DNA of 63,681 nt, the filler included. It is 15 parts of 15 records of this genome, joined end to end, with 100 filler letters (N's around TTAATTAATTAA, not from the genome) between each part and the next. Parts side by side here need not be neighbours in the genome. Positions count along the whole stretch, not along the records: positions 15,266 to 19,411 come from SRR15195285_11919; positions 19,512 to 24,121 come from SRR15195285_11927; positions 24,222 to 27,245 come from SRR15195285_11936; positions 27,346 to 33,158 come from SRR15195285_11978; positions 33,259 to 37,475 come from SRR15195285_11995; positions 37,576 to 42,148 come from SRR15195285_12005; positions 42,249 to 45,336 come from SRR15195285_12010; positions 45,437 to 51,480 come from SRR15195285_12011; 7 more parts are not named here. One strand, given 5' to 3'. Shown here one piece after another: positions 1-63,681 of the stretch. The notes under the pieces were generated by a model. It saw only the letters and a list, made by a program, of their open reading frames with translations. It did not search any database and was not told the origin of the DNA. How positions within the stretch are numbered: position 1 is the first letter of the stretch; the number at the start of each line of letters is the position of its first letter. A program made the translations under genes and the position numbers.

Positions 1-244
1 GGTACTAGTATCACACTCCAATTCCAACCCTCACGGATTCCGGAATAATGCCCGGGTTTAGAGGTTGTGGTCGGGAATCTCGTGGCCGTTGGCGGCTCCG
101 CGGATCGATTCGGTCACCGACGTTGCGCGGAAGATCGCGCAGCCTGAGGTGTCTGCTGTCTGCGATGTGCACGGGCGCCCAGCCGCATTAAATAGAGCAC
201 GCAGGACGAGCACTGTGGTTGGACCACCCCGCTGGTGCGAGTGG

Positions 245-1858
245 ATGGATACGCTGCTGCTGGATGCGCCGGTGGGCGGCTGGGCGGGCGGCTGGGGCAC
301 GCTCAGTGAGGTGGTGGCGAGCCCGTGCACGCAGTCGCCGCCGCAGCCGACGGGTGAGGAGGGCGAGCTGGGTGACAGTCCGCAGGCTGCGACGCACTTG
401 CTGAGGCTCAGCGAGGGGTTCGTGGCCGGCGATAGTCCGAAAGTTAGCCCAGCTCCACACGCCCACAAGGCGAATCGCAAAGTCATGCGCGCCAAGCTGA
501 AGCCCCTGGCCGAAACCTCACCAGCACAGCTTAACCGGCGACTCAAGCTGGGAACCGTCAGCCGAAGTGAGCTAGAGCACGACCGGAAGCAGTGCGACCA
601 CTGCGACAACAAGGTAGAGATACATCCGACCGAAGAGAAATATCAAGGCGCGGTGGAGAACGCACCCTCCTTGAGTGAACAGGCCACACCTGAAAAGCAG
701 TCGCGGGAGAGAGACGAGGACAATCACATGCCGGATCAGCCGCACTCGAAAGCAGAGCAGACGATGCAGTCACCATCCCTACCCTCTACGCACGTGGATG
801 AATGCACAAAAGCTTCACAGCGACCAGGAACTGCAGGAAGTATCAGAGAGTTCAGCATTCCCATTGACAGCACTCCCTGGTCAATCGACAGTGCAGAGCT
901 GGCAAACGGTGCAGTCAGCGAAGAGCAGATCTACGAACACCCTGGTGGTGGCCCACGACGATCGCGCGGCAGAGCCGCTCCGCGTACTCCATCGGCAACA
1001 TCCACAGCACCAGAATTCAGGCTGGATGGCTGCACGCCACCAGAACATGGCGCTTCCCCGTCTGTCCTGGTCAGTCCAGATTCCACAAGCAACAATGGGT
1101 CTGCAAAGCAGACTCGTCGGCGTGTAGCAAGTGCAGGTCGGACTTCGGTCCTATCAAGACCGGCGTCACGCGGTTCATCGCTGCAGAGCCCAGCTGGTCT
1201 GGCTAGTGCCGCGGTAGAATCTGCTCTTGGACGGTTGGAAGTCCAACGTCCCAACTCACGTGAAGCTGTCGCTGTGGCACGCGAGGTGCGGAGCGAGATG
1301 AACCGGTGGCTGAGAAATGTCGACCCAAAAGTCCCTCATCACCAGCTGCAGGCTCGCGCACGGTCGCGAGTCCCCGTGGTCCAGTCGATTGACTGCAGTC
1401 CCTTATCGTCGACGGCGCCAAAGCAAGCAGCTGGTTGGGTTCCCTACGAGCAACGGACAGAAGGTGCAAGCGTCGAGCGTAGCCGGCGATCGCTCACGCC
1501 CTCTAGTTATCCGTCGCTCAGCGCGGCTCGCGCCCGTCAACGAGAGCAGGGCGCGGAAGCCTTAGGGGCTGCGCTTGGTCCAGCTCGCCGCACCACTCGA
1601 TCTGCGCAGTCAGATGCTCGTCATAGTGTCTCTCTGCCTAACATAGGCGGCTTGAGAAGGGGCCAGGTATCGCAGGCAGCTGCCGAGTTTCAGCGCAAGA
1701 CTAGTCGTGCAATCCCTGTGCATGACCGTCCGCAGTGGGGACGTGCCCAGCATCAACAGCCAAAAAAGGTACCAGGGCGACTGCGCCGTGCCACAGCACC
1801 ATGGGCAGGGCTGTCTGCGGTCCCAACTGTCGGCGCAGTGATGTCTGCCATGCGCTGA
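245..1858 (+). CDS. Hypothetical low-complexity (S/P/R/A-rich, probably disordered) protein
   Basis: Open frame 65-1858, first in-frame ATG at 245; no recognisable domain; stop converges with the next gene. Confidence 0.5.
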   Translation: MDTLLLDAPVGGWAGGWGTLSEVVASPCTQSPPQPTGEEGELGDSPQAATHLLRLSEGFVAGDSPKVSPAPHAHKANRKVMRAKLKPLAETSPAQLNRRLKLGTVSRSELEHDRKQCDHCDNKVEIHPTEEKYQGAVENAPSLSEQATPEKQSRERDEDNHMPDQPHSKAEQTMQSPSLPSTHVDECTKASQRPGTAGSIREFSIPIDSTPWSIDSAELANGAVSEEQIYEHPGGGPRRSRGRAAPRTPSATSTAPEFRLDGCTPPEHGASPSVLVSPDSTSNNGSAKQTRRRVASAGRTSVLSRPASRGSSLQSPAGLASAAVESALGRLEVQRPNSREAVAVAREVRSEMNRWLRNVDPKVPHHQLQARARSRVPVVQSIDCSPLSSTAPKQAAGWVPYEQRTEGASVERSRRSLTPSSYPSLSAARARQREQGAEALGAALGPARRTTRSAQSDARHSVSLPNIGGLRRGQVSQAAAEFQRKTSRAIPVHDRPQWGRAQHQQPKKVPGRLRRATAPWAGLSAVPTVGAVMSAMR

Positions 1859-2021
1859 GCACAGCACCATTGCTGTGTGTTGGCACCATCTTAGATAGAG
1901 GTGGCCGGGCATGGGCAGGTCGTATGCGCATGCTCCAATGCTGCGATGGCGCGTGCGTATGCATGTCCGTACTGGAGAGATCTACAAGAGAGACACTGTA
2001 CACTGCCAATCAATTCAGAAT

Positions 2022-3378
2022 TCAGCGCTTGTGCTTTGAGCGGCGCGATGACTGTCTCGCTTGCTCCATCGGGCCTCCCGGAGAGGCAACATAGATCTTT
2101 CCGTTGAGCCGAATTGCATCCTGCATCTCGAACCCCTCGACATCATCCTGATCCAGCGCTGACGCTTCTGGGTCGATCTTCTTCTTCTTCTTCTTACGCT
2201 GGTATAGTCCTCCAAGCACCGCCAACATAGGCCATGCAATCACCATCGCCTGCACATACGGATCTGCTTTCAGCTTCGGGACATTCTCGACTGATGCATC
2301 CAAATGCGCGCCGCCATAAAAGTTGCCCAGGACGATTGCATCGAAGCCAATGATTACGAGCAGTGCGCCGAGAAGCGAGGTCGCGAAGATGGTCAGAGAC
2401 CGATCACGTTTGACTGCAACCAATGCTCCAACCATTGCCCCGATGGCGATGCAGAGCCAGTACATACCATCACGATTCGCCGTCCCGTCCCCTAGGCTGT
2501 ACGTATGAAAGTAGATTAGGTACGACACGTATCCGAGAGCACCTCCGCAGGCACCGCCGATCGTCATGTAGGCCAACTTCAGCAGCCACAGGGCCAGCAG
2601 CCCGCCCATCGTCGCACAAAACAGCGTCGCAATTAAGAGGTACTGACAGCAGTTAGGGCACACTGTAGCATCCAAGCCATTGACCACGGCGACAACGATA
2701 GAGAACCCTGCCAGTGCTGAGCCACCCGCAGAAACGAACCCTATCATGAACAGGACCTGCAAGGAAACGACGAAACGCGTCAAGCAGGAGGCACGTCACA
2801 CAAGCACAGGAACACAGGGATGACGGACCGTTTTGAAGAAACGCGCACTGCGATCACACACGCACGTACATGCCACCATCAGCGCTCGAGCATTTGACAG
2901 AGCAGCAGCGGCGGCTTAGCAGCAGCACGAGATGCCAGGGCGACGCCACGCACCCAAAAAATAGGAACAGCACACCGACAGCAAAGTAGCCAAGGCCCAT
3001 CACGGTGCCTTTTGCCACACGATGGCTGTCCTCAGTCTCCGCCTCCAGCACTTCCTCCTCACTTTGCAACTCCGCTGACTTAGAAGACCAGCTTGCCCCG
3101 AGGTACTCGACAAAGCAACCGGTCCGATTGCCGAAGTCGATCTCGGTTGCGTTTCCAGTATCTGGTAGAAAGCTTTCAGTATCACTGGTGTCCGAGGATA
3201 GAGTGTTGAGCCCGTCTTCAGCAGCATTGACGTCATCATTCAGATGGTTGACTGTATCAACCGTGTCGTGAAACGCATTCACATCGTTGGCAAGGTCGTC
3301 CCCCAAGACATCTGGAGCTGAGGGAGGACCAGGAGAGGGGGGAAGCGACGGCGACGGCGGCGGCGGCGGCGGCGGCGG
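2022..3378 (-). CDS. Multi-pass membrane protein, TMEM198/TM7S3 (DUF4203)-like; 5'-truncated; spliced
   Basis: Removing introns 2848-2953 and 2757-2828 (around a 19-nt micro-exon, 2829-2847) gives FLFFG-ARFFKT-VLFMIGF, then Gly-rich TM helices (GGLLALW, IFATSLLGALLVIIGFD, GGLYQ) typical of the family. Confidence 0.7.
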
Positions 3379-3478
3379 NNNNNNNNNNNNNNNNNNNNNN
3401 NNNNNNNNNNNNNNNNNNNNNNTTAATTAATTAANNNNNNNNNNNNNNNNNNNNNNNNNNNNNNNNNNNNNNNNNNNN
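3379..3478. other. Artificial contig linker N44-TTAATTAATTAA-N44 (first of 14)
   Basis: Identical 100-nt spacers with stops in all frames at 3379, 7833, 11613, 15166, 19412, 24122, 27246, 33159, 37476, 42149, 45337, 51481, 54946 and 58617. Confidence 0.98.
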
Positions 3479-3569
3479 CCTCCTCCGCCGCCGCCGCCGC
3501 CGCCGCCGAGCAGTACATGAATGGCAACACATAACGATTGTATTATCACTACCACTACCACTACCACTA

Positions 3570-6500
3570 TCAACTTGTTCTCCCTGTTGACACACTCGTC
3601 ATCGACCCAAACGAGTCGTCTCTCATGCTCTCGCTCCGACCACGTCTGCCGACGGGCAACGAGGAGTCCAAAGAGCCCGTGTCAATCCCACGGTCTGGTC
3701 CCGGCTCTGATTGCCTGAATGCCGGGCGCTCCGCTGCAAGGCTGCCAAAGGACTCCAACGTGGGCGCAGCATCCCTTGGCTTAAAGCTGCTGCCGCTGCC
3801 ATACACGCTGCCTGTGCTGCGCTGCTGATGTTCTCGAAATTGCTGCTGCTGTTGCTGCTGCTGCTGCTCGACTAGCGCGTCTGTAGTCGGTCCTACCCCC
3901 GCGTGCTGCTCCAGCGCTCCACTGTCGACGTCGTGCCCTCTCAATGGCTGAGACAGGCCAGCGTTCACCACCGGTGGCCCGCCAGCCGTCGAGGAGAACG
4001 ATACACTCTTACGAGTTTCAGAGGAGGTCATGAGGGCATTCTCCCACGCGGCTCTGAGAAGCACCGCGCCTGCATTTCGAAGGCATTTGACAAGGAAGAG
4101 CAGCAGGCAGCCATAGAGAGAGTAGTTGTAGTCATGCTTCCAAATGAAAGTTGGATGGCGCTCTCTCGGAAGATATCTGCAGGTTGGAGCGGCAAACGTC
4201 CATCAAGATAATGGTTCAATGGAGATGTCTCGAGCAAACTGCGCGACGAAGGGTTTCGCGAAATAACAACACTCACGTGTTCGAGTCCAGATCGATGTAA
4301 AGCGCTAGTGCCGTGACTGCAAGCATCGACGCAAGATTCCTGCCACAGAAAGAAAACAAAGCTTAGAAGCGCCCCTGAAAGTCACCAATAGTCACTGCCG
4401 GACGTACCACATCGTCTGGTGGTGGGTAAGATTGAGCTCAGGGAAAGTCAGGTCCGCACAACCGACGACTGGTGCAATGAGGACGGTGAGTGCCGTGCCG
4501 GGAGTGAAGAACAAGATGACAGAAGGATAGTGCATCTTGCCGATGCCATACCCGTCTTGAGGAACAAGCACAGCCGCGGTCACCGCAACCAAGGAGAAAA
4601 ACAAGTCGAGCATGAGCATGCAACCCATCGCCAAACGTGCCCCAAGTAGTGCATCTGCCCTGGGTTGACAGATGTTGTTGCGGAGTCCAAGCAGTGTTAC
4701 AGCAAGGAATTGGATCCGAGCGGGGAGTGGCATCTCTCGCAAATCGTCCTCAGTGATGACCTGACCGGAGTACCGCTGCATTCGAAGTTCTTCAGACACA
4801 TCACCGCTGAGCTGATCGCTGGAGTTCTCACGCCATGTCTTCATGCGGGCAAGCAGACCAAGGCGCCGGTCACCACCCACAGTCAGCAACCGCAGCTCAA
4901 ACTGCACAGTAGAGTCCCGCGACTTGTGTGATCGATCAAGCACAGAGAGCACATCTACCAACGATGTGTCCAGAACGATCGCATCAGGACCCAATTTGCC
5001 AATGGTCTCGTTGAGCTCCGAGGCGAATGACGGTGGCGCCATTTTGACAACACTGCGGACAAGAGCGTCGGACGTGTTGAGATTGAACGGTGAAAACCAC
5101 TGACCATTGCCTTCGAAGAGTATCATCTTCGGCAGCAAGGGTTTTGCGCGCTCGGAACTAGACAATGAGCGCTGGTTATAGATGACAATATCGAGATACG
5201 CCATCGTTGCGTTACTACTGTATCCAAGCTTAACACGCTCCGCGGCTCGGCCTGTATCCCGTTCAGTCTGCAAAAAAATGTCATCCAGGCGATTGATCCT
5301 CGGCTCTTGGCCTTCCAGCGTCGGCAGGGCCGCTGAAACTATATAAGCCGAGAGTATCTCGAGCTTTTTCTGTCGTACAATCCTGCTATACGAAGATGCC
5401 AGCGGGTAGCAGACAAAGGCTAGCATCGCGTAGAGGAGCTTCTCTGCTGTCGACCACTGTACCAGCTCTGAAACCAGCTGCACTAGTTCCTGATACTTGC
5501 TCACATTCACTAGATCAGCAAGAGTTTCAGGTGGATCCTTCGGTAGCGCCCATGGTTGGCCGGGAGAGTTTTCACCTTGCAGGTACACTCGCGAGTGCAG
5601 GTACGGCAGGTCCGCAGCCTTTAGCTTACCGTCATCGGACGCTGACACTGAGCTGGCGCTCGTAAGCCATCCACCGCCGCTATCTGTATCCGCGTCCGAT
5701 TCTGGTTCGCGTCGGGCGCGGCGGTCATTCCAACCGAGCTTATCTCGCATAATTTCAGTAAATGTAGCACCTACATTGGAGCTGCGTCTGCTGCGGATGT
5801 CGCTGAACGACAGATGGCCGTCGGTTGAGAGAGATGAGTAGTTGCTGCCGATGCTACCAGTAGATGTCCGAGTGGTGACGGCATCCTCATCTTCTTGTAG
5901 GACAAACTGCAGCACCGCGCGCGCCGCGGTAAACAGTAGTACCGGGCCCAGCACAGTGCACAGCCAGAGGATCGTGTGCTTGAACGTGAAGGACCATGGG
6001 TTTAAGCACATCGGGATGATCGTTCCTGGTCGACATTTGTATGGACAGCTCGAATTTGTCTGCCCAAACACAGTGTAAACAGCATCAGAGTAGCTGTGAC
6101 CATCATCCCTAAGGCTTGGCGCATTAGTGCAGATATCACAAAGCTGTTCCATCGTCGGTCCAGATGAAGAGCACGTAGACGCTCTGTGTTTTGTGGTGTT
6201 TGACTTAAAGCGCCCCAGAGGACAAGCTCGGCAGAGGCAGCCATCATAGCCTGCGGGACAATTGGGCGCGGTAAGTTCACCACGGCCGCCGTTGTGATTG
6301 AGCGGCTGAAATGGATACACGGAAACGTCTACCGCGCTGCGCCCATCAGCTGCTTGAGTACTGTGCGAGTGACCGCCCCTTCCTCCGTCCAGCAAAACTT
6401 TCCCAGATTGCGCTCCACCGCCAGAGTTCACAAAATCCCTAGCAGCAGCAGCCGGATTGCTGCCTTGCCAGTCAAACCAAACGACTCCGCCTCCTCCGCC

Positions 6501-7832
6501 TCCGCCTCCTCCGCCACCATCGCCTTTGACAGGGTCTGATTCCTGCACATCGGGCTGTGACACCGAGCCACCTTTGCCACCGCGTGCATCAATGACTCCA
6601 TTGCCGTGAAGGTACTGTGTCGAGATCACCACCGTCCCACCGCTACCGCCACCTGCAGTGGTTTTTGGACTGGCATCGGCGCCGCTTACATCGATGTTTG
6701 GAGAATAACCTGATATTTTCGGGTTCGGCTGTGAGCTTTGTAAGATCAGATCCCTTGCCCGTATCGCGATGATTCCTCCCCCAGCTCCACCACCACCATC
6801 TCCTCCGCCTCCGCCACTGCCGACATGGTCCGGGAGGTGTGCAGCAGTTGCATTCACGTCGTAGACGATACCTCCGCCCGAATACTCAGTCTTGTTGAGG
6901 CTGGGATTAGTCGGATCATGCCACACACCTTGTCCGCCCACTCCTCCATGTCCTGCTCCACCAGCAGGGTGATTGCCTGTCTGCGGTGTTGTGCCCTTGC
7001 CCAATCCAGAGTCTTGACCGGGACCACCGCCTTTAGTGTTTAATTTACCAGAAATTTTGACGCTGTTTATCACTGACTTAGCGTGACGCGGACAGACCAA
7101 AATGGAGCCACCAAAAATCTGCCCTGAGTCCCCGACATTCAGCCGGTTGGCACCAATGAAGATGTTCACGGTTTGATTTGCGTAGGTCTGACCGGAGCAC
7201 GTGACTGGATACTGTGCAGTTGGATCCGACACTGCGCCACCTGTCACTGAGCCTTCCAGCTCGATGTGTTCGGCGGTGATATTGAGAAACCCGTATGCAG
7301 CTGCAACGATCCTTGCATCCTGCCCGACATCAATCTTGCAATGACGGCCTTTGCATGCAAGATTGACATTCTCACTGCTACGGATGTAGCCGCCAATATC
7401 CATAGAAACAGTGGCATTGATGCTCACTGACTCTTTGCTTGAGACAATAGTAGCCGAGCGGTCTACAAGGCTCAGCGTGCCACATGAAACTCGCATTGGT
7501 GACGCAGAGAGCTGAGCTGCTCCGTTGAGTGAAATATCTTGCACTCGCAAGTCAATTGCGTTGTTTGGATCAGTGCTCGAATCATCCGTCCACGATACTT
7601 GAGACCTAATCAGCTGCATGGTCTTCAGCCGTAGCAGCCTCAGAAACTCACGATCGATCAAAACCTGAGAATTGTACCGTGCATAAATGCTAGAAACCTG
7701 ATGCGGATGCACCCCAATCGTATGCATCCCGCCACCTACTGCAGTAAGTTCACCGAGTCCCTGTTCCGCTCCGTCGATAGCAAGAATAGCGCTGTCGCCC
7801 TTCAAGTTCAAAAATTTGGTTCCCGCTGCACC
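3570..7832 (-). CDS. Large Gly-rich membrane protein of the plant At5g11700/At4g32920-like family (so-called ephrin type-B receptor-like); 5'-truncated; 3' exons spliced
   Basis: 1139-aa ORF with GAGHGGxGG, GSGGG and GGGSGG motifs, a Cys-rich CPAGYDGCLCRACPLGRFK...CPYKC module, a TM helix, then HSRVYLQGENSPGQPWALP and further TM helices. Exact 3' exon structure (3570-4459) not resolved. Confidence 0.65.
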
Positions 7833-8440
7833 NNNNNNNNNNNNNNNNNNNNNNNNNNNNNNNNNNNNNNNNNNNNTTAATTAATTAANNNNNNNNNNNN
7901 NNNNNNNNNNNNNNNNNNNNNNNNNNNNNNNNACAATCGGATATATCAATAGGATTTCGAAGAAGAGGAGTTACGCTCCATCGCAGACATCTCCAACAAT
8001 ACCGTATTCGACAAATATGGTCACACATACTCTACGTGTCGGGGCTGCCGACGGAGCTGCAGGCGTACGTGATAAGCGTTCATAGACAGACTGGCCAACC
8101 AAGCGGAACCTCTCGCTCCGGGCGCCACGCGGCCGGCCGTTCCGCAATGTCCCTCACCCAACTAGTAGCAGGTGGGTGCAGAGACTGAGCGCAGACTGCC
8201 CAATCTGGGCACTGTAATCTCTAGAGGTTCAGGGCTTCAGGACTGATCGACTGCATGCGCACGTCCGCACGCACGAGGCTGCATGGGTACCCACGAGCGA
8301 CTACGTGTGCCCACGGCATACGCACCGCGTAGTACATCCTCGCTCGCTGTGTCCGCGTCGAGCGATGCGCGCTTGGCTGGAGGGTTGAAGTTGGGTGATT
8401 GCTGTAGGGCAGACCTGGGGGCGCGTGGGATTGGGTTGAT

Positions 8441-11400
8441 ATGCCACGTTACAGCTGGGAGCCGGTGGCTGGTGGATCGGAGCTCGGCGCGCCGTTGCTC
8501 GGTGCGGCAGAGCCTGTCGGGAAGGCTCGCGCAGAGCTCAGTGATGGCCAGCAGTTCGGCCGCGAGTCGGCACAGAAACTAGCGGAGGCAAGCGTCAAGG
8601 ATTGTCCTTCCAACGAGATCGAGTGGCCGCAGTATGAGATCCTCGGGGCACGTGGCTGCTGCAGCTTCTTTGTCAAGTTTCACCGCTACATCTGGTTCCT
8701 GTGGTTTGACCCGCTGATGAAACTGGGCGCAGAGACACACTTAGAATTCTCGCATATCTGGAAGCTAGCGCCGCGGGACGAATGCAAAAAGGTCTATCGC
8801 GATTTAGCGCCGCTGTGGCAGCAGGAAAAGGCCCGTGCGGCCGAGGCGGGTGAAAGCCCGAGCTTCTTGCGCGCGTGCGCCAACTACTGCAAGTTCTACT
8901 GGGCCGTCGCCTTCGTGCTTCGCTTCTTTGCTGAAATGACCAACTTCATCCGGCCTCTTTGCATGCAGCAAGTCCTGCTCACGTTGCAGCTGTTGAGGAC
9001 CCCAGAGGCTGAGCGCACGCAGACGCAGAAGGATGAGCTCTGGTTCTCGCCCGATCACGTCTGGCTGCTTGCGTTCGCGATGTTCGCGAGCGCCATGACG
9101 TGGACGTTCTGCAACGTGCATTACAATCAGTGGGTGATGACGCACGCGATGCGGCTCCGCTCTGCGGTGATCTGCTGCCTGTACGAGAAGACCATGCGGC
9201 TGTCGCCTGGCGCGAAAGCAGCTTACACGTCGGGAAAAATTTCCAATTTGATGTCCAACGACGCGGATAAGATGCAGCAGTTCATGAATCAGAGTCCGTG
9301 GCTTGTGATGATCCCTATCAACATATTCACTGCGCTATTCTTGATTATCCGACTCCTAGGCGTGGCCGGCCTATTTGGGGCTGCAACTATGATCTTGCTT
9401 ATGCCCATCACTACCGGAATTGTACAAGCCCTGAGCAAGTGGAGGAAGAAGGTCCTTTTTTTCAGCGACAGTCGGATGAAGTACACTTTGGAAGTGATAT
9501 CAGGCGTGCGGATTGTCAAACTGATGGGGTGGGAAGCTCCGTTCGCGGCGAAGATCAGTCGCATCCGCAACCAAGAGCTCGGAGTATATAAGAAGATGGC
9601 GGTCTTGCAGGCGATGAACTTTAGTCTTTCCACTATGGCGACCGTTCTCATCTGCTTCGTCACTTTGCTCGCGTACGCACTAATTCCAGGCAATCCCGAG
9701 CTCACACCGGCGACTGCCTTTACAGCGCTTCAATTCCTTCGAGTTTTGCAACAACCACTGCAACAGTTTCCGAATATTGTGAATGCTGTTGTAATAGACG
9801 GCCGGACGGCGCTGTCTCGAATGGGCGCGTTCCTGAATGAAGATGATATTCAGCCGTACATCAAACGTGACGGCCTTCAGGGCCCGTTAGCGGTGCGGGC
9901 ACGTGGTGCTAGATTCGCCTGGTCTGCACCGGTCAAGCCAGTGTATGGTCAGCAATTTACCCGGGGCCCGAAGCCACAGCCATTCCTTCTCATCGTCGGG
10001 CTTGTGACTCTTCCTGTATGGCTTCCATTTTGGCTGCTTCGGGCTCTGTGGCGATGCACCTGCGGCTCCAATGATGAAGCCGAAGTCAGGGAAGGAGGAG
10101 ACATTCAGAGGAGCGAGGGCCCGCCGCCGGTGGTTCTCAAAGATATTAATCTGGAGGTGGAGAAATCATCGCTGTGCATACTCTTGGGTGCAGTCGGGTC
10201 TGGAAAGACGTCTCTGATCCATGCTCTGCTCGGTGAGCTGGAGCACCAGGATGGTGACGTCGAGGTGGCTGGCTCTGTGGCCTACACTGCACAAACGGCG
10301 TTCGTCATGAACGACACTGTCAAGAACAATATTTTATTTGGCTGTGAGTACGATGAGAGTCGCTATAATGAGGTGATTTTTGTCTGCTCACTCAAGTCTG
10401 ACCTCGAGCAGCTTCCGGCTGGCGACGGCACACAGATTGGAGAGGTACCTTGCCAAATTTGAATTTCCATCGTCTTTGTTGACTACTGCCGTGACGTGCT
10501 GTTTCGTGTGCTGACTACTTCCGCGGCTTGTGGTGCGTCCAGCGCGGAATCACTCTGTCCGGAGGACAAAAACAGCGGCTGGGTCTGGCAAGAGCGTGCT
10601 ACTCAAACAAAGACATCATTTTCCTCGACGATCCATTGTCTGCCGTAGACGCACACGTTGGTCACCATATTTTCAAACATTGCATTAGCAACTTTCTGAA
10701 GGACAAGACAGTCATCATGTCGTGCCACCAACTACAGTATGCTGCAACTGCAGATCAGTTGTTGCTGCTTGACGGCGAGACCATTAAAGAATGCTGGAGA
10801 GGTTCCTATAGCGATCTACTCGCTGCTGACCTCCATCTGTCGCAACTGATGCGGGAGTATGGCGCATCCGCAGTAGAGCTGGAGCCCGAGCCGGAGCCCG
10901 AGCCAAACTCATATGCAGAACCTGAACTAGATGCAGAAACGCAGAAACAACAGGATGCCAACGCGAGCGCTGAACGAGGTGCAAAGCAAGGAAAGAAAAA
11001 TGATGGTAAGACGATGACAACAGAAGAACGCGAGACTGGCCAAGTCAAGCTGGAGGTCTACAAGTCATATGCGATTGTCTTCGGTGCCTGTGCGTTCGGC
11101 ATGGTGTTCGTTTGGTTCTGCCTAGGTCAGCTATCTCAGGTCCTCACAGACTGGTGGATGGGCCGCTGGAGCAGCTCAGCAGAAGACCAGAGCGTCAACG
11201 ATCGATGGGTGATCGGATTTACTCGCCCGTGTGAGGAACATGAAAACGCGAGCGCAGACTGCTGGAACAAGCACCAACTTCTCTACTACTATATCGTAAT
11301 ATGGGCTGTTCTGAGCCTTGTTCAATCAGTGTTTGCGCCGATCAAAGCGCTAACAGTGCGGTGGAATGGGCTCCGTGCCTCGAAGAGAATGCATGAAACC

Positions 11401-11612
11401 ATGCTCGACAGACTTTTGCACGCTCCCGTTGCATTTTTTGATGTCACTCCGACCGGTCGGGTTGTCAACAGGTTCGCAGCCGACATCGATATGGCTGACA
11501 ACCAATTGGCAGGAGTTTTCACGCAAACTATGCAGCCACTATTCCAGCTTCTGTCCATCGTCTGGCTTGTGGAGATGGCAGTGCCATGGTTTTTGCTCTT
11601 CTATGTGCCCGT
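8441..11612 (+). CDS. ABC transporter subfamily C (MRP-like, short form without TMD0); 3'-truncated
   Basis: TMD1, Walker A GAVGSGKT; intron 10445-10542 joins IGE to RGITLSGGQKQR; Walker B IIFLDDPLSAVD; TMD2 motif FFDVTPTGRVVNRF. Confidence 0.93.
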
Positions 11613-11712
11613 NNNNNNNNNNNNNNNNNNNNNNNNNNNNNNNNNNNNNNNNNNNNTTAATTAATTAANNNNNNNNNNNNNNNNNNNNNNNNNNNNNNNN
11701 NNNNNNNNNNNN

Positions 11713-12229
11713 GGAGCCGGAGCCGGAGCCGGAGCCGGAACCCATGGTGGCGCCGCCAGAGCTGGGGGCCTCGTCCGACAGCAATGCCTTAATCCAGAGC
11801 ACTGAGGGCGGCGCCGCCACCGGCGAGGAGCAGCGGCCTGAGGCGGAGCCGCCCAGGCTGTCACGCGATGAGGAGCTCCTTGACACGGCGACGAAGATGT
11901 ACCGCCTCGGCTTCTGCTTCCTGTGCGTGCACCGCACCGCCCTGACTGCCCCCGCGCCTCGTGCCCCTCGCACGCACCTGACGCAGCGTCGTGTATGAGG
12001 GCGGCGTAGGCCACTCATGTGGGTAGTGTGCTTCGTCTACTGCCGGAAGCCCAAGGTGCCGGCGGAGGTGGAGCGGCTAGGTCGTCAGTCGATGATCAAT
12101 TTCTCAGTCGCGCTCGCGGCGCTGCTCGCCTGGTACATGTACTTCGCGATCATGTGGGAGCAGCTGGGGACATTCGGCGAGGCCATGATCGTCATCAATC
12201 CGAAGACCTACTGGTTTACGGAACGGTAA
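11713..12229 (+). CDS. PSENEN: Gamma-secretase subunit PEN-2 (presenilin enhancer 2) homolog
   Basis: Removing intron 11923-12009 gives RDEELLDTATKMYRLGFCFL-PLMWVVCFVY...RQSMINF...LLAWYMYF...LGTFGEAMIVINP, collinear with PEN-2 ([22 protein letters not shown]...RS...WGALGDYLSFTIP). Start is either ATG 11744 or lost in the gap. Confidence 0.82.
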
Positions 12230-12295
12230 ACGCCACGCCAATGTCAATAAGAGACCATGTATTCATCTTGCATTCATCCGCACGTCCACACTCCT

Positions 12296-15082
12296 TTAAC
12301 CCATCGTGAATACGTAAATTTCGAAGCTGACTGGAGGCACCGTCAGAACGCTGCCAGCGAAGGGAATGCGCGCAGACACGATCGGCGCGTGCCGCTCTGG
12401 GAGCCAGATCGGATTGTCCGTGTCAGGGCCCTCGGCGGTGCCAGTTGTGCTTGCGAGCGATGTGCGGACGAAGCTTGCGGGCACACGGTGCCCCGCCGGA
12501 AAGGCCAGCGTTACGTTGATAGCTACGGTCCCTGCGTTCACGATGCGGAGAACCAGAGTATCGCCGTGCGAAGCCTTCGCCGCCAGCACGTTGAGTCCAC
12601 AGCAAGGGAACGCCCAACAGTTTGCGCAGCCAGGGTGGGTTGCGTTGACCATTCCATCTACATGCACTGCGACCAGCTCATCCGCCCACGGCGCCGCGTC
12701 TAGAATCATCTTGTGCACATACCATGGCGGCTGTGCCCACGTCGCGTTCGGCGTGAAAAACACTGCCCCCTGGTCGCCACAGTACCCGTGCTGAGCATCT
12801 AGGCAAGGGTCATGCGCTGACTTTTCCATACAAAATGACTCGACTCGGCTGTCCACTCGTGCGTCTTCCCTCCATCCTTCGCGCTGTAAATCGTTTAGAT
12901 CCGAGGCCTCCGCCACTACGCGGGAAAAGTCATGTCGAGCTGTGTTCGTCTCCCAGACAACGACTCTGGCTTTTGAGCCCGCCGCTGCGAAGTTCTTTGC
13001 GTGGCCACGGGCCGCTTCGAGCGAACTTCTGCCATCATCGTGCACGTCTACATACACGCGTTCCCCGAGAGCGGGGCTTCCAGCAAAGGAGGCATTGATA
13101 ACCGCATCGTCACCACAGTTCGCAGGACATGCGTACCGCAGAATGCCTCCCTTCCCAATGCTTTGCGCACGTGCTTCCATCGCCATAGCCCGTCCAGTGA
13201 AGTCAGGAGTATCGATCTCGTTGCCGATCTCGAACCAGGAAACATTATAAGGCTCGGGGTGGCCATCTTCTGCGCGCAACCTGCCCCACCCGTTGATGTC
13301 GGTCGTCCCGTATAGGTACTCGACGAGATCGCCTAGGTCTTCCAGAGTCTCCGAGCTCTTGATTGTGATGACGGGAGTTATTTGCATGGCTTCGCACATC
13401 GCAATCGCCTCAAACATCGACCAGCCTCGTGTGGTCATCACACCGTTCATTCCGTCGTGGTTCTCAATGTTTCCCCCTGGGCGCAACCACGGCGGTCCAC
13501 GCTGCTTCTTCCACAGAAACCCATTTCGTCCTGTATCCTCGGGGTCTGTTGGGACCTCGTCTGAGTCGGCCTCGACATATGTGCCTCCAGTGCGGATGAG
13601 ATTATAGCCCGCTCCTGTGGCAAACAGCATGTATTGGGTCACTCGTTGCACTTGCTGTCGCGGCACAAGCACAGAAGCCAGAGCTCAAGATATGGGAATG
13701 GATCTGCCATTTCAGCTTCGTTCGTACGTTGCAGCCACTCCACGCTCTCAAGGTTGACAGGCAACTCCTTGTACCTGCCCCAGCTGCCAGGTTGGAAGAA
13801 GGCATAGTCGAGGTCGACCGTAGCGTCTGCCGTCTCGAGGTAGATGGCTAGTTGTCCTGAGCACTGCACACACGCATGGGCGGCGTCTCCTTTGTTGGAG
13901 TTGGCGCCGAGCTTGCACCACAGCGGCGGAGTGTCGGCGGGAAAGCCCCGGCAAGTGGTTCCAGCAGTCGGGGTTACGGTGAAATTGAGCTGCGTCCAAT
14001 TGCCACCTTGAAATGTAAGCTTCGTCTCCGCCAGGGTTGTGCCTGTGCCGAACAGTACAGGTAGCATCAGAGCGATCCGCCTTCGTTGCAAAAGCTGCTA
14101 AGATCAGCGACAAGTGCGCAACGCTAATTCCGCAGTTGTGGCCGCACGTGGTGTCGTAAAGTAGTCTTCGAGTGCGACTCGCAGCACGACTGGCTTGGGA
14201 CCACGCGCGAAGAAGTAGCCTTCCCAGGGCTTGCCAATCCCGTCAGTGAAGGACAAACCTTCGCTGTTGTAGCCTCTATTGGCGACTCCGACGCCAGCAT
14301 GGGCGGATGTGGACATTCGCTGAGCCAAGCGGCCGTGCAGTGGTGCGTCGGACGTGAGCGCCCACGCCGCACCGTCAGTGCGCTGGCCTGACGCTGTCTC
14401 GTGGCTCCACATGTCCCCCACGAGCTTGTGCTCTGGCCCTTGACCCTACATGCAAGCACCCATCGCAATCTGTTGTTCACTTCCACGCTGTATCTCATCC
14501 TTGCATTGCACCCGAGAGCAGCATCATGCGGAGTTGAGAGAAACGCACGGTGAAGTTTTCAAAACTCTCCCCATAGAGCCGCTGTGAGTAGAACCCTTGG
14601 ATCTGGTGCGAGTAACCAAGATCCGTGTGGCAGCCCATCATCGCATTAACAGATGTGTTGTCCGCACCAGAGGTCAGCTTCAGCGGCCCGGTGATGTTGG
14701 ACTCGTCAATCGTAACGGTAGCAGCAGTCTGCTGAGGCGCGAGCGCCGGAAGCGCACCGCTCATGACGCCGGTAGAGCAGGGTCCCCGGACCGGTCTGCT
14801 GTGCTCCCAGCTGCGTCGCAAGTGGCAAGCTGGCGAGCGGAACGTCCAGACGTTGCAGCCACTCAGCTGAGAGCACAGGGCGCAGCAGAGCGACTCGTTC
14901 GTGATCCCCGTGATGATGCACCGTTCGCTTCCTCCGGGTAGGCTGGGGCAGGCCATCTCGTCCCCTGCCACGAAACACGATGGCACAACAGCTTCTGGAT
15001 CGTCGCAGCTCGCCGCCTCAACAGCCGTCGCCACCGCTGCCACTGCCTGGAAGACTAGCAGCATGAGCAACGCCAACCTCAT
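12296..15082 (-). CDS. Secreted GH51 alpha-L-arabinofuranosidase-like protein with N-terminal PAN/apple module; spliced
   Basis: Signal peptide MRLALLMLLVFQAVAA; PAN-like CCALCSQLSGCNVWTF; SQRLYGESFE; acid/base WFEIGNE; nucleophile VVWETN; C-terminal sandwich VLRIVN...TVPPVSF; at least 3 introns. Confidence 0.82.
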
Positions 15083-15606
15083 GTTCGTTGCGGTATATCA
15101 AAAAGTATGCTTCTGCGTGGGTGAAACTTGGCCCACCACAATGTGATTTCAGACACAAAATGGACNNNNNNNNNNNNNNNNNNNNNNNNNNNNNNNNNNN
15201 NNNNNNNNNTTAATTAATTAANNNNNNNNNNNNNNNNNNNNNNNNNNNNNNNNNNNNNNNNNNNNCGCTAGCCGTTTCGCCACCTTCTACTGTTTCGTAA
15301 CGCCCCAAACTTTCAACATACCCCCCCAGTATGTCACCCTACAAGTTACTAACGACCGTTTCGGCGCCCTCCCACCCTTAGCGTGCGCTCTAGCGCAAAC
15401 GTCGGGCGTTGCGTCTGTCATTGCAAATTTTATAATATACACAATAGAATAGGATACATGCATTTGAAGACCGGCCGGATCGTTGCTGCGCGCGGCGCCC
15501 TAGCTCGTAGCCAGGGCGGGTCGTCCGATCCGTCTGTGCGGGCGTCGTCCGTGCCAGTGCGCGCCTCGACGTACACGCTGTGTGACGCCGGCAACCAGCG
15601 CAGAGT

Positions 15607-17626
15607 ATGCTGCTGCACTTAGCTGTGCTTCTCGTCGCCGCGACTTCACCGCTGCGGATTACCTCAGCCGCGACTCCAGCTGTAGACGGCGCCCCGAGAG
15701 GCTCCACGGGAGCAGCGGCTGAGGCTGCCGAGCAGGCCAACCCCACCCTCGAGTTTCACTCAAACGTGACCAACCTGTGGGGCGACGGCCCGTTTCCCTC
15801 GCAGTGGGTCCTGTCGCTCTCGAATGCGACGGCAGACCTCGCGGCCTGCGGCGCCCTCTGCGCCAAGTACCAGGCGCCTGGTCCTGCCGGGCCGCCCAGC
15901 CGTTGCCAGTCATTCACGCGCGTGACCGCGACTGACCCCGCCAGTGGGTTTCGAGTGCCGCCAGGGTGCTACGGACATGTCGATCCGGTCTGGCTGCCGC
16001 TCCCCGGTGTCGATTCCGCCACTGGTGTGGCCATCGCTGGCTCTGGGCTCGTTGTCCGCCCCTGTGAGTCGGCCTTCGACTGTTCGCACAATGGCGCGTG
16101 CACTGCCGGCGTGTGCGAGTGCACACAAGGCTGGACAGGCCGCAAATGCGAAAGCCTCGACCTGCTGCCTGTTGACCGCGCCAAATACGGCTTCAGTCCC
16201 ACCGACAAGCTCGGCCAGAACCTTTCGTCATGGGGTGGCTCTATCCTCACCGAAGGTGGAGTCTGGCACATGTGGGCAGCTCAAATGGTGAACTACTGGT
16301 GAGAAAACGGTGTTTCCCCCCACCTTTTCTATCAAAATGATCAGTCTAACCAAGACAGGCTAGGGACAAACAGGGGTGAAACTCACGAAAAACTGTCTAT
16401 TCAGCGGCATCATTCAATGGCAGCAGAACAGCAAGATTGTTCACGCGACGGCGCCCGATGTGCTGGGTCCTTACACTGAGCAAGAAACCGTGGCTCCTGT
16501 CTTCGCGCACGAACCAACCGTGACGAGAGATCCGCGGACGGTAGGTGAAACGACATGTTTCGTTTTGATAGTTCTCTGCGTTTCACCAAGACATATTCCG
16601 GACGCGAAGCAAAAACTGATAAAAGGATGCGCCGCGTTTTCCCTACCGTCCGGCAGGGCGAGCTGCTCATGGTCCACGTGGCCTTTCCCGTGGACGGCGA
16701 GTTCTCGAATCAGTCCGTCTTCAACGCCTCGATGTTCTGCAGCTGTCCTGCCAACTGCACTCCATCCAGGGCAGGAGGTCAGGTAAGAAAACGGCAGGTT
16801 TTTTGCGCCAGTTAATACGAAAAACCGAACATTTGCCAAGACAGTTTCGGGACAAGTATAGAGGAAACTTGAGAAAAGACCCGTTGTCTCGCAGTGCAAG
16901 CCCAACTGCCCAATTCCCCCCCAGTACGGCCCCAAGGGTCATAAAAGCTATCATCCCTTCCTACCGATTGTGCGGACAGCGTCGAGCGCTGCGGGGCCGT
17001 GGACGGAGGTAGTGTCGCCGGTCCTCGATCAAGGGGACAGCAACCTCGCGTGCTGGATCAACGGGACAGGTGGGCTTACTTGCAACGGTAGAGGGGGCAC
17101 AACGTCAGCCCTCTCGACCGACTGGTGAGTGCTCAGCGCAGCTTGCGTTGCCTCGTGCGCGCGCGCGCACGCACCCGATCTGACCCTAATTGCTGCAAAA
17201 TTTTCGTGGAGCAGGCGTAATCTATCTTCGTGGCTGGACTTCAAGTCAGATGGTCGCCCGATGTGGGTGTCATCCCACCCGGACGATGAAGACCCAATGC
17301 TGTGGCAGGACATGGAGACCGGCGTGTTCCACAGCATCCAGCACAACCTCGCGGTGTGCCCAAGGGATCAGCCTTGCCAGCTCGGCACGCATCAGTTTTC
17401 ACTCGACGGCCTCGAGTGGTTCCTAACGGGGGCGGCCTACACCAACCAAGTCGAGTACACGGACGGGAGCAGCCACCTCTTTGATCGGCGCGAGCGGCCG
17501 CACCTCGTGTTTGAGGAGAACACCACGCGTCCTATCGCACTGTCGAACTCGGCAAGGCCGGGCGGGGCAGACGGCGACCGCACCTTCACTCTCGTGCAGG
17601 GCCTACGAACGAAGCCAACTGCCTGA
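15607..17626 (+). CDS. Secreted PAN + EGF-like + five-bladed beta-propeller (GH43/GH32 clan-like) protein; 4 introns
   Basis: Signal peptide; EGF CSHNGACTAGVCECTQGWTGRKC; SSWGGS, WHMWAAQM, FAHEP, EDPMLWQD, RRERPHL. Introns 16299-16404, 16541-16656, 16783-16894 and 17125-17214 restore one continuous frame. Confidence 0.75.
16299..16404 (+). mobile_element. Introner-like intron, family A copy 1
   Basis: GT-AG intron of 106 nt starting GTGAGAAAACGG with core CCAAGACAGGCTAGGGACAAAC; splicing gives NYC-GIIQW. Confidence 0.72.
16541..16656 (+). mobile_element. Introner-like intron, family A copy 2 (more diverged)
   Basis: 116-nt intron with core CCAAGACATATTCCGGAC and inverted ends GAAACG...CGTTTT; splicing gives DPRT-GELL. 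Confidence 0.6.
16783..16894 (+). mobile_element. Introner-like intron, family A copy 3
   Basis: 112-nt intron GTAAGAAAACGG...CCAAGACAGTTTCGGGACAAG...CCGTTGTCTCGCAG with imperfect terminal inverted repeats; splicing gives AGGQ-CKPN. Confidence 0.72.
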
Positions 17627-18474
17627 CTTGCTTTTTAAAACTGAAACTCTCGTATCCAAACCTGTGATGACACGAGCACAATAGATCGGCGGAGATGCAA
17701 GCCATCACAATAACTGGTGTAGTGCTGACGTACTGACCAGTAAAACCACGTTTACATTAGGTCTCCTCGAACACATTAGGAGTCATACCGTGACGCAAGG
17801 ACATCGCCATCCCATAACCAGCGATCCCCCGAACCTTGACAATTCGCACAGGGTTCCTCCACCTTAGGCACCTACAGCACATCATCTGACACCCCAATCG
17901 CCAGAAGTAAACGTGAAAGAAGCAAACACATCATACACTCAGCCATGTCCACCAGGACTTCTGGGCGCACCTGCGGTCTGGGGAATCACTGAAAATTCGT
18001 TCACAGAGATACGAGACGAACATCTAAGTCAAGAACAGCTCCAAAAAAATCAAATGCAATAGCAAGGTACAGACATACCTTGCTTAGGAAGCGGTGAGCA
18101 CTGATCATCCAGGCTGGCGATTGCCAGACGAGGAGAAAATAATCACTGAAAATTGAGGTGATCCCGCTGTGACAGCGGGCGAAAGGCCTTCCTTTTGCGC
18201 GATGTGACATGCTTGCACGAGTCTTAGTCATCCATGGGTGATGACCTTGCACTGCTACCACCTCTATCCAATTGGTTCATGACAATTGCGCTGGCGTTCA
18301 ATGCATATCTGCAAGTGTTGACGCCGGAGTTAGACTACAGCTCATAATATATTATGGTACGGGTGGGACAAGTCGCGGGTCTTTCGGGAGGAAACGTGTT
18401 AGTGAAACGTCGGTTTGGTTCTATTGCCACGACACTGTATCCTAGGCGTCTGCAGCAGCTGCTCTTCCATGGAA

Positions 18475-19227
18475 CTACTTGGGCTTGTAGAGACAGCCAG
18501 TCTGGTTTACGCGCAGCAAGACTGAGGGGTCGAACCCGTTGCCTACTACATAAGCTTCGATGATGTGCATCAGCTCGCTTTCGTCCATGTCCGGTGTCTT
18601 CGAAAATATCCACAAGCCAGAGTGATTCACCCCCTCCCCGTTGACGCATAGTGCGCCACAGTCGGACCCGTCTTGGTTTGCTGTGCATGGAATGCAGCGA
18701 CCGAACGCCTCGTACTCGTTTGATGAGCAACCACGTGGCCCTGCCGCTGCTGTCTTCGGCTGGCCGCCAGCAATTACAGCCCAATCGTAGCCTGGACCCG
18801 AGCCACCGGCCGCAATGACCCAGTAGGGTCCATATGTAAAGTGCGGCAGAAATTTGGGGCCGACCTCCAACTTTGATGGAAACTCTGCGTTGGGAATGAT
18901 CGCCTGCAGCGTGTCACCGCTGTCGCTCACCTTTCCGTTGACCCTGTCGCTGTTGGCGTAATTGTGCACATCAACAGATGTTGCAGAAGTCTGGTTGTAC
19001 TCCGCTGTGACGCAGTAGATCTCATCTTTTGGCAGGTACACGATTGGCTGCTGCGCCTGCACGTACCACCGGTGTGCCACGAAGTCCTTCACGCTAAAGG
19101 GTGCCATCGTGCGCACAGGGCGACAAGCAACCGTCGAGGTAGTCGCTGACTCCTCCGGGCGCACTGCTGGCATACCCACCACTACCGTGATCATTGCAAA
19201 TGCAAGCAGCCATCCAGCGACCGCCAT
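18475..19227 (-). CDS. Secreted lipocalin (Blc/ApoD/TIL-like) with a Cys-rich insertion
   Basis: Signal peptide; SCR1-like HRWYVQAQQP, GPYWVIA, YDWAVIAGGQP, SCR3-like GLWIFSK; no introns. Confidence 0.8.
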   Translation of the reverse strand: MAVAGWLLAFAMITVVVGMPAVRPEESATTSTVACRPVRTMAPFSVKDFVAHRWYVQAQQPIVYLPKDEIYCVTAEYNQTSATSVDVHNYANSDRVNGKVSDSGDTLQAIIPNAEFPSKLEVGPKFLPHFTYGPYWVIAAGGSGPGYDWAVIAGGQPKTAAAGPRGCSSNEYEAFGRCIPCTANQDGSDCGALCVNGEGVNHSGLWIFSKTPDMDESELMHIIEAYVVGNGFDPSVLLRVNQTGCLYKPK

Positions 19228-19380
19228 GCTTCTATCCTCTGCGCACTGCGATTCTCAGCTCGCTCCTCCCCGCCCGGACTCCTGCGGGTTATCCGGACTG
19301 TCGATTGTGGAGCGTACGCGTCGAGTATTAGCTATAGCTGCACGCTGTCACGCGCGGCTGTGTGCTCCGTCGCAGCGTGC

Positions 19381-19411
19381 GCATGCGCCAAACGAGTCGA
19401 TCAGACTGCAG
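19381..19411 (-). repeat. Dispersed upstream element CTGCAGTCTGATCGACxCGTTTGGCGCATG (copy upstream of lipocalin)
   Basis: Reverse complement of 19382-19408 matches 42249-42275 at 26/27 positions; contig ends inside it. Confidence 0.8.
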
Positions 19412-19723
19412 NNNNNNNNNNNNNNNNNNNNNNNNNNNNNNNNNNNNNNNNNNNNTTAATTAATTAANNNNNNNNNNNNNNNNNNNNNNNNNNNNNNNNN
19501 NNNNNNNNNNNAGACAGACACTTACTTCTACCTTTCCCTCATCATTTTGGGTACCAGTACCGAGTTCAGGCTACGGTTTTACAATATGATACCTGGGGCA
19601 CCCAATGAGAACACAATGTTACAGAGTTACTATGATAGTAGCAGTTACACGCATGCAACCATGGATGCAAAAGATGGCATGCATATACGCACCGGCGTAG
19701 CGTGCCTGGGGGAACGAACGGAG

Positions 19724-20870
19724 ATGAGCATGGTTGGCTCGGTGCTGCGGGTGTGCTTCGGGCTGACGCTGGCGGTGTTCATGCTCGTGAATTGGCTGGT
19801 GTGCAGGCTGTTGCTGCTGTGCTCGTGCATCTCCGAACGGACGAGGAGCGGCTGCGCGCTCGTCAGCTCGCAGCTCGCCTTCGGGGCGACGCTGCTCCTC
19901 TCGCCGTGGATATGGATCACGGCCGAGCCGGGCAAGGACGAGATCTGGGCAGAGATTCAGAAGCAGCTGGACAGCGACGACCCCCGCCCAGTGTTTCTGC
20001 TCGGCAATCACACCTCGTTTATGGATACGTTGCTCACCGTCGGTGAGCGCATCTGCCCCGCGCTTCCCTCCGTTCGTGGACTTCAGCTGCCTGACCTCCC
20101 GCCGACTGGCCGCAGCAAAAATGCCTACTCGTATCGTCTATCGGTCACGCACGTACATGGCGGACTATTTACTCAATATGCCGATCTTAGGCGTATGCAT
20201 CCAGGCAATGGGACACTTCCCAGTCGCATTCAAGGGCAAGGCTGACGGCGACTTCTCGGTGGACAGAGAAAAGATGGCGCAGACACAGCTTCGTGTGGAT
20301 AACCACATTCAATCCGGAGGCATTTTGTGCTTCTTTCCTGAGGGGCAGCTGAATGTTAACCCGGCAGAGATTATGGTATGCACTGCTGATCGCGCGCTGG
20401 GCTGACTGCTCCGGTTGCTGCTCAGACCGCACTCTGCTCACCTCGTCTGCACCCGCCTTATTCGCAGCCATTCCGATACGGTGGCATCAAGGTCGCCCTT
20501 CAAAATGATGCTATTCTGTATCAGTTCACCACCACTGGCTGTCCAGGTCCGTGTATAGCACAGGGGCTCACTTCCGTGGCCTCCATCGCAGACTCACGAC
20601 AGAGGCTGGCTGTGGTGTTTGTCTGCAGCCACCTGGCCAAGGAGGGCGCAGGTCGGAGGGTTCCCAGGCCCAATTCGCTACGGAATCAGACCAATGGCAC
20701 CGGAGGGTACCAAGAAGCTACTGGCAAAGCTGCGAGCGGACTGCTCTGCAGCAGACTCTGAGAAGGCAGACGCTGCTCTTTTGTCGGAGCATCTGCGAAA
20801 CGAGATGCAGAAGTTCTACGATGAGCTCGCCCAGAAGAATGGTACTGGCGCTGAGAAGAAGGAAAATTGA
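19724..20870 (+). CDS. Lysophospholipid / 1-acylglycerol-3-phosphate acyltransferase (LPLAT, PlsC-like); spliced
   Basis: N-terminal TM segments, catalytic HxxxxD motif GNHTSFMD and FFPEG motif spread over intron-separated ORFs. Confidence 0.85.
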
Positions 20871-21796
20871 GCCATCTCCAACTGCTGTAATCTGTCCAGA
20901 CCACCCGCGTACAATCATGTCGATGTGCTCGAAGGTGCCTAACGGAATTCACACATTGATACGGTGGCTACTCTAGCGGTCTGTCCCAGCAGCTGGCGCG
21001 CCGTCAGACCAAGTGTAAACTCGATTTGAGACCTCTGCCCAGTAGTATCCATCTATCTATGTTTTGGGAGCTGTATCCTAGATACCCTAGTGCTCTACGA
21101 TAATATGGCGCAGCACTGTCGCTTGCAGCGCACAATTGCGACGCTGCATCCGACAGGGCATCTCATGTTGCTGCCCTGGCGCTCTGCGCTATCGGACACC
21201 AGCGGAGACAAAGTGCCCAGATGTGCTCTTCTTACCATGCCACCGGACTGCGCGCGTGTTGTCGACACGTCGCGTTGCTGTGGCGGAGCGAGGCAGATTC
21301 AATGCGGCGCTGACTAGCTTGTGCAGCGGTTTTGCCGTGCCTCAAGTGACCGTACTGTCGCCGTCTTATCGCTGCCTTATATCTTACTACTACACCTTTC
21401 CCATCCTCGATGCTTCCTCGTTACCTTCTGTTTCTTGCTGCCTCCCGATATGTGAATAGATGAAATGTTTTGGGATCCCCATTAATTTTTCTTAACCCTA
21501 GGCCCTCTCTTTGAAAGGCGCCCCTGGGTTGTGTATTGTTCTTGAGCGGCAGCGGCAGGCTGGGCCAGCCCAGGGCGGATGCCAACGCTCATGCTGGCAG
21601 GCTGGGTCACATGTTGCGTGGATTTCTGTACTAGCCAGACGCAGAGGCAGGTGGAGGCCGATGCGACGGGACTCTGGTGCAGATGCGACATACTAGTAGA
21701 TCTGGTCTCAACCGAATGACTCAATCAATCAGTTGTCTGTCTTACACCTCTTCCAAATCAATCGACAGCTCTGAGCGCCAGACAGTCAGGACTGTG

Positions 21797-23856
21797 TTAC
21801 GAGCCAGCGTGGCACATGTTGAATCGCAATCCGGAAGTCTTCGGTCCCGCTTGCGAAACAGCGAGGATCTGCAACATTGAGAAGCACGTGTGGCAGGACA
21901 AGATTGCTGCACGCTTGACCTTCCCAGGCATTGTTCTGCGATAGCGAACGGGGGCGACGTGGCACGGTCGGCATCAGGGCAGATCAAATCACGCGTGTAA
22001 ACCACACAGATGTCGCTTCAGCAGAATGACGGCCATTTCAGGAAGGAGTTGGGCGCTCACCCTGCAATTTCGGGGCCATCCTGATCACAGACTGTTAAGG
22101 CGAGCGACGATCGGAACTCTGCACCAGGCTCTGCCGGCATCTGCGGCCCAGGATCCTCTTCTTCTTCAGGCACAAAGTACGGCAGAGAACGCAGCAGACA
22201 GTCCGAACAGTAGATGACACCGCACACGCGGCAGTGGTGACGACGATTGAGCAAAGAGAAGATTGACTGGCAGCATGCACACTCGGTTGTAGCTGCCGCA
22301 TGAATAGAAACCACGAGATCCACTAGTTAGTTTCTCCGACAGTGTGTGAAAAATCGCTGTGCTTTTCCGAGCAACAGCTCAGCGCGAGCGGCTAGCACAC
22401 TGAGCAGAGGCTTGGTTTGGCTTGGCTGCGCACACGAATCGTTTTGCCATTCTTGGTCTCGTAGATGTTCGACCGAGCCGGTGAAGACAATATCAAGCGC
22501 GGCACCGTAACGCGCAGAATCGAAACGAAGCTGGCCTTCCATCACTCGGCCGCATCCCGCCTGCTCAGGCGACCAGCAGCAGCACACGCACGCAGGGACA
22601 CACGCTTGAACAACAGAAAGGTCCCTGTAGCTTGAAGAGTGGGTACAGAAATTGTCATGAACGCACATGAGCGCCTCCCTCGTCCTCGACTGATGTTCCA
22701 GCCCCTGCCTCCCAGCCCAGTTGCTTGACGACTGCAAGCTCACAATCCAGGCTCGTGCAGTAGTATGGAGCGTGGCCGCCTGGCACCGGTCCTTCGCCAA
22801 AGCCAGACTTTGACGCTTCATTGTCGAACGTGTTTGCGTTCTCTTCGGCCCCCGCAAGATCGAGCTCGGCGAGGTCGCCGTCGCTACCTTCCACAAGCTC
22901 GACTACCTGCCCAGAGCCAAATTCGTCATGTTCTACATCGTCATCCACATCACCGCCTAGGTCAATCACTGTCTCCGCCTCAGTCTCAGCACTTCCCGAG
23001 GCCGTGCCACACATCAAACGATAGTTGCCAGCATCATCCATGCTGCAGCCACCGCACGTGCAACCGCGACCAATGCGCGGCTGCGCAGCCGGCTTGCGTT
23101 TTTGTGCAGAAAAGGACGTCGAGTGTGCATTGTTATCCAGAGAGCCGAGCGGAGCGCGGCCGCCGCGGCCAGTAGTTCTCGCGCCATGTGGATCATCAGC
23201 AGCGTCTTCATCGGTCCATAGAGACTGGATGACCGGGTCGTTGCCGGACTGCGTTGCCGCACGCGGCGCGTCACGCAGCAGCTCGCCTGGGTCCATCTTC
23301 AGCGGGGACTTCACCGACACGGCATCGCCGCGTAGCCGGCCAATCTCCTCATCGCGCGCCGCGAGCAATTCGCGCAGCTCAGCCGCATCTGTCTGCTGTC
23401 GCTGCAGTGCGTCGAGCAGCATTTCGTGCTCGTCGGGGCGGATCACACTTGCGCCCACGCTGGCGTCAGGGCCGCGGCTGGCCGCGCCCGATTCTCGCAT
23501 CGCGTCCAGCTCGCGATTCGCTGTGCGGAGCTGGCTCTCAAGCTGGCGGGTCTTTTCCTTCTGCTTCTGCAGCAGTTCTGCAGCCTTAGCTGCGTTGTTG
23601 AGCAGCGCCGACGTGGCCTGAAGCTCGGCCGTGAGCTTCTTGTTCAGCTTGCGAGCCTTCCCAAGCTCCTGCGCAGCCCGCCCTCCAATTCAGCACACGC
23701 ACAGCCCAGCCCACCAGCCCACACACAAATACAACGCACCTCATTCGCCGCCTCCAGCCGCTCCTCCCCTTCCTTCCGCTGCCCACGCTCCCACCGCAGC
23801 GCGTTTGCGAAGCGCAGCGCCTGGTTGGTCGCCACCTCGGCGGCATCGGTCGCCAT
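21797..23856 (-). CDS. Coiled-coil protein with C-terminal FYVE zinc finger; spliced
   Basis: WxxD (EWQND), CACCQSIFSLLNRRHHCRVCGVIYCSDC, and after the intron starting at 22060 the last pair AILSCHTCF; stop at 21797. Confidence 0.78.
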
Positions 23857-24567
23857 CCCCTTGCAAGCACTGGCACCACAGCGACTGACTGCCTATCGCT
23901 GGAACTTTGCTACCGTTCGCTACGCCGACTACCCGGGTACCGCGCTACCGGCTACGTGTACTGCATGATTATACGAATCGTCACCCACGCGAATATTATC
24001 GATGAGATTTATGATCCACAGTATCGTTGAATCGGCGTGAAGCAGAAACGTTTCATAGGAAATTACCGAGTTAGAGAGTGTTTGGTTTTGGGTTTGGCAA
24101 AAGCGAGTTTGGGCATGCAGGNNNNNNNNNNNNNNNNNNNNNNNNNNNNNNNNNNNNNNNNNNNNTTAATTAATTAANNNNNNNNNNNNNNNNNNNNNNN
24201 NNNNNNNNNNNNNNNNNNNNNAAACTCCGGCGCTTGTTTATTCATAGTAGGCTATTCGAACGAAAAGAGCTGAGGTCATCCAGGGAGGTCGATTCTTGAT
24301 CAGTCACTAGTCAGTGATGTACTATCAATTGTAATCATCCTGTCGTGTACATGTGACACATGTACACCCTGGCGTCGCGTCTTCAGAATGGTACTATTTT
24401 CCAGTACAAACTGCACATATATTGAAAACACATATACCCCGGCGCTTGGTTTCTCACGAACTGCGTACTGTGGACTGGGGTGAGTGGTCGCCGTGTTTTG
24501 CATCACCCCCATACTATTGACTGGGTTTAGTGGTCGCCGTGTTGTTTGGACGACAGGCAAGAGGACG

Positions 24568-25903
24568 ATGGTGAGCATCCAGCCGCTGCAGGGCTCCTCC
24601 TTCGGTGCGGAGGTGCACGGCCTCCACCTGCCAGTGCAGGGGCAGCAGCAGCAGCAGGAGCTGAGGCAGGCGTGGTACGGCCACGGCGGGCTGCTGGTCT
24701 TCAAGGGGCTGCCGCCGGACGCGGGTGCGTCTGCGCAACCGGCTCTGCTTGGAGCCGCAGCAGTAGCCGCCGCAGCAGCAGCCACCGCCGCCCTGCGTTC
24801 GCTCTGCGAGTCCTCTCGTGTGCGGCTTGCTGCTCTGCGTGGCAGCTCTGTTTGCGGGGGGGGTGATCTCGTCTAGTAGTGCCGCCATTAGCACCGCGCG
24901 GGGTGGCGTTTGTTGAGCATGATGGGCGGTGCTGGTGTCCACATGCAGAAGGGCTGGTGGCGCTGGCGCGGTGCTTCGGGACGGTGGAAGACATGGTGGA
25001 GACACGCACGGCGCCGGTGCTCGTGATGCCAGGCCAGACGGAGATCTTTCTCGTGCATGGTGCTGACTTCTCGCGCAAGCCCCCCGCGCCCCCCGAGGGT
25101 GGCGACAACAGGTACAAAAGACAACCGTCACTCACTCTGCGGAGCGCAAGATCAGGCACATACTGATGGTTGCACCTGTGTGGTTTTGTCGCAGCGTCGT
25201 GCAGTTCCCCGAGCGGAAGGGCTGGCACTCGGACCAGAGCTTTCGGCGCCCCCCGCCGGACGGTAGCCTGCTCTACTGCGCGCGGCCGGCGCTGCCCAAC
25301 CAGGGCAGGACGCTCTTCTGCGATGCCAGTGCCGCGTATGAGGGCCTCCAGCAGTCCGAGGCCGCGCAGGTGGAGCAGATGGAAATCATCCACTGCATCA
25401 CGAGCGCCGGGCGGAGCGAGGCCAGCGTGCGCAGCGGCAACATCCAAAACAGCCGCAGCGACGAGGGCGCGCGGTATCTGCAGCCGGTACACCAACCAGC
25501 TGTGCGCGTCCACCCTGTGACAGGCCGCAGATCGCTGTACCTGGTGATGGGGCAGGCCGACTGGTTGGACGGGCCAGTGGCTGGCATGGAGCCTGGCCCA
25601 GATGGCGCTGGCGCAGATGCCCTCCGCAAGCTGATGTCCCACGCAACGCAGCCACGCTTTGTCTACTCCCACGAGTGGAGCGCGGGTGACTGCGTTCTCT
25701 ACGACAACCGCTGCCTGCTGCACGCGGCCACTTGGTTCGACGAGAGCGCCGCGAGAAGAGAGATGTGGCGACTCACAGTGACCGGAAACCCTGGCCCGCA
25801 GTTCGAGCAGGAGGTTCCATCGTGGCAGCAGCTAAGTAGCTCATCCACTAGCCAAGGTGCAGCCGGTCAGCCATCGTCGGTGGCAACGACATCTCGGCTG
25901 TGA
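24568..25903 (+). CDS. TauD/TfdA family Fe(II)/2-oxoglutarate dioxygenase; 2 introns
   Basis: SFGAEVHG, HGGLLVFKG, HxD motif WHSDQSF, GRTLFCD, HPVTGRRSLY, HEWSAGDCVLYDNRCLLHAA. Confidence 0.9.
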
Positions 25904-26165
25904 AGAACTACCACCACCTGCGCTGCTAGGTGATGGCGTCGTGCGTACGAACTGTTTGCATTGATATACACACAGCTGCGTACAGCTCGTACGTACAGCG
26001 GAAAATAATCGCAGGGGTAGGTGAAGACCCGTGGTACAAACACCGAGAAACTAGGGCGCAACTATAGTGGTAGCCTGCCGCTTGGGTGTAGCCAGCACCA
26101 CGCGTTTCGTGGCGCACGGCGCCGACTCCAGTGGGACAGGTGGTGGGGCAGCTTTCGCACCAGGC

Positions 26166-27245
26166 TCATTTGGTCAGTGATGAGCACGCGACTGCGAAGC
26201 CTTGGAGCGGCGACAGCGGCGGCCCACACAGCAATGTAAACTCGTCATCGGCTGTCTTGCCCAACCTGCGCAATGTGCAATGCATACGGGGAACATGCGA
26301 ACAACTCAGACAATCGTGTGGCAGCGTAGACTGGGAATGCCTTGTGTTGCGGCGTGTGCGTCGCACCTCAGCGCACAGTCTGCCTCGCCCTTCGACACCG
26401 CTCCACCAGTTCCAACCCACCCGCCCGCCGCCTCACCAGCCACAGTGTCTGCCGGCGCCGCACCAAAGCCTGCGTTTGCTGCCGACACCGGCGCATCTTG
26501 CCGCAGCGCGAGATTCTTGACCGATGCGCGCATCCCTGGAACTGGCGAGGAAAGCGACGCCATGAGAGCTGCTTCACCGCCGCCTCCATCGAACGCGCTG
26601 CTGCCGCCGCCACCTCGAGCGCGGTCGCCGCCCACGCCGACTGGCTCCACAGAGAAGAGCGGTGGAATGGCCGAGAACTGCAACCAGCCGCGACGGTCGC
26701 CCGGATCGGCGCCCTCGGAGCCAGTTGGCTGCGAGCTATGCGGTTCACCCCTGCAAGGCACGCAAGCGCGGCTGTCAGGCGCCAGTGGCGCGCGCGCCAA
26801 CAACAGCCAGAGAGCGCGCGCGGCTTCGTGCGCACATCGCTGACGGTGAGAAGGGCATCAGCGTTTCCGCCGCCGCGCGCGCCGGCAGCAGCATGGTCAG
26901 CTGACGCGTGCCGTCCGGCAGATTCTTCTTGCCGTAGCGAAGCTCCATCGCGCATAGTTTGGGCGCCTTCTTGCTGCCGCGCCTCATATACAGGCCGTCT
27001 GACTCCAGTTTCCCGAGGTCTGGCGACGGCAGCAGGCGCGGGGTTACTTACGGATGCGCGCGGCTGAGCGGGGAGGGGCGCTGCAGTGGGAGATGGGGTG
27101 GGGCTGACAGGAGTCGGCATCCTTCCCCGGCGTCAATCCAGTCAGCGCCGACTGATCCGTGTAGATCCGCATGAACGAGGAGATTCCGCCGCCTTCCGCC
27201 CGCGCCGCCAGCAGGAACTGGCCGTCGTAGTCGCGGTGCAGGCTG
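26166..27245 (-). CDS. Divergent Tubby C-terminal domain protein; 5'-truncated; spliced
   Basis: Tubby blocks occur in order: QFLLAAR, ELRY..GTRQLTMLLP, RASVKNLAL, LGKTADDEFTL..PLSPLQGFAVACSSL. Confidence 0.7.
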
Positions 27246-27509
27246 NNNNNNNNNNNNNNNNNNNNNNNNNNNNNNNNNNNNNNNNNNNNTTAATTAATTA
27301 ANNNNNNNNNNNNNNNNNNNNNNNNNNNNNNNNNNNNNNNNNNNNCGCGATTCAAATGTACTAATAACACATGTACTAGTACGCGTATACGCGCACGCAC
27401 GCGGACGGAAGTATATAGTCGCGATATACATGTACGCAGTGACCGGCGCGCGCGTCGAGCTCGAGTTGGCAAGACCACGACCCACCCAGGTTCCCGCTTC
27501 CCGGGCCCC

Positions 27510-30500
27510 ATGCTGCGCCCAGTGCCATCGTTGCTGCTGCTGCCGCTGCTGGTGATGTCGTCTGAGTCGTCAGCTGCATCTACAGCGTCCGCGCCATTGG
27601 CACGTGCAGCTGCAGCGCCGGTTGGGCCTGGAGTGCGTCTGCCGCTCGAGCTGGAAGGCAAGCTCGAAATCAAGCGTAGTACTGGGGAGCCACCGTTCAC
27701 AGTGGGCGAGGCGTATTCGTGCGTGTTCGGGCGTGCTGGGCAGTTCTCGCTGCACATGCCACCGCAGGACTACCACAATCTTGGCGTGCACACGAAGGGC
27801 CGCGGCACCGCGACGGACGCCGACACCCTTGTCTGCACAGTCCCGAGGGTGGTGACCGCAGGCAACACCACCGTCTGCGTGATGCCGCCTAACGCGACCG
27901 ACACACACTTTCCCGCGTTCCGTCCGATGGAGGACGATCGCGACCAGCAGCGACCAGCCGACGTCGCTGAAGGCAAGCATGTCACGTGTGGGGTCACACC
28001 GTGTACGCATAGCGAATGTGGCTCGCACTTTTACTCGTCGACCTTGTGGAGTATCGGTCTCAATAAGCGCACTGCTGTCGTTCGCAGATGTGCCGAGATT
28101 CTTTGAACACTTCGCGCTGTTTGCGCCAGCATTTTCGCGCCGCCCGTACTTCCGGGAGACCGAGGGTGCGCTCATCGTGGAGCTGGACCTGCCGGCGCTC
28201 GCTGGAAAAAAGATCACCCTCAGCGTAAATTTCAATGACGGCGAGATGGGAGACGCGATGAATACTGCTGGCACCACACTCGTCACCAGCACCATGACAG
28301 TACCGGCGTTGAGCTCGCCCCTGGCGCGAGAGAGCTGCGATGCCCACGGACATTGTCGCCCCGTGCTGCCACTTCGCATTCCTTTTGCGCTAGACAAGGT
28401 TCCTACCAGTTTCGATGACGACACTACCATCAAACTCCAGCTCTCCGGCAGCACCGCGGCAGTTGCTACACACACGCGCCGGCTGATCCGCGCCGCGCCG
28501 CCCCGCGACGGGTCGGGGGTTGCAACATTCCAGGTCGACCACGAGACACAGGCGCTGCTTCGAGATGGCGTCCCGTTTATCATGTCTGGATGGTTCGCTG
28601 GCGGCTACGGGTTTGAATCTGCAGGTCTCCCACCCGCAACATTCATTGGGGGGACTTTTGAGGCGAAGGACAACCCAAGCTATCTGGACGTGTTCGGGCA
28701 GGCCTCGCTAGTTTCGCAGTGGGGTCGCAATGGCATCACTTTCGTCCGTGCTGGTAGCTGGACTGATCCTTCGCTCGCAAAGGTCTACCTTGATGCTGCC
28801 GCTGCTTCAGGCGTATCTGTTCTCTGGAACGTTGGCGTTGACACCGCAGCGCGCGCGAGTAAGTCAGGCCGTCGGTATGAACGCACATGTTGCTGCTTTG
28901 TCGCGATCCTTCTCTAAGACGATGATGTTTCCATTCATTCTCTGTATACAGTGGGGCGGATCCTCGACACGAAAACGAATTTGACTCAATGTGGAACAGA
29001 GCCAACTGCAGACAACTGGGAGGCTTGTGCTAACGATCTTATTGGCTACGTCAAGGGCAACGTCACAATGGTGATGAACCATACTGCGGTGGGTGGGTAC
29101 TACGCATGTGACGACTGTTGCCACATGCCAGTGCTTAACGAGTATGGAGATGTTGAGTACCGTATGGAAGCTGCTGTCAAGGCAATCATTCGCGAGATCG
29201 ATCCGTGGCGACTGATGTTCGGATCGATAGCATGTGGAGAGACCTGGTACTGGACGGAGGAGGGTGCAGGGTTAGCGATGGATGTGATGATGAAAGAAGG
29301 CTGTGAGTACAAGCATCCCCTGCCTTCTGTGTGCGGCTTTTCTTCGCTGCATCTGCGTTTTTCGTTGCGGCACACAAGTTTCCATACCTTACTTTGTTGT
29401 GCATCTGCTGCATGTGTTTATGCAATCCATCGACGGACCATTTCGCGACTCGTCAAAATGTCACAGATGCTGGTGCAGTTGGGAATGGCTTTCCATACCC
29501 TGCCCAGTACCGAGTCTTTCCGATGACTTTCGAGCCACTAGTGCTGATGCCTGACCCGGCGTCACTTTCTACCCCACATGTGTATCGTGCACATTCGTAT
29601 TCCGGCGCAGCGGTTGCAGGGATGTTCCACACGAATGCATTCGTGGAGAATAACTGGCAGTTTGGTGACTGGCAGGTCGGGATGGCAGTCGCGCAGTACT
29701 CGGCAGAGATGACCGAGCTGCTCCCAGCCTTTACTTCGCGTGAACGATTCTTCCCAACTGATCCGCCAAGGCCACAGGTCACAGTATCTGGCGCGGTTGG
29801 CATGCCACTCGGAATGGACGTGGAAGAGTCGTACACGCTAGTTGCAAAGGTGCTGACGGAGCAGATGCCAGCTCGCGGCGTGACGGCAGACTACTACTGC
29901 CACACTCTCGTCACGGTAAATCCGCATTCAACACCTTGTGTTGGCAAGTTCAGTTTGAGTGGTCTGTTGGCTGGGTCTGGGCTGCCAGACGATTTTCCAG
30001 TGCACCAGCTGCAGGCACAACGTTTGTTCAACGGCCAGTACCTCACAAACTTTACCTTTGAAAATGGGTCCGCCGTTCTGACCGACCTGCTCGACGAGCG
30101 CACCGCCAACGTGTATCATATTGGTTGCGATACTGCTACATTTGCAGATTCCAATCGCTCCGAAAACCTGATTGTGGATGGAGATATCGAAACTTTGTCA
30201 GATCCTGGGGCGCCGGGGCATCTGCTCATGATCGAGCATCCAAAAGGAGTGTCTAGCAAACCCACCTCAACGTCTTATGCTGCGGTGATGAGCATTGGAT
30301 TAAATCGATCTGACGATCGCACGCGGATAACCTCGTCTCTTGCGGAGCCGTACGATGGCCGCTACTCTGCCAAGGTTAATCTTGCTGCGGCAACGCCAGT
30401 GCGAATCTCTCTGCCAGTCCTCCTCCCGCTGTCAGCGCATCACGCAGCAACTCCAGACTACGATTTTCAGTTGTGGGTTCGGAGCTCTCCACCTGGAGTG

Positions 30501-30764
30501 GCAGTCGAGCTGGCGAGTACTATGTTTGAGTTTCTGCCATCACTTCACAGCCATGTGGTTGCCAGTGACATCATCAGTGCAACTAGTTCCTGGAGCTCTG
30601 TGAAGGCCACCTTGCGCTTGAAGAACGCGACGGCGCCAGCATCCAACTGTAAAGTCCCGCCGTATCCGCCGTGTGATTTACCACTGGAGGTGAGGCTGAC
30701 GTCGCCACTAGAGGTAGGTGGCACAGTCTTTCTCGACGGTATTTCTCTGCATCTCAGGGCGTGA
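27510..30764 (+). CDS. Large secreted uncharacterised glycoside-hydrolase-like protein with CBM-like C-terminal domain; 3 introns
   Basis: Signal peptide; introns 28003-28087, 28859-28951 and 29304-29467 give a continuous frame; LLRDGVPF..GWF, GYYACDDCC, IREIDPWR resemble clan GH-A barrels; C-terminal NLIVDGDIE...GRYSAKV...VFLDGISL resembles CBM4/9. Confidence 0.55.
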
Positions 30765-30945
30765 ACACTGACAGCCTGTCTCCAGAACGGGAAGCGGGCA
30801 GGATTGGTATGATCGGTACTGACTAACATGATAAACTAAAATGCGATCAATCCAATCTCTAGCCTGCGCAGTGTTTGTGGATGACAATTTTCATATGTAT
30901 TCACGTGACTCAACTTGGCTTGCGATAGTGCGCGGCGATCAAAGC

Positions 30946-32766
30946 TCAGCTGTGAGTAGATGCTGACTGCGTCCGGAGGCAGTGCTGCGACCACCAGCTC
31001 TCCACATCGACCAGGGTCAGTCCACCGTCATTGTCAGAGCCAGCAACCTCAGCTGCCAGAGTTTCCTTGAGCCGGTTGATCAACCCTGATCCACGTAGTT
31101 CGCGCAATTCTGCCGCTACGTTGCTATTTTCGGTAAAGGGGGCCGAAGAAAAGTTGCTGTCCGCTGCCAAAAACCTGGTAATTTCGGCTTCCGTTAGCCG
31201 CCCAGTGCCTTTCGTATCACATTTGGCGAATGCCTCGCGGAGGTGCTCTATGCGCTCAAAGTAGGAGGCAGCAGCTGCCACGACAAAGTCAGCCGCAATA
31301 ACCTGGTGTCGCTGCTTTACAAATCTAAACAGTGCCGAATGCAGTGCGCTGACACTCTTCTGTGGAAGCTCCCCGCTTGCGGCGGCGGCAGGTGATGCCA
31401 GATGACCAAGCTGAGTGAGGTAGTGCTGCAATACCAGCAGCCTTTCATCGCCCACCGCAGGCGTCAGATTTCCTACGTATCGCTTAGGCGGCAGCTCCAT
31501 GTTGCGCATTTCCATCAGATCTGCTGCTGCGGCGCCTAACGTGTCTACCACGTTATTATGCAGCTGCTCGAAGTCCGTGTAGCGCTTCTCGCCCTGCCAC
31601 ACCTCAGTTCCGACCGAAACTTCATACTCGTAGATCAGGTATGGCCGTGCGAACATTCCGTGGGCCTCCTGGCGCCGGTGACCACATAGCTTGATCATAC
31701 CGAGTACTATTGAGCTATCGTCATTCTCACTGCTTGTGCGGATTTTGGAAAAACCTGCAGCAGAGTGTAGCGGTGCCACCACGTCCTGAGCGTGTTGGTC
31801 GTCACGTTGAGAATCGGAATGGTAACAGCTCAGCGCTGCATTACCCAATGGAGTCGTCGCAAGATCAACTGCCATTACTACGCGCTCTGGTGACACTGCA
31901 GCGCTGCGTCGCGATCGCAAGTCTACTGGGCTCAAAGTCGGTTCCGTCCCTGCCTCCGCCAGCCGCTGTAGAAGCTCAGCTCGAGACTCTTCCTGTGTTG
32001 CCACGCGATCCTGCAGCTCAGACAGCGCCAGTCGATACGTTTCTTGCTTTTTCTGGGCCGCTAGTAGCCTGCAAATGGCATGCATCCCGTGCAATGCCGC
32101 TCGAAGCCGCGCACTGCGCCATCGGTCAACCAGCCGCCGCGCCCGCGCAGCAGACCGGCAGTGCGAGCACCAAGCTCGGAAAACGTCTCCACGTGCATTC
32201 AGCTCTATCCGCCGCGCGAGCACCTCCACACGTTGACAGACCGTGTCGTTCGGTCGTTCAGTGTTGCCACGGTTCTTGCGGTTGGCTGTCTCCGCTTCCC
32301 GCGCGGCTGCTAGACGCTCTGCTGAGCGCTTCTCTGCCCGCGCCAAAGGCCCGCGTACATGGCCTCGAGCCTTTGCCAGCATTGCGTGCAGTTCGCGCAG
32401 AGCCTGCTCGTCCCCGAGCTGCGGGGAGTCAGCCCGACCTATGATCGCCTCGATCTCTGCAAGCAGCTCGTTTTCTATCTGCCGCAGATTCGCTGCGGCG
32501 GAGCGCGCCGTTGCCACCTCCGCAGCCGCCAGCTCCGTTTCCGCAGAGGTGCTGCGCCGGACCACGACCGCGAGCCCGTGGGCAGCTTCAGGCTTGGCGT
32601 CAGCCGCCACCGCAAGCACTGACTGCGCCATCTGCTCGGCGCCATCGCAGCCGATCCGCGCCGCCGTCACCATCAAACCCCTGGTAGCGGGTGCAAGGCT
32701 GCAAGCGCCGTGGCGTCGCAGCTGCTCAAGACGTCCACGGTCCCCACTGCTGGCCGCCGTCTCCAC
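30946..32766 (-). CDS. Coiled-coil + PX domain + EF-hand protein (true start uncertain)
   Basis: PX motifs YEYEV..W..EKRYTDFEQLH, LPPKR, ERLLVLQHYL; EF loops DTKGTGRLTEAEI and DNDGGLTLVD. The ORF begins at GTG, so an upstream exon or a later ATG is likely. Confidence 0.75.
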   Translation of the reverse strand: METAASSGDRGRLEQLRRHGACSLAPATRGLMVTAARIGCDGAEQMAQSVLAVAADAKPEAAHGLAVVVRRSTSAETELAAAEVATARSAAANLRQIENELLAEIEAIIGRADSPQLGDEQALRELHAMLAKARGHVRGPLARAEKRSAERLAAAREAETANRKNRGNTERPNDTVCQRVEVLARRIELNARGDVFRAWCSHCRSAARARRLVDRWRSARLRAALHGMHAICRLLAAQKKQETYRLALSELQDRVATQEESRAELLQRLAEAGTEPTLSPVDLRSRRSAAVSPERVVMAVDLATTPLGNAALSCYHSDSQRDDQHAQDVVAPLHSAAGFSKIRTSSENDDSSIVLGMIKLCGHRRQEAHGMFARPYLIYEYEVSVGTEVWQGEKRYTDFEQLHNNVVDTLGAAAADLMEMRNMELPPKRYVGNLTPAVGDERLLVLQHYLTQLGHLASPAAAASGELPQKSVSALHSALFRFVKQRHQVIAADFVVAAAASYFERIEHLREAFAKCDTKGTGRLTEAEITRFLAADSNFSSAPFTENSNVAAELRELRGSGLINRLKETLAAEVAGSDNDGGLTLVDVESWWSQHCLRTQSASTHS

Positions 32767-33461
32767 GTGTATTCTGCATTACAGCTGTACCACCGGTGCT
32801 ACAGTACATGTATACTATTCGAATAGTACTATAGCCGCATACTCAGGAAGAGTATGTTTATGTATCTGCATTGCTTGTTCTCCGAGCCAGCCGAGTAGTC
32901 CGGAGTAGAGTTCGGAATTTGCGGTTGCCCACAAAGTTTTGCACCTCCACTTCGGTACTGTACTCTGCGGAAGTACAGTAGTCAGTACTCAAGTACCGTC
33001 AACGGGTAAGGAAATTGTATTCAAGACGTACCTTCTACTAGTGTAACAAGGTAACACCAGTTCTGCATTATCCGGTCAAGGTACACCATTGCTGAGTCTC
33101 CCCTTGCTTAATTGCCCGTCGTGTAGCGCATCATCAGCAGTGTGCGCCTCGAGCAGCTNNNNNNNNNNNNNNNNNNNNNNNNNNNNNNNNNNNNNNNNNN
33201 NNTTAATTAATTAANNNNNNNNNNNNNNNNNNNNNNNNNNNNNNNNNNNNNNNNNNNNGACAATTGTGATTAATACACATGATTCACTGTTCACGGATAT
33301 GATACGATATGATACAATCCTCCTCTGAGGAAGACAACGGCACCAACGTGTATATATATATACCGCGGTACGCGAATTTACGCGCCGCGCGCGGTGGTCG
33401 CGCGACGGACCTGCGTGGCGGCTGCCACGGGCGTGGCGGCGTACAGCGTTGCAGACAACTT

Positions 33462-35854
33462 ATGGAGTGGTCGCTGCCATCCCTCCTGTATGTCAGTGTA
33501 TGTATCATGGCGGCCGCTTCATCTCCTCACGGTGGGGGCCTGCAGCAGCTGACCGGCGGCGTCCCTTTTCCCTCACCGACCACCGTGTAAACACCACTCC
33601 ACTCAATGATTCACCACCATCAGTGCTTGTGCTTGCCATTCACGCTGGCATACGTCTACTATGAACAAATGGTTCGCCAAACGTCAGCTGCCCTCCTGCT
33701 TCCACCTGGTTTAGATGTTGTTGGCTCGGAGCAGGTACCCGAATACGCCCTGGCCATTGCCGAAGCAGATGACAATGGGTGAGCAGACGGTTGTGCTGGC
33801 TCAACGATTGACGTTGTCCTGTGACACCGCTCCTGGGTGTGACCCAGCTGCGTGTGATCCCAACGGGACCGTCAACAAAGCTGTGACCCGCTATGAGCCG
33901 ATCTTGTCTCCAGCCCGAGCACCGTCGCCGGACAACAGTGAAACCATTTTAGACAAGATCCAAGTGTGCGTTGACGATGCTTCCGAGGCACTGGGTCCGG
34001 AGATGAACGAAACCCATGCATTGTCTGTTCCTACGGTATCGGGAGAGCCCGTGCAAATAACTGCTGCGTCGCAGCACGGTGTGTTGCGGGCTTTAGAATC
34101 CCTGGCCCATCTCGTTTCGATCTCACACCCCGGCCGCATCACTACCGCTCCCGTGGAAATCACTGACAGCCCTCGTTGGGGCACGCGTGGTGTGCACGCA
34201 TCCGTTTAGCAGCCATAGTTCTAGCTACATTCACCATGCTCAGCGGCCACCCTGAGTGGTGGCATGTCCCATGCAGGGCTCATGGTCAATCCAGCTGGTC
34301 GATTCATGTCCGTTGCATTCTTGAAGCGAGTTGTAGACGGGCTGGTGGTCAACAAGATGAACTACCTCCACATCCACTTTACAGACGTCAGCTCGTTTCC
34401 GATCGCCTCCGATACTTACCCACAGCTGTCGCGAAAAGGCCGGATCTCCCGACTGGTGTGGAAAAGCTCTGACACCGACGCAGTTTACGCCAAGGCGGAG
34501 CTGCGTTCCCTCGTTGCATACGCAGCTGACAGGGGGGTCAGAGTCGTTCCGGAGATCGAGTAAGCTGTCGGCATCCTTGACCGTTCCACAAAGACGGTCG
34601 GGACCTTCGTTTTGTACTTTTGGTGGCGAGGGTCTCATTCGTTCATCTCGTATGGTGGTGGTGGTGCAGTATGCCGGGTCACGGAGCTTGGAACTATGGC
34701 ATGCCAGAGATTTGTCTCACGAGCTGCCCGTCTGTGCTCGACGTAACTCAGGCCAAAACCTACGACGTCTTGACCAATTTTCTGGGTGAGCTAGCCGATG
34801 TATTTCCAGACCCAGTGCTGATGCTCGGGGGTGACGAGGTCGGGCTGTCCTGCCATGACCCAGCCACTGGAAAACCATTGCTTTCGACCGCATTCGATTT
34901 GGATCTGGCAGCTGCGGCGCGGATGAAAACTTTGGGGATCAACAGCTCTACCGCAACAGATTACTTCTGGCGTCAGATCTCTGGAAAAGTAATGCAGTCT
35001 AAAAAGCTCAAGAACAAAACGTTGCAAGTCTGGTACTGCCCTGACTGTCACACTGGCGATCCACCACTTGAGCAGATGCCGACGGCAACCGTGGCTGATG
35101 TGTGGGGTGCACTCGACTACGCTGCAACTGCGTGCAAGTGCGCATAATTATGCAATCATGCATGGAAATTTCCGTATCTGTTAATTGTAGGCGTGGCATT
35201 CTGACAACATTACACGGTCGTAACGCTTTTTGTAGGTCTGGTTACCGGTCCGTTATGTCAATGTCACGCGGACCTAACGTGACCCGAGGCGAGGGTGGAA
35301 CCGGTTGGTATCTCCCACCATATGGCGGAACGGATGGTGGAATTTGGCCCGGTACGTGGCAGCGAGATCTGGACGCAGAGCTCGGGTCGCGTGGCTGCGA
35401 CAAGAAAGGGCGTGACACCCTGGTGATGGGTGGGTCGGCTGCAGCATGGTCATCGGACTCATCGACATTCGAGTAAGCAGCTGTTGGAAGTCTAACTCTT
35501 CCGCAAAGAAAGCCGTTAAATTTCGTTCTGTTATTTTGCTGGCGAGAGGCTAAGTTGTACACGCGGTACGGTTGTAGCTTCTATACGTGGTCAGGCACTA
35601 TCGGCGTCGCAGAACGGCTGTGGGTTGGCTCTGGCACGACTGGTTCGGATGTGTTCAACCTCACTAATGCCTTGCCAAGACTCGCAGTGCACGCTTGCCG
35701 TATGAAGACCAGGGGTTTCACTGTTTCACAGTACGCGCCGAGCACCTATGCGATGAGCGGAATGAGCCACTGGTGCACTGGAGGAGCGGGTGGCACAGCC
35801 ACGAACGGCAATTTGTGCGCTGCGTGTCCCGCCGAATGGGACTGGCCAGTTTGA
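33462..35854 (+). CDS. Secreted GH20 beta-N-acetylhexosaminidase; 5 introns
   Basis: Introns 33587-33734, 34190-34276, 34560-34669, 35138-35235 and 35473-35577 give PWPLP, DSPRW..RGLMV, NKMNYLHIHFTD, VVPEIDMPGH, catalytic LGGDEV and AERLW. Confidence 0.9.
34560..34669 (+). mobile_element. Introner-like intron, family B copy 1
   Basis: 110-nt intron alignable along its length with 35473-35577 (shared GTAAG, CTGTyGG, TTCCrCAAAGA, TTCGTTyTGT, TTTTGsTGGCGAG). Confidence 0.65.
35473..35577 (+). mobile_element. Introner-like intron, family B copy 2
   Basis: 105-nt intron similar to 34560-34669; both are phase-2 introns placed directly after TCGA. Confidence 0.65.
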
Positions 35855-35950
35855 TGGATGGTAGTGTTAGACAAGCATCAGACGAATTCCGATCCTGTTG
35901 TTCGATGTTATTCATGATCTGTCACTATCTAGTCCGGGTTCGAACCGGGT

Positions 35951-37315
35951 TCAAGTCCACACGCGCATGCTCAGTACTGCCACCACGTTCCCATCGCTTG
36001 CACGTCCACCGTAGAGCACCGGCGCGCACACAATCTCGTCACTGAAATTCAATTCAAAGTGGTCAGTCAGTTCCGAACCCATGATAGCGGTCGTCGCTTT
36101 CACTTTCGATTTGTGGGGATCCTCGTCGTCGTCGTCTTCATCATCCGTGTCGCAGTCCATGAAACAGAAGCCTTTTGAGGCCTTCGGACCAGAGTAGTCC
36201 TTGGGCGTCACCCGCGCCTCATTCAACAGATTCTTCCCGTCAACGTGGTGCTTGAGTCCAAGCGCAGACAACAAGCGGCGCGTGGGCGGCACGCCCGTAG
36301 AACCTGCGCCAGTGATGACCACCACCCGTCCTTGCGTGTCGCTCTCGCTAGCTGGGAGCCAGGCACTAGCCAGGGCTAGGCTCATGCGCCGTGCGACACC
36401 CCCAGGAGTAGGTGGTGCATCCTTGATATCCTTGTGCGTAACCGCACCATCCGCCAAATTCTCCTCCCCGCCGCCACCCACTAGCCACGATGTGCCGGAG
36501 CCAGACTCTTCCGATAGCGCCGCAGCCGAGACTGGTTTTTCCATGTACAACGCAGCGGCGCTAATCGAACCAGTGCCCGCCCCCTGCGTCCCCGTTTTCT
36601 GTCGCTTGCGAGGGCGGCCCGCGGTCAGCATCGCTTGCACGTCCTTGTGTGCTATGTCAAGTGGCGTCTTGCCGTCACTAGTCTTGACGGCAACGTCCGC
36701 GCCGTGATTCAACAGGAACTCGACGGTCTCAGCGTTCCCCGCCTCTGCAGCCTGGTGTAACGCCGACCACCGTCCGGCTGGCTGACAGTTGACATATCCC
36801 GAATTCTGAGTTACGAGTGCGCAAACAGCTTCGAAGTCGTAATCCTTGGCCTTGTCCAAAAATTGATGTTGCTGAGTTACTGTAGGGTGGGCTTGTTCGG
36901 GCGTGTCAGCTGCGCCCGTGCCCGTGGAGGTTGAGCCAGAGAAAGCTGCACTCACTTCCGCCTGCTGTGTGGGACCAAGTGTAGCGAACCCCTCGACGGC
37001 GCTCGCGTCTCCGCCGGCGTTCTGCGCGACTTTGGGGGTGATGCAGCTCACGCATCGCCACGCGTACGACGAGGTGCCTGCTCCGATCAATCAGTCGCTT
37101 GTTCAGACAGTAAGAGTACAGTCGTACAGCTGCTCCTATTCCTACGCAAACGGTGCGCGAAAACTGATCTATACTGTGTACACCCTGCAGATACCGTTGA
37201 TTTCGACGAGCGTCCCTAAGCGAGCGGCGCCCTTGGGGATCGCTGCTTTGCAGCTGCCCTTGCACTTGCTGCGCCCGCTCTTCGCCGCCTCCAGCCGATA
37301 CTTGAAGCTCGACAT
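35951..37315 (-). CDS. PARP-type zinc finger + ankyrin repeats + NLS + NuiA-like C-terminal domain; 1 intron
   Basis: ATG 37315: YRLEAAKSGRSKCKGSCKAAIPKG..RLG; intron 37078-37194; WRCVSC; ankyrin WSALHQAA..GNAETVEFLLNHGADV..DGKTPLDIA; basic RPRKRQK; SESD...LYGGRASDGNVVAVLSMRVWT-stop. Confidence 0.75.
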
Positions 37316-37575
37316 CGACCGTGCTATACCCTACCCGGGGCTGCGTATTGCCGTGATGCGTCTAGACACAGCTGCCGCGGTATATACATTCTAATATATC
37401 CGGATCGCAGCTATAGAGCTACTGTACGCTATCCGGATCTCGCGCGGGTGCGCGGCGCGCGAGCTCTGCAGCAAANNNNNNNNNNNNNNNNNNNNNNNNN
37501 NNNNNNNNNNNNNNNNNNNTTAATTAATTAANNNNNNNNNNNNNNNNNNNNNNNNNNNNNNNNNNNNNNNNNNNN

Positions 37576-38874
37576 CCGGAGCCAGAGCCGGAGCCAGAGC
37601 CGGAGACAGAACTGGAGACAGAGACGAAGGACGGACCAGTTGTGTTCTCGTCGCTGGCGGAGGTCCCCGATGAGCTGCTGCGGCAGCGCACGCCTGGCGC
37701 GCCACTGCGCGGCTCGATGTTCCCTGACCGACTACAGCGCGCTGCTGGGGATGGCGTGGATGGCGACGAGGCGACCGATGCGCCGCTCCGTGCGATGCTC
37801 AAGCGGTGCATCAGGGTGCTGCCGCACCATAACGATACAGGAGGATTCTTTGTAGCTGTATTTCGACGAGATTGTGAGGAAGGCACCGAAGACAGGGAGC
37901 GAGTGGTAGGCAGCAAAGGTGAAGCAGCGCAGCAACCAGCGACAGCAACAGGCACTACTGATGATGATAGCGACGACAACGAGCAGCAGCCACTGCATCA
38001 CGACGAGGCGGTAGCGAGTGACATCGAAGCGGATACTGTTGGGCGCAGCGATGATGCCATCATCCCAGACGTCAGCATCATCGAGGGTCCTGGTGCTGGG
38101 TGCATGTTCTACGCCAGGCAGCGTTACGCTCTTTTGAACAGCGACACGCGCAGCCCCGTACTTGACGGAATCTGGTCCTCCATTGCTGACTTCTACGGTC
38201 TGCCGTCCTGCGACGGAGCGATCACAACAGAAGGGCGCTCTGACGACAGCAACGGTGGTGGTTTCGGTCTAGTGCAAAAGAATCTGGCAGTGGTGTTTGA
38301 CCCCGATGGCCAGGCACGCAAATTAGATCTGCTGTCACCAGCACTCCGCGATTTCCTTCGCGGTGATGTTGGGGAGCAGACACGCTTGCAGTTTGTCTCG
38401 CTGGGGATGCGAGCCTTCAAACGGCTCGAGCCGGGTTTTCTCAAGCCGGCGCGCTGCCGTTGGCGGCCTTGCCACGAGAGTGCAGAGTATATCAGCCGAG
38501 CCGCGACTCGACGCCGGCTGCGGTTGGCACGCGAGCCTCTGCTCGATTTTTTGACGCGCGGGCGGATGGATATAGGGCAGCTTTATCAGTTGGAGCGTGA
38601 TGGTCTTGCTGTCGGGCTGGCGGCAGAGTGCGACGCGTGGCCAGAGATCACGGCGCAAAGCATTGGTGGCATCGTCGTCGGTTGCTTGCTAGAGCCACCA
38701 GCCGCGGCTACAGGTAGTAGCCACGGCAAGGAGGAAGAGGAGAAGGAGGAGCATGGCGTTTCATCGGCGGCACGGATCTGGGTGGCGGGAGCATTGACTG
38801 GAAAGCAGCTTGAATCGTACGCAGATAAGGCTGAGCTGGTGATGGCTCGTGAGCTGCTTGAACAATCACACTGA
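37576..38874 (+). CDS. NSUN2: NSUN2/Trm4-like tRNA cytosine-5 methyltransferase, C-terminal part (5'-truncated)
   Basis: SMFP, LKRCIRVLPHHNDTGGFFVAVF, LQFVSLGMRAF and CRWR match the NSUN2 motif VIII-X region and PUA-like tail. Confidence 0.75.
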   Translation, partial: PEPEPEPEPETELETETKDGPVVFSSLAEVPDELLRQRTPGAPLRGSMFPDRLQRAAGDGVDGDEATDAPLRAMLKRCIRVLPHHNDTGGFFVAVFRRDCEEGTEDRERVVGSKGEAAQQPATATGTTDDDSDDNEQQPLHHDEAVASDIEADTVGRSDDAIIPDVSIIEGPGAGCMFYARQRYALLNSDTRSPVLDGIWSSIADFYGLPSCDGAITTEGRSDDSNGGGFGLVQKNLAVVFDPDGQARKLDLLSPALRDFLRGDVGEQTRLQFVSLGMRAFKRLEPGFLKPARCRWRPCHESAEYISRAATRRRLRLAREPLLDFLTRGRMDIGQLYQLERDGLAVGLAAECDAWPEITAQSIGGIVVGCLLEPPAAATGSSHGKEEEEKEEHGVSSAARIWVAGALTGKQLESYADKAELVMARELLEQSH

Positions 38875-39591
38875 CCGTCCGAGAACCACCGTAGCTGCTA
38901 CACTATCTGCGCAAGTTGAGTTTTGAATGATCTTTGCATTCTATATTGGGTCGCGTCAGGGCACCGCCTCAGTTATCCCATAATAATGCCATCGCTTGGA
39001 TTGCGGTGTAAATCAGTTCTTGTGTCGCCATCACTCTCAGAGCCAGACTCCTCAGCGAGTACATGTATCTAGCTCGACCCTACGCGGCCACCGCCAATTG
39101 CCAGCATGGCAATAACGTGTCAGTTTTGCAGCCGTACATGCACGAAGAAGCTGATTTTGTTGCGCATTTGCAATCTCTGGCACGTTGCATAAGGTACAGC
39201 ACTGGCCACTCTAGCTGGTGGCATGTTGTGTGCAGGGGGAGTGGATTCCCTTTTTGAGTCTTGTGCGCGGCTCGCGCGCAGCACTCATCCGGTCCATTTT
39301 GCGCTGCGGGGTTTGGGCTGGTTTAGAGCTTACATGGTCCTGCTCAGGGTTTGTGGCGGTGAAGTCTTGGCAACTACTTAGCTCCGCTCAGCAGGGGCGG
39401 CTTGGTTAGGTGAGCTTCCAGGACAGGCACTTGCTTTTACCTACAGCTGTACCCCTGAGGCCTCACTTCGGCGCTTCGATCGATTGACTCCGCATCCATG
39501 GCCAAGATCAACACCTTTGGTGGCCACCCATATTATCAATAGAATATTCGATATTCGATATTCGATATTTGGTGGCCGCCGCCGTTGACGC

Positions 39592-42148
39592 ATGCGAAGG
39601 ATCGGATCGCAACGGGCAACCGCTCTGCTCGACGTAGCGGCTGGCCGGGCTGGGTGGTCGCTGCGGATGGGGCGGCGCAGGAGCGAGTACAGCGTCGGGG
39701 TGTACGACGCCCGGCACTTCGATTCGCACGTGCTGGACAGCGAGCAGCGACGTGCGAGGGAGCACGCCGCGGCGAAGAGCGTGCTGCTGCAGGCGATTCG
39801 CTCGCGTCGCACGGTCTTCGGCCGGTCGTTGCGGGATCCACGCGCGGTGTTCCAGGCGATAGACCGCGATGGCTCGGGGGCGGTCTCACCCGACGAGTTT
39901 GCCACTGGCCTGCAGCGGATCGGCCTCGGCCTGACAGCTGCACAGTCTGAGGCGCTGGCCCAGTCCCTCGACACCGACGGCGATGGCGAGATCGGATGGG
40001 AGGAGCTCGCAAGATTCCTGGGTGTTGACGCGGGAGCAGTTCCGGCAAAACCAGGAGAGGGTCCAGCCACGGCAGCCCAGCTGGCAGGAAGGCCTGCGCT
40101 GCGCATCCATTTTGATCCAATCGGAGGCTACTCGTTTGAGAAGATCGACTCAGGCGATGTCCGGCAGACCACCACGCCCGAAAGCGATCGGGAGTCGCTG
40201 AGCTTCTTTTCGGCGCAAGGCGTGCTGGAGATGCCGACCAAAGCGGCACGCGACGAGCTGTTCAAACGCATGGATCCGAATGCGAACAAGCAGCTTTCGA
40301 TGAATGAGTTTACTGATGGCCTCGCTGTGCTGCTGCCACAGTTTGGCAACCAGGACGCCGTGCGCCGCGCTTTTGTCGCAGCCGATCGCGACCAGAGTGG
40401 GCTGGTTTCGCGCAGAGAGTTTCGGCTGCTGCTTCACTACACAATCTTCTTTCACAAAAAGGCAGCGACATTTCACAAAATTGACAGCAACGGCGACGGG
40501 CGAATCGACTTCTCCGAGTTCTGTGGATCCTGCGCAGCAGTTGGTGTGGCCAAGGACGCTGGCGCGCTGCGGGCCGCTTTCGACCAGCTCGACATCGACG
40601 GCGGTGGATACGTGCGCTTCTCAGAGTTTGCCACCTGGTGTGCGCGCACCGAGGCAGTGTCGCAGGGTTGGGATCGTAGTGGGGCCAATGCATACGTAAG
40701 TGTTCCCAGTGGAGGACTATCGCAGAAACCACGGAAATTGCAGGCTATTACTCCAGAGGAGGCGCAACTGCAGCATCGTCGCCAGGTGCTCGAGAGGCGG
40801 CTGCGGCGAGATTCTCGCACTTTGCGGCGGCTGGAGGCCAGTCAAGATGCGGGCTGGCGGGTGCAGGCTCGGCGCTCGTTGTGCTGCCACGCTAGTCATT
40901 CATACCGTGATTTGCGCATGCGGTGCCCAGAAGAGCCTGGATGGGTCGATCAGGAACGGTCTAGGTCGGTGCGTCATCTGTCAGCCACACGGCACGTCTC
41001 GTTGCACCAGGCAGAAGATGCGTACATGCGGACGGTAGCATTTCTGTCCATTGAAGGGGGAGATCCCCTCGAAAGCTCACTTCTCAGCGAGTCTGAACGG
41101 CACGCAGTTGCTGATGAAATGAGGGTAGCCGGGGAGAGTGGGGAAGATTCTTTCGACGGCAGCGAGACGAGACCTGGATCACCCGCTTCCGGTGAGGCAC
41201 TGCCATCACAGAGCGCATTAGGGCGACTCCGTCAGGCTGCCCATCGCGTTGGGAAGCAAACCACTGCGTTTGTGCGAGAGGCTTCAAAGTTGGAGGCAAA
41301 TCGTGCCAGCTTGTCACAACTTGTTGGTGGCGGCGATCAGATACAAGTCCGCAAGATCGGTGAGTACGGTTGGGATGGCTCCGTTGCTGGTGTTGGCGAT
41401 TTCGAGAACGAAGAGGCATTGCGCACAGCATTTGAAAAATTTGGTGGCCAAGTTCTCAAGGCAAAGATTCGACACCGCGTCCAAGATGCAAAGAACGTCA
41501 GCCATGCAATCATAACAATGGCTGACGCCGCAGATGTAGATCGCATCATGAGGTCACAGCCAATCTTTGTCGGCGACGTCCAGCTCGACATCACCCGCGT
41601 TGCCTCCAGTCACGGGGCAACATTCGGTGCTAGCACAGACCGCGATACCTCTGTGAACGTACATCAAGGAGCCGACCAATTTACCGTTCCGCGCACTACC
41701 GTCTGGATCGGGCATCTGCCACCTCAGTACGCGTCTGAGGCTGCATTAAAGCGTGTGTTCTCCAGCTGTGGGCAGGTTGTTCACGTGACTGTGCGCTACC
41801 GTTCGAACGGTCGCTCCTGGGCCCTGCTGACATTCCGAACTAACAAGGAGGCATTGAACCCGCTCCGCTCCGGTTTCAAAGATGTGTGCGTCATTGCTGC
41901 TGTGTTTTGCGTGCGTCCCCTTCTGATCGGCAACGACGTGCTGGGTTGCGCAGGTTCCCGGTACCACCTGCCTGGGTGTCTGCAGTTCGGTCAAAACGCG
42001 CGGCCGATGCCGCCGCACAAACACTCGAACAGTTACGCTGCCCGTCGCTTTCGAAAGCGCGCGGCATTCTAAGTAAAAGAACATTGAAAGGACTTTCGCA
42101 CTATCTTGTCCATTGGTGGCCCGAGGTGACGACCGTGGACGAAAATGA
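39592..42148 (+). CDS. Multi-EF-hand calcium-binding protein with two RRM-like domains; 3'-truncated
   Basis: EF loops DRDGSGAVSPDEF, DTDGDGEIGWEEL, DPNANKQLSMNEF, DRDQSGLVSRREF, DSNGDGRIDFSEF, DIDGGGYVRFSEF; RRM-like TVWIGHLP..LKRVFSSCGQV..SWALLTF. Confidence 0.75.
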
Positions 42149-42248
42149 NNNNNNNNNNNNNNNNNNNNNNNNNNNNNNNNNNNNNNNNNNNNTTAATTAA
42201 TTAANNNNNNNNNNNNNNNNNNNNNNNNNNNNNNNNNNNNNNNNNNNN

Positions 42249-42278
42249 CAGTCTGATCGACGCGTTTGGCGCATGTTG
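42249..42278 (+). repeat. Dispersed upstream element (copy upstream of sialidase)
   Basis: CAGTCTGATCGACGCGTTTGGCGCATGTTG at the contig start, about 70-100 nt before ATG 42347. Confidence 0.8.
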
Positions 42279-42346
42279 CGCGCGCCCCGCCCGCGCGCGC
42301 GCGCGCGGATCGAGTCCGTCGCGCGGCCGGCACGCATCGCAGCGAG

Positions 42347-43528
42347 ATGCTGCAGCTCTTGCTCCTGTTCGTCGCGGCACACGCCACCGTGGCGACGGCT
42401 CTGCGGCAGCCCACCGCGGACACCGTCGTCTTCCGCGCAGGCCAGCACGGCTACCAAACGTACCGCATCCCCGGGTTCGTGCGGGCCACGAACGGCAGCC
42501 TGATCGCGCTCGCGGAGGGTCGCGTGCGCATCAACGGGCCTCAGGTCCCGTGCCACGGCTGGCGCAACAATACATGCTGCTACGGCAAGCCCGCCTCGGA
42601 CTTCGATGGCCTCTGCTACGACAAGGACATCGTGCTCAAGACCTCGCGCGATGGGGGCCGGAGCTGGGGCTCCCTCCAGATCCTGACGCAGTCGAACGCG
42701 AGCCACTACTACTCGAACGCGATCGGTGTGACGGACGCAACGACAGGGCGTGTGTGGGTCCTCTTCTCGCGCTGCTCTGTCGCGCGGGGCTACAGCGGCT
42801 GCACCGATCGTTGGGTCTACTCCGACACCCACGGTGAGTCCTGGTCCGCAGCACCGGAGGCGGATGCGCAGGAGCACGGATCCGGTCTGTCAGGGGTCGG
42901 ATCCGGCATCCAGCTGCGAAGCCCGGGCCCGCACCACAACAGGCTTCTCTTCGCGAAGGGCCGCGCTGTATTTTCGGATGACGATGGGCGGCACTGGACG
43001 GCTGCCACTTCCACCTTCGGGAGCAGCGAAGGCCAGATCGCGGAGCTGGCAGGCGGAAGCCTGCTCGCGGCCGTCCGCTCTGGATGGCAGCCCGGCCTGC
43101 GACGTTCCACGGACGGTGGCGAGCACTGGTCTACTGGCTACCAGCTGGATGGTACCGGTGGTCACTCCAACGTTACTACGGACAACTGCGCGCTGAGCAT
43201 GATCTCCGTTTCTCCCGCGCTCGAATACGTGTTGCTTTCGCACCCGAACCGCCCTGACATCGGTCCGGCCGACGACATTCGCGCGGGTCAGCCCATCGGA
43301 CGCCAGAACGCCACCGTGTCGATCGCCCGAGTCGGCACAGGTGGCCATCTCGGCACCTTCGTCGACTATGTCCAAATTTACGCGGGGCCGAGCGCTTACA
43401 CGAGCCTGGGTCAGATGGCCGACGGCGAGTGTGGGGTTCTGTATGAACGCTCGGCAGTGGGGGCGCTGCCGGTGCACTTCGATTCGCTCAACTACGCCAC
43501 CTTCCCGTGCGCGCCCTTGGGTATCTAA
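42347..43528 (+). CDS. Secreted GH33 sialidase/neuraminidase, intronless
   Basis: Signal peptide MLQLLLLFVAAHA; YRIP; four Asp-boxes (SRDGGRSW, SDTHGESW, SDDDGRHW, STDGGEHW); SEGQ Glu, AVRS and GRQN Arg, AYTS Tyr nucleophile, LYER. Confidence 0.9.
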   Translation: MLQLLLLFVAAHATVATALRQPTADTVVFRAGQHGYQTYRIPGFVRATNGSLIALAEGRVRINGPQVPCHGWRNNTCCYGKPASDFDGLCYDKDIVLKTSRDGGRSWGSLQILTQSNASHYYSNAIGVTDATTGRVWVLFSRCSVARGYSGCTDRWVYSDTHGESWSAAPEADAQEHGSGLSGVGSGIQLRSPGPHHNRLLFAKGRAVFSDDDGRHWTAATSTFGSSEGQIAELAGGSLLAAVRSGWQPGLRRSTDGGEHWSTGYQLDGTGGHSNVTTDNCALSMISVSPALEYVLLSHPNRPDIGPADDIRAGQPIGRQNATVSIARVGTGGHLGTFVDYVQIYAGPSAYTSLGQMADGECGVLYERSAVGALPVHFDSLNYATFPCAPLGI

Positions 43529-43956
43529 GGGTTGATCTGCCTCTCTTTGTTGGCAACGTTGGGCCGCTGCTATACCACTGGTGTCATCGGCATATCAGGA
43601 TCATGATTGTGTGTTCGAGCTACGTGTGCAATGAATCTTGTTTGTTTTCAACACATGCGCACAAACATCCATTGAGTCTGGCACTCAATAAGATTTGCGC
43701 GCAGATTGTTCTTCCCGCCAGATGCTTTCAAAATGGGGATTGTGCTTTTTTTAAGAGTACACAACTGCTCTGGAGAGTCCATCAATAGACGAAACACAGC
43801 ATGGAGTGAGTGATCTATCGATGCTGTACTGTACGGTACGATAGCCGTTGCCGTACAGCCAAGCACATGGGTTGACAATAATTGATTGCATTCATTTCTC
43901 AATAACGCAACTCAGTCTCACCTTTGCCAAACACTCTGGCTTACGTAGCACTGATC

Positions 43957-45063
43957 TTACTGACTCTCCGCTTGTTCAAAGACTGTCAGCGCGGTAAATG
44001 CTGTGGTGTATGGGGTGGTCTCGGGGATTGCCTTGGTCGGATAAGGGTACCAGGTCTCTACCATAATCGCATCCCAACCATGGTTTCCACTTATGGCACT
44101 AGGCACCGTCCTCGCTGCCCCCTCCCAGTCCACCATTGTCCCTTTGTGAAACGCCTCTGCAGAGCTCTTGCCACCTACCTGGCTGTTAAACGTCTTACCT
44201 ACCTTCAAATCGAGGTCCTTCACTAGCTTAACAGCCGCTGCTAGCTTCTTGTAACCACTGCCTGCTGGCCCGGGTGTGCACTGTGGAGTAGGGACTGGAG
44301 ATACGCAAGGAAAATTTGCCGAGTACTCCATCGGAGAATCAGCCCAGTACCCTGTCAGCTTCACGCCTTTGGCGTTCATTGCGGTAATGAGCTGGGAAAG
44401 GACAGTCCCCAGCTCCATATCGTAGTGGCTGGGTTTGTTTGCCGGCCACTTGTCACCAACTCTGTAGTGAGGCAAGGCGTCGTACAGGTAGAATGCAGTC
44501 TCATTGCCGAGCGTGGACTTCAGCCTGCCAGCGAAGGCTGCCACCTGTTCCGCTGTCTCCGCATGCGTCTGGTTCCTGCATGCGGCAGTCGTCCGCGAGA
44601 AGATGCTTTCGAGCATGAAGTGAGACACCGTGCCCCCTGCCGTGAGGAACGGCCCGAGAGTCTTTGTCAAGGTGCGCTCGGCCGTGCTTACCCCTGTGCC
44701 AGCGCCACATAACGCTCCTCCACCCTCTATACTTATCGGTAACCCGATGCTGCGTGAGACTCGAGCCAAGGTCGTTGATTCGGTCGGGCTCAGGTCGGCG
44801 AAAGCCATCTGACGCAGGTGGAGCGCTCCACCTCCCGGCGACGCCTCCATTTTGCTCCGCAACCCGTGCCACTGCTTGAGTCCCTGTGGTGATGCGACGA
44901 GGCCGTTCACGAGCGATGACAAGAGTGGTGCCTTCAGGTTTGCCGTCGGTCCGAAGAGCAACGTGGGAGTGACCGTTGTTGGGGATGTGTCATTCTGTAA
45001 ACCTGCGTTTGCTACGCCTGCGGTAGTAGTCAACCAGACGAATGCCTTCGCTACCATCCACAT
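43957..45063 (-). CDS. Secreted hypothetical protein, possible TIM-barrel hydrolase
   Basis: Intronless ORF with hydrophobic N-terminus from ATG 45063; alternating beta/alpha pattern (ISIEGG, FMLESIF, YLYDALP, YWADSP, MVETWY). Confidence 0.55.
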   Translation of the reverse strand: MWMVAKAFVWLTTTAGVANAGLQNDTSPTTVTPTLLFGPTANLKAPLLSSLVNGLVASPQGLKQWHGLRSKMEASPGGGALHLRQMAFADLSPTESTTLARVSRSIGLPISIEGGGALCGAGTGVSTAERTLTKTLGPFLTAGGTVSHFMLESIFSRTTAACRNQTHAETAEQVAAFAGRLKSTLGNETAFYLYDALPHYRVGDKWPANKPSHYDMELGTVLSQLITAMNAKGVKLTGYWADSPMEYSANFPCVSPVPTPQCTPGPAGSGYKKLAAAVKLVKDLDLKVGKTFNSQVGGKSSAEAFHKGTMVDWEGAARTVPSAISGNHGWDAIMVETWYPYPTKAIPETTPYTTAFTALTVFEQAESQ

Positions 45064-45436
45064 TTTCGATGACGGGTACACTCACCTATGGCGGCTCTCG
45101 TTTGTCCCGTCGTGCGGCAGGCCCAGTGGGACCCGGCGCTGTGGAGTACGTACAGTACGTAGAACTCTACCAGCACCGACCCGTGCGGCGGCGAGCGACG
45201 CACGACCGCGCGCGCGCGTCCTCGCACATATTCGAATACCTCGGTATGTGTACACAAAATGTACATGCATGTGTTACGCGACCGAAGAGCTCTCGAGCCG
45301 AAGAGCTCTTCGATCGCTGCTCGAAATGGTCCAAGANNNNNNNNNNNNNNNNNNNNNNNNNNNNNNNNNNNNNNNNNNNNTTAATTAATTAANNNNNNNN
45401 NNNNNNNNNNNNNNNNNNNNNNNNNNNNNNNNNNNN

Positions 45437-46092
45437 GGAAGCAAAGAAGACACCGATTAAAGACAAAACAAAGAAGGAGGAGAAACAGAAACCGATGCCC
45501 CAGAAAAACTCGATGGGCGCATCTCCGCACATGAAGCTCGGTGGTGCCAACAACCATGTGCACGTGCTGCTCAAATCTGATATTGTGCGCGACGAATGAT
45601 TGAAGCCGCCGAAATCTTGTGCGCTCAATTCTGTGGCTGAACTGATGGTACTCGTGTATGTGGATGGCATCTGGGTGCACAGGACAAGCTCAAAGCCCGC
45701 GCAGTGAAGCAGGGCGTTCCGGCGAAGGATGTGGCAGCTGCAAAATCCAAGGAAGAGGTTGTGGCACTCTTGTACGAGTACAGGTAAGAAATGGAACGCA
45801 GCCTTATGCATTGATTGCAGCCAGGTGCTCGTCCTGATGGAGATATTGTGTTGCACAATTACGTAGTGACGAAGCTAAGGAAGCGGGCACACTGGGGAAG
45901 CCGTCGACGACCTCGAAGGAGATTCGCGCGGCCAAGTACGACACAAATCCCATTGATCCGGCTACTGGAAGGACCCGTATATGGCAAGCCACCGTGGATG
46001 CGATCAAAGATCCTGAGGAGAAGGCCCACGCTGAGGCAAAGTATCTTAAGCGCGATGCAGAGATCGCGAAGGGTAAGAAGGACGAATTGTGA
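45437..46092 (+). CDS. 3' fragment of an ER-lumen protein ending in KDEL, with a small SAP/HeH-like helical module; spliced; missed by the ORF track
   Basis: Exon KLKARAVKQGVPAKDVAAAKSKEEVVALLYEY, GTAAG intron at about 45784, last exon ending AAG AAG GAC GAA TTG TGA (KKDEL-stop, stop at 46090-46092). Confidence 0.55.
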
Positions 46093-47058
46093 AAGCAGCA
46101 ACGTTCGGCTGCAGCGTTTCCACGGTTCTGAAGCTTAATGATAGTACGATTGTAGTATAAAGCCCCGCGACGGGATTGGCCGCTGCACTAGTGTAGCAAG
46201 TCCATTGCTCGCATCAGCTTTTAGATTCGCAGAGCGCCCAAACAGTTTCCCCAAAGTATCATGCAGCTGTATAGGACTTGAACAGGCAAAACGCCAGATC
46301 TGGCGCCTCTCTCACGAGGGGTGGATTGTATCATCATACTCATCTGCTATCAATAGTTCAATAGTAGCGGAGCACGTTACATGCAAATCCGACTCCGATG
46401 TGTGGAGGTTTGACTTCGCCGGGCGGTGAAGCTGAATGCCATCGCTATTAGTGAGCCTGCGACGGCGGCTGCCCTGCCTATGGCATACAGTACGCTATGC
46501 AGCGGTTTTAACAAATCTTTCAAAGGCGCGTTTGAAAGATTTTGTCTACTTGAACTCCCATGTTCCATCCCTTTTTCGAATATCCGCGCGCGCGTGCGTA
46601 CATGTACCGTACGCGTCGCCGGATCGAATCGAGAATTCTCACTCAGAATTTCTCAGAACTCTGCGGATCATCTCGAGTCGCGGAGTTTCTTCGCGTTATT
46701 TCTATTGATCTCGAGAGAGACCTATAGAATCAATTCTATGAAAAACTCGGTACCACTGCTCAGCGCTGTTGGGTGCTCAGCTTTGGGGCAACAGATCAAA
46801 CGTCGCACTATCAGATCGAATACGAGCGGCAGCAGCTGGGAACGGCACGATCGTAAGTCTACAGAATACGACCTTCGGTGAATGCCATGGAGCTCCAGCA
46901 GTATCGCCACGATGGCCTGAGGGACTAGAACAGCAGCAGGGCGTGTCGCAACAATGATTGCATTATTAGCAAGCGAAGTAGTTTCTCAGCTGTATGGCGT
47001 TGTGTGGCATCATTGTACTACAATAAACACTACGTTGTCAGAACGATTACGTGCATAC

Positions 47059-50000
47059 TCAGTGTGTACCCTCGTCCACAATGATCTTCCATGTGCGCAC
47101 CTCCATAGGTGCAATCGTTGCTATCCCTACGTCGTCAGATCTTCGAAAGCCCAGCTGTGCTTCTGAAGTCGCACTCCTACTCGCATTAGTCACCTGTTGC
47201 TGCTTCCAGTGTAGCCGCGACACCTCACGTTGCTGGAGGGTCATCGAGCCAGAGAGTGTCATCTCGACCGCGCTGGTGATTCTCCAATGCGGCGCGAATA
47301 GATTAGCAAGGTCAATCTTCACTGGCTTGCCAAGTGTGCTAGACTGCCCACCGTCGCCTGCCGCAAACAGGTGGCGCAACCGCAAAAGCATGACTGCGGA
47401 ACCAACTGGTGGCGCTGGGTGTGGCTTCGTCGTTGCATTGTACTGTGTGTCAGGTTCGTCAATCAACGAGATATTCATCTGCGGTGGCAACATTTGGAGA
47501 GAGAGCAGCTCCAGCTGAGGAGGTAGTGGAGTCGAGACAGGCGAGCTTGCTGCACAATGGCTGCTGCTGGTAGCATCGACAGTGGTAGCCACAGAGCTGA
47601 ACAGGACAACAGGATTCGCTAACGCAGCGGCAATTGGCCGGACGGAAGCAGCAAGTTCTAGACCTTTTGCGTCGCCTGTGTCGCTGAGCACAAGTAAATT
47701 GTGTAGTGTGACCAGATGATTGTCAGTGGAGTTGTCGCAATTGGGTCCACTTGTCTGGGACGGGTCGAGAACCGCCCTGTTCACCATCAGTTCCATCGAG
47801 CCATCAGCCATTGACGCAGCTCCCTGTGCGCTACCGACCACAGCCGAGAGAGCAGGGGCACGACCAGCTTTGCCAAGATCCGTCGAGGGCAGAATTGCTG
47901 CTAGCGTCGCCGGATAGTAATTCGAAGCGACGGGCTCCTTCGCATTGATCCATGGCCCAACCTGCCACGGTCTCTGATCTCGCTCGCGCGCGATCCACTC
48001 GAGACCGTTCGAGTCTGTGAGCATGCGCGTCCCAGAGCTAATGTTTGTATCTAGCCGCAGAATTACATTCTGATCGAGATGATGGGATACGTCAAACGGC
48101 CCCGACGAAACCCAGACGTGCGCGTGCTTCTCGTCAGCATAGAGGCGGTAGCAAAGAGTCACCCCAGCTGCTGCATCGATCGATACAACCACCTCTGAGA
48201 AGAGCGGCCCTTCCATGACAGTGGCCTTCGCAGAGCGCTCGCCAGGGAACGGTACTGCAGAGTCGCCGCCTCTGCCGTTCGTAGAAAAATCCCAGCTGTT
48301 CTCGGTTTTTTCAGTGGTCTGGTAGGTGAGCACGCGAGCGGTGGCCGTGATTGTTGTAGCACCAGCTGAAATCGTCTGCAGTGCACCAGACTGATTGAAT
48401 GCGAGCTGCATTGCTTTACTCCGCAGTACGGTGCGATCACCTGAGAGTGGCCTAGCCTGAACATACTGGCAACCAGTAGCTGCAGAATTACTCGCCGGGT
48501 CGATGGAAAAGTGATGAAGGCCAAGTGGCAGCAAGTTTGCCTTGAAAGTGAGCAGCACTGCGTCTTCAACCATATGCGAAGGGGACAGCTGACACCTCAG
48601 GCTAGATATAGTTTGATTATTGGCCACGGCTACGGACAGCCCAGCTTTCGCAGCTACAGATGGAACAAGTAGTTCCACATACTCGTCCCGAGCGTTCATC
48701 TGCGGATTGTAGACAGAGATGAGAGTGGACTTGCCACCTGAAAGCGCAAGCTTGACCCTGTCGCAAAGCTTCCCTGTTGCGTTCACGCACGGAGACATCG
48801 CAGTGGATCGGACCTCGCAGCTTCCGAGCTTCGTGGCCGCTGCTGAAGCAACGTTCGAGGCCCTCTCGATTCCGTCTTTAAGTCGGTTGGTGAAATCATT
48901 AGACACAATCCCGAAGCCATCACCTGGAAGTGCATCATGCGCTACTGCTAACCCCATCGCCTTCCATATTGGCAGCAGATCTGCAAACTGTGTCATCCAG
49001 TGCTCAGCATCTCTCTGAAGCGCATGTACCTGCTGCGCAGCGCGCCATATCGAAGACGAAGCACGCACAAGCGCCTTGAAACCAGGCCTACTCGTGAAAA
49101 AGCCTGACCAGGGAGCTCCCATCTCATCGCCGATCAGCGGTAGCATATCCCACTCCGCCGGCCGCGGGGGAAACTCGATCTGTTCTTCGTTCAGTGCCTT
49201 GGCAAAACGTGATGGCGTCGAGTACTGCGCGCGGATGCCTGTGCTTAGTGTGCGCTTGTTGATGGTGTCTAGCGCTTGATCCAGGCCTACGTAAACAGCC
49301 TGTGCGTCCTCCCACCGATGGTCGTCTCCGAACATTATCACGACGTTGCTTGCAGTGGGGTGTGCAGTGGCAACGAGGTCCTGAGCAAGTAATATCAGGT
49401 CGTCTGCAACAGCCTCCGGATTTGGGTTCAGCAGATTGCCATGGTTAGCGCGATACGGATTCCAGTAGCCCGTTCTCTGCTCGTGTGTCAGCATCGTATG
49501 CGTATCATCCTTGCCCTCGTCAGGGAAAGACTTCATAGCGTGCCACAGCGCGGCTGTCTGTTGGTTGATTGGATCTCCCTCGGTCTCGCCACGCCCAAAG
49601 CCATAGAAGTCGAAACCGGCTTCTCTGAAGAGGTACGCTGCAGTGGAGGAGTGGCCAAAAGGATCAGGTTGCCAGGCAGTCTTCACCGCCGACCAAGGAC
49701 TGTCATCGTAATTGACCACACTCTTGAGCCACAGGTGACCAAGACAGAGATTGTCCACCTGATCTTCAATGCGCGAGCATGCCTCATCGTGCTGCGTCCA
49801 TCCGCCTCCGGTCCACTCAAGTCGTCCTTCTTTCACTAGTTGACGCACAGTGTCGCGCTGTGTTGTATTGGCGTCTTTCCACCACATGTCATAGAACACC
49901 CCTATCTCGGGAGCGAAAGTGCGTTGCTTGCCAGCGGCGACTCCAGCAATCATCTGCGTGATCAGCGCACCGATACCGGCACTTGCAGCTGGGCTTTTCG

Positions 50001-51298
50001 GACCTTTGTCGTTTGAGTTTGTGAATCCCTGCGTGCCCTTGTACATTGCCTCTACTGTGTACAGCCAGCCTGGGTCGAGGTGACTGTGTGGTACGATGTG
50101 TACGGTCACATTCGGCGGTGGTGACGCGACTTCTCTAAACCACGCCGGTCCACCTGCCGTCCCACCATTGGTGCCATCCGCATCGCGCCAAAAGATGGCG
50201 TGGCAGCGGTCTTTGACCGAGACAACGCCCATGGTTGGCGTGGGCGGGGGTGCTGGTGGACCCGGCTTTGCACACTCTTCCTTTTCGCACCACAGGTTCT
50301 TGCACCCGCCCGAAGATGCACACCAGTAGATGCGCCTGCAGTCTTCATCGAGAGTGCCGGTCTGTTGCCCGCCGCTGTTGAATAGTACCTCTACCTTCTG
50401 CGTCGGGACATGAAGCGTGCCAGTGGCAGACTGCCAAGATGTACAGGGCGAGCCTTGGCCCTTGATGCAGGTAACCGTGAAGTTGCTCATGGTCGGATCT
50501 CCGCCTCCATGCTCCGCAACCGTATAATGCTCCCCGCCTACGCGATCCAGGTACCAGTGCGAGCCGAGCAGCGACTTGCACTGCCCTGGGCTCCGCTTTG
50601 CGCGCTGCCACAGCGCCTCGGTGCCCGCCAGGGTCACGGTGCCGTTCATGTGTGGTTCCTGCCCATACAAAGGCATCCAAATCACTGCACTCTCCCCTAT
50701 AATTCACGCCCCACCGCCCCACCGTCCTCCCATGCAAGCACTGCCACGCACCATGACTGCAGTGAGCGTGGCATTCGGCTGCGTCATGCACCCACCGCTC
50801 TTGCAGGCCACGACGTACTGACCGCTCGTGTGCCGCGACACATCGTACCTGCCCACACAACGGCATACAATCACTGCCACTGTCCCATACAAATTATCCT
50901 CCCATACAAACCACTGCCTGCATCCCATACAGGTCGCTGCCAGCCTGCCATACAAATCAACGCACCTCGAGAGCGTCCCTGGCGTCACCGAGGCGATGTA
51001 CTGCCGCGAAGGGTTGACGTCCGCCATGCGCCAGGTCCTGACCATACAATGCTATACAAATCACTGCGCTGGGACGCACAAACCACTGCACTTCCTCCCA
51101 TATACGAATCACTGCCACGCTTCCCATACAAACCACTATGCTCCCTCCCGTACAAACTACCGGCAGTCCCCCCGGATACAATTACAACTGTACTCCCTCC
51201 CGTACAAAGCACCGCACGCACCCTGAGAGGTCCTCGCACTCCTCCGCCACCGTGCTGCCGCCCACCAGCGTGAGCAGCAGCCACCTCATCATCATCAT
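47059..51298 (-). CDS. Secreted GH38 (lysosomal-type) alpha-mannosidase with extra N-terminal modules; 3 introns
   Basis: Signal peptide from ATG 51298; introns 51038-51221, 50849-50965 and 50659-50751; VHIVPHSHLDPGW, GGWTQHDEA, nucleophile AWQPDPFGHS, WSGFFTSRP, AHDALPG, ASNYYP, LLRLRHLF. Confidence 0.9.
50659..51221 (-). mobile_element. Three introner-like introns, family C, built from ~20-27-nt tandem units (50659-50751, 50849-50965, 51038-51221)
   Basis: All start GTGCGT, contain variable numbers of GCAGTGrTTTGTATGGGA-like units, and end GCAGTGATT(T)GkATrs..TTGTrTGGkCAG; splicing all three restores the frame. Confidence 0.72.
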
Positions 51299-51430
51299 CC
51301 CAGTCGGCACGCCGCCGCTGCCACCGCACAGCCGAGCAAAAAACGGCTGAAAAGGGGCTTTTTCTCGCTGGAGGTGTCTACTGGCGGGAGGCCCCTGCTC
51401 TAGCTCGTGTCTGTCCCCGCCCCATGCCAC

Positions 51431-51480
51431 CAACATGCGCCGCCGTACGCACGCGTCGATCAGACTGCAGTGCCCAGGTG
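51431..51480 (-). repeat. Dispersed upstream element (copy upstream of GH38)
   Basis: Minus strand CTGGGCACTGCAGTCTGATCGACGCGT[gcgtacggc]GGCGCATGTTG; contig ends here. Confidence 0.78.
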
Positions 51481-51727
51481 NNNNNNNNNNNNNNNNNNNN
51501 NNNNNNNNNNNNNNNNNNNNNNNNTTAATTAATTAANNNNNNNNNNNNNNNNNNNNNNNNNNNNNNNNNNNNNNNNNNNNTGCTGACGCTGCTGCTGCTG
51601 CTGCTGCTGCAAGAGCACAGCAGAGAGCACGGGGCCACTGGCTGCTGTAGCGACCAACACTGTGTACACATGCTGCATGGACTGCGCCGTACTAGTAGTG
51701 ACACGCTGTAGAGGTTCCTAGCACGGG

Positions 51728-54700
51728 ATGGCGGCAGTGGCGGAGGGATGGCGGAAGGTGGACCGGCCCAAGCTGCTGGCGCAAGGGCGGAACTTCAAGG
51801 GGGAGACGATATTCGCGAGCCTGCCGAAGGCGACGCTGCGCCGGGTTGCGGCCAAGATGGAGCTGCGCACCTTCGAGCCAGGCGAGACCATCGTGCGGCA
51901 GGGCGATCCCGGGGACGCCATGTACATCGTGCTGGAGGGCCGGTGCTCCGTGACGTGGGAGGCCCAGGCGCCGGGCTCCACGCCCACGCTGCGAGACGGA
52001 GACATGTTCGGCGAGCTTTCGTTGCTGACGGAGCAGCCGTGCTCCGCGACGATCTCGGCGGTGGAGGAGAGCACGGTGCACGCGATGCGGCTGGCGAAGG
52101 CGGACGTCAAGGACATCCTGGATAAGGTGTGGGGCGGCGACGAGGAGCTCGAGCAGCGGCGCGAGCTGCTCGCCTCGCTGCCGCTGTTTCACGGCCTGGC
52201 GAACGGCGAATTGCTTCAGATTGCGACGCAGTTGGAAGCGGTCGCCTACGACGATGGCAAGGTGATTGTGCGCCAAGGGGACCTCGGCGACTGCATGTAC
52301 ATCGTGACGGAGGGCGAGGTACACGTATCGGTTCACACCGTCGGGGTCGTTGCGCAGCTTCACTTCAAAGACTACTTTGGGGAGCTGGCCATCGTCGATT
52401 CTTCTGAAAGCAGGCGGGCAGCCACGGTCTATGGGGCAGGTCCCGTAGAGCTGCTGCGACTGTCTCGTTTGGCCGTTCATAGGGTCCTCAGCTCGGATAA
52501 GTGTAAACAGGTGCTGGCGGTGGTGAAGCGCAAGTATATGCACAACGAGCGCCTGCGCGCCTCGCCGCTCGTGCTGGGAGTCATCGAAGCTCTGTGGAAT
52601 CTGATGGTTGCGGCATCACGAGACACCGCAGCAGCACAGGCAGGCGCGGCAGGACGCTGGGAGCTGATGCGGCTGCACGAGGCCGAAGAAGACGTTGTAA
52701 CGCGCGAGGGCTACACTGCAATTCACCTGCGGATCAGCAAGGTGCTCAAGGCGGCGTTCGACCTCGAAGCCGCGAAAGCCATCGCCAGCAAAGACTGGGT
52801 TGAGGACATCACTGCCATCAGTGGCGACTCGTCGGTCAATATCTGGCTAGAAGAGGTCAAAAAGAAACTCAGAGCAGCTACCACAAAGACTGTCCTGACG
52901 CTGGGCTGGCAGGCTCTGTTTGATCATTTCGACACTGACGGCTCTGGTCAGCTCGATGCGTCCGAGTTTGTCGATGCAGTGCGGCGCGAAATGGAGATCT
53001 CAGAGGCGACGATCAGTGACGATCAGCTTCGAGCACTCTTTGAACAGGTAGATGCTGATGGTGGGGGGGACATCTCTGCGACTGAGCTCGCGGAGTGGTT
53101 AGCATCAGACGATGTTCCTGGTGACGAAGAGAACGATGCGAAGTTCACCATACAGGAGGCATCGCGCACCATCGTGACTAAATCTGGATGGGATCATCTG
53201 TTTCAAAAGTACGACACGGACGGTGGCGGTAGCCTCGATTTTGGTGAGTTCTCACTCATAGTTAGGAACGACTGTGGGCTTCACGCAGGCATTCTCGGAC
53301 CGCCAGAGCTCCGTCAACTGTTTAATGCGGTTGACGAGGACCGGTCGGCCGAGATTGACGCGGAGGAGTTCTCTACATTCATCACGTCGGACCCTCTCGC
53401 AATGGATATGACGTTTCAGGTGTTCGCTGAGTCCTGCTTTCAAATGGCGCACTTGTGGGTGGCAGAGCCGGATGAAGAGCAGTACGCGAAGTTTCTGACT
53501 GCCATCTTCCATGGCATTACGAATGGTGATGGTAGCCTCCGCGATATCGTTGGGACAAAGGACGGCAAAGGCTACAAGCTTGGCAGTCTTGATGACGTGA
53601 AGACAATAGCGAATGCGGATGGCACGCTGAACGTACCTGGTGTCAATTTTCGCTCCCAGACAGGTGACAGCGCTGTAAGCACTACTGATTTACAGGATGG
53701 TCGGGACAAGAGCGATGTTCAAAAATCCGCTGCAAAGAAGAAGAGAAAACGAAAGAAGAAGCTCAGGGATTCTGCGAAGGCTCTGACAAGCATGAAGGCC
53801 ACACAGCGGGGGTCGAGCAGCGAAGACACGCTACCACACGACGACCTCGATCGATCCAGCAACTCCCAGCACGGACATGGAGGTCACGACGATATATACT
53901 CACACACCAACTCCCAGCTCGGACATCATTTGCGGGTTGACATTTGCGTGGCACCCATGCCGAAGCCAACGTGGCCTAAAGGGCTCCGTGGTCACGACGG
54001 GGATAGCGACAGTGATGACGCCAGCGAAGCGGAATGTGGACACGGTGACGGGCATGGATACAATGGGTATGGATACGGTGACGGGCACGGATATGGATAT
54101 GGCAGTGGTGGTAGCCGTGGAAGTGGGCGTCGGATAAGCAAAGTACGCTACCATTCATTTCCTCGGCACTCGGTTGCTGGTTTTCGCGCCGTTCGATGCT
54201 CACTTGAGAACAGGGACGTGGTTGAGGGCAAACCTAGAACCAACGAAGTCATGCGACCGTCCCTCACTGAAAAAGCAGAGCGATCTGGTATCCCAATTGT
54301 AGGCCAACGCTGTGGACGGCGAGTCCACAATCTACGCAGGTCGCCTTTGGCTCGAAAACGGGAGGGTGCGGCCTTGCAAACCACAGATATAAAGCACCAC
54401 CAAACTCATGTGCATATAAACCAGAGCATGCCAGCTGCTGAATGTACCGTGTCATGTGGAGTGTCACCACTGGACGTACCCTTGTCTTCGACAAATCTGC
54501 TTCAGAGCTCGGAATCAGACCCCAGTGGGACTAGGGAACGGAGCGCTGCTGATGACCGGCCGTCATCTCCAACCAGATCACTCAGCCCAACGACACCGGA
54601 GCTTGGCACGTGGGCGACTTCGCCGCGCGTTGATGCCAGGGAGAAGCAGGAAGAGGTGCTCAGCTCTCGACTTTCACTTTCACAAGGCAATGTGGTCAGG

Positions 54701-54945
54701 AGTACCAGGAGTGACGATGGTAGTACTTCGCCGTCGCCTACAATTACTTGCACGCCTCCGCGGGTGCTACCACCACTGGAGAATTCTGGTAGGGAGGTGT
54801 CGTCCAACAGACTGCCAGTGCCACTGGCGAGCGAGCTGTCGATAGACGATCTTATACGTGATGCACCAATGCTTGCAGCAGTGTGGAGGGCCAACGCAGA
54901 CCTCTGGATGGAGCCCATGGAGCCGGAGCCGGAGCCGGAGCCGGA
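51728..54945 (+). CDS. Tandem cNMP-binding domains + four EF-hands + disordered tail; 3'-truncated at an EP repeat
   Basis: IVRQGDPGDAMYIVLEG..FGELSLL and IVRQGDLGDCMYIVTEG..FGELAI..RRAATV; EF loops DTDGSGQLDASEF, DADGGGDISATEL, DTDGGGSLDFGEF, DEDRSAEIDAEEF. Confidence 0.85.
54920..54945 (+). repeat. (GAGCCG)n coding microsatellite encoding Glu-Pro repeats; also at about 10882-10903, 11713-11740 and 37576-37605
   Basis: Seen directly; three of the four copies lie at contig ends. Confidence 0.85.
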
Positions 54946-55223
54946 NNNNNNNNNNNNNNNNNNNNNNNNNNNNNNNNNNNNNNNNNNNNTTAATTAATTA
55001 ANNNNNNNNNNNNNNNNNNNNNNNNNNNNNNNNNNNNNNNNNNNNCTATAATAAGGAACTCTCATTTCAGTCAGTTGATCTTTGATGGACATTGTCAAAA
55101 AGCCCCAAATTGCGACGTTGGGCGTTGTCAAGGAACACGTGGGACGGTGAGGGACGGGCCACATACTGCATATCGAACATACAAGATACATACGTTGGGC
55201 GGCGGCACGTCTGGGGTCGTGGG

Positions 55224-56984
55224 ATGGACTCGCCTGCGGTGCGCGCGTCGCACGGCCTGCAGGACTACTTTCAGAAGACCGAGGACGCGCATGAGGAGAC
55301 GAACAGCAGGCTGGCGGCGCTGGAGCGGACGCTGCAGGAGCGCGATGCGATGGTCGACGAGATGGCGGGCGGGCTGGAGGCCGCGTGGGACAAGATCGAG
55401 CTGCTCGAGGGTCAGCTGGAGCGGGTGGAGCAGGGCGACGCGCTGCAGGCGAAGATGGAGGCAATCGCGCAGAGCTACCAGCAGCAGGTCGACATGATGG
55501 GGCGCGACCTGGAGGAGGTGCGCGAGTCGCTGTCGGACGAGACGGCAGTTCGCCACGCGGTCAGCAGAGCGATGGACGAGCGGGCAGCGGCCGACCAGGT
55601 CCAGCTCGACCTGGTGGCCAAGCAGCGCCGCTCCGTGTGGCTGAGCCAGACCTTCGGCCGCGTGCGCACTGCCATGCTGAGAAGCAACAAGCGGAACGTG
55701 CTGGAGTGCTGGCGGGAGGTGTGCATGGAAAAACGCCGGCGCTCGAACCTCGTCCTCAAAACAGTGACGCACATCATGATGCTCAAAGCTTCGCAGGTGC
55801 TTTCGCAATGGCTGGGCGTGGTCCGCACGGCGGCCAAACAACGGCAGGCGTCGTTGCTGGACGATGTCCAGGCTGCGCATGCGGAGATATCCACGCGATT
55901 CGACGAGGAGCTCGGTACCTCCTCCACGCTGGAAAGGCTGGCTGAGATCGAAAAGACAATGGCAGACGAGGCTAGCCAGACGCGCTTGCTGGTGCAAGAG
56001 TTCTTCGAGTACCAGCATAAGTTCGAGGTGGATCTAGTAGCCGACCGAGCTCAGGATGCCGCCGAGCAGAGAGGGCGCCTAACGACGCTGAAAGCGGAAG
56101 TGATGGAAGAGGTGGAAAGTCTCGAGACGAGGGTCAGGGAGGAGCTTGTAGGGTGCGTGGTGCGCTGCGATGGCATCAGCAGAGAGATTGACAGCACCAA
56201 GGCGGAGAGGGCTGACGCGGAAGACGAGATGTATGCGACGCGGGCGAAAGCTGAGGCGGTCTCCAAGCAGCTTGCCGGCATGCAGAAGCTGCACGCACAG
56301 ACTGCCGAGAGCGAGCGGGTGGCGATCCGCAGACTCGAGGACAAGGTACTTGAGCTTCAGACCCGCAGCGGGCAGACACATAAGGAAATGCACGCCTGCC
56401 GCGCAGAGCTCCGAGCGGCGGCTGCCGCAGCGGCGAAAGCACGCGGTGGGGCAGCGCTGATGCGACATGTCAACTACGATGAGAAGTTCAAAATGCAGCC
56501 GCCGCCATCAACTCAACCAGCACCTGCGGACGAAGGCCGGCTAGCAAGTGAGTCGTCAAATTCTACAGTCATGGCATCAGCCGCGCAGAGGCCGCCCGAA
56601 CAAACCAGTGGCTCCACCGTGAGTAGCAGTAGCAGCACCAGCAGCAGTACAGGGAGCAACAGGTACTCTGCGTCTCGACGCGGTGGTTCGCCGGCTCGGG
56701 GTAGCACTCGAGGGCATTCGCCTGGGCGCTACACGCGCACACCGAGATCATCCACGGTGGACGTGGGAGTGGACGAGAACGCGCAGGTGCCGGAAGGGGT
56801 CCCACTGGCACATGACAGAAGAGAGACGTCGCAGAGCAGTGAGTCTGCGACCATAGGCGGCGGCAAAGATCTTAAAAGTCGCGCTCCCGCGTTGCCAGGA
56901 CGCGATGGAAGTCGGTCGGTGTACCGTCCAAAGGTGGCGGCGCGAAGGAATTCGCGGGACCGCACTGTGATGCCTGATGAATGA
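55224..56984 (+). CDS. Long coiled-coil hypothetical protein with Ser-rich tail
   Basis: Open frame with E/L/A/R-rich heptads, ATG at 55224. Confidence 0.6.
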   Translation: MDSPAVRASHGLQDYFQKTEDAHEETNSRLAALERTLQERDAMVDEMAGGLEAAWDKIELLEGQLERVEQGDALQAKMEAIAQSYQQQVDMMGRDLEEVRESLSDETAVRHAVSRAMDERAAADQVQLDLVAKQRRSVWLSQTFGRVRTAMLRSNKRNVLECWREVCMEKRRRSNLVLKTVTHIMMLKASQVLSQWLGVVRTAAKQRQASLLDDVQAAHAEISTRFDEELGTSSTLERLAEIEKTMADEASQTRLLVQEFFEYQHKFEVDLVADRAQDAAEQRGRLTTLKAEVMEEVESLETRVREELVGCVVRCDGISREIDSTKAERADAEDEMYATRAKAEAVSKQLAGMQKLHAQTAESERVAIRRLEDKVLELQTRSGQTHKEMHACRAELRAAAAAAAKARGGAALMRHVNYDEKFKMQPPPSTQPAPADEGRLASESSNSTVMASAAQRPPEQTSGSTVSSSSSTSSSTGSNRYSASRRGGSPARGSTRGHSPGRYTRTPRSSTVDVGVDENAQVPEGVPLAHDRRETSQSSESATIGGGKDLKSRAPALPGRDGSRSVYRPKVAARRNSRDRTVMPDE

Positions 56985-57847
56985 ATAGTCTGACAACCTG
57001 CCAAGCGATGCAGCATTGAGTTTACACGTTGCCAAGTGAACATTGTCAGCACTGTTGGCGCCGCTCCCGTTGAAATGCGCGCCGTTGATATCGTCGCCAG
57101 CCGGTTCGTGCTGCAGCGATGTTTCGTTGGCACGTTTGAGGCACTTACCTTCTCTAATCTTGTTTGTCATGCAACGCCCTGCTGGTTGTAGTAGTGCATG
57201 GACGGGCGGTCCATGGGTTGCCTTGGCAGCGGTGTATTGATTGTATCGTGATACACTGTCACAACATCCAGACGTAGACCAAACTAATCGGAGCTCGACA
57301 TGCACTCGTCCTGACGCAAAGCAGCACCTATGAACGACTGATCCGCTTGACAAAGGGCATAAGGCCTTATGGTCTTTGTCACACCTCCTCGCATACACCA
57401 TTTGCGAGCTGTACGAGGCAATGGCACTCTCACAACCGAAAGGGCAGAGCGTAAACTAGAATGACAAATAATCAATTATCATAATGGAATCTCCACTCCT
57501 CCACACCCCTCTCCATCAAAGCCTCGTAAGGTTGAGGAGGTGTGTGTGCATTCTGCCATTGTGCCCTAGAATCATATTGTGATCGCCTCGGCGAGTAATA
57601 CCGGTAGCCCTTAGCCGCATCCAGTGGAGCTACATGTACTAGCTAGATCTAGATCTAGTAGATCCGATCCGCGCGCACCGGTCACGCGCGGGGGCGCGCC
57701 CGTGACGACCATCAGTGCACTGGCACCCGGCATCGATCCGCATCGCGCGATGTGCGTGTTGAGGTAGGTGAAATAGAGCAAGGCTGTGTCGTGTGTGTAC
57801 GCTGTACCTGTACCGCGCACATCAGGCTGCTCGCGGTCCACACTGGT

Positions 57848-58616
57848 ATGGTCCCGCTTGTGTGCACCACGCTGCTCGGAGGGCTTGCCGCCCAGCCCGC
57901 TCCCAAGTTCCAACCTCACGACGCTCGGTACTACGGAGCCGTACCAGACGACGGCAAAGATGACACGATCGCGCTGCGTTGGGCGTTCGGAAACTGCACC
58001 ACGACAGGCTCCGTGTATGTTCCACCGGGCGAGTACGTAGTATCGCCTCTAACCACAGCTGTCGGCGGGCCACTGCCACACGCCACGGTCGATATACTGC
58101 CTGTCCCGTCGAACTGCCACGTGTATGGCGCAGGGCATACGGGCAACGACGTCACAACCATTGCGCTCGCGACCAGCGGCGGCACGGACGGCGCGGGGGT
58201 AAACGGCGTCGACGGGTGCTGGTGGCGCATGATCGGCTGGTGTGGGAACTCCTCCGCCGGTCTTTGTTCCACCCCCCCTTCGAACATCACGATCTCTGAT
58301 CTGCACCTGAGCGGTTCGACCAACTACACGAACTACACGCAGATTTCCGGGCAGCGAGAGCACGGCTCGCTCATCTTCTTCTATCAAGCAAACCCGGCGC
58401 TTCGTCCCATCGTCGGGATCACAGTGGAGCGCATTTTTGCAGAGAAGGTTGCGGGTGACTGCATGGACTTTGGAGACGGAGTGCAGCAGCTGTTGGTGAC
58501 CGACATCACCCAGCGCGACTTCTTGCGGGTGGGGGTGGACCAGGCTGGCGCTGGTCCGGTGGCTCGAGACCGCGAGGTGCGCAATGTGGTTGACCTGCCC
58601 TGCAGCCCCGGTGTGT
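57848..58616 (+). CDS. Secreted right-handed beta-helix (pectate lyase 3 / pectin lyase fold) protein; 3'-truncated
   Basis: Signal peptide; YYGAVPDDGKDDTIALRWAF, VYVPPGEY, VPSNCHVYGAG, NITISDLHLSG, GDCMDFG. Confidence 0.75.
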
Positions 58617-58896
58617 NNNNNNNNNNNNNNNNNNNNNNNNNNNNNNNNNNNNNNNNNNNNTTAATTAATTAANNNNNNNNNNNNNNNNNNNNNNNNNNNN
58701 NNNNNNNNNNNNNNNNCCCCCCTCGGCTAACCCCAGCCGACTCATAGTATGTGCCTGAATGGAAAATGCATGCGCGCGGCGGTATAGCATACAATTGTAT
58801 ACGCGTACGACCGTACGTCGCGGAGCGCGGTCGCGACCGCGAGGCTCGACAGGGTGCGTAGCTCGCGAGTACCGGGCGACTAGCACTCGAGCAGGG

Positions 58897-61800
58897 ATGA
58901 CGGTGGTGGGCACGCTGCTGCTGCTGCTGCTGCAGTTGCTGGGCGCTGGCGCGAGCACCAGGCCACATGGGGGCAATGCTGTGGTCGTCGGCAGCGCGCG
59001 ATTCACGGTCATCACGCCCTCGCTGCTGCGGCTCGAGCTCGCGAACGCTGCTGGCCAGTTCGAGGACCGTCCATCGCTCGTCATGAGCACGCTTGATCAG
59101 CTTCCCGCCGAGCCGCCGCGGTTTTCTGTTGAGCGCCCCTCGGACACTAGTACAATCATCACTACCGAGCACTTGGTGCTACGCTACTCTGCGGCGAGCG
59201 GCCGGCGTCGCCGCTCCGAAGCCGTACCGTTCACTGTAGAGACGGCTAACACCTCAGCGGCACTCGGCGGTTTCAGTGCTGCAGAGCTTAACATCACACT
59301 CACCGTCGGCGGTGAAGAAATCGTATGGCGGCCAGGTATGAAAGATGATAAAAATCTGAACGGGACGCTGAGCGCGCTCGACTGCTATAAAGAGCCCACG
59401 GAGTGCGTGCATGGCTATCGCCAGAGCTACGGCCAGGGGCTCATCTCACGCGCTGGTTGGGCCACCTTTGACGACTCAGCTACCGGCCACTGGGAGCCAG
59501 AGGGGTCGATCGAGCATAGCTGGCGGTGGTTCGACTCCTCAAACAGCAAATCGCCGCCGACACAGGATATCTACTTCTTCGGGCACGGACATCGGTACAA
59601 GGACGCTCTTAAGGACTTCATGCTCGTCGCTGGCAGACCTGCCATGCCGCCGCTCTCTGCGTTCGGCATTTGGTGGTCTCGCTATTGGGTTTACAGCTCC
59701 AAATCGTTCACAGAGCAGGTGCTCGATGGTTATGCACAGCATGCTCTGCCTCTGAACCACGTGGTAATGGTGCGTGCGCACCCCCATGCGTATAATCACA
59801 CCTATTCACAGGCTTTACGTCGCATGCTCTGCTCTTTTGACGCCCTGCGTGATCCTGATGCCTGGACGGAATGAATCTTCATGACAAGCAGGACATGGAC
59901 TGGCACACGACGGGCCAGTGGGGTGGCTACTCGTGGAATCGCACGCTGTTTCCCAATGTCGATGCATTCATCACGGGCTTGCACAACGACAGCAATCCAA
60001 CAGGTCATCCACTCAAGCTGCTGCTGAATCTGCATCCTGGTGTAATTGGTCCGACGGAGGATCAATGGGTGCCCTTCATCCAGGCTCTTGGCTACAAAAA
60101 TGGCTCCGAACCGTTCACCAACAAATCGTGGACTGTTGGCTGCGCACTTAACAACCGTACCTACGCCACGGCACTGTTCAGCGAAGTGCTTGGGTCTTTC
60201 ACGCCACAGTCGAGCAACCCAAATTATCTTGTCGACTATTGGTGGACCGACTGGGGTGGCTGCCAGGTACGATACACTCGTAGTCTACATTTGCGCAAGC
60301 CCACCACGCTTCCCTTGCCAATCCCATCGAGAACTGAGGGGACCTGTGTCGTGACTCCCTGCAGAGTGGCACACCGCAGCTGCCAGACCTTGCACACGAC
60401 GAGTTTGGCAAGTGTACCGGGAGCAACAATCTCTGGTGGGGAAACTATGCCTTCCACTCCGACCCAGGGCGCTTCGGCGACACAGGCGCTGCTCTAGCCA
60501 AGCGTGGCCTAGTCTTGAGTCGCTACGGTGGTCTCGGCACGCATCGTTACCCAGTCGGTCAGTCATTGTCGCTTCTGACTTGGTGACTCTTGATTATTCT
60601 AATCTCACAAGTGGTGTCCGTACGCGTGTGCACGCAGGCTTCAGCGGTGACGCACAGCAGTCGTACTTGACGTTGCAGTTTCAGATCGAGATGACGCCGA
60701 AAGCCTCAAATGTCCTTTTTGGGTGGTGGAGTCGTGAGTACTGAAGCATCAGCCACTCGCCCAGGCTGCTCTATGCTGTTATGTTTACCCGTCGCCCCCG
60801 CACACGTTGTCCGTCCCCGCGCAGACGATCTCGGGGGGTTCCACAACGGGACCCTAGGCAACCGCAGTGATATCGGCGATGAGGATCCCAAAAGTCTGGT
60901 CGGTTCCGAGATGTATTTGCGTTGGCTGCAGTTTGGAGCAGTGCGTGCGCGGTCCTTCGCTGCATGTGTATTCCACCATAGCCTTGAACAAGCTTCGTGC
61001 TGTGGTTTCTGTGCGCGTGTGTGGCTGACTACGTGTGTGTCTTTGTGTGTGAATGCTGTTGGATAGCTCTCGCCTATATTTCGAACTCACTGCAACTTGG
61101 ACGATACGACCGCTCCTTCAGGGTGCGATCCACGCAAGATCCCTGACCCAGCGACAGGTGGCACCAGCTGTACAGGTTGCGAACGCAGGATTTGGATGTT
61201 CCCTCATTTTGAGCAGATGAAAGATGCGATGGTACTCCGAAACTCTTTAGCCCCATATATTTACACAGCCGCGCGGCAGCACTACGACTTAGGCGTCAGT
61301 TTACTTCGCCCGTTGTACTGGGAGCATCCAGAGGACGATCAGGCGTACAACTGGGCTGACACACAGTATTATTTTGGCGACAGCGTGCTTGTCGCACCAA
61401 TCGCAACTGCGGGCAGCAGCCCAGACCCGTACAATGGCTCGACATATAAGCAGCTGTGGCTTCCAACAGGTACTTGGGTCACGTGGGGGGGCGAGACGAC
61501 GCACGTGGGGCCAAAAATTCTATCGCAAAACTACAGCCTCTCTGAAATCCCTATGTTCGTCTCCGCTGGGGCTGTCGTGCCACTCAAGACGATGGCATCG
61601 GTCAGTGATTCTCGTCCAGACCCACTTGTCTGGGCGATCTTTATCCCATCACATCCCAGTTCAGCGGAGAAACAACAGACCAACAATACTTCAGTCTGTG
61701 CGGGAGAGGGCGAGGTGTACGAGGACGATGGTGAGACCACGCAGTACGAGAACACCCCAGGAGAGCGACTGCGGCTTGCATACGTTGGCGACTGGGCGGA

Positions 61801-62137
61801 GCAGGTGGTTGTGACAATCACGCCACCGCCCACTACGCCTGTCCATGCAACCAACCACAGCCGCGGCTACGTGCTGCAGCTGCGCGGCCTACATCAACAC
61901 AAGAAACTTATGCTCACCGAGGCCGAATATCGCGTGGGTGGCACCGAGGCTGAGAGTCTGGTGCTTGCGCACTTTGCAGACACAGCAGAGGCGGTTGAGA
62001 ACCGTGCGAGTGAAGCTGGCTGGTGGACGCACGTGGGTCACAGCTTGAGCACCCCACACTTAAGCACAATTGTAAATCTCGGACAACAGCCATCGACACA
62101 CTCGATCGAGGTAACCCTGCGATTTGCCGAGATATGA
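58897..62137 (+). CDS. Secreted GH31 glycosidase (GH31_u1 / alpha-1,3-glucosidase-like group); 5 introns
   Basis: ARFTVITPSLLRLE, DIYFFGHG, GIWWSRYW, VVM-DMDWH, nucleophile DYWWTDW, SRYGGLGTHRYPV-GFSGD, S-HDLGG, RWLQFGA-LSPIFRTH. Introns 59770-59891, 60267-60364, 60558-60637, 60734-60824 and 60941-61066. Confidence 0.9.
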
Positions 62138-62712
62138 ACACTGGAACTCTTCTTCAATTTAATCAACACGTTTGTCAAACTGACGCATTCTTACTGTCAC
62201 ATTCATCTTCATATTCATAATTATTCATTTGTGACACATTCACTTCGCAAGCTCTCTTGCTAGAAACGCTCAGGCGCGTGCACATTTACGCGCGTACACC
62301 GTCTTTGGGCACAAGGCCTTATGCCCAAGGACGCTGCGCGTCGATTTACCAAGTATCTAGAGATTTGGTGACATCGAGAATTTTTTTAAAATACATGCAT
62401 GCGTGCAGGTTCGCCCGCCCGGCTAGGGTGGGCGGCGGCCCTACACAATAAATTAAAGTGATGGGTTCGGGGCAAGTCGTTGCGGGTTCAGTTTAGTCAT
62501 GGTTGCGTGCACTGTTGCATTAAGTTCCTTTCGAAATTCGCTTCTACACAGTCTGGTGGATCGGGGCTATGGCTCGGGCGGTTTCTCGCACAAGTCTCGA
62601 TCCACCCGTTCGCGCGCAGGTGAGGCTGGCCGGGACAAATCGGCAACTCGCGGTCCTGGTGTTCCATTCAGTTCTACAAGCCCCTTCAATAGCATCTCGC
62701 GTTCGATTTGTG

Positions 62713-63090
62713 TCAATCCCATACATCGAACAAACGAGTCCAAGTTGTATTGTGGCCCAGATGCAAGATTCTCAAATGACTCCATATCGCAGTAGTTCTC
62801 GTCAGCAGCTGCTCTATCCGCAATGCGCCCGAGCCCATGCTTTTGTAGCCAAAGAGTGACCTCTGTCTCAGACTGCGCATTGCTTCCATTGTTGACTGCC
62901 AGTCGTCACAGTGAAGACGCTGATACAAAGTCAATGGTATGTACTCCATCACCAAGGCATTTTGCTCCCGTGTCAAGGGCGGGAACACGCCGCGCGTATG
63001 GCCAAGACACTGCACAATGTGCACAATGTGGGGATGCACTAATCCCTCGTGAAACTCAATCTCCTGCTCGAAGCCATTGATGGCAGACAC
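62713..63090 (-). pseudogene. Protein kinase N-lobe fragment (subdomains III-V) with no catalytic loop downstream
   Basis: FEQEIEFHEGLVHPHIV..CLG..LVMEYIPLTL; I could not find HRD or DFG motifs in the nearby frames. Confidence 0.4.
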
Positions 63091-63259
63091 GCGGTTCGAC
63101 GTATATGCTCCTGAGCTATGTACATTATGTATATACTACTGCGTGTACTGGTACCGATACACGCCTGTACACTGTATCGCTGTACCGGATACATGTAGCT
63201 GGTGCACCAGTCCTGTGGGGGCTCGCTGTACTCTACCGCAGCCCATGTCATTACTCTAC

Positions 63260-63500
63260 ATGGCTGCACGCTGCGAAGTGTGCCAGAATGACAACTTCGA
63301 ACGAGATCCGGGCAGGGCGGCTGCGGACGAGATGGGTGTATGCCTGACTTGCAAGGGGAGCGTAGTGAAGCACCTGCGCCCGCTGATCACGAAGGACAAC
63401 CTGTTGACGATCACCGCGCACGACTTGAGAATTACCTTGAAGGAGAAGTGCATCGACCACCCGTTCAAAAAGAACCAGTTCGTGCGTCTGTGTCAGGCCA
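63260..63500 (+). CDS. Possible first exon of a protein with CxxC...CxxC and a DEK-C-like helical segment
   Basis: MAARCEVCQ...CLTCK...LITKDNLLTITAHDLRITLKEK; coding-like GC content between AT-rich palindromic DNA. Confidence 0.3.
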
Positions 63501-63681
63501 CGCTATGTATTGTACTAGTACATGTACTGTATCTAGGTACTAAATGTAGTACATGTACTCTAGTACTGTACGGTGTATGCACATACAGGTAGATTCATAC
63601 AGCATACATGTACTACATGTACATATAATAGATGTATCCTTATCCACTGAGGGCGGAAATCAGGAAATGAGAACCAAGATG

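Follow-up and report, generated by a model that had tools for sequence, protein, structure and literature searches.

The origin of new spliceosomal introns is a long-standing open question, and the known same-gene intron duplicates, which are few and very rare, provide the best circumstantial support for reverse splicing. To our knowledge, no natural intron has been demonstrated to have arisen by reverse splicing into a new site. The original work on same-gene duplications (SGD) is reportedly that of van der Burgt et al. 2012. Here, the question is raised by a stretch of DNA of 63,681 nucleotides (the window) from an uncultured marine protist, made up of 15 short contigs (3-6 kb each) and spacers, so that about 60 kb was sampled. 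Contigs 5, 9, and 12 carry three sets of introns, in gene A, a GH20 gene, and a GH38 gene, respectively. A preliminary description had reported that similar introns in the window fall into three families (A, B, and C), each confined to a single gene; sequence comparison confirmed this observation, and the duplicates suggest that introns were copied to nearby sites of the same gene. This route of intron gain is rare and little understood.

Intron turnover is fast in the lineage of the window, and public seawater metagenomes contain many of its close relatives. The protein labels of these relatives resemble those that we take to be in use for Picozoa single-cell assemblies; a literature search for Picozoa together with introners found no paper.

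Gene models and introns

Gene A yields a single open frame of 531 aa only once four introns (A1, A2, A3, and A4) are removed. Its exon 1 has a Pfam match to EGF_Teneurin, and the proteins of relatives map to it exon by exon. The assignment of three of the four introns to family A held, since the coordinates fit and the 531-aa frame was obtained after removal. A1 and A3 both begin GT[AG]AGAAAACGG, and A2 carries the shared 8-mer CCAAGACA at mid-intron.

15607..17626, plus strand: gene A, secreted protein with an EGF-like domain, 5 exons, 531 aa
16299..16404, plus strand: intron A1, 106 nt, phase 2; removal needed for the frame
16541..16656, plus strand: intron A2, 116 nt, phase 0; tentative member of family A
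16783..16894, plus strand: intron A3, 112 nt, phase 0; member of family A
17125..17214, plus strand: intron A4, 90 nt; outside family A, an older, shared intron

In the GH20 gene, the Pfam models Glyco_hydro_20 and Glycohydro_20b2 match single exons, and once spliced, the model regains PEID-MPGH and GVAERLW, two stretches that we take to be conserved in GH20. Both proposed members of family B were recovered, although the gene had been said to contain five introns and the model that starts from the ATG at 33769 has four. B1 and B2 are preceded by a common stretch of just 4 nt (TCGA). A 21-base pattern of family B gave no match in a scan of viral contigs.

33769..35854, plus strand: GH20 beta-hexosaminidase gene, modelled as 5 exons, 561 aa
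34190..34276, plus strand: GH20 intron 1, from the gene model; outside family B, in no high-scoring pair
34560..34669, plus strand: intron B1, 110 nt, phase 2, after TCGA
35138..35235, plus strand: GH20 intron 3, between B1 and B2; outside family B (z to B2 of 2.7)
35473..35577, plus strand: intron B2, 105 nt, phase 2, after TCGA; called from the frame and the GH20 motifs

In the GH38 gene, Pfam finds the N, middle, and C domains. As described, the three introns of family C lie at the 5' end, where they span 563 nt, and the rest of the gene is a single 3.6-kb exon. These introns are arrays of a 23-26-nt tandem unit: C1 opens with GTGCGT, continues with about 6-7 units of the repeat, and closes with TTGTATGGTCAG. 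CTCTC is common to the sequences upstream of C1 and C2. Since C2 has no in-frame stop, its status as an intron rests on homology.

47059..51298, minus strand: GH38 lysosomal-type alpha-mannosidase gene, 4 exons, 1281 aa, signal-peptide-like start
51038..51221, minus strand: intron C1, 184 nt, phase 2
50849..50965, minus strand: intron C2, 117 nt, phase 2; built as C1, no in-frame stop
50659..50751, minus strand: intron C3, 93 nt, phase 0; built as C1, in-frame stop

The C region was also recovered from an independent DNA run of a different study (X4 records 23-26). No contig of three RNA runs joins across C1, C2, or C3 of contig 12, and positions 50689-50890 have no RNA cover; two other introns of the same contig were confirmed as spliced by RNA. 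One RNA-library contig (X14 record 8) enters C3, reaching 22 nt past its 3' splice site, and a second one includes position 51184, within C1; both may represent pre-mRNA or DNA carry-over. Judged by homology and reading frame, the introns of families A, B, and C would all require removal.

Similarity among introns of the same gene

Pairwise similarity was determined for 29 introns (406 pairs, 24 of them same-gene). The set came in part from a crude custom gene finder, which over-predicted introns at a low intron penalty and merged them at a high one; introns common to two runs were kept, together with the curated ones. Besides the family members, only 21 introns were robustly callable, fewer than the "dozens of other introns" in the preliminary description. 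Similarity was scored as the Smith-Waterman z against 2000 shuffles, and the 406-pair ranking was done with the splice-site ends trimmed. Because lenient gap penalties give unrelated introns an "aligned identity" of 0.73, global percent identity (figures of 74-79%) was dropped, and local BLAST identities and z-scores were used.

Within genes, the local identity of family introns was 62-71%. The B1-B2 pair scored z = 15.9, with BLAST identities of 66-67% over 98-108 nt (66.7% over 108 nt; E = 5.5e-6). Pairs within family C scored z = 6.7-10.8 (C1-C2, 10.8; C2-C3, 10.7), with 62.6% identity over 329 nt, 68% over 116 nt, and a best E value of 7.8e-9 at window scale. In gene A, A1 and A3 scored z = 7.6 and were 71% identical over 42 nt, A2-A3 scored 3.8-4.9, and A1-A2 scored 2.1-2.4; the BLAST E value of this family was 0.014 per query and 0.78 window-wide, and the similarity of A2 is near noise. 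A4 showed no similarity to A1-A3 (z of -0.8 to 1.0). Overall, the similarity of the copies is above chance but modest.

The five top-scoring of the 406 pairs were all same-gene (hypergeometric, 4.7e-7, for 24 same-gene pairs); the sixth-ranked pair, A2-A3 (z = 4.9), was tied with one different-gene pair. The chance that 3 + 2 + 3 related introns fall in single genes among 29 introns is about 5e-7. Family members account for 8 of the 29 introns and for 3 of about 14 sampled intron-bearing genes. Same-gene intron duplication is a known but rare class, and it would be unusually dense in the window.

In alignments with 20-nt flanks, the homology of the copies spans the intron from 5' splice site to 3' splice site, in the same orientation, and stops at the exons. 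The copies are separated by 72-136 nt of exon in families A and C and by 705 nt in family B, and successive copies are spaced 242/242 nt apart in family A and 189/190 nt apart in family C. Such exact or near-exact spacing might point to tandem duplication of exon plus intron, with periods of 242 and 190 nt, as might one BLAST alignment at a 190-nt offset that is 329 nt long and includes exons; chance or compositional resemblance would likewise be compatible with the statistically weak membership of A2. However, the exons between copies showed no similarity (nine exon pairs, z of -1.0 to 1.2; none reached 1.3), which argues against duplication of exon plus intron, and these exons are collinear with single-copy sequence of the relatives. 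Moreover, the intron phases differ within families (2, 0, and 0 in A; 2, 2, and 0 in C), and the shuffles and the 406-pair ranking exclude chance for B, C, and A1-A3. Tandem duplication or chance is thus largely refuted, and we assign it hardly any weight.

Searches for further copies and for features of mobile elements

The claim that no family has a copy in another gene withstood BLAST and searches with family HMMs, within about 60 kb in 15 separate contigs (best non-member nhmmer E of 0.16-1.1). The three families were also unrelated to one another (cross-family z of -1.2 to 2.8). A motif, AAGACNG..GGGAC, matches A1, A3, and B1 (3 matches versus 0.19 expected), having been built after those sequences were viewed; a single superfamily of A and B was rejected, as A-B pairs lay at noise (z of -1.2 to 2.8) and the model of family A missed B. 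No target-site duplication was found, the junction slide being 0-4 nt in the eight family introns versus 0-3 nt in 21 control introns; a search for terminal inverted repeats was likewise negative (best 12-nt match of 4-9 in the families versus 5-9 in the 21 controls). The label "introner-like" was not supported, there being no copy in an unrelated gene within the 15 contigs and no such repeats above the 21 controls. Families A-C had no Rfam match, and eight folds gave z-scores of -1.96 to 1.02, with only B1 marginal (-1.96); the idea of a structured RNA or snoRNA was rejected on these grounds. The sole Rfam match in the window was a weak one to mir-4536, at 63544-63618.

These searches bear on the possibility that the families are dispersed genome-wide, as introners or MITE-like elements that hop locally or insert repeatedly into an accessible gene, with their other copies missed by a 60-kb sample. 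ORFs of gene A and GH20 relatives break at many different positions, as expected under very active intron gain; the tandem-unit build of family C resembles that of many short mobile elements, and introners are reported to be disproportionately common in aquatic lineages, according to PMC9860276. Against this stand the lack of target-site duplications and terminal inverted repeats above control, and of any copy in the remaining 12 contigs or in genes next to the three on their own contigs. In addition, one family would be expected in many genes after a burst, whereas three genes here carry three unrelated families, and the clustering would still need a local mechanism. We regard dispersed families as unlikely.

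Alternatively, the contigs could come from a mixture of related species, each with its own dominant family, such that confinement to single genes would be an artifact of one contig per species. The window does consist of 15 unlinked contigs, relatives at 65-95% identity are abundant in public data, and contig 12 has an identical database protein (P0039) whereas contigs 5 and 9 have only 88-95% matches. However, the families are absent from other genes on the same contigs (two RNA-confirmed introns on contig 12 and one intron on contig 9), the older introns of the genes (A4 and GH20 introns 1 and 3) are unrelated to them, and the contigs resemble one another in GC content (0.55-0.63), intron length, and splice signals. 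A mixture of species is, in our judgment, very improbable as an explanation.

Distribution of the introns among relatives

The ORFs of relatives run uninterrupted across the positions of A2, A3, B1, B2, and C1-C3, which indicates that most copies are lineage-specific gains. The A1 position holds an intron in many relatives, and B1 also occurs in one.

At A1, the ORF breaks or starts exactly at the intron position in nine relatives (P0001, P0004, P0008, P0011, P0013, P0014, and P0043-P0045). Since these relatives belong to two clades, the intron at this position is the older one, and A1 is probably the founder of family A; as two separate clades have an intron there and others have none, loss or recurrent gain must also happen at this site. 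The A2 site was uninterrupted in all 11 DNA-type relatives with sequence there, and the A3 site in 4 of 4 (P0002, P0003, P0045, and P0048), with a fifth, P0009, ambiguous because it ends at the site. Among the sampled relatives, both A2 and A3 thus appear to be found only in the lineage of the window. The ORFs of P0002 and P0003 end at "..TDW", exactly where A4 starts with GTGA; because they still stop at this intron, these two sequences are DNA-derived. In a tree, the window forms a supported clade (98/100) with P0001, P0004, P0002, and P0003, two members of which have none of A1-A3.

Metagenome locus L001 (95% aa identity) carries B1 in the same place, P0022 and P0023 lack it, and the B2 site is uninterrupted in P0030; B1 predates the split from L001. 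Between the window and L001, orthologous introns are 62-68% identical (67.8% for GH20 intron 1) and exons are 84-90% identical. Given such fast intron decay, intron similarity that is still detectable must postdate the 70-79% protein divergence that separates the window from the copy-less relatives. In GH38, the N terminus aligns gap-free to P0040 and P0042 at the C1 and C2 junctions. C1 is absent in both, the relatives read "..LSR" and then "Y.." across the C2 site with no intron, and at C3, P0042 is uninterrupted and P0040 has a 4-residue gap beside the site; C1-C3 are thus all missing from both relatives that cover the region. In principle, P0040 and P0042 could derive from spliced RNA assemblies. 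Together, these comparisons indicate that the copies are lineage-specific gains beside an older intron.

B1, its L001 ortholog, and B2 are about equally alike (pairwise Smith-Waterman scores of 22, 28, and 24), which would also fit a shared constraint on a few motifs. Independent or old introns might accordingly have been made alike by gene conversion within the gene or by selection for gene-specific intronic motifs; the three sequences do share short blocks, and the regular spacing of copies might reflect constraint. Conversion, however, requires prior similarity, and the many indels at 62-71% identity are unlike converted tracts. There is likewise no significant RNA structure or Rfam family in these introns, and relatives have no introns at these positions altogether. 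We consider conversion or selection a most improbable source of the similarity.

Proposed origin of the copies

On balance, we judge same-gene intron duplication to be the probable best reading of the three sets, with real room for doubt. The earlier proposal of local propagation likewise fits best, in view of the restriction of similarity to introns, the clustering (about 5e-7), and the relatives that lack the copies. Each family would be a small set of paralogous spliceosomal introns that arose by copying of a whole intron, without flanking exon, into one or two further sites of the same gene. In gene A, A1 would have come first, and the downstream A2 and A3 would be later copies made in the lineage of the window.

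For the mechanism, we infer two candidates. An excised intron may have been reverse-spliced into a nearby site of its own nascent transcript, followed by reverse transcription and recombination into the gene. Alternatively, break repair or template switching may have taken the nearest intron as filler DNA, in which case only whole-intron copies would persist in coding sequence, being spliceable. We lean slightly toward reverse splicing because the homology stops at the splice sites and the junctions are free of repeats. A more far-reaching version, which we find doubtful, is that copying to nearby sites of the same gene is a main route of intron gain in this lineage, at a rate orders of magnitude above the fungal, nematode, and Oikopleura cases, and proceeds by a ruler-like step of 242 nt (A) or about 190 nt (C), always measured from one end of the source. 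Such a step would point to co-transcriptional reverse splicing or to a chromatin-phased process. If same-gene duplication is correct, population and comparative data would reveal in which order, from which source, and to which target sites introns were copied, and would test RNA-mediated versus repair-mediated models.

Comparison with known systems

Introners, whose hosts include Micromonas, Aureococcus, dinoflagellates, and fungi, occur as many copies in unrelated genes, many with target-site duplications or terminal inverted repeats (PMC9860276, PMC12130899, and PMC3879977). Like introners, the window copies come from a marine protist, are lineage-specific, occupy new positions in sense orientation, and are homologous up to the splice sites and not into the exons; unlike introners, they have no copy outside the host gene in the 15 contigs and no such terminal or target repeats. 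The working definition of Gozashti et al., as worded in PMC12130899, asks for at least four copies in genes of different paralogy groups, from all-versus-all BLAST at E < 1e-5, with similarity that reaches the exon-intron boundaries in one orientation and spares the exons. In about 60 kb, the window families had no copy outside the host gene; at window scale, B (5.5e-6) and C (7.8e-9) lie below the E cutoff and A (0.014 per query, 0.78 window-wide) lies above it, values that a whole intron set would weaken. Surveys that require at least four unrelated genes discard gene-confined families by design, and standard introner pipelines would miss gene-confined copying because they require copies in unrelated genes.

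In Daphnia, introns gained by double-strand-break repair are flanked at their splice sites by short direct repeats and consist of filler of unrelated sequence (Li et al. 2009, as summarized in PMC3514964). The window introns would resemble these gains in being new introns from a local DNA event and not from a mobile family; they differ in that junction repeats are lacking and the inserted sequence resembles a neighboring intron.

Closer parallels are found among same-gene duplicates. Oikopleura dioica, whose lineage has very fast intron turnover, has four near-identical intron pairs among about 75,000 introns, each within the same gene and attributed to reverse splicing (Denoeud et al. 2010, as summarized in PMC3879977). 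The window shares with it the location of both members in the same gene and a fast-turnover lineage, but its copies are diverged, hence older, and far denser. As an idea, the mechanism has precedents: PMC3609843 and PMC3879977 describe same-gene intron duplicates in fungi and also cite cases in Caenorhabditis elegans and Oikopleura. According to Collemare et al. 2013 (PMC3609843), fungal SGD are rare, with 82 members across 24 species and no more than 16 in any one species; they are near-identical and have no special secondary structure; half of the cases lack duplicated flanking exons and were read as intron transposition within the same transcript. As in these nonsegmental fungal cases, the window introns are, within the sample, alike only within one gene, with no duplication of flanking exon. 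Unlike the near-identical fungal SGD, the window copies are 62-71% alike, and thus older and diverged, they include triplets, and they make up 8 of 29 introns in 60 kb.

Contigs and intron families

The 63,681 bases comprised 15 contigs of 3.0 to 6.0 kb each, linked by N-runs around ttaattaattaa. These spacers are 100 nt each (3379-3478, 7833-7932, 11613-11712, and 11 more), and the window is not one molecule. The GC content of the contigs ranged from 0.55 to 0.63. Their genes, which are eukaryotic and have short GT-AG introns, encode several glycosidases (GH38, GH20, GH31, and a BNR domain), an ABC transporter, and EF-hand/cNMP proteins. Contig 12 sequence occurs in seawater and marine metagenome runs (19 rows from 14 studies). 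The introns under study, together with one nonmember in gene A (A4), are as follows.

16299-16404, + strand: intron A1, gene A, contig 5
16541-16656, + strand: intron A2, gene A
16783-16894, + strand: intron A3, gene A
17125-17214, + strand: intron A4, gene A, not a member of family A
34560-34669, + strand: intron B1, GH20 beta-hexosaminidase gene, contig 9
35473-35577, + strand: intron B2, same GH20 gene
51038-51221, - strand: intron C1, 5' end of the GH38 alpha-mannosidase gene, contig 12
50849-50965, - strand: intron C2, same GH38 gene
50659-50751, - strand: intron C3, same GH38 gene

Several repeats were noted elsewhere on the contigs. GGAGCC or GCN microsatellites lie at the ends of several contigs (11713-11739, 37576-37623, and 54919-54945), which are probably assembly breakpoints. 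Contig 5 at its right end (19353-19408) and contig 11 at its left end (42307-42249) have in common a 59-nt stretch (75% identity, opposite orientation), possibly a dispersed repeat located at contig ends. Imperfect palindromes of 30 to 112 nt, 70 to 93% self-complementary, were found at 43044-43146, 62297-62336, 57348-57381, 46513-46542, 45278-45317, 55578-55633, and 63601-63640, the last overlapping a subthreshold Rfam mir-4536 match (63544-63618; 35.5 bits versus a gathering score of 76). Internal direct repeats in coding regions are present in the open reading frame (ORF) of contig 14 (an uncharacterized repeat, 55274-55436 versus 55451-55628) and within the contig 13 area of two cNMP-binding matches (51812-51940 versus 52188-52315).

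Evidence for splicing

Gene A (15607-17626) has an open frame only after removal of A1, A2, A3, and A4. In the GH20 model, the motifs PEID-MPGH and GVAERLW were restored across B1 and B2. Pfam GH20 matches were obtained with single exons. Removal of C1 to C3 from GH38 connected the 3.6-kb exon with a signal-peptide-like start, and the C1 and C2 junctions of the product showed no gaps in alignments with two proteins of relatives, P0040 and P0042. On reading frame and homology, on which their splicing rests, the A, B, and C segments are thus predicted to be real introns. RNA contigs on contig 12 confirmed that introns 45585-45682 and 45784-45866 are spliced; these belong to a small gene on the + strand at the left end of the contig, and both are spliced in one metatranscriptome contig (run X16, record 17). 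Among the RNA contigs aligned to contig 12, none carried a junction over C1 to C3; one RNA-library contig enters C3, 22 nt beyond its 3' splice site, and another covers a place within C1.

Similarity among introns of the same gene

Smith-Waterman scores against shuffles gave z values of 15.9 for B1-B2, 6.7 to 10.8 for the C pairs, 7.6 for A1-A3, 3.8 for A2-A3, and 2.1 for A1-A2, and local BLAST identity between introns of the same family was 62 to 71%. The similarity within families is real, yet modest; families A, B, and C are mutually unrelated by pairwise shuffle z. When 29 introns (8 family and 21 control introns) were compared all versus all with splice-site ends trimmed, each of the top five of 406 pairs consisted of two introns of one gene (P = 4.7e-7). 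A2 is probably a member of family A, but a weak one, because in this comparison A2-A3 tied with one unrelated pair at a z of 4.9; the 8-mer CCAAGACA at mid-intron lends further support to its membership. Family C introns are built of GTGCGT, followed by 3 to 7 copies of a 23- to 26-nt unit and then TTGTATGGGCAG or a near variant. No Rfam match and no significant RNA fold were found in the family introns.

A profile HMM for each family revealed no further copies in the window (best nonmember E values of 0.16 to 1.1). The proposal that each family occupies a single gene was thus borne out, as were its same-gene pairings, over ~60 kb; because the families sit on three different unlinked contigs, "confined to a single gene" means at most absence from that much unlinked sequence.

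One DNA run from another study contained two variants of the C2 region (50826-50942) and a variant of the C1/promoter region (50913-51466) that differs by 12 substitutions and 13 gap positions. In natural populations, therefore, the region of the GH38 intron repeats is polymorphic.

Duplication of an exon together with its intron was rejected: the exons flanking the copies, compared as nine pairs, were dissimilar (z of -1.0 to 1.2), intron phases differ within families, and the exons between copies are collinear with single-copy sequence in relatives.

Presence and absence of the copies in relatives

Presence and absence were assessed with database ORFs called on unspliced contigs. Exons 1 to 4 of gene A read uninterrupted in P0002 (78% identity) and in P0003, a 65% identical sequence that comes from a single-cell genome assembly. 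Both ORFs end precisely where A4 begins with GTGA, which marks them as DNA derived, with A4 shared and A1 to A3 missing. The A2 site was unbroken in all 11 relatives covering it and the A3 site in 4 of 4; a fifth, P0009, ends at the A3 site and is ambiguous. Since the A1 site is occupied in 9 relatives of two clades (and empty in others) and the A2 and A3 sites are uninterrupted, A1 appears to be the older intron, with A2 and A3, 136 and 262 exonic nt downstream, as later copies. B1 was present in L001, a metagenome locus with a GH20 ortholog (95% amino acid and 84% nucleotide identity), and absent from P0022 and P0023; B2 was absent from P0030. P0040 and P0042, which could in principle be RNA derived, read through all three C sites.

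P0004 and P0014 share a 100% identical intron read-through of ~55 residues at the A1 position (16299), plus ~20 upstream codons; their other exon 1 sequence is much less conserved, and identity across the whole 172-residue alignment is 80%. This stretch could reflect chimeric assembly, recombination, or a recently moved intron.

Intron turnover and age

The ORFs of relatives break at many other positions, e.g., at six places within ~25 codons of gene A (16270-16440; after GVWH, NY, CGIG, CGIGQ, GIGQW, and EQNS). This suggests lineage-specific introns at a hotspot and would imply very fast intron turnover in the group, although some of the breaks might instead stem from frameshifts or chimeric assemblies. 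ORFs also break at differing nearby positions in GH20 exons 3 and 4, and P0023, P0024, P0032, P0037, and P0045 carry in-frame insertions.

Exon identity between the window and L001 is 84 to 90%, against 62 to 68% for orthologous introns. With intron similarity decaying at this pace, the copies must be younger than the 70 to 79% protein divergence from relatives without them. B1, its L001 ortholog, and B2 are nearly equally similar to one another (Smith-Waterman scores of 22, 28, and 24), and thus the B duplication may date roughly from the split from L001; alternatively, constraint may act on a few motifs.

Spacing and possible mechanism

From A1 to A2 and from A2 to A3, the distance between 5' splice sites is exactly 242 nt, and successive 3' ends in the series C1, C2, C3 lie 189 and 190 nt apart, so that source intron and intervening exon together have a constant length within each of families A and C. 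For uniform spacing of 150 to 400 nt, the chance of a match is ~0.004 if exact and ~0.012 within 1 nt, for a pattern seen post hoc with the intron end chosen. Such spacing would be consistent with copying in steps of one length, which in gene A would have proceeded downstream, starting from the older A1; the exactness of the spacing is, however, odd given the many indels since copying.

Homology between copies stops at the splice sites. The family introns lack the known signatures of DNA-transposon introners, since neither junction repeats nor terminal inverted repeats in them exceeded the level of the 21 control introns. Same-gene intron duplication is the best fit, and we regard it as somewhat probable; an intron might be reverse-spliced into the same transcript, or the nearest intron might be copied as a template during repair. 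TCGA precedes both B1 and B2, and CTCTC precedes both C1 and C2; each is ancestral exon sequence and, in this small sample, could reflect target preference or microhomology.

The preliminary description had called these introner-like families and suggested local propagation. Local propagation is retained; the introner designation is not, because an excerpt of PMC12130899 requires at least four copies in unrelated genes, which the families lack within this sample. This kind of event has been described before: in Oikopleura, four same-gene intron pairs among ~75,000 introns are reported in an excerpt of PMC3879977. What is distinctive here is the density, a sample figure rather than a genome-wide one: three genes of a rapid-turnover lineage account for 8 family introns among the 29 sampled.

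Follow-up and report, generated by a model that had tools for sequence, protein, structure and literature searches.

A NuiA-like domain joined to a PARP-type zinc finger in a marine protist suggests an undescribed route to shield broken DNA from nucleases

To our knowledge, protein inhibitors of EndoG/NucA-type nucleases are few, examples being cyanobacterial NuiA and Drosophila EndoGI. In cyanobacteria, NuiA inhibits NucA, a nuclease of the beta-beta-alpha-metal type; in the 2007 paper on the NucA-NuiA complex, its Glu24 is said to have a role at the active site, and Asp75 and Trp76 reportedly form a second contact site. NuiA of Nostoc (Anabaena) sp. PCC 7120 (PF07924; PDB 2O3B chain B and 1J57), whose fold has a central sheet with helices on its flanks, is a stand-alone protein of 135 aa encoded next to nucA, and we found the nuiA-nucA pair twice on pCC7120alpha. 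The PARP-type zinc finger is the module by which PARP1 and DNA ligase III bind nicks and ends. According to PMC5587815 and PMC2790893, the C-terminal Thr of NuiA coordinates the catalytic Mg2+ of NucA, its side chain and free terminus reaching the metal. The latter source describes EndoGI (PDB 3ISM) as a nuclear inhibitor of EndoG that protects DNA and engages the active-site metal shell, and states that the fold of NuiA is distinctly different. It also treats ICAD/DFF45, another dedicated inhibitor of a DNA-degrading nuclease in eukaryotic nuclei.

The gene described here comes from a marine protist. It was found in a stretch of DNA of 63,681 nucleotides, filler included (hereafter the window), which consists of 15 contig pieces joined end to end, and lies in the piece taken from record SRR15195285_11995 (window positions 33,259 to 37,475). 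The gene occupies the minus strand, as do all features given below, and has two exons (37315..35951) with a predicted product of 415 aa. Its architecture, a PARP-type finger followed by ankyrin repeats, a basic linker and a C-terminal NuiA-like domain, is well supported; the finger, the ankyrin repeats, the RPRKRQK patch and the C-terminal Thr listed in a preliminary description of the sequence were all located. Unlike PARP1 and DNA ligase III, the protein has a single finger and neither an ADP-ribosyl transferase nor a ligase domain, and the place that corresponds to the catalytic part of PARP1 is taken by the NuiA-like domain.

Over both exons the finger matches the Pfam family (zf-PARP, PF00645) of PARP1 fingers 1 and 2 and the finger of DNA ligase III. 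Exon 1 (37195..37315), which carries the start codon ATG (37315..37313) and the Cys pair CKGSC, aligns with profile positions 1-31 (E = 2.4e-8, 35.1 bits), and the finger portion of exon 2 (36941..37077), with the second ligand pair WRCVSC, aligns with positions 39-86 (E = 0.075, 14.2 bits); the two are therefore complementary halves of one zf-PARP domain. These bit scores belong to exon pieces scored separately and are to be read as such against the gathering score of 39.3 bits, which the intact fingers of relatives exceed (68.2, 65.0 and 59.1 bits). In the structural model of one relative, P0004, residues 1-90 are folded (pLDDT about 80-90). Whereas canonical PARP fingers, including those of PF00645 proteins, have the ligands C-x2-C...H-x2-C, the window finger reads C-x3-C...C-x2-C, with Cys in place of the canonical His. 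Four potential ligands are left, which bears out the earlier description of a C4 variant and adds to it the unusual spacing of the first Cys pair (x3, against the canonical x2). The fingers of relatives read C-x2-C...C-x2-C, and in two of them (P0024 and P0092) ligands are lost; because of this loss and of the non-canonical ligands, nick binding by the finger is not assured. The finger is followed by an ankyrin module of about two repeats and a capping helix (36626..36874), recognized by both Ank_2 (PF12796; E = 1.5e-9, 38.7 bits, cut-off 27.3) and Ank (PF00023; E = 5.6e-8, 33.1 bits, cut-off 21.1); its equivalent in the P0004 model, block 104-195, is helical and folded. The basic patch RPRKRQK (36596..36616) is, from its sequence, a candidate nuclear localisation signal, and the equivalent of this linker in P0004 (residues 196-211) is disordered (pLDDT < 50). 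The 415-aa protein is probably nuclear.

The conserved, acidic C-terminal domain extends over about 200 aa (36556..35954). The preliminary description had put it at about 150 aa, which is too short: it holds an acidic core of 154 aa (35954..36415), matched to NuiA by Foldseek, VIA-align and hhalign, and the family alignment places before this core an add-on of about 47 aa (36416..36556), with a strand, a helix and an invariant Trp, that is absent from NuiA. The AlphaFold model of the domain (pLDDT 89.2, pTM 0.87) has the add-on elements at E15-18 and H24-31, outside the range aligned to NuiA (61..214). When this model was searched with Foldseek, the sole match at E ≤ 1e-3 was 2o3b_B, the NuiA chain in complex with the nuclease NucA (E = 2.2e-6, probability 1.00). 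VIA-align superposed model residues 61..214 on residues 2..135 of this chain (Z 12.2, rmsd 2.8 Å, 132 of 135 residues), so that the fold is shared over the whole length of NuiA and the two C-termini coincide, 214 on 135; the next unrelated fold reached Z 4.0. Among 48,161 representative chains, NuiA likewise came first and was the only chain with Z ≥ 5. As a point against kinship, the free NuiA structure solved by NMR matched only at Z 5.1. Matches to Maf1 and PCNA (Z 3-4) were discarded as background.

No sequence method alone leads from the domain to NuiA, to which it is 17-19% identical. The window's domain matched no Pfam family at E ≤ 10, none of 52 diverse relatives matched the NuiA models PF07924 or PF23151 at the same threshold (genuine NuiA scores 180-191 bits against its own model), and a profile search of the PDB with the domain gave no match at E ≤ 10. 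A full-length relative, used as query against PDB sequences, retrieved ankyrin proteins only; BLASTP against genuine NuiA gave E = 1.7, and hhalign with one NuiA sequence as its target did not reach significance (E = 0.41). Profile-profile comparison gave a weak signal above the controls. The global hhalign score was 15.9, against a mean of 2.0 (sd 2.2, maximum 9.1) for 100 column shuffles and 2.6 for the reversed control; the local score was 22.5, against 12.4 ± 2.7 for the shuffles, at least one of which scored higher, and 13.5 for the reversed control. The hhalign probability of the match to NuiA was only 3-5%. By language-model features, the nearest named clusters in the ESM Atlas are fungal and bacterial NuiA and NuiA_2 (PF23151) clusters (0.88-0.90), the nearest carrying PF07924 (scores 0.90, 0.90 and 0.88). 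NuiA-like proteins are thus already catalogued in some eukaryotes (Ascomycota); those clusters comprise proteins of about 110-165 aa that match the Pfam NuiA models, unlike the 52 members of the present family that were scanned. The structural similarity to NuiA that had been predicted from the sequence is accordingly present and specific, and, on the predicted model, the assignment of the domain as a distant NuiA homologue with the NuiA fold is well supported.

The residues aligned to the contact sites of NuiA are kept in register. In the profile alignment, an S-E-S-D loop (36338..36349) falls on NuiA S23-E24-S25-E26, as seen in two hhalign runs, a D-Y pair (36194..36199) falls on D75-W76, and terminal Thr falls on terminal Thr; this pairing is that of the sequence-profile alignment, with which the VIA-align ranges agree, and not one read off the superposition. 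The Thr codon (35954..35956) adjoins the stop codon, so that the protein ends ...LSMRVWT, and VIA-align superposes this residue on NuiA Thr135. Its retention, asserted earlier from the single sequence, extends to the family: 87 of 100 domain-complete relatives stop exactly at the aligned Thr. Among the same 100 relatives, the Glu of the SESD loop is conserved in 84 and replaced by Asp in 7, the Asp column is D in 65 and N in 15, and the adjoining column is aromatic in 92 (W 54, F 20, Y 18). The corresponding positions in a NuiA set (n = 122) are nearly invariant, with E24 as E in 122, D75 as D in 119, W76 as W in 122 and the terminal Thr in 121. Both groups are acidic: all 100 family domains carry net negative charge (median -18), and NuiA has -12. 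An acidic insertion of 14 aa, DCDTDDEDDDDEDP (36116..36157), identified from the sequence and the alignment, lies where NuiA has its shorter EDEEN patch, and is modelled as a low-confidence loop (pLDDT 64-79, model blocks 141-160). The most conserved columns of the family are P192, R211, F180, G196 and G197, for which we know of no role in NuiA.

The family comprises 171 homologous representatives at E ≤ 1e-3, of which 120 reach E ≤ 1e-10, which places the observation far beyond chance. Named members are diatoms and dinoflagellates, marine phytoplankton that live with bacteria, and include stand-alone diatom forms of about 210 aa without a targeting module; Pseudo-nitzschia multiseries, Symbiodinium and Amphidinium carterae are among the carriers. 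Among 62 longer relatives, the domain is fused to ankyrin repeats (11), ubiquitin-like domains (4), zf-PARP (3), WGR (3), BRCT (1), SAP (1) and an HMG box (1); five more zf-PARP fusions were found outside this survey, and ubiquitin-like fusions occur in 6 of the 52 diverse relatives. When the finger-plus-ankyrin part was used as a query, it retrieved mostly generic ankyrin proteins and contributed only a small number of additional relatives with a finger-ankyrin or BRCT-ankyrin arrangement. WGR and BRCT are also PARP1's own modules, and, judged from their domain assignments, the WGR, BRCT, SAP and HMG-box partners fit targeting to DNA or DNA breaks, the kind of delivery proposed for the window protein in the preliminary description. 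As read from its sequences, the family, eukaryotic and so far unannotated, has repeatedly been joined to DNA-break or chromatin modules, and our literature searches returned no description of it.

We infer from these data both inhibition of an EndoG/NucA-type nuclease at breaks and nick binding by the non-canonical finger. The reading that we prefer, to which we give a probability of roughly one half, is that the PARP-type finger brings a NuiA-like inhibitor of an EndoG/NucA-type nuclease to DNA breaks. By analogy with NuiA, the domain would plug the active site of a nuclease of the EndoG/NucA/Serratia family; its terminal Thr would contact the catalytic metal, and the SESD Glu would stand in for the scissile phosphate. 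Through the finger, the inhibitor would become concentrated on nicked or broken DNA, as it would in the relatives through WGR, BRCT, SAP or HMG modules, and an inhibitor held at the break would keep stray nucleases, or those of programmed death, from extending the lesion. Whereas NuiA is a stand-alone protein, this would be a eukaryotic inhibitor fused to DNA-binding modules, and a functional analogue of Drosophila EndoGI, with which it would share nuclear protection from an EndoG-type nuclease and engagement of the active-site metal shell. The analogy extends to function alone: EndoGI has an unrelated fold, a helical tandem repeat, and lacks any DNA-break-sensing module.

The add-on of 47 aa and the acidic insertion of 14 aa, both absent from NuiA, count against a NuiA-like role and favour a different one, in which the NuiA fold has been kept for a changed job, such as binding another partner, which could be a repair enzyme, some other metal enzyme or a basic protein of chromatin, or acting as a DNA mimic at damage sites. 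The conserved terminus would then serve that partner, not a nuclease. The low identity to NuiA and the top conserved columns without a known NuiA role point the same way, and the ubiquitin-like fusions (4 of 62; 6 of 52) do not by themselves indicate nucleases. A Pfam scan of 38 long open frames over the window's 15 contig pieces found no nuclease that could be a partner; because the window strings short contigs together, the gene neighbourhood is uninformative. Against a changed job, however, all three elements aligned to the reported NuiA contacts are kept in register, and an exact Thr ending in 87 of 100 relatives is hard to attribute to fold stability alone, so that we consider this explanation unlikely, if the most serious of the alternatives.

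The same fold and motifs would also suit an inhibitor-chaperone in the manner of ICAD/DFF45, which would hold a beta-beta-alpha-metal nuclease inactive while the finger, WGR or BRCT carries the pair to breaks, where the nuclease would be released for end processing or cell death. Break-sensing fusions are as compatible with recruiting an activity as with blocking one, and PMC2790893 provides the ICAD precedent. ICAD, the inhibitor-chaperone of the apoptotic nuclease CAD, is unrelated to the window protein in fold and in the class of its nuclease, and is regulated via caspase cleavage. The present sequence gives no hint of a release switch, and the stand-alone diatom forms, which have no targeting module, also speak against such a role, which appears rather improbable. 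The domain could instead act in immunity, directed at foreign NucA-type nucleases of bacteria, prey or viruses and not at the cell's own EndoG. Native NuiA is described as protecting from a secreted nuclease (PMC13522737, PMC2790893), and the bacterial company kept by the named members would fit; the fusions to nuclear DNA-damage modules indicate an endogenous, nuclear role, however, and a search of viral structures in BFVD found no look-alike of the fold at E ≤ 1e-3, which makes an immunity function very unlikely.

Delivery of the inhibitor by the finger, as in the preferred reading, presupposes that the finger is part of the protein. Exon 1 and exon 2 (35951..37077, through the stop codon at 35953..35951, within an open frame of 35951..37090) are separated by a GT..AG intron of 117 nt (37078..37194), which was placed by splice sites in the sequence with the junction matched to relatives and which, if retained, would be read into an in-frame TAG (37168..37166). 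The spliced coding sequence is stop-free over 415 aa, and its product is collinear with relatives of 412 and 409 aa, including the N-terminus, shared with P0004 and P0006; there is no indel at the junction, where ...VEIN-G-TSSY... corresponds to ...VEINGSSSY... of these two proteins. RNA contigs from four marine RNA runs cover exon 2 in part; none was seen to span the junction (37195-37077), and one (36603..37184) reads from exon 2 into the intron. The splice, as modelled, rests on homologues, not reads, and is neither confirmed nor refuted by the RNA contigs. The earlier claim that the finger exon is joined to the rest is thus upheld by homologous transcripts (dinoflagellates, MMETSP), where the finger is contiguous with the remaining protein, while the RNA contigs show no junction either way. 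That the finger exon belongs to another transcript or is a pseudo-exon, the true product being ankyrin repeats and C-terminal domain, would agree with the RNA contigs, with a database protein 98% identical (P0001) that begins downstream of the finger and with the end of the contig piece, which lies only 160 nt ahead of the start codon, and yet is most improbable in view of one Pfam domain split into complementary halves over two exons, a phase-compatible GT..AG splice and an uninterrupted finger in P0004 and P0006, which show about 75% identity over the C-terminal domain, as well as in dinoflagellate or MMETSP transcripts.

The algae that carry the family are ecologically dominant, and programmed cell death shapes their blooms. 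For these algae, the family is a concrete and readily testable candidate for keeping EndoG off nuclear DNA, with the prediction, derived from sequence, that the terminal Thr, the Glu of SESD and the D-aromatic pair each matter for inhibition. It also defines a domain that current Pfam models miss. The combination of a DNA-break finger with a NuiA-like domain suggests an undescribed route to shield broken DNA from nucleases, in which the break-sensing modules of PARP1 would be reused for a delivery other than ADP-ribosylation. More broadly, we tentatively propose, at somewhat less than even odds, that diatoms, dinoflagellates and the source protist have their own undescribed NuiA-type system, in which the inhibitor replaced the catalytic end of PARP1-like sensors (zf-PARP, WGR, BRCT) in several lineages and, once delivered to nicks and breaks, switches off an EndoG-type nuclease there. 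If true, the degradation of DNA during repair and in programmed cell death would be subject to a further, new level of control.

The C-terminal domain of the gene (minus strand, 37315..35951) drew no Pfam match, even at E <= 10, and was defined as a family through its relatives. A word-indexed search returned 40 of these, and 171 with E <= 1e-3 came from a full HMM search covering 1.84 billion representatives; of the 171, 120 had E <= 1e-10 and 37 had E <= 1e-30. The few members with source names come from diatoms (Pseudo-nitzschia) and dinoflagellates (Biecheleria, Alexandrium, Symbiodinium, Amphidinium), and a Prymnesium record carries the finger-ankyrin half. Invariant in the first, 24-sequence alignment were L-P-x-x-E-x-D-T, L-G, F-E, P-x-L-x-G-G and the terminal L-S-M-R-V-W-T. 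The preliminary description had likened the domain to NuiA, the Nostoc inhibitor of the nuclease NucA, and the predicted structure bears this out. The AlphaFold model of the 214-aa C-terminal segment, built from the 24-sequence alignment (pLDDT 89.2, pTM 0.87), had a sole Foldseek match in the PDB at E <= 1e-3, namely NuiA in complex with NucA (2o3b_B; E 2.2e-6, probability 1.00, target TM 0.76, 17% identity), followed by the NMR structure of free NuiA (1j57, E 7.2e-3), with no others below 0.1. When 48,161 representative chains were searched independently, NuiA again ranked first, and 1j57_A (Z 5.1) alone had Z >= 5. Re-alignment of the top 1000 Foldseek chains placed 132 of the 135 residues of 2o3b_B on the model (Z 12.2, rmsd 2.8 A, 19% identity), whereas the next unrelated fold, Maf1, reached Z 4.0. 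Model residues 61..214 superpose on residues 2..135 of 2o3b_B, so that the whole of NuiA is covered and the two C-termini coincide; NuiA has no counterpart of segment residues 12-60, an add-on of one strand and one helix that includes an invariant Trp. The nearest named ESM Atlas clusters were also NuiA (two cyanobacterial, 0.90 and 0.88, and one largely ascomycete, 0.90), which is a lead to kinship and not proof of it, and a library of viral structures searched with the model gave no hit at E <= 1e-3.

At the sequence level the signal is weak. As reference we used NuiA of the Nostoc PCC 7120 alpha plasmid, which carries two nuiA genes, each with a non-specific endonuclease gene as its convergent neighbour. 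Both nucA-nuiA pairs (L004, 385-392 kb; L005, 275-282 kb) lie within ~2 kb of the same pair of genes, a clan AA aspartic protease and a hypothetical protein, so that the block looks duplicated. Neither BLASTP of the window's domain nor hhalign of the 24-sequence profile with the single NuiA sequence (E 0.41) gave a significant match to NuiA, the latter alignment being nonetheless collinear, with LPASESDT on LFMSESEY. Larger profiles were then compared, one of 122 NuiA sequences and one of the window and 99 relatives with an HMM match spanning the domain (80 of 179 were left out as partial). Globally the two profiles scored 15.9 (P 0.0044), against 2.0 +/- 2.2 (maximum 9.1) for 100 column shuffles of the NuiA alignment and 2.6 for a reversed control; the local score was 22.5 (P 0.0072), against 12.4 +/- 2.7 for the shuffles, at least one of which exceeded the real value (maximum 24.1), and 13.5 for the reversed control. 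In global mode the profile signal is thus weak but real, and the domain is very probably homologous to NuiA.

The residue offsets, consistent with the ranges from the structure aligner VIA, pair S83-E84-S85-D86 with NuiA S23-E24-S25-E26, D133-Y134 with D75-W76 and T214 with T135, and the acidic insertion with the EDEEN patch of NuiA. In the set of 100, Glu occupies the Glu column in 84 and Asp in 7; the Asp column has Asp in 65 and Asn in 15, and 92 have an aromatic residue in the column after it; the corresponding figures in the NuiA set are E 122/122, D 119/122 and W 122/122. Conservation of the C-terminal Thr, also anticipated earlier, is pronounced: 87 of the 100 sequences terminate exactly at this residue (T 121/122 in NuiA), and many of the fragments left out of the set also end in RVWT. 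All 100 domains are acidic, with a median net charge of -18 (range -32 to -3; NuiA -12). In the 2007 paper on the NucA-NuiA complex, Glu24 of NuiA reportedly extends into the active site and Asp75/Trp76 are said to form a second contact site. The C-terminal Thr directly coordinates the catalytic Mg2+ of NucA as a metal-ion bridge (PMC5587815, PMC2790893), and a contact between D121 and E24 is inferred across the 2O3B interface (PMC5374557). The predicted model and the alignments together show a NuiA-fold domain in which the three contact elements of NuiA and the free terminal Thr are strongly conserved.

The NuiA-like domain is recurrently fused to DNA-break or chromatin modules. A Pfam scan of 62 longer relatives found zf-PARP with ankyrin in 3, BRCT with ankyrin in 1, WGR in 3, SAP in 1, an HMG box in 1, a ubiquitin-like domain in 4, ankyrin with or without another module in 11 and TMEM144, possibly a mis-join, in 1, and no recognised partner in 42; five further finger-ankyrin fusions emerged from other searches, and many diatom members stand alone at ~210 aa, starting with the domain itself. 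The zinc finger, BRCT and WGR are parts of PARP1 that sense DNA breaks, and SAP and HMG boxes bind DNA; the partners provide independent context for action on DNA or chromatin. A full-length model of the relative P0004 (8-sequence alignment, pLDDT 79) comprises folded blocks at 1-90, 104-195 and 212-412, separated by disordered linkers with a basic patch in the second. In the first 60 residues of the relatives P0024 and P0092, the fingers are missing zinc ligands (CKVSK / WRKLKC and CKASK / WRKLEY), so that zinc-dependent nick binding is not guaranteed family-wide; the finger may be zinc-independent in some lineages, or decaying. In one branch (P0106, P0108, P0146, P0155), a ubiquitin-like domain directly precedes the NuiA-like domain. 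Such fusions, 4 of 62 in one scan and 6 of 52 in another, are unexplained by a nuclease-inhibitor reading. The NuiA fold might have been repurposed for another partner, which we consider unlikely given the conserved contact elements. Less likely still is an ICAD-like inhibitor-chaperone delivering its nuclease. Immunity against foreign nucleases appears improbable.

That the gene model itself is an artefact is highly improbable. Frame reading gave a long open frame from 37090 to the stop at 35953..35951 and an ATG (37315..37313) in a short upstream frame; a 117-nt GT..AG intron (37194..37078), which contains an in-frame TAG, joins the two in phase into a stop-free product of 415 aa, collinear with the relatives P0004 (412 aa) and P0006 (409 aa) and with no indel at the junction. 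By Pfam, positions 1-31 of the PARP-type zinc-finger profile (PF00645) match the upstream piece (E 2.4e-8) and positions 39-86 match where the long frame begins (E 0.075), and ankyrin repeats occupy long-frame residues 82-147 (Ank_2, 38.7 bits; cut-off 27.3). The basic stretch RPRKRQK lies C-terminal to the ankyrin module, and the protein ends ...LSMRVWT with the stop immediately after. Sequence and Pfam thus confirmed the PARP-type C4 finger, ankyrin repeats, basic stretch and free terminal Thr of the preliminary description, with three amendments: among the four Cys ligands (CKGSC ... WRCVSC) the first pair is unusually spaced, by x3; the C-terminal domain is ~200 aa long, not 150; and the joining of the finger exon to the rest is supported by homologues but not by reads. 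Finger, ankyrin and domain are contiguous, in this order, in a complete Trinity ORF of Biecheleria cincta (P0024), in the MMETSP transcripts P0031, P0075 and P0304, and in an Amphidinium carterae member of the P0304 cluster. Parts of the window occur in 20 public runs, 19 of them recorded as RNA; contigs of the four compared with it cover the 3' end of the gene and parts of exon 2, and within this partial cover none contained the splice junction. One 584-nt contig (36603..37184) runs from within exon 2 across the acceptor into the intron, and hence represents unspliced RNA or carried-over DNA. With a 2-base insertion at 37162 and three substitutions over 584 nt, it points to the presence in the sea-water sample of a strain closely related to this one.

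The gene's contig piece (33259..37475) ends 160 nt upstream of the ATG. It carries only one other gene, convergent and multi-exon, for a GH20 beta-hexosaminidase (33715-35147, plus strand; Glycohydro_20b2 and Glyco_hydro_20 matches). On the next piece lies a plus-strand open frame (37576-38871) that begins, at the edge of the contig, with a Pro-Glu repeat and weakly matches NSUN2 pre-PUA (E 6.6e-5). It probably represents the 3' portion of an RNA methyltransferase gene that the contig boundary truncates. Among 38 long open frames of the window, the other contig pieces included, Pfam recognised no nuclease that could be the target. As the window is chained from 15 short contigs (~3-6 kb) with 14 identical spacers (at 3423, 7877, 11657, 15210, 19456, 24166, 27290, 33203, 37520, 42193, 45381, 51525, 54990 and 58661), each made of two N-runs flanking a 12-base linker with stops in all frames, the order of genes from one side of a spacer to the other carries no meaning.

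Fold and key residues make the family a relative of NuiA. The NuiA (PF07924) and NuiA_2 (PF23151) models matched none of the 52 diverse members scanned at E <= 10, and its add-on and acidic insertion, together with its multidomain context in eukaryotes, set it apart; we therefore place it outside PF07924, though as a NuiA relative. In the main text of open-access papers, we found no description of the family or architecture and nothing combining a nuclease A inhibitor with a PARP zinc finger; among the matches listed, none pairs NuiA with WGR, BRCT, an immunity protein, an EndoG inhibitor or a dinoflagellate. The nearest functional analogue would be Drosophila EndoGI, a nuclear EndoG inhibitor of unrelated fold (PMC2790893). 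We give roughly even odds (about 0.5) to the reading as a whole, a NuiA-type nuclease inhibitor targeted by its finger to nicks and breaks in the nucleus. Like NuiA, the domain would close off the active site of its target, a beta-beta-alpha-metal nuclease from the EndoG/NucA/Serratia family, and the finger would concentrate the domain at nuclear nicks and breaks.
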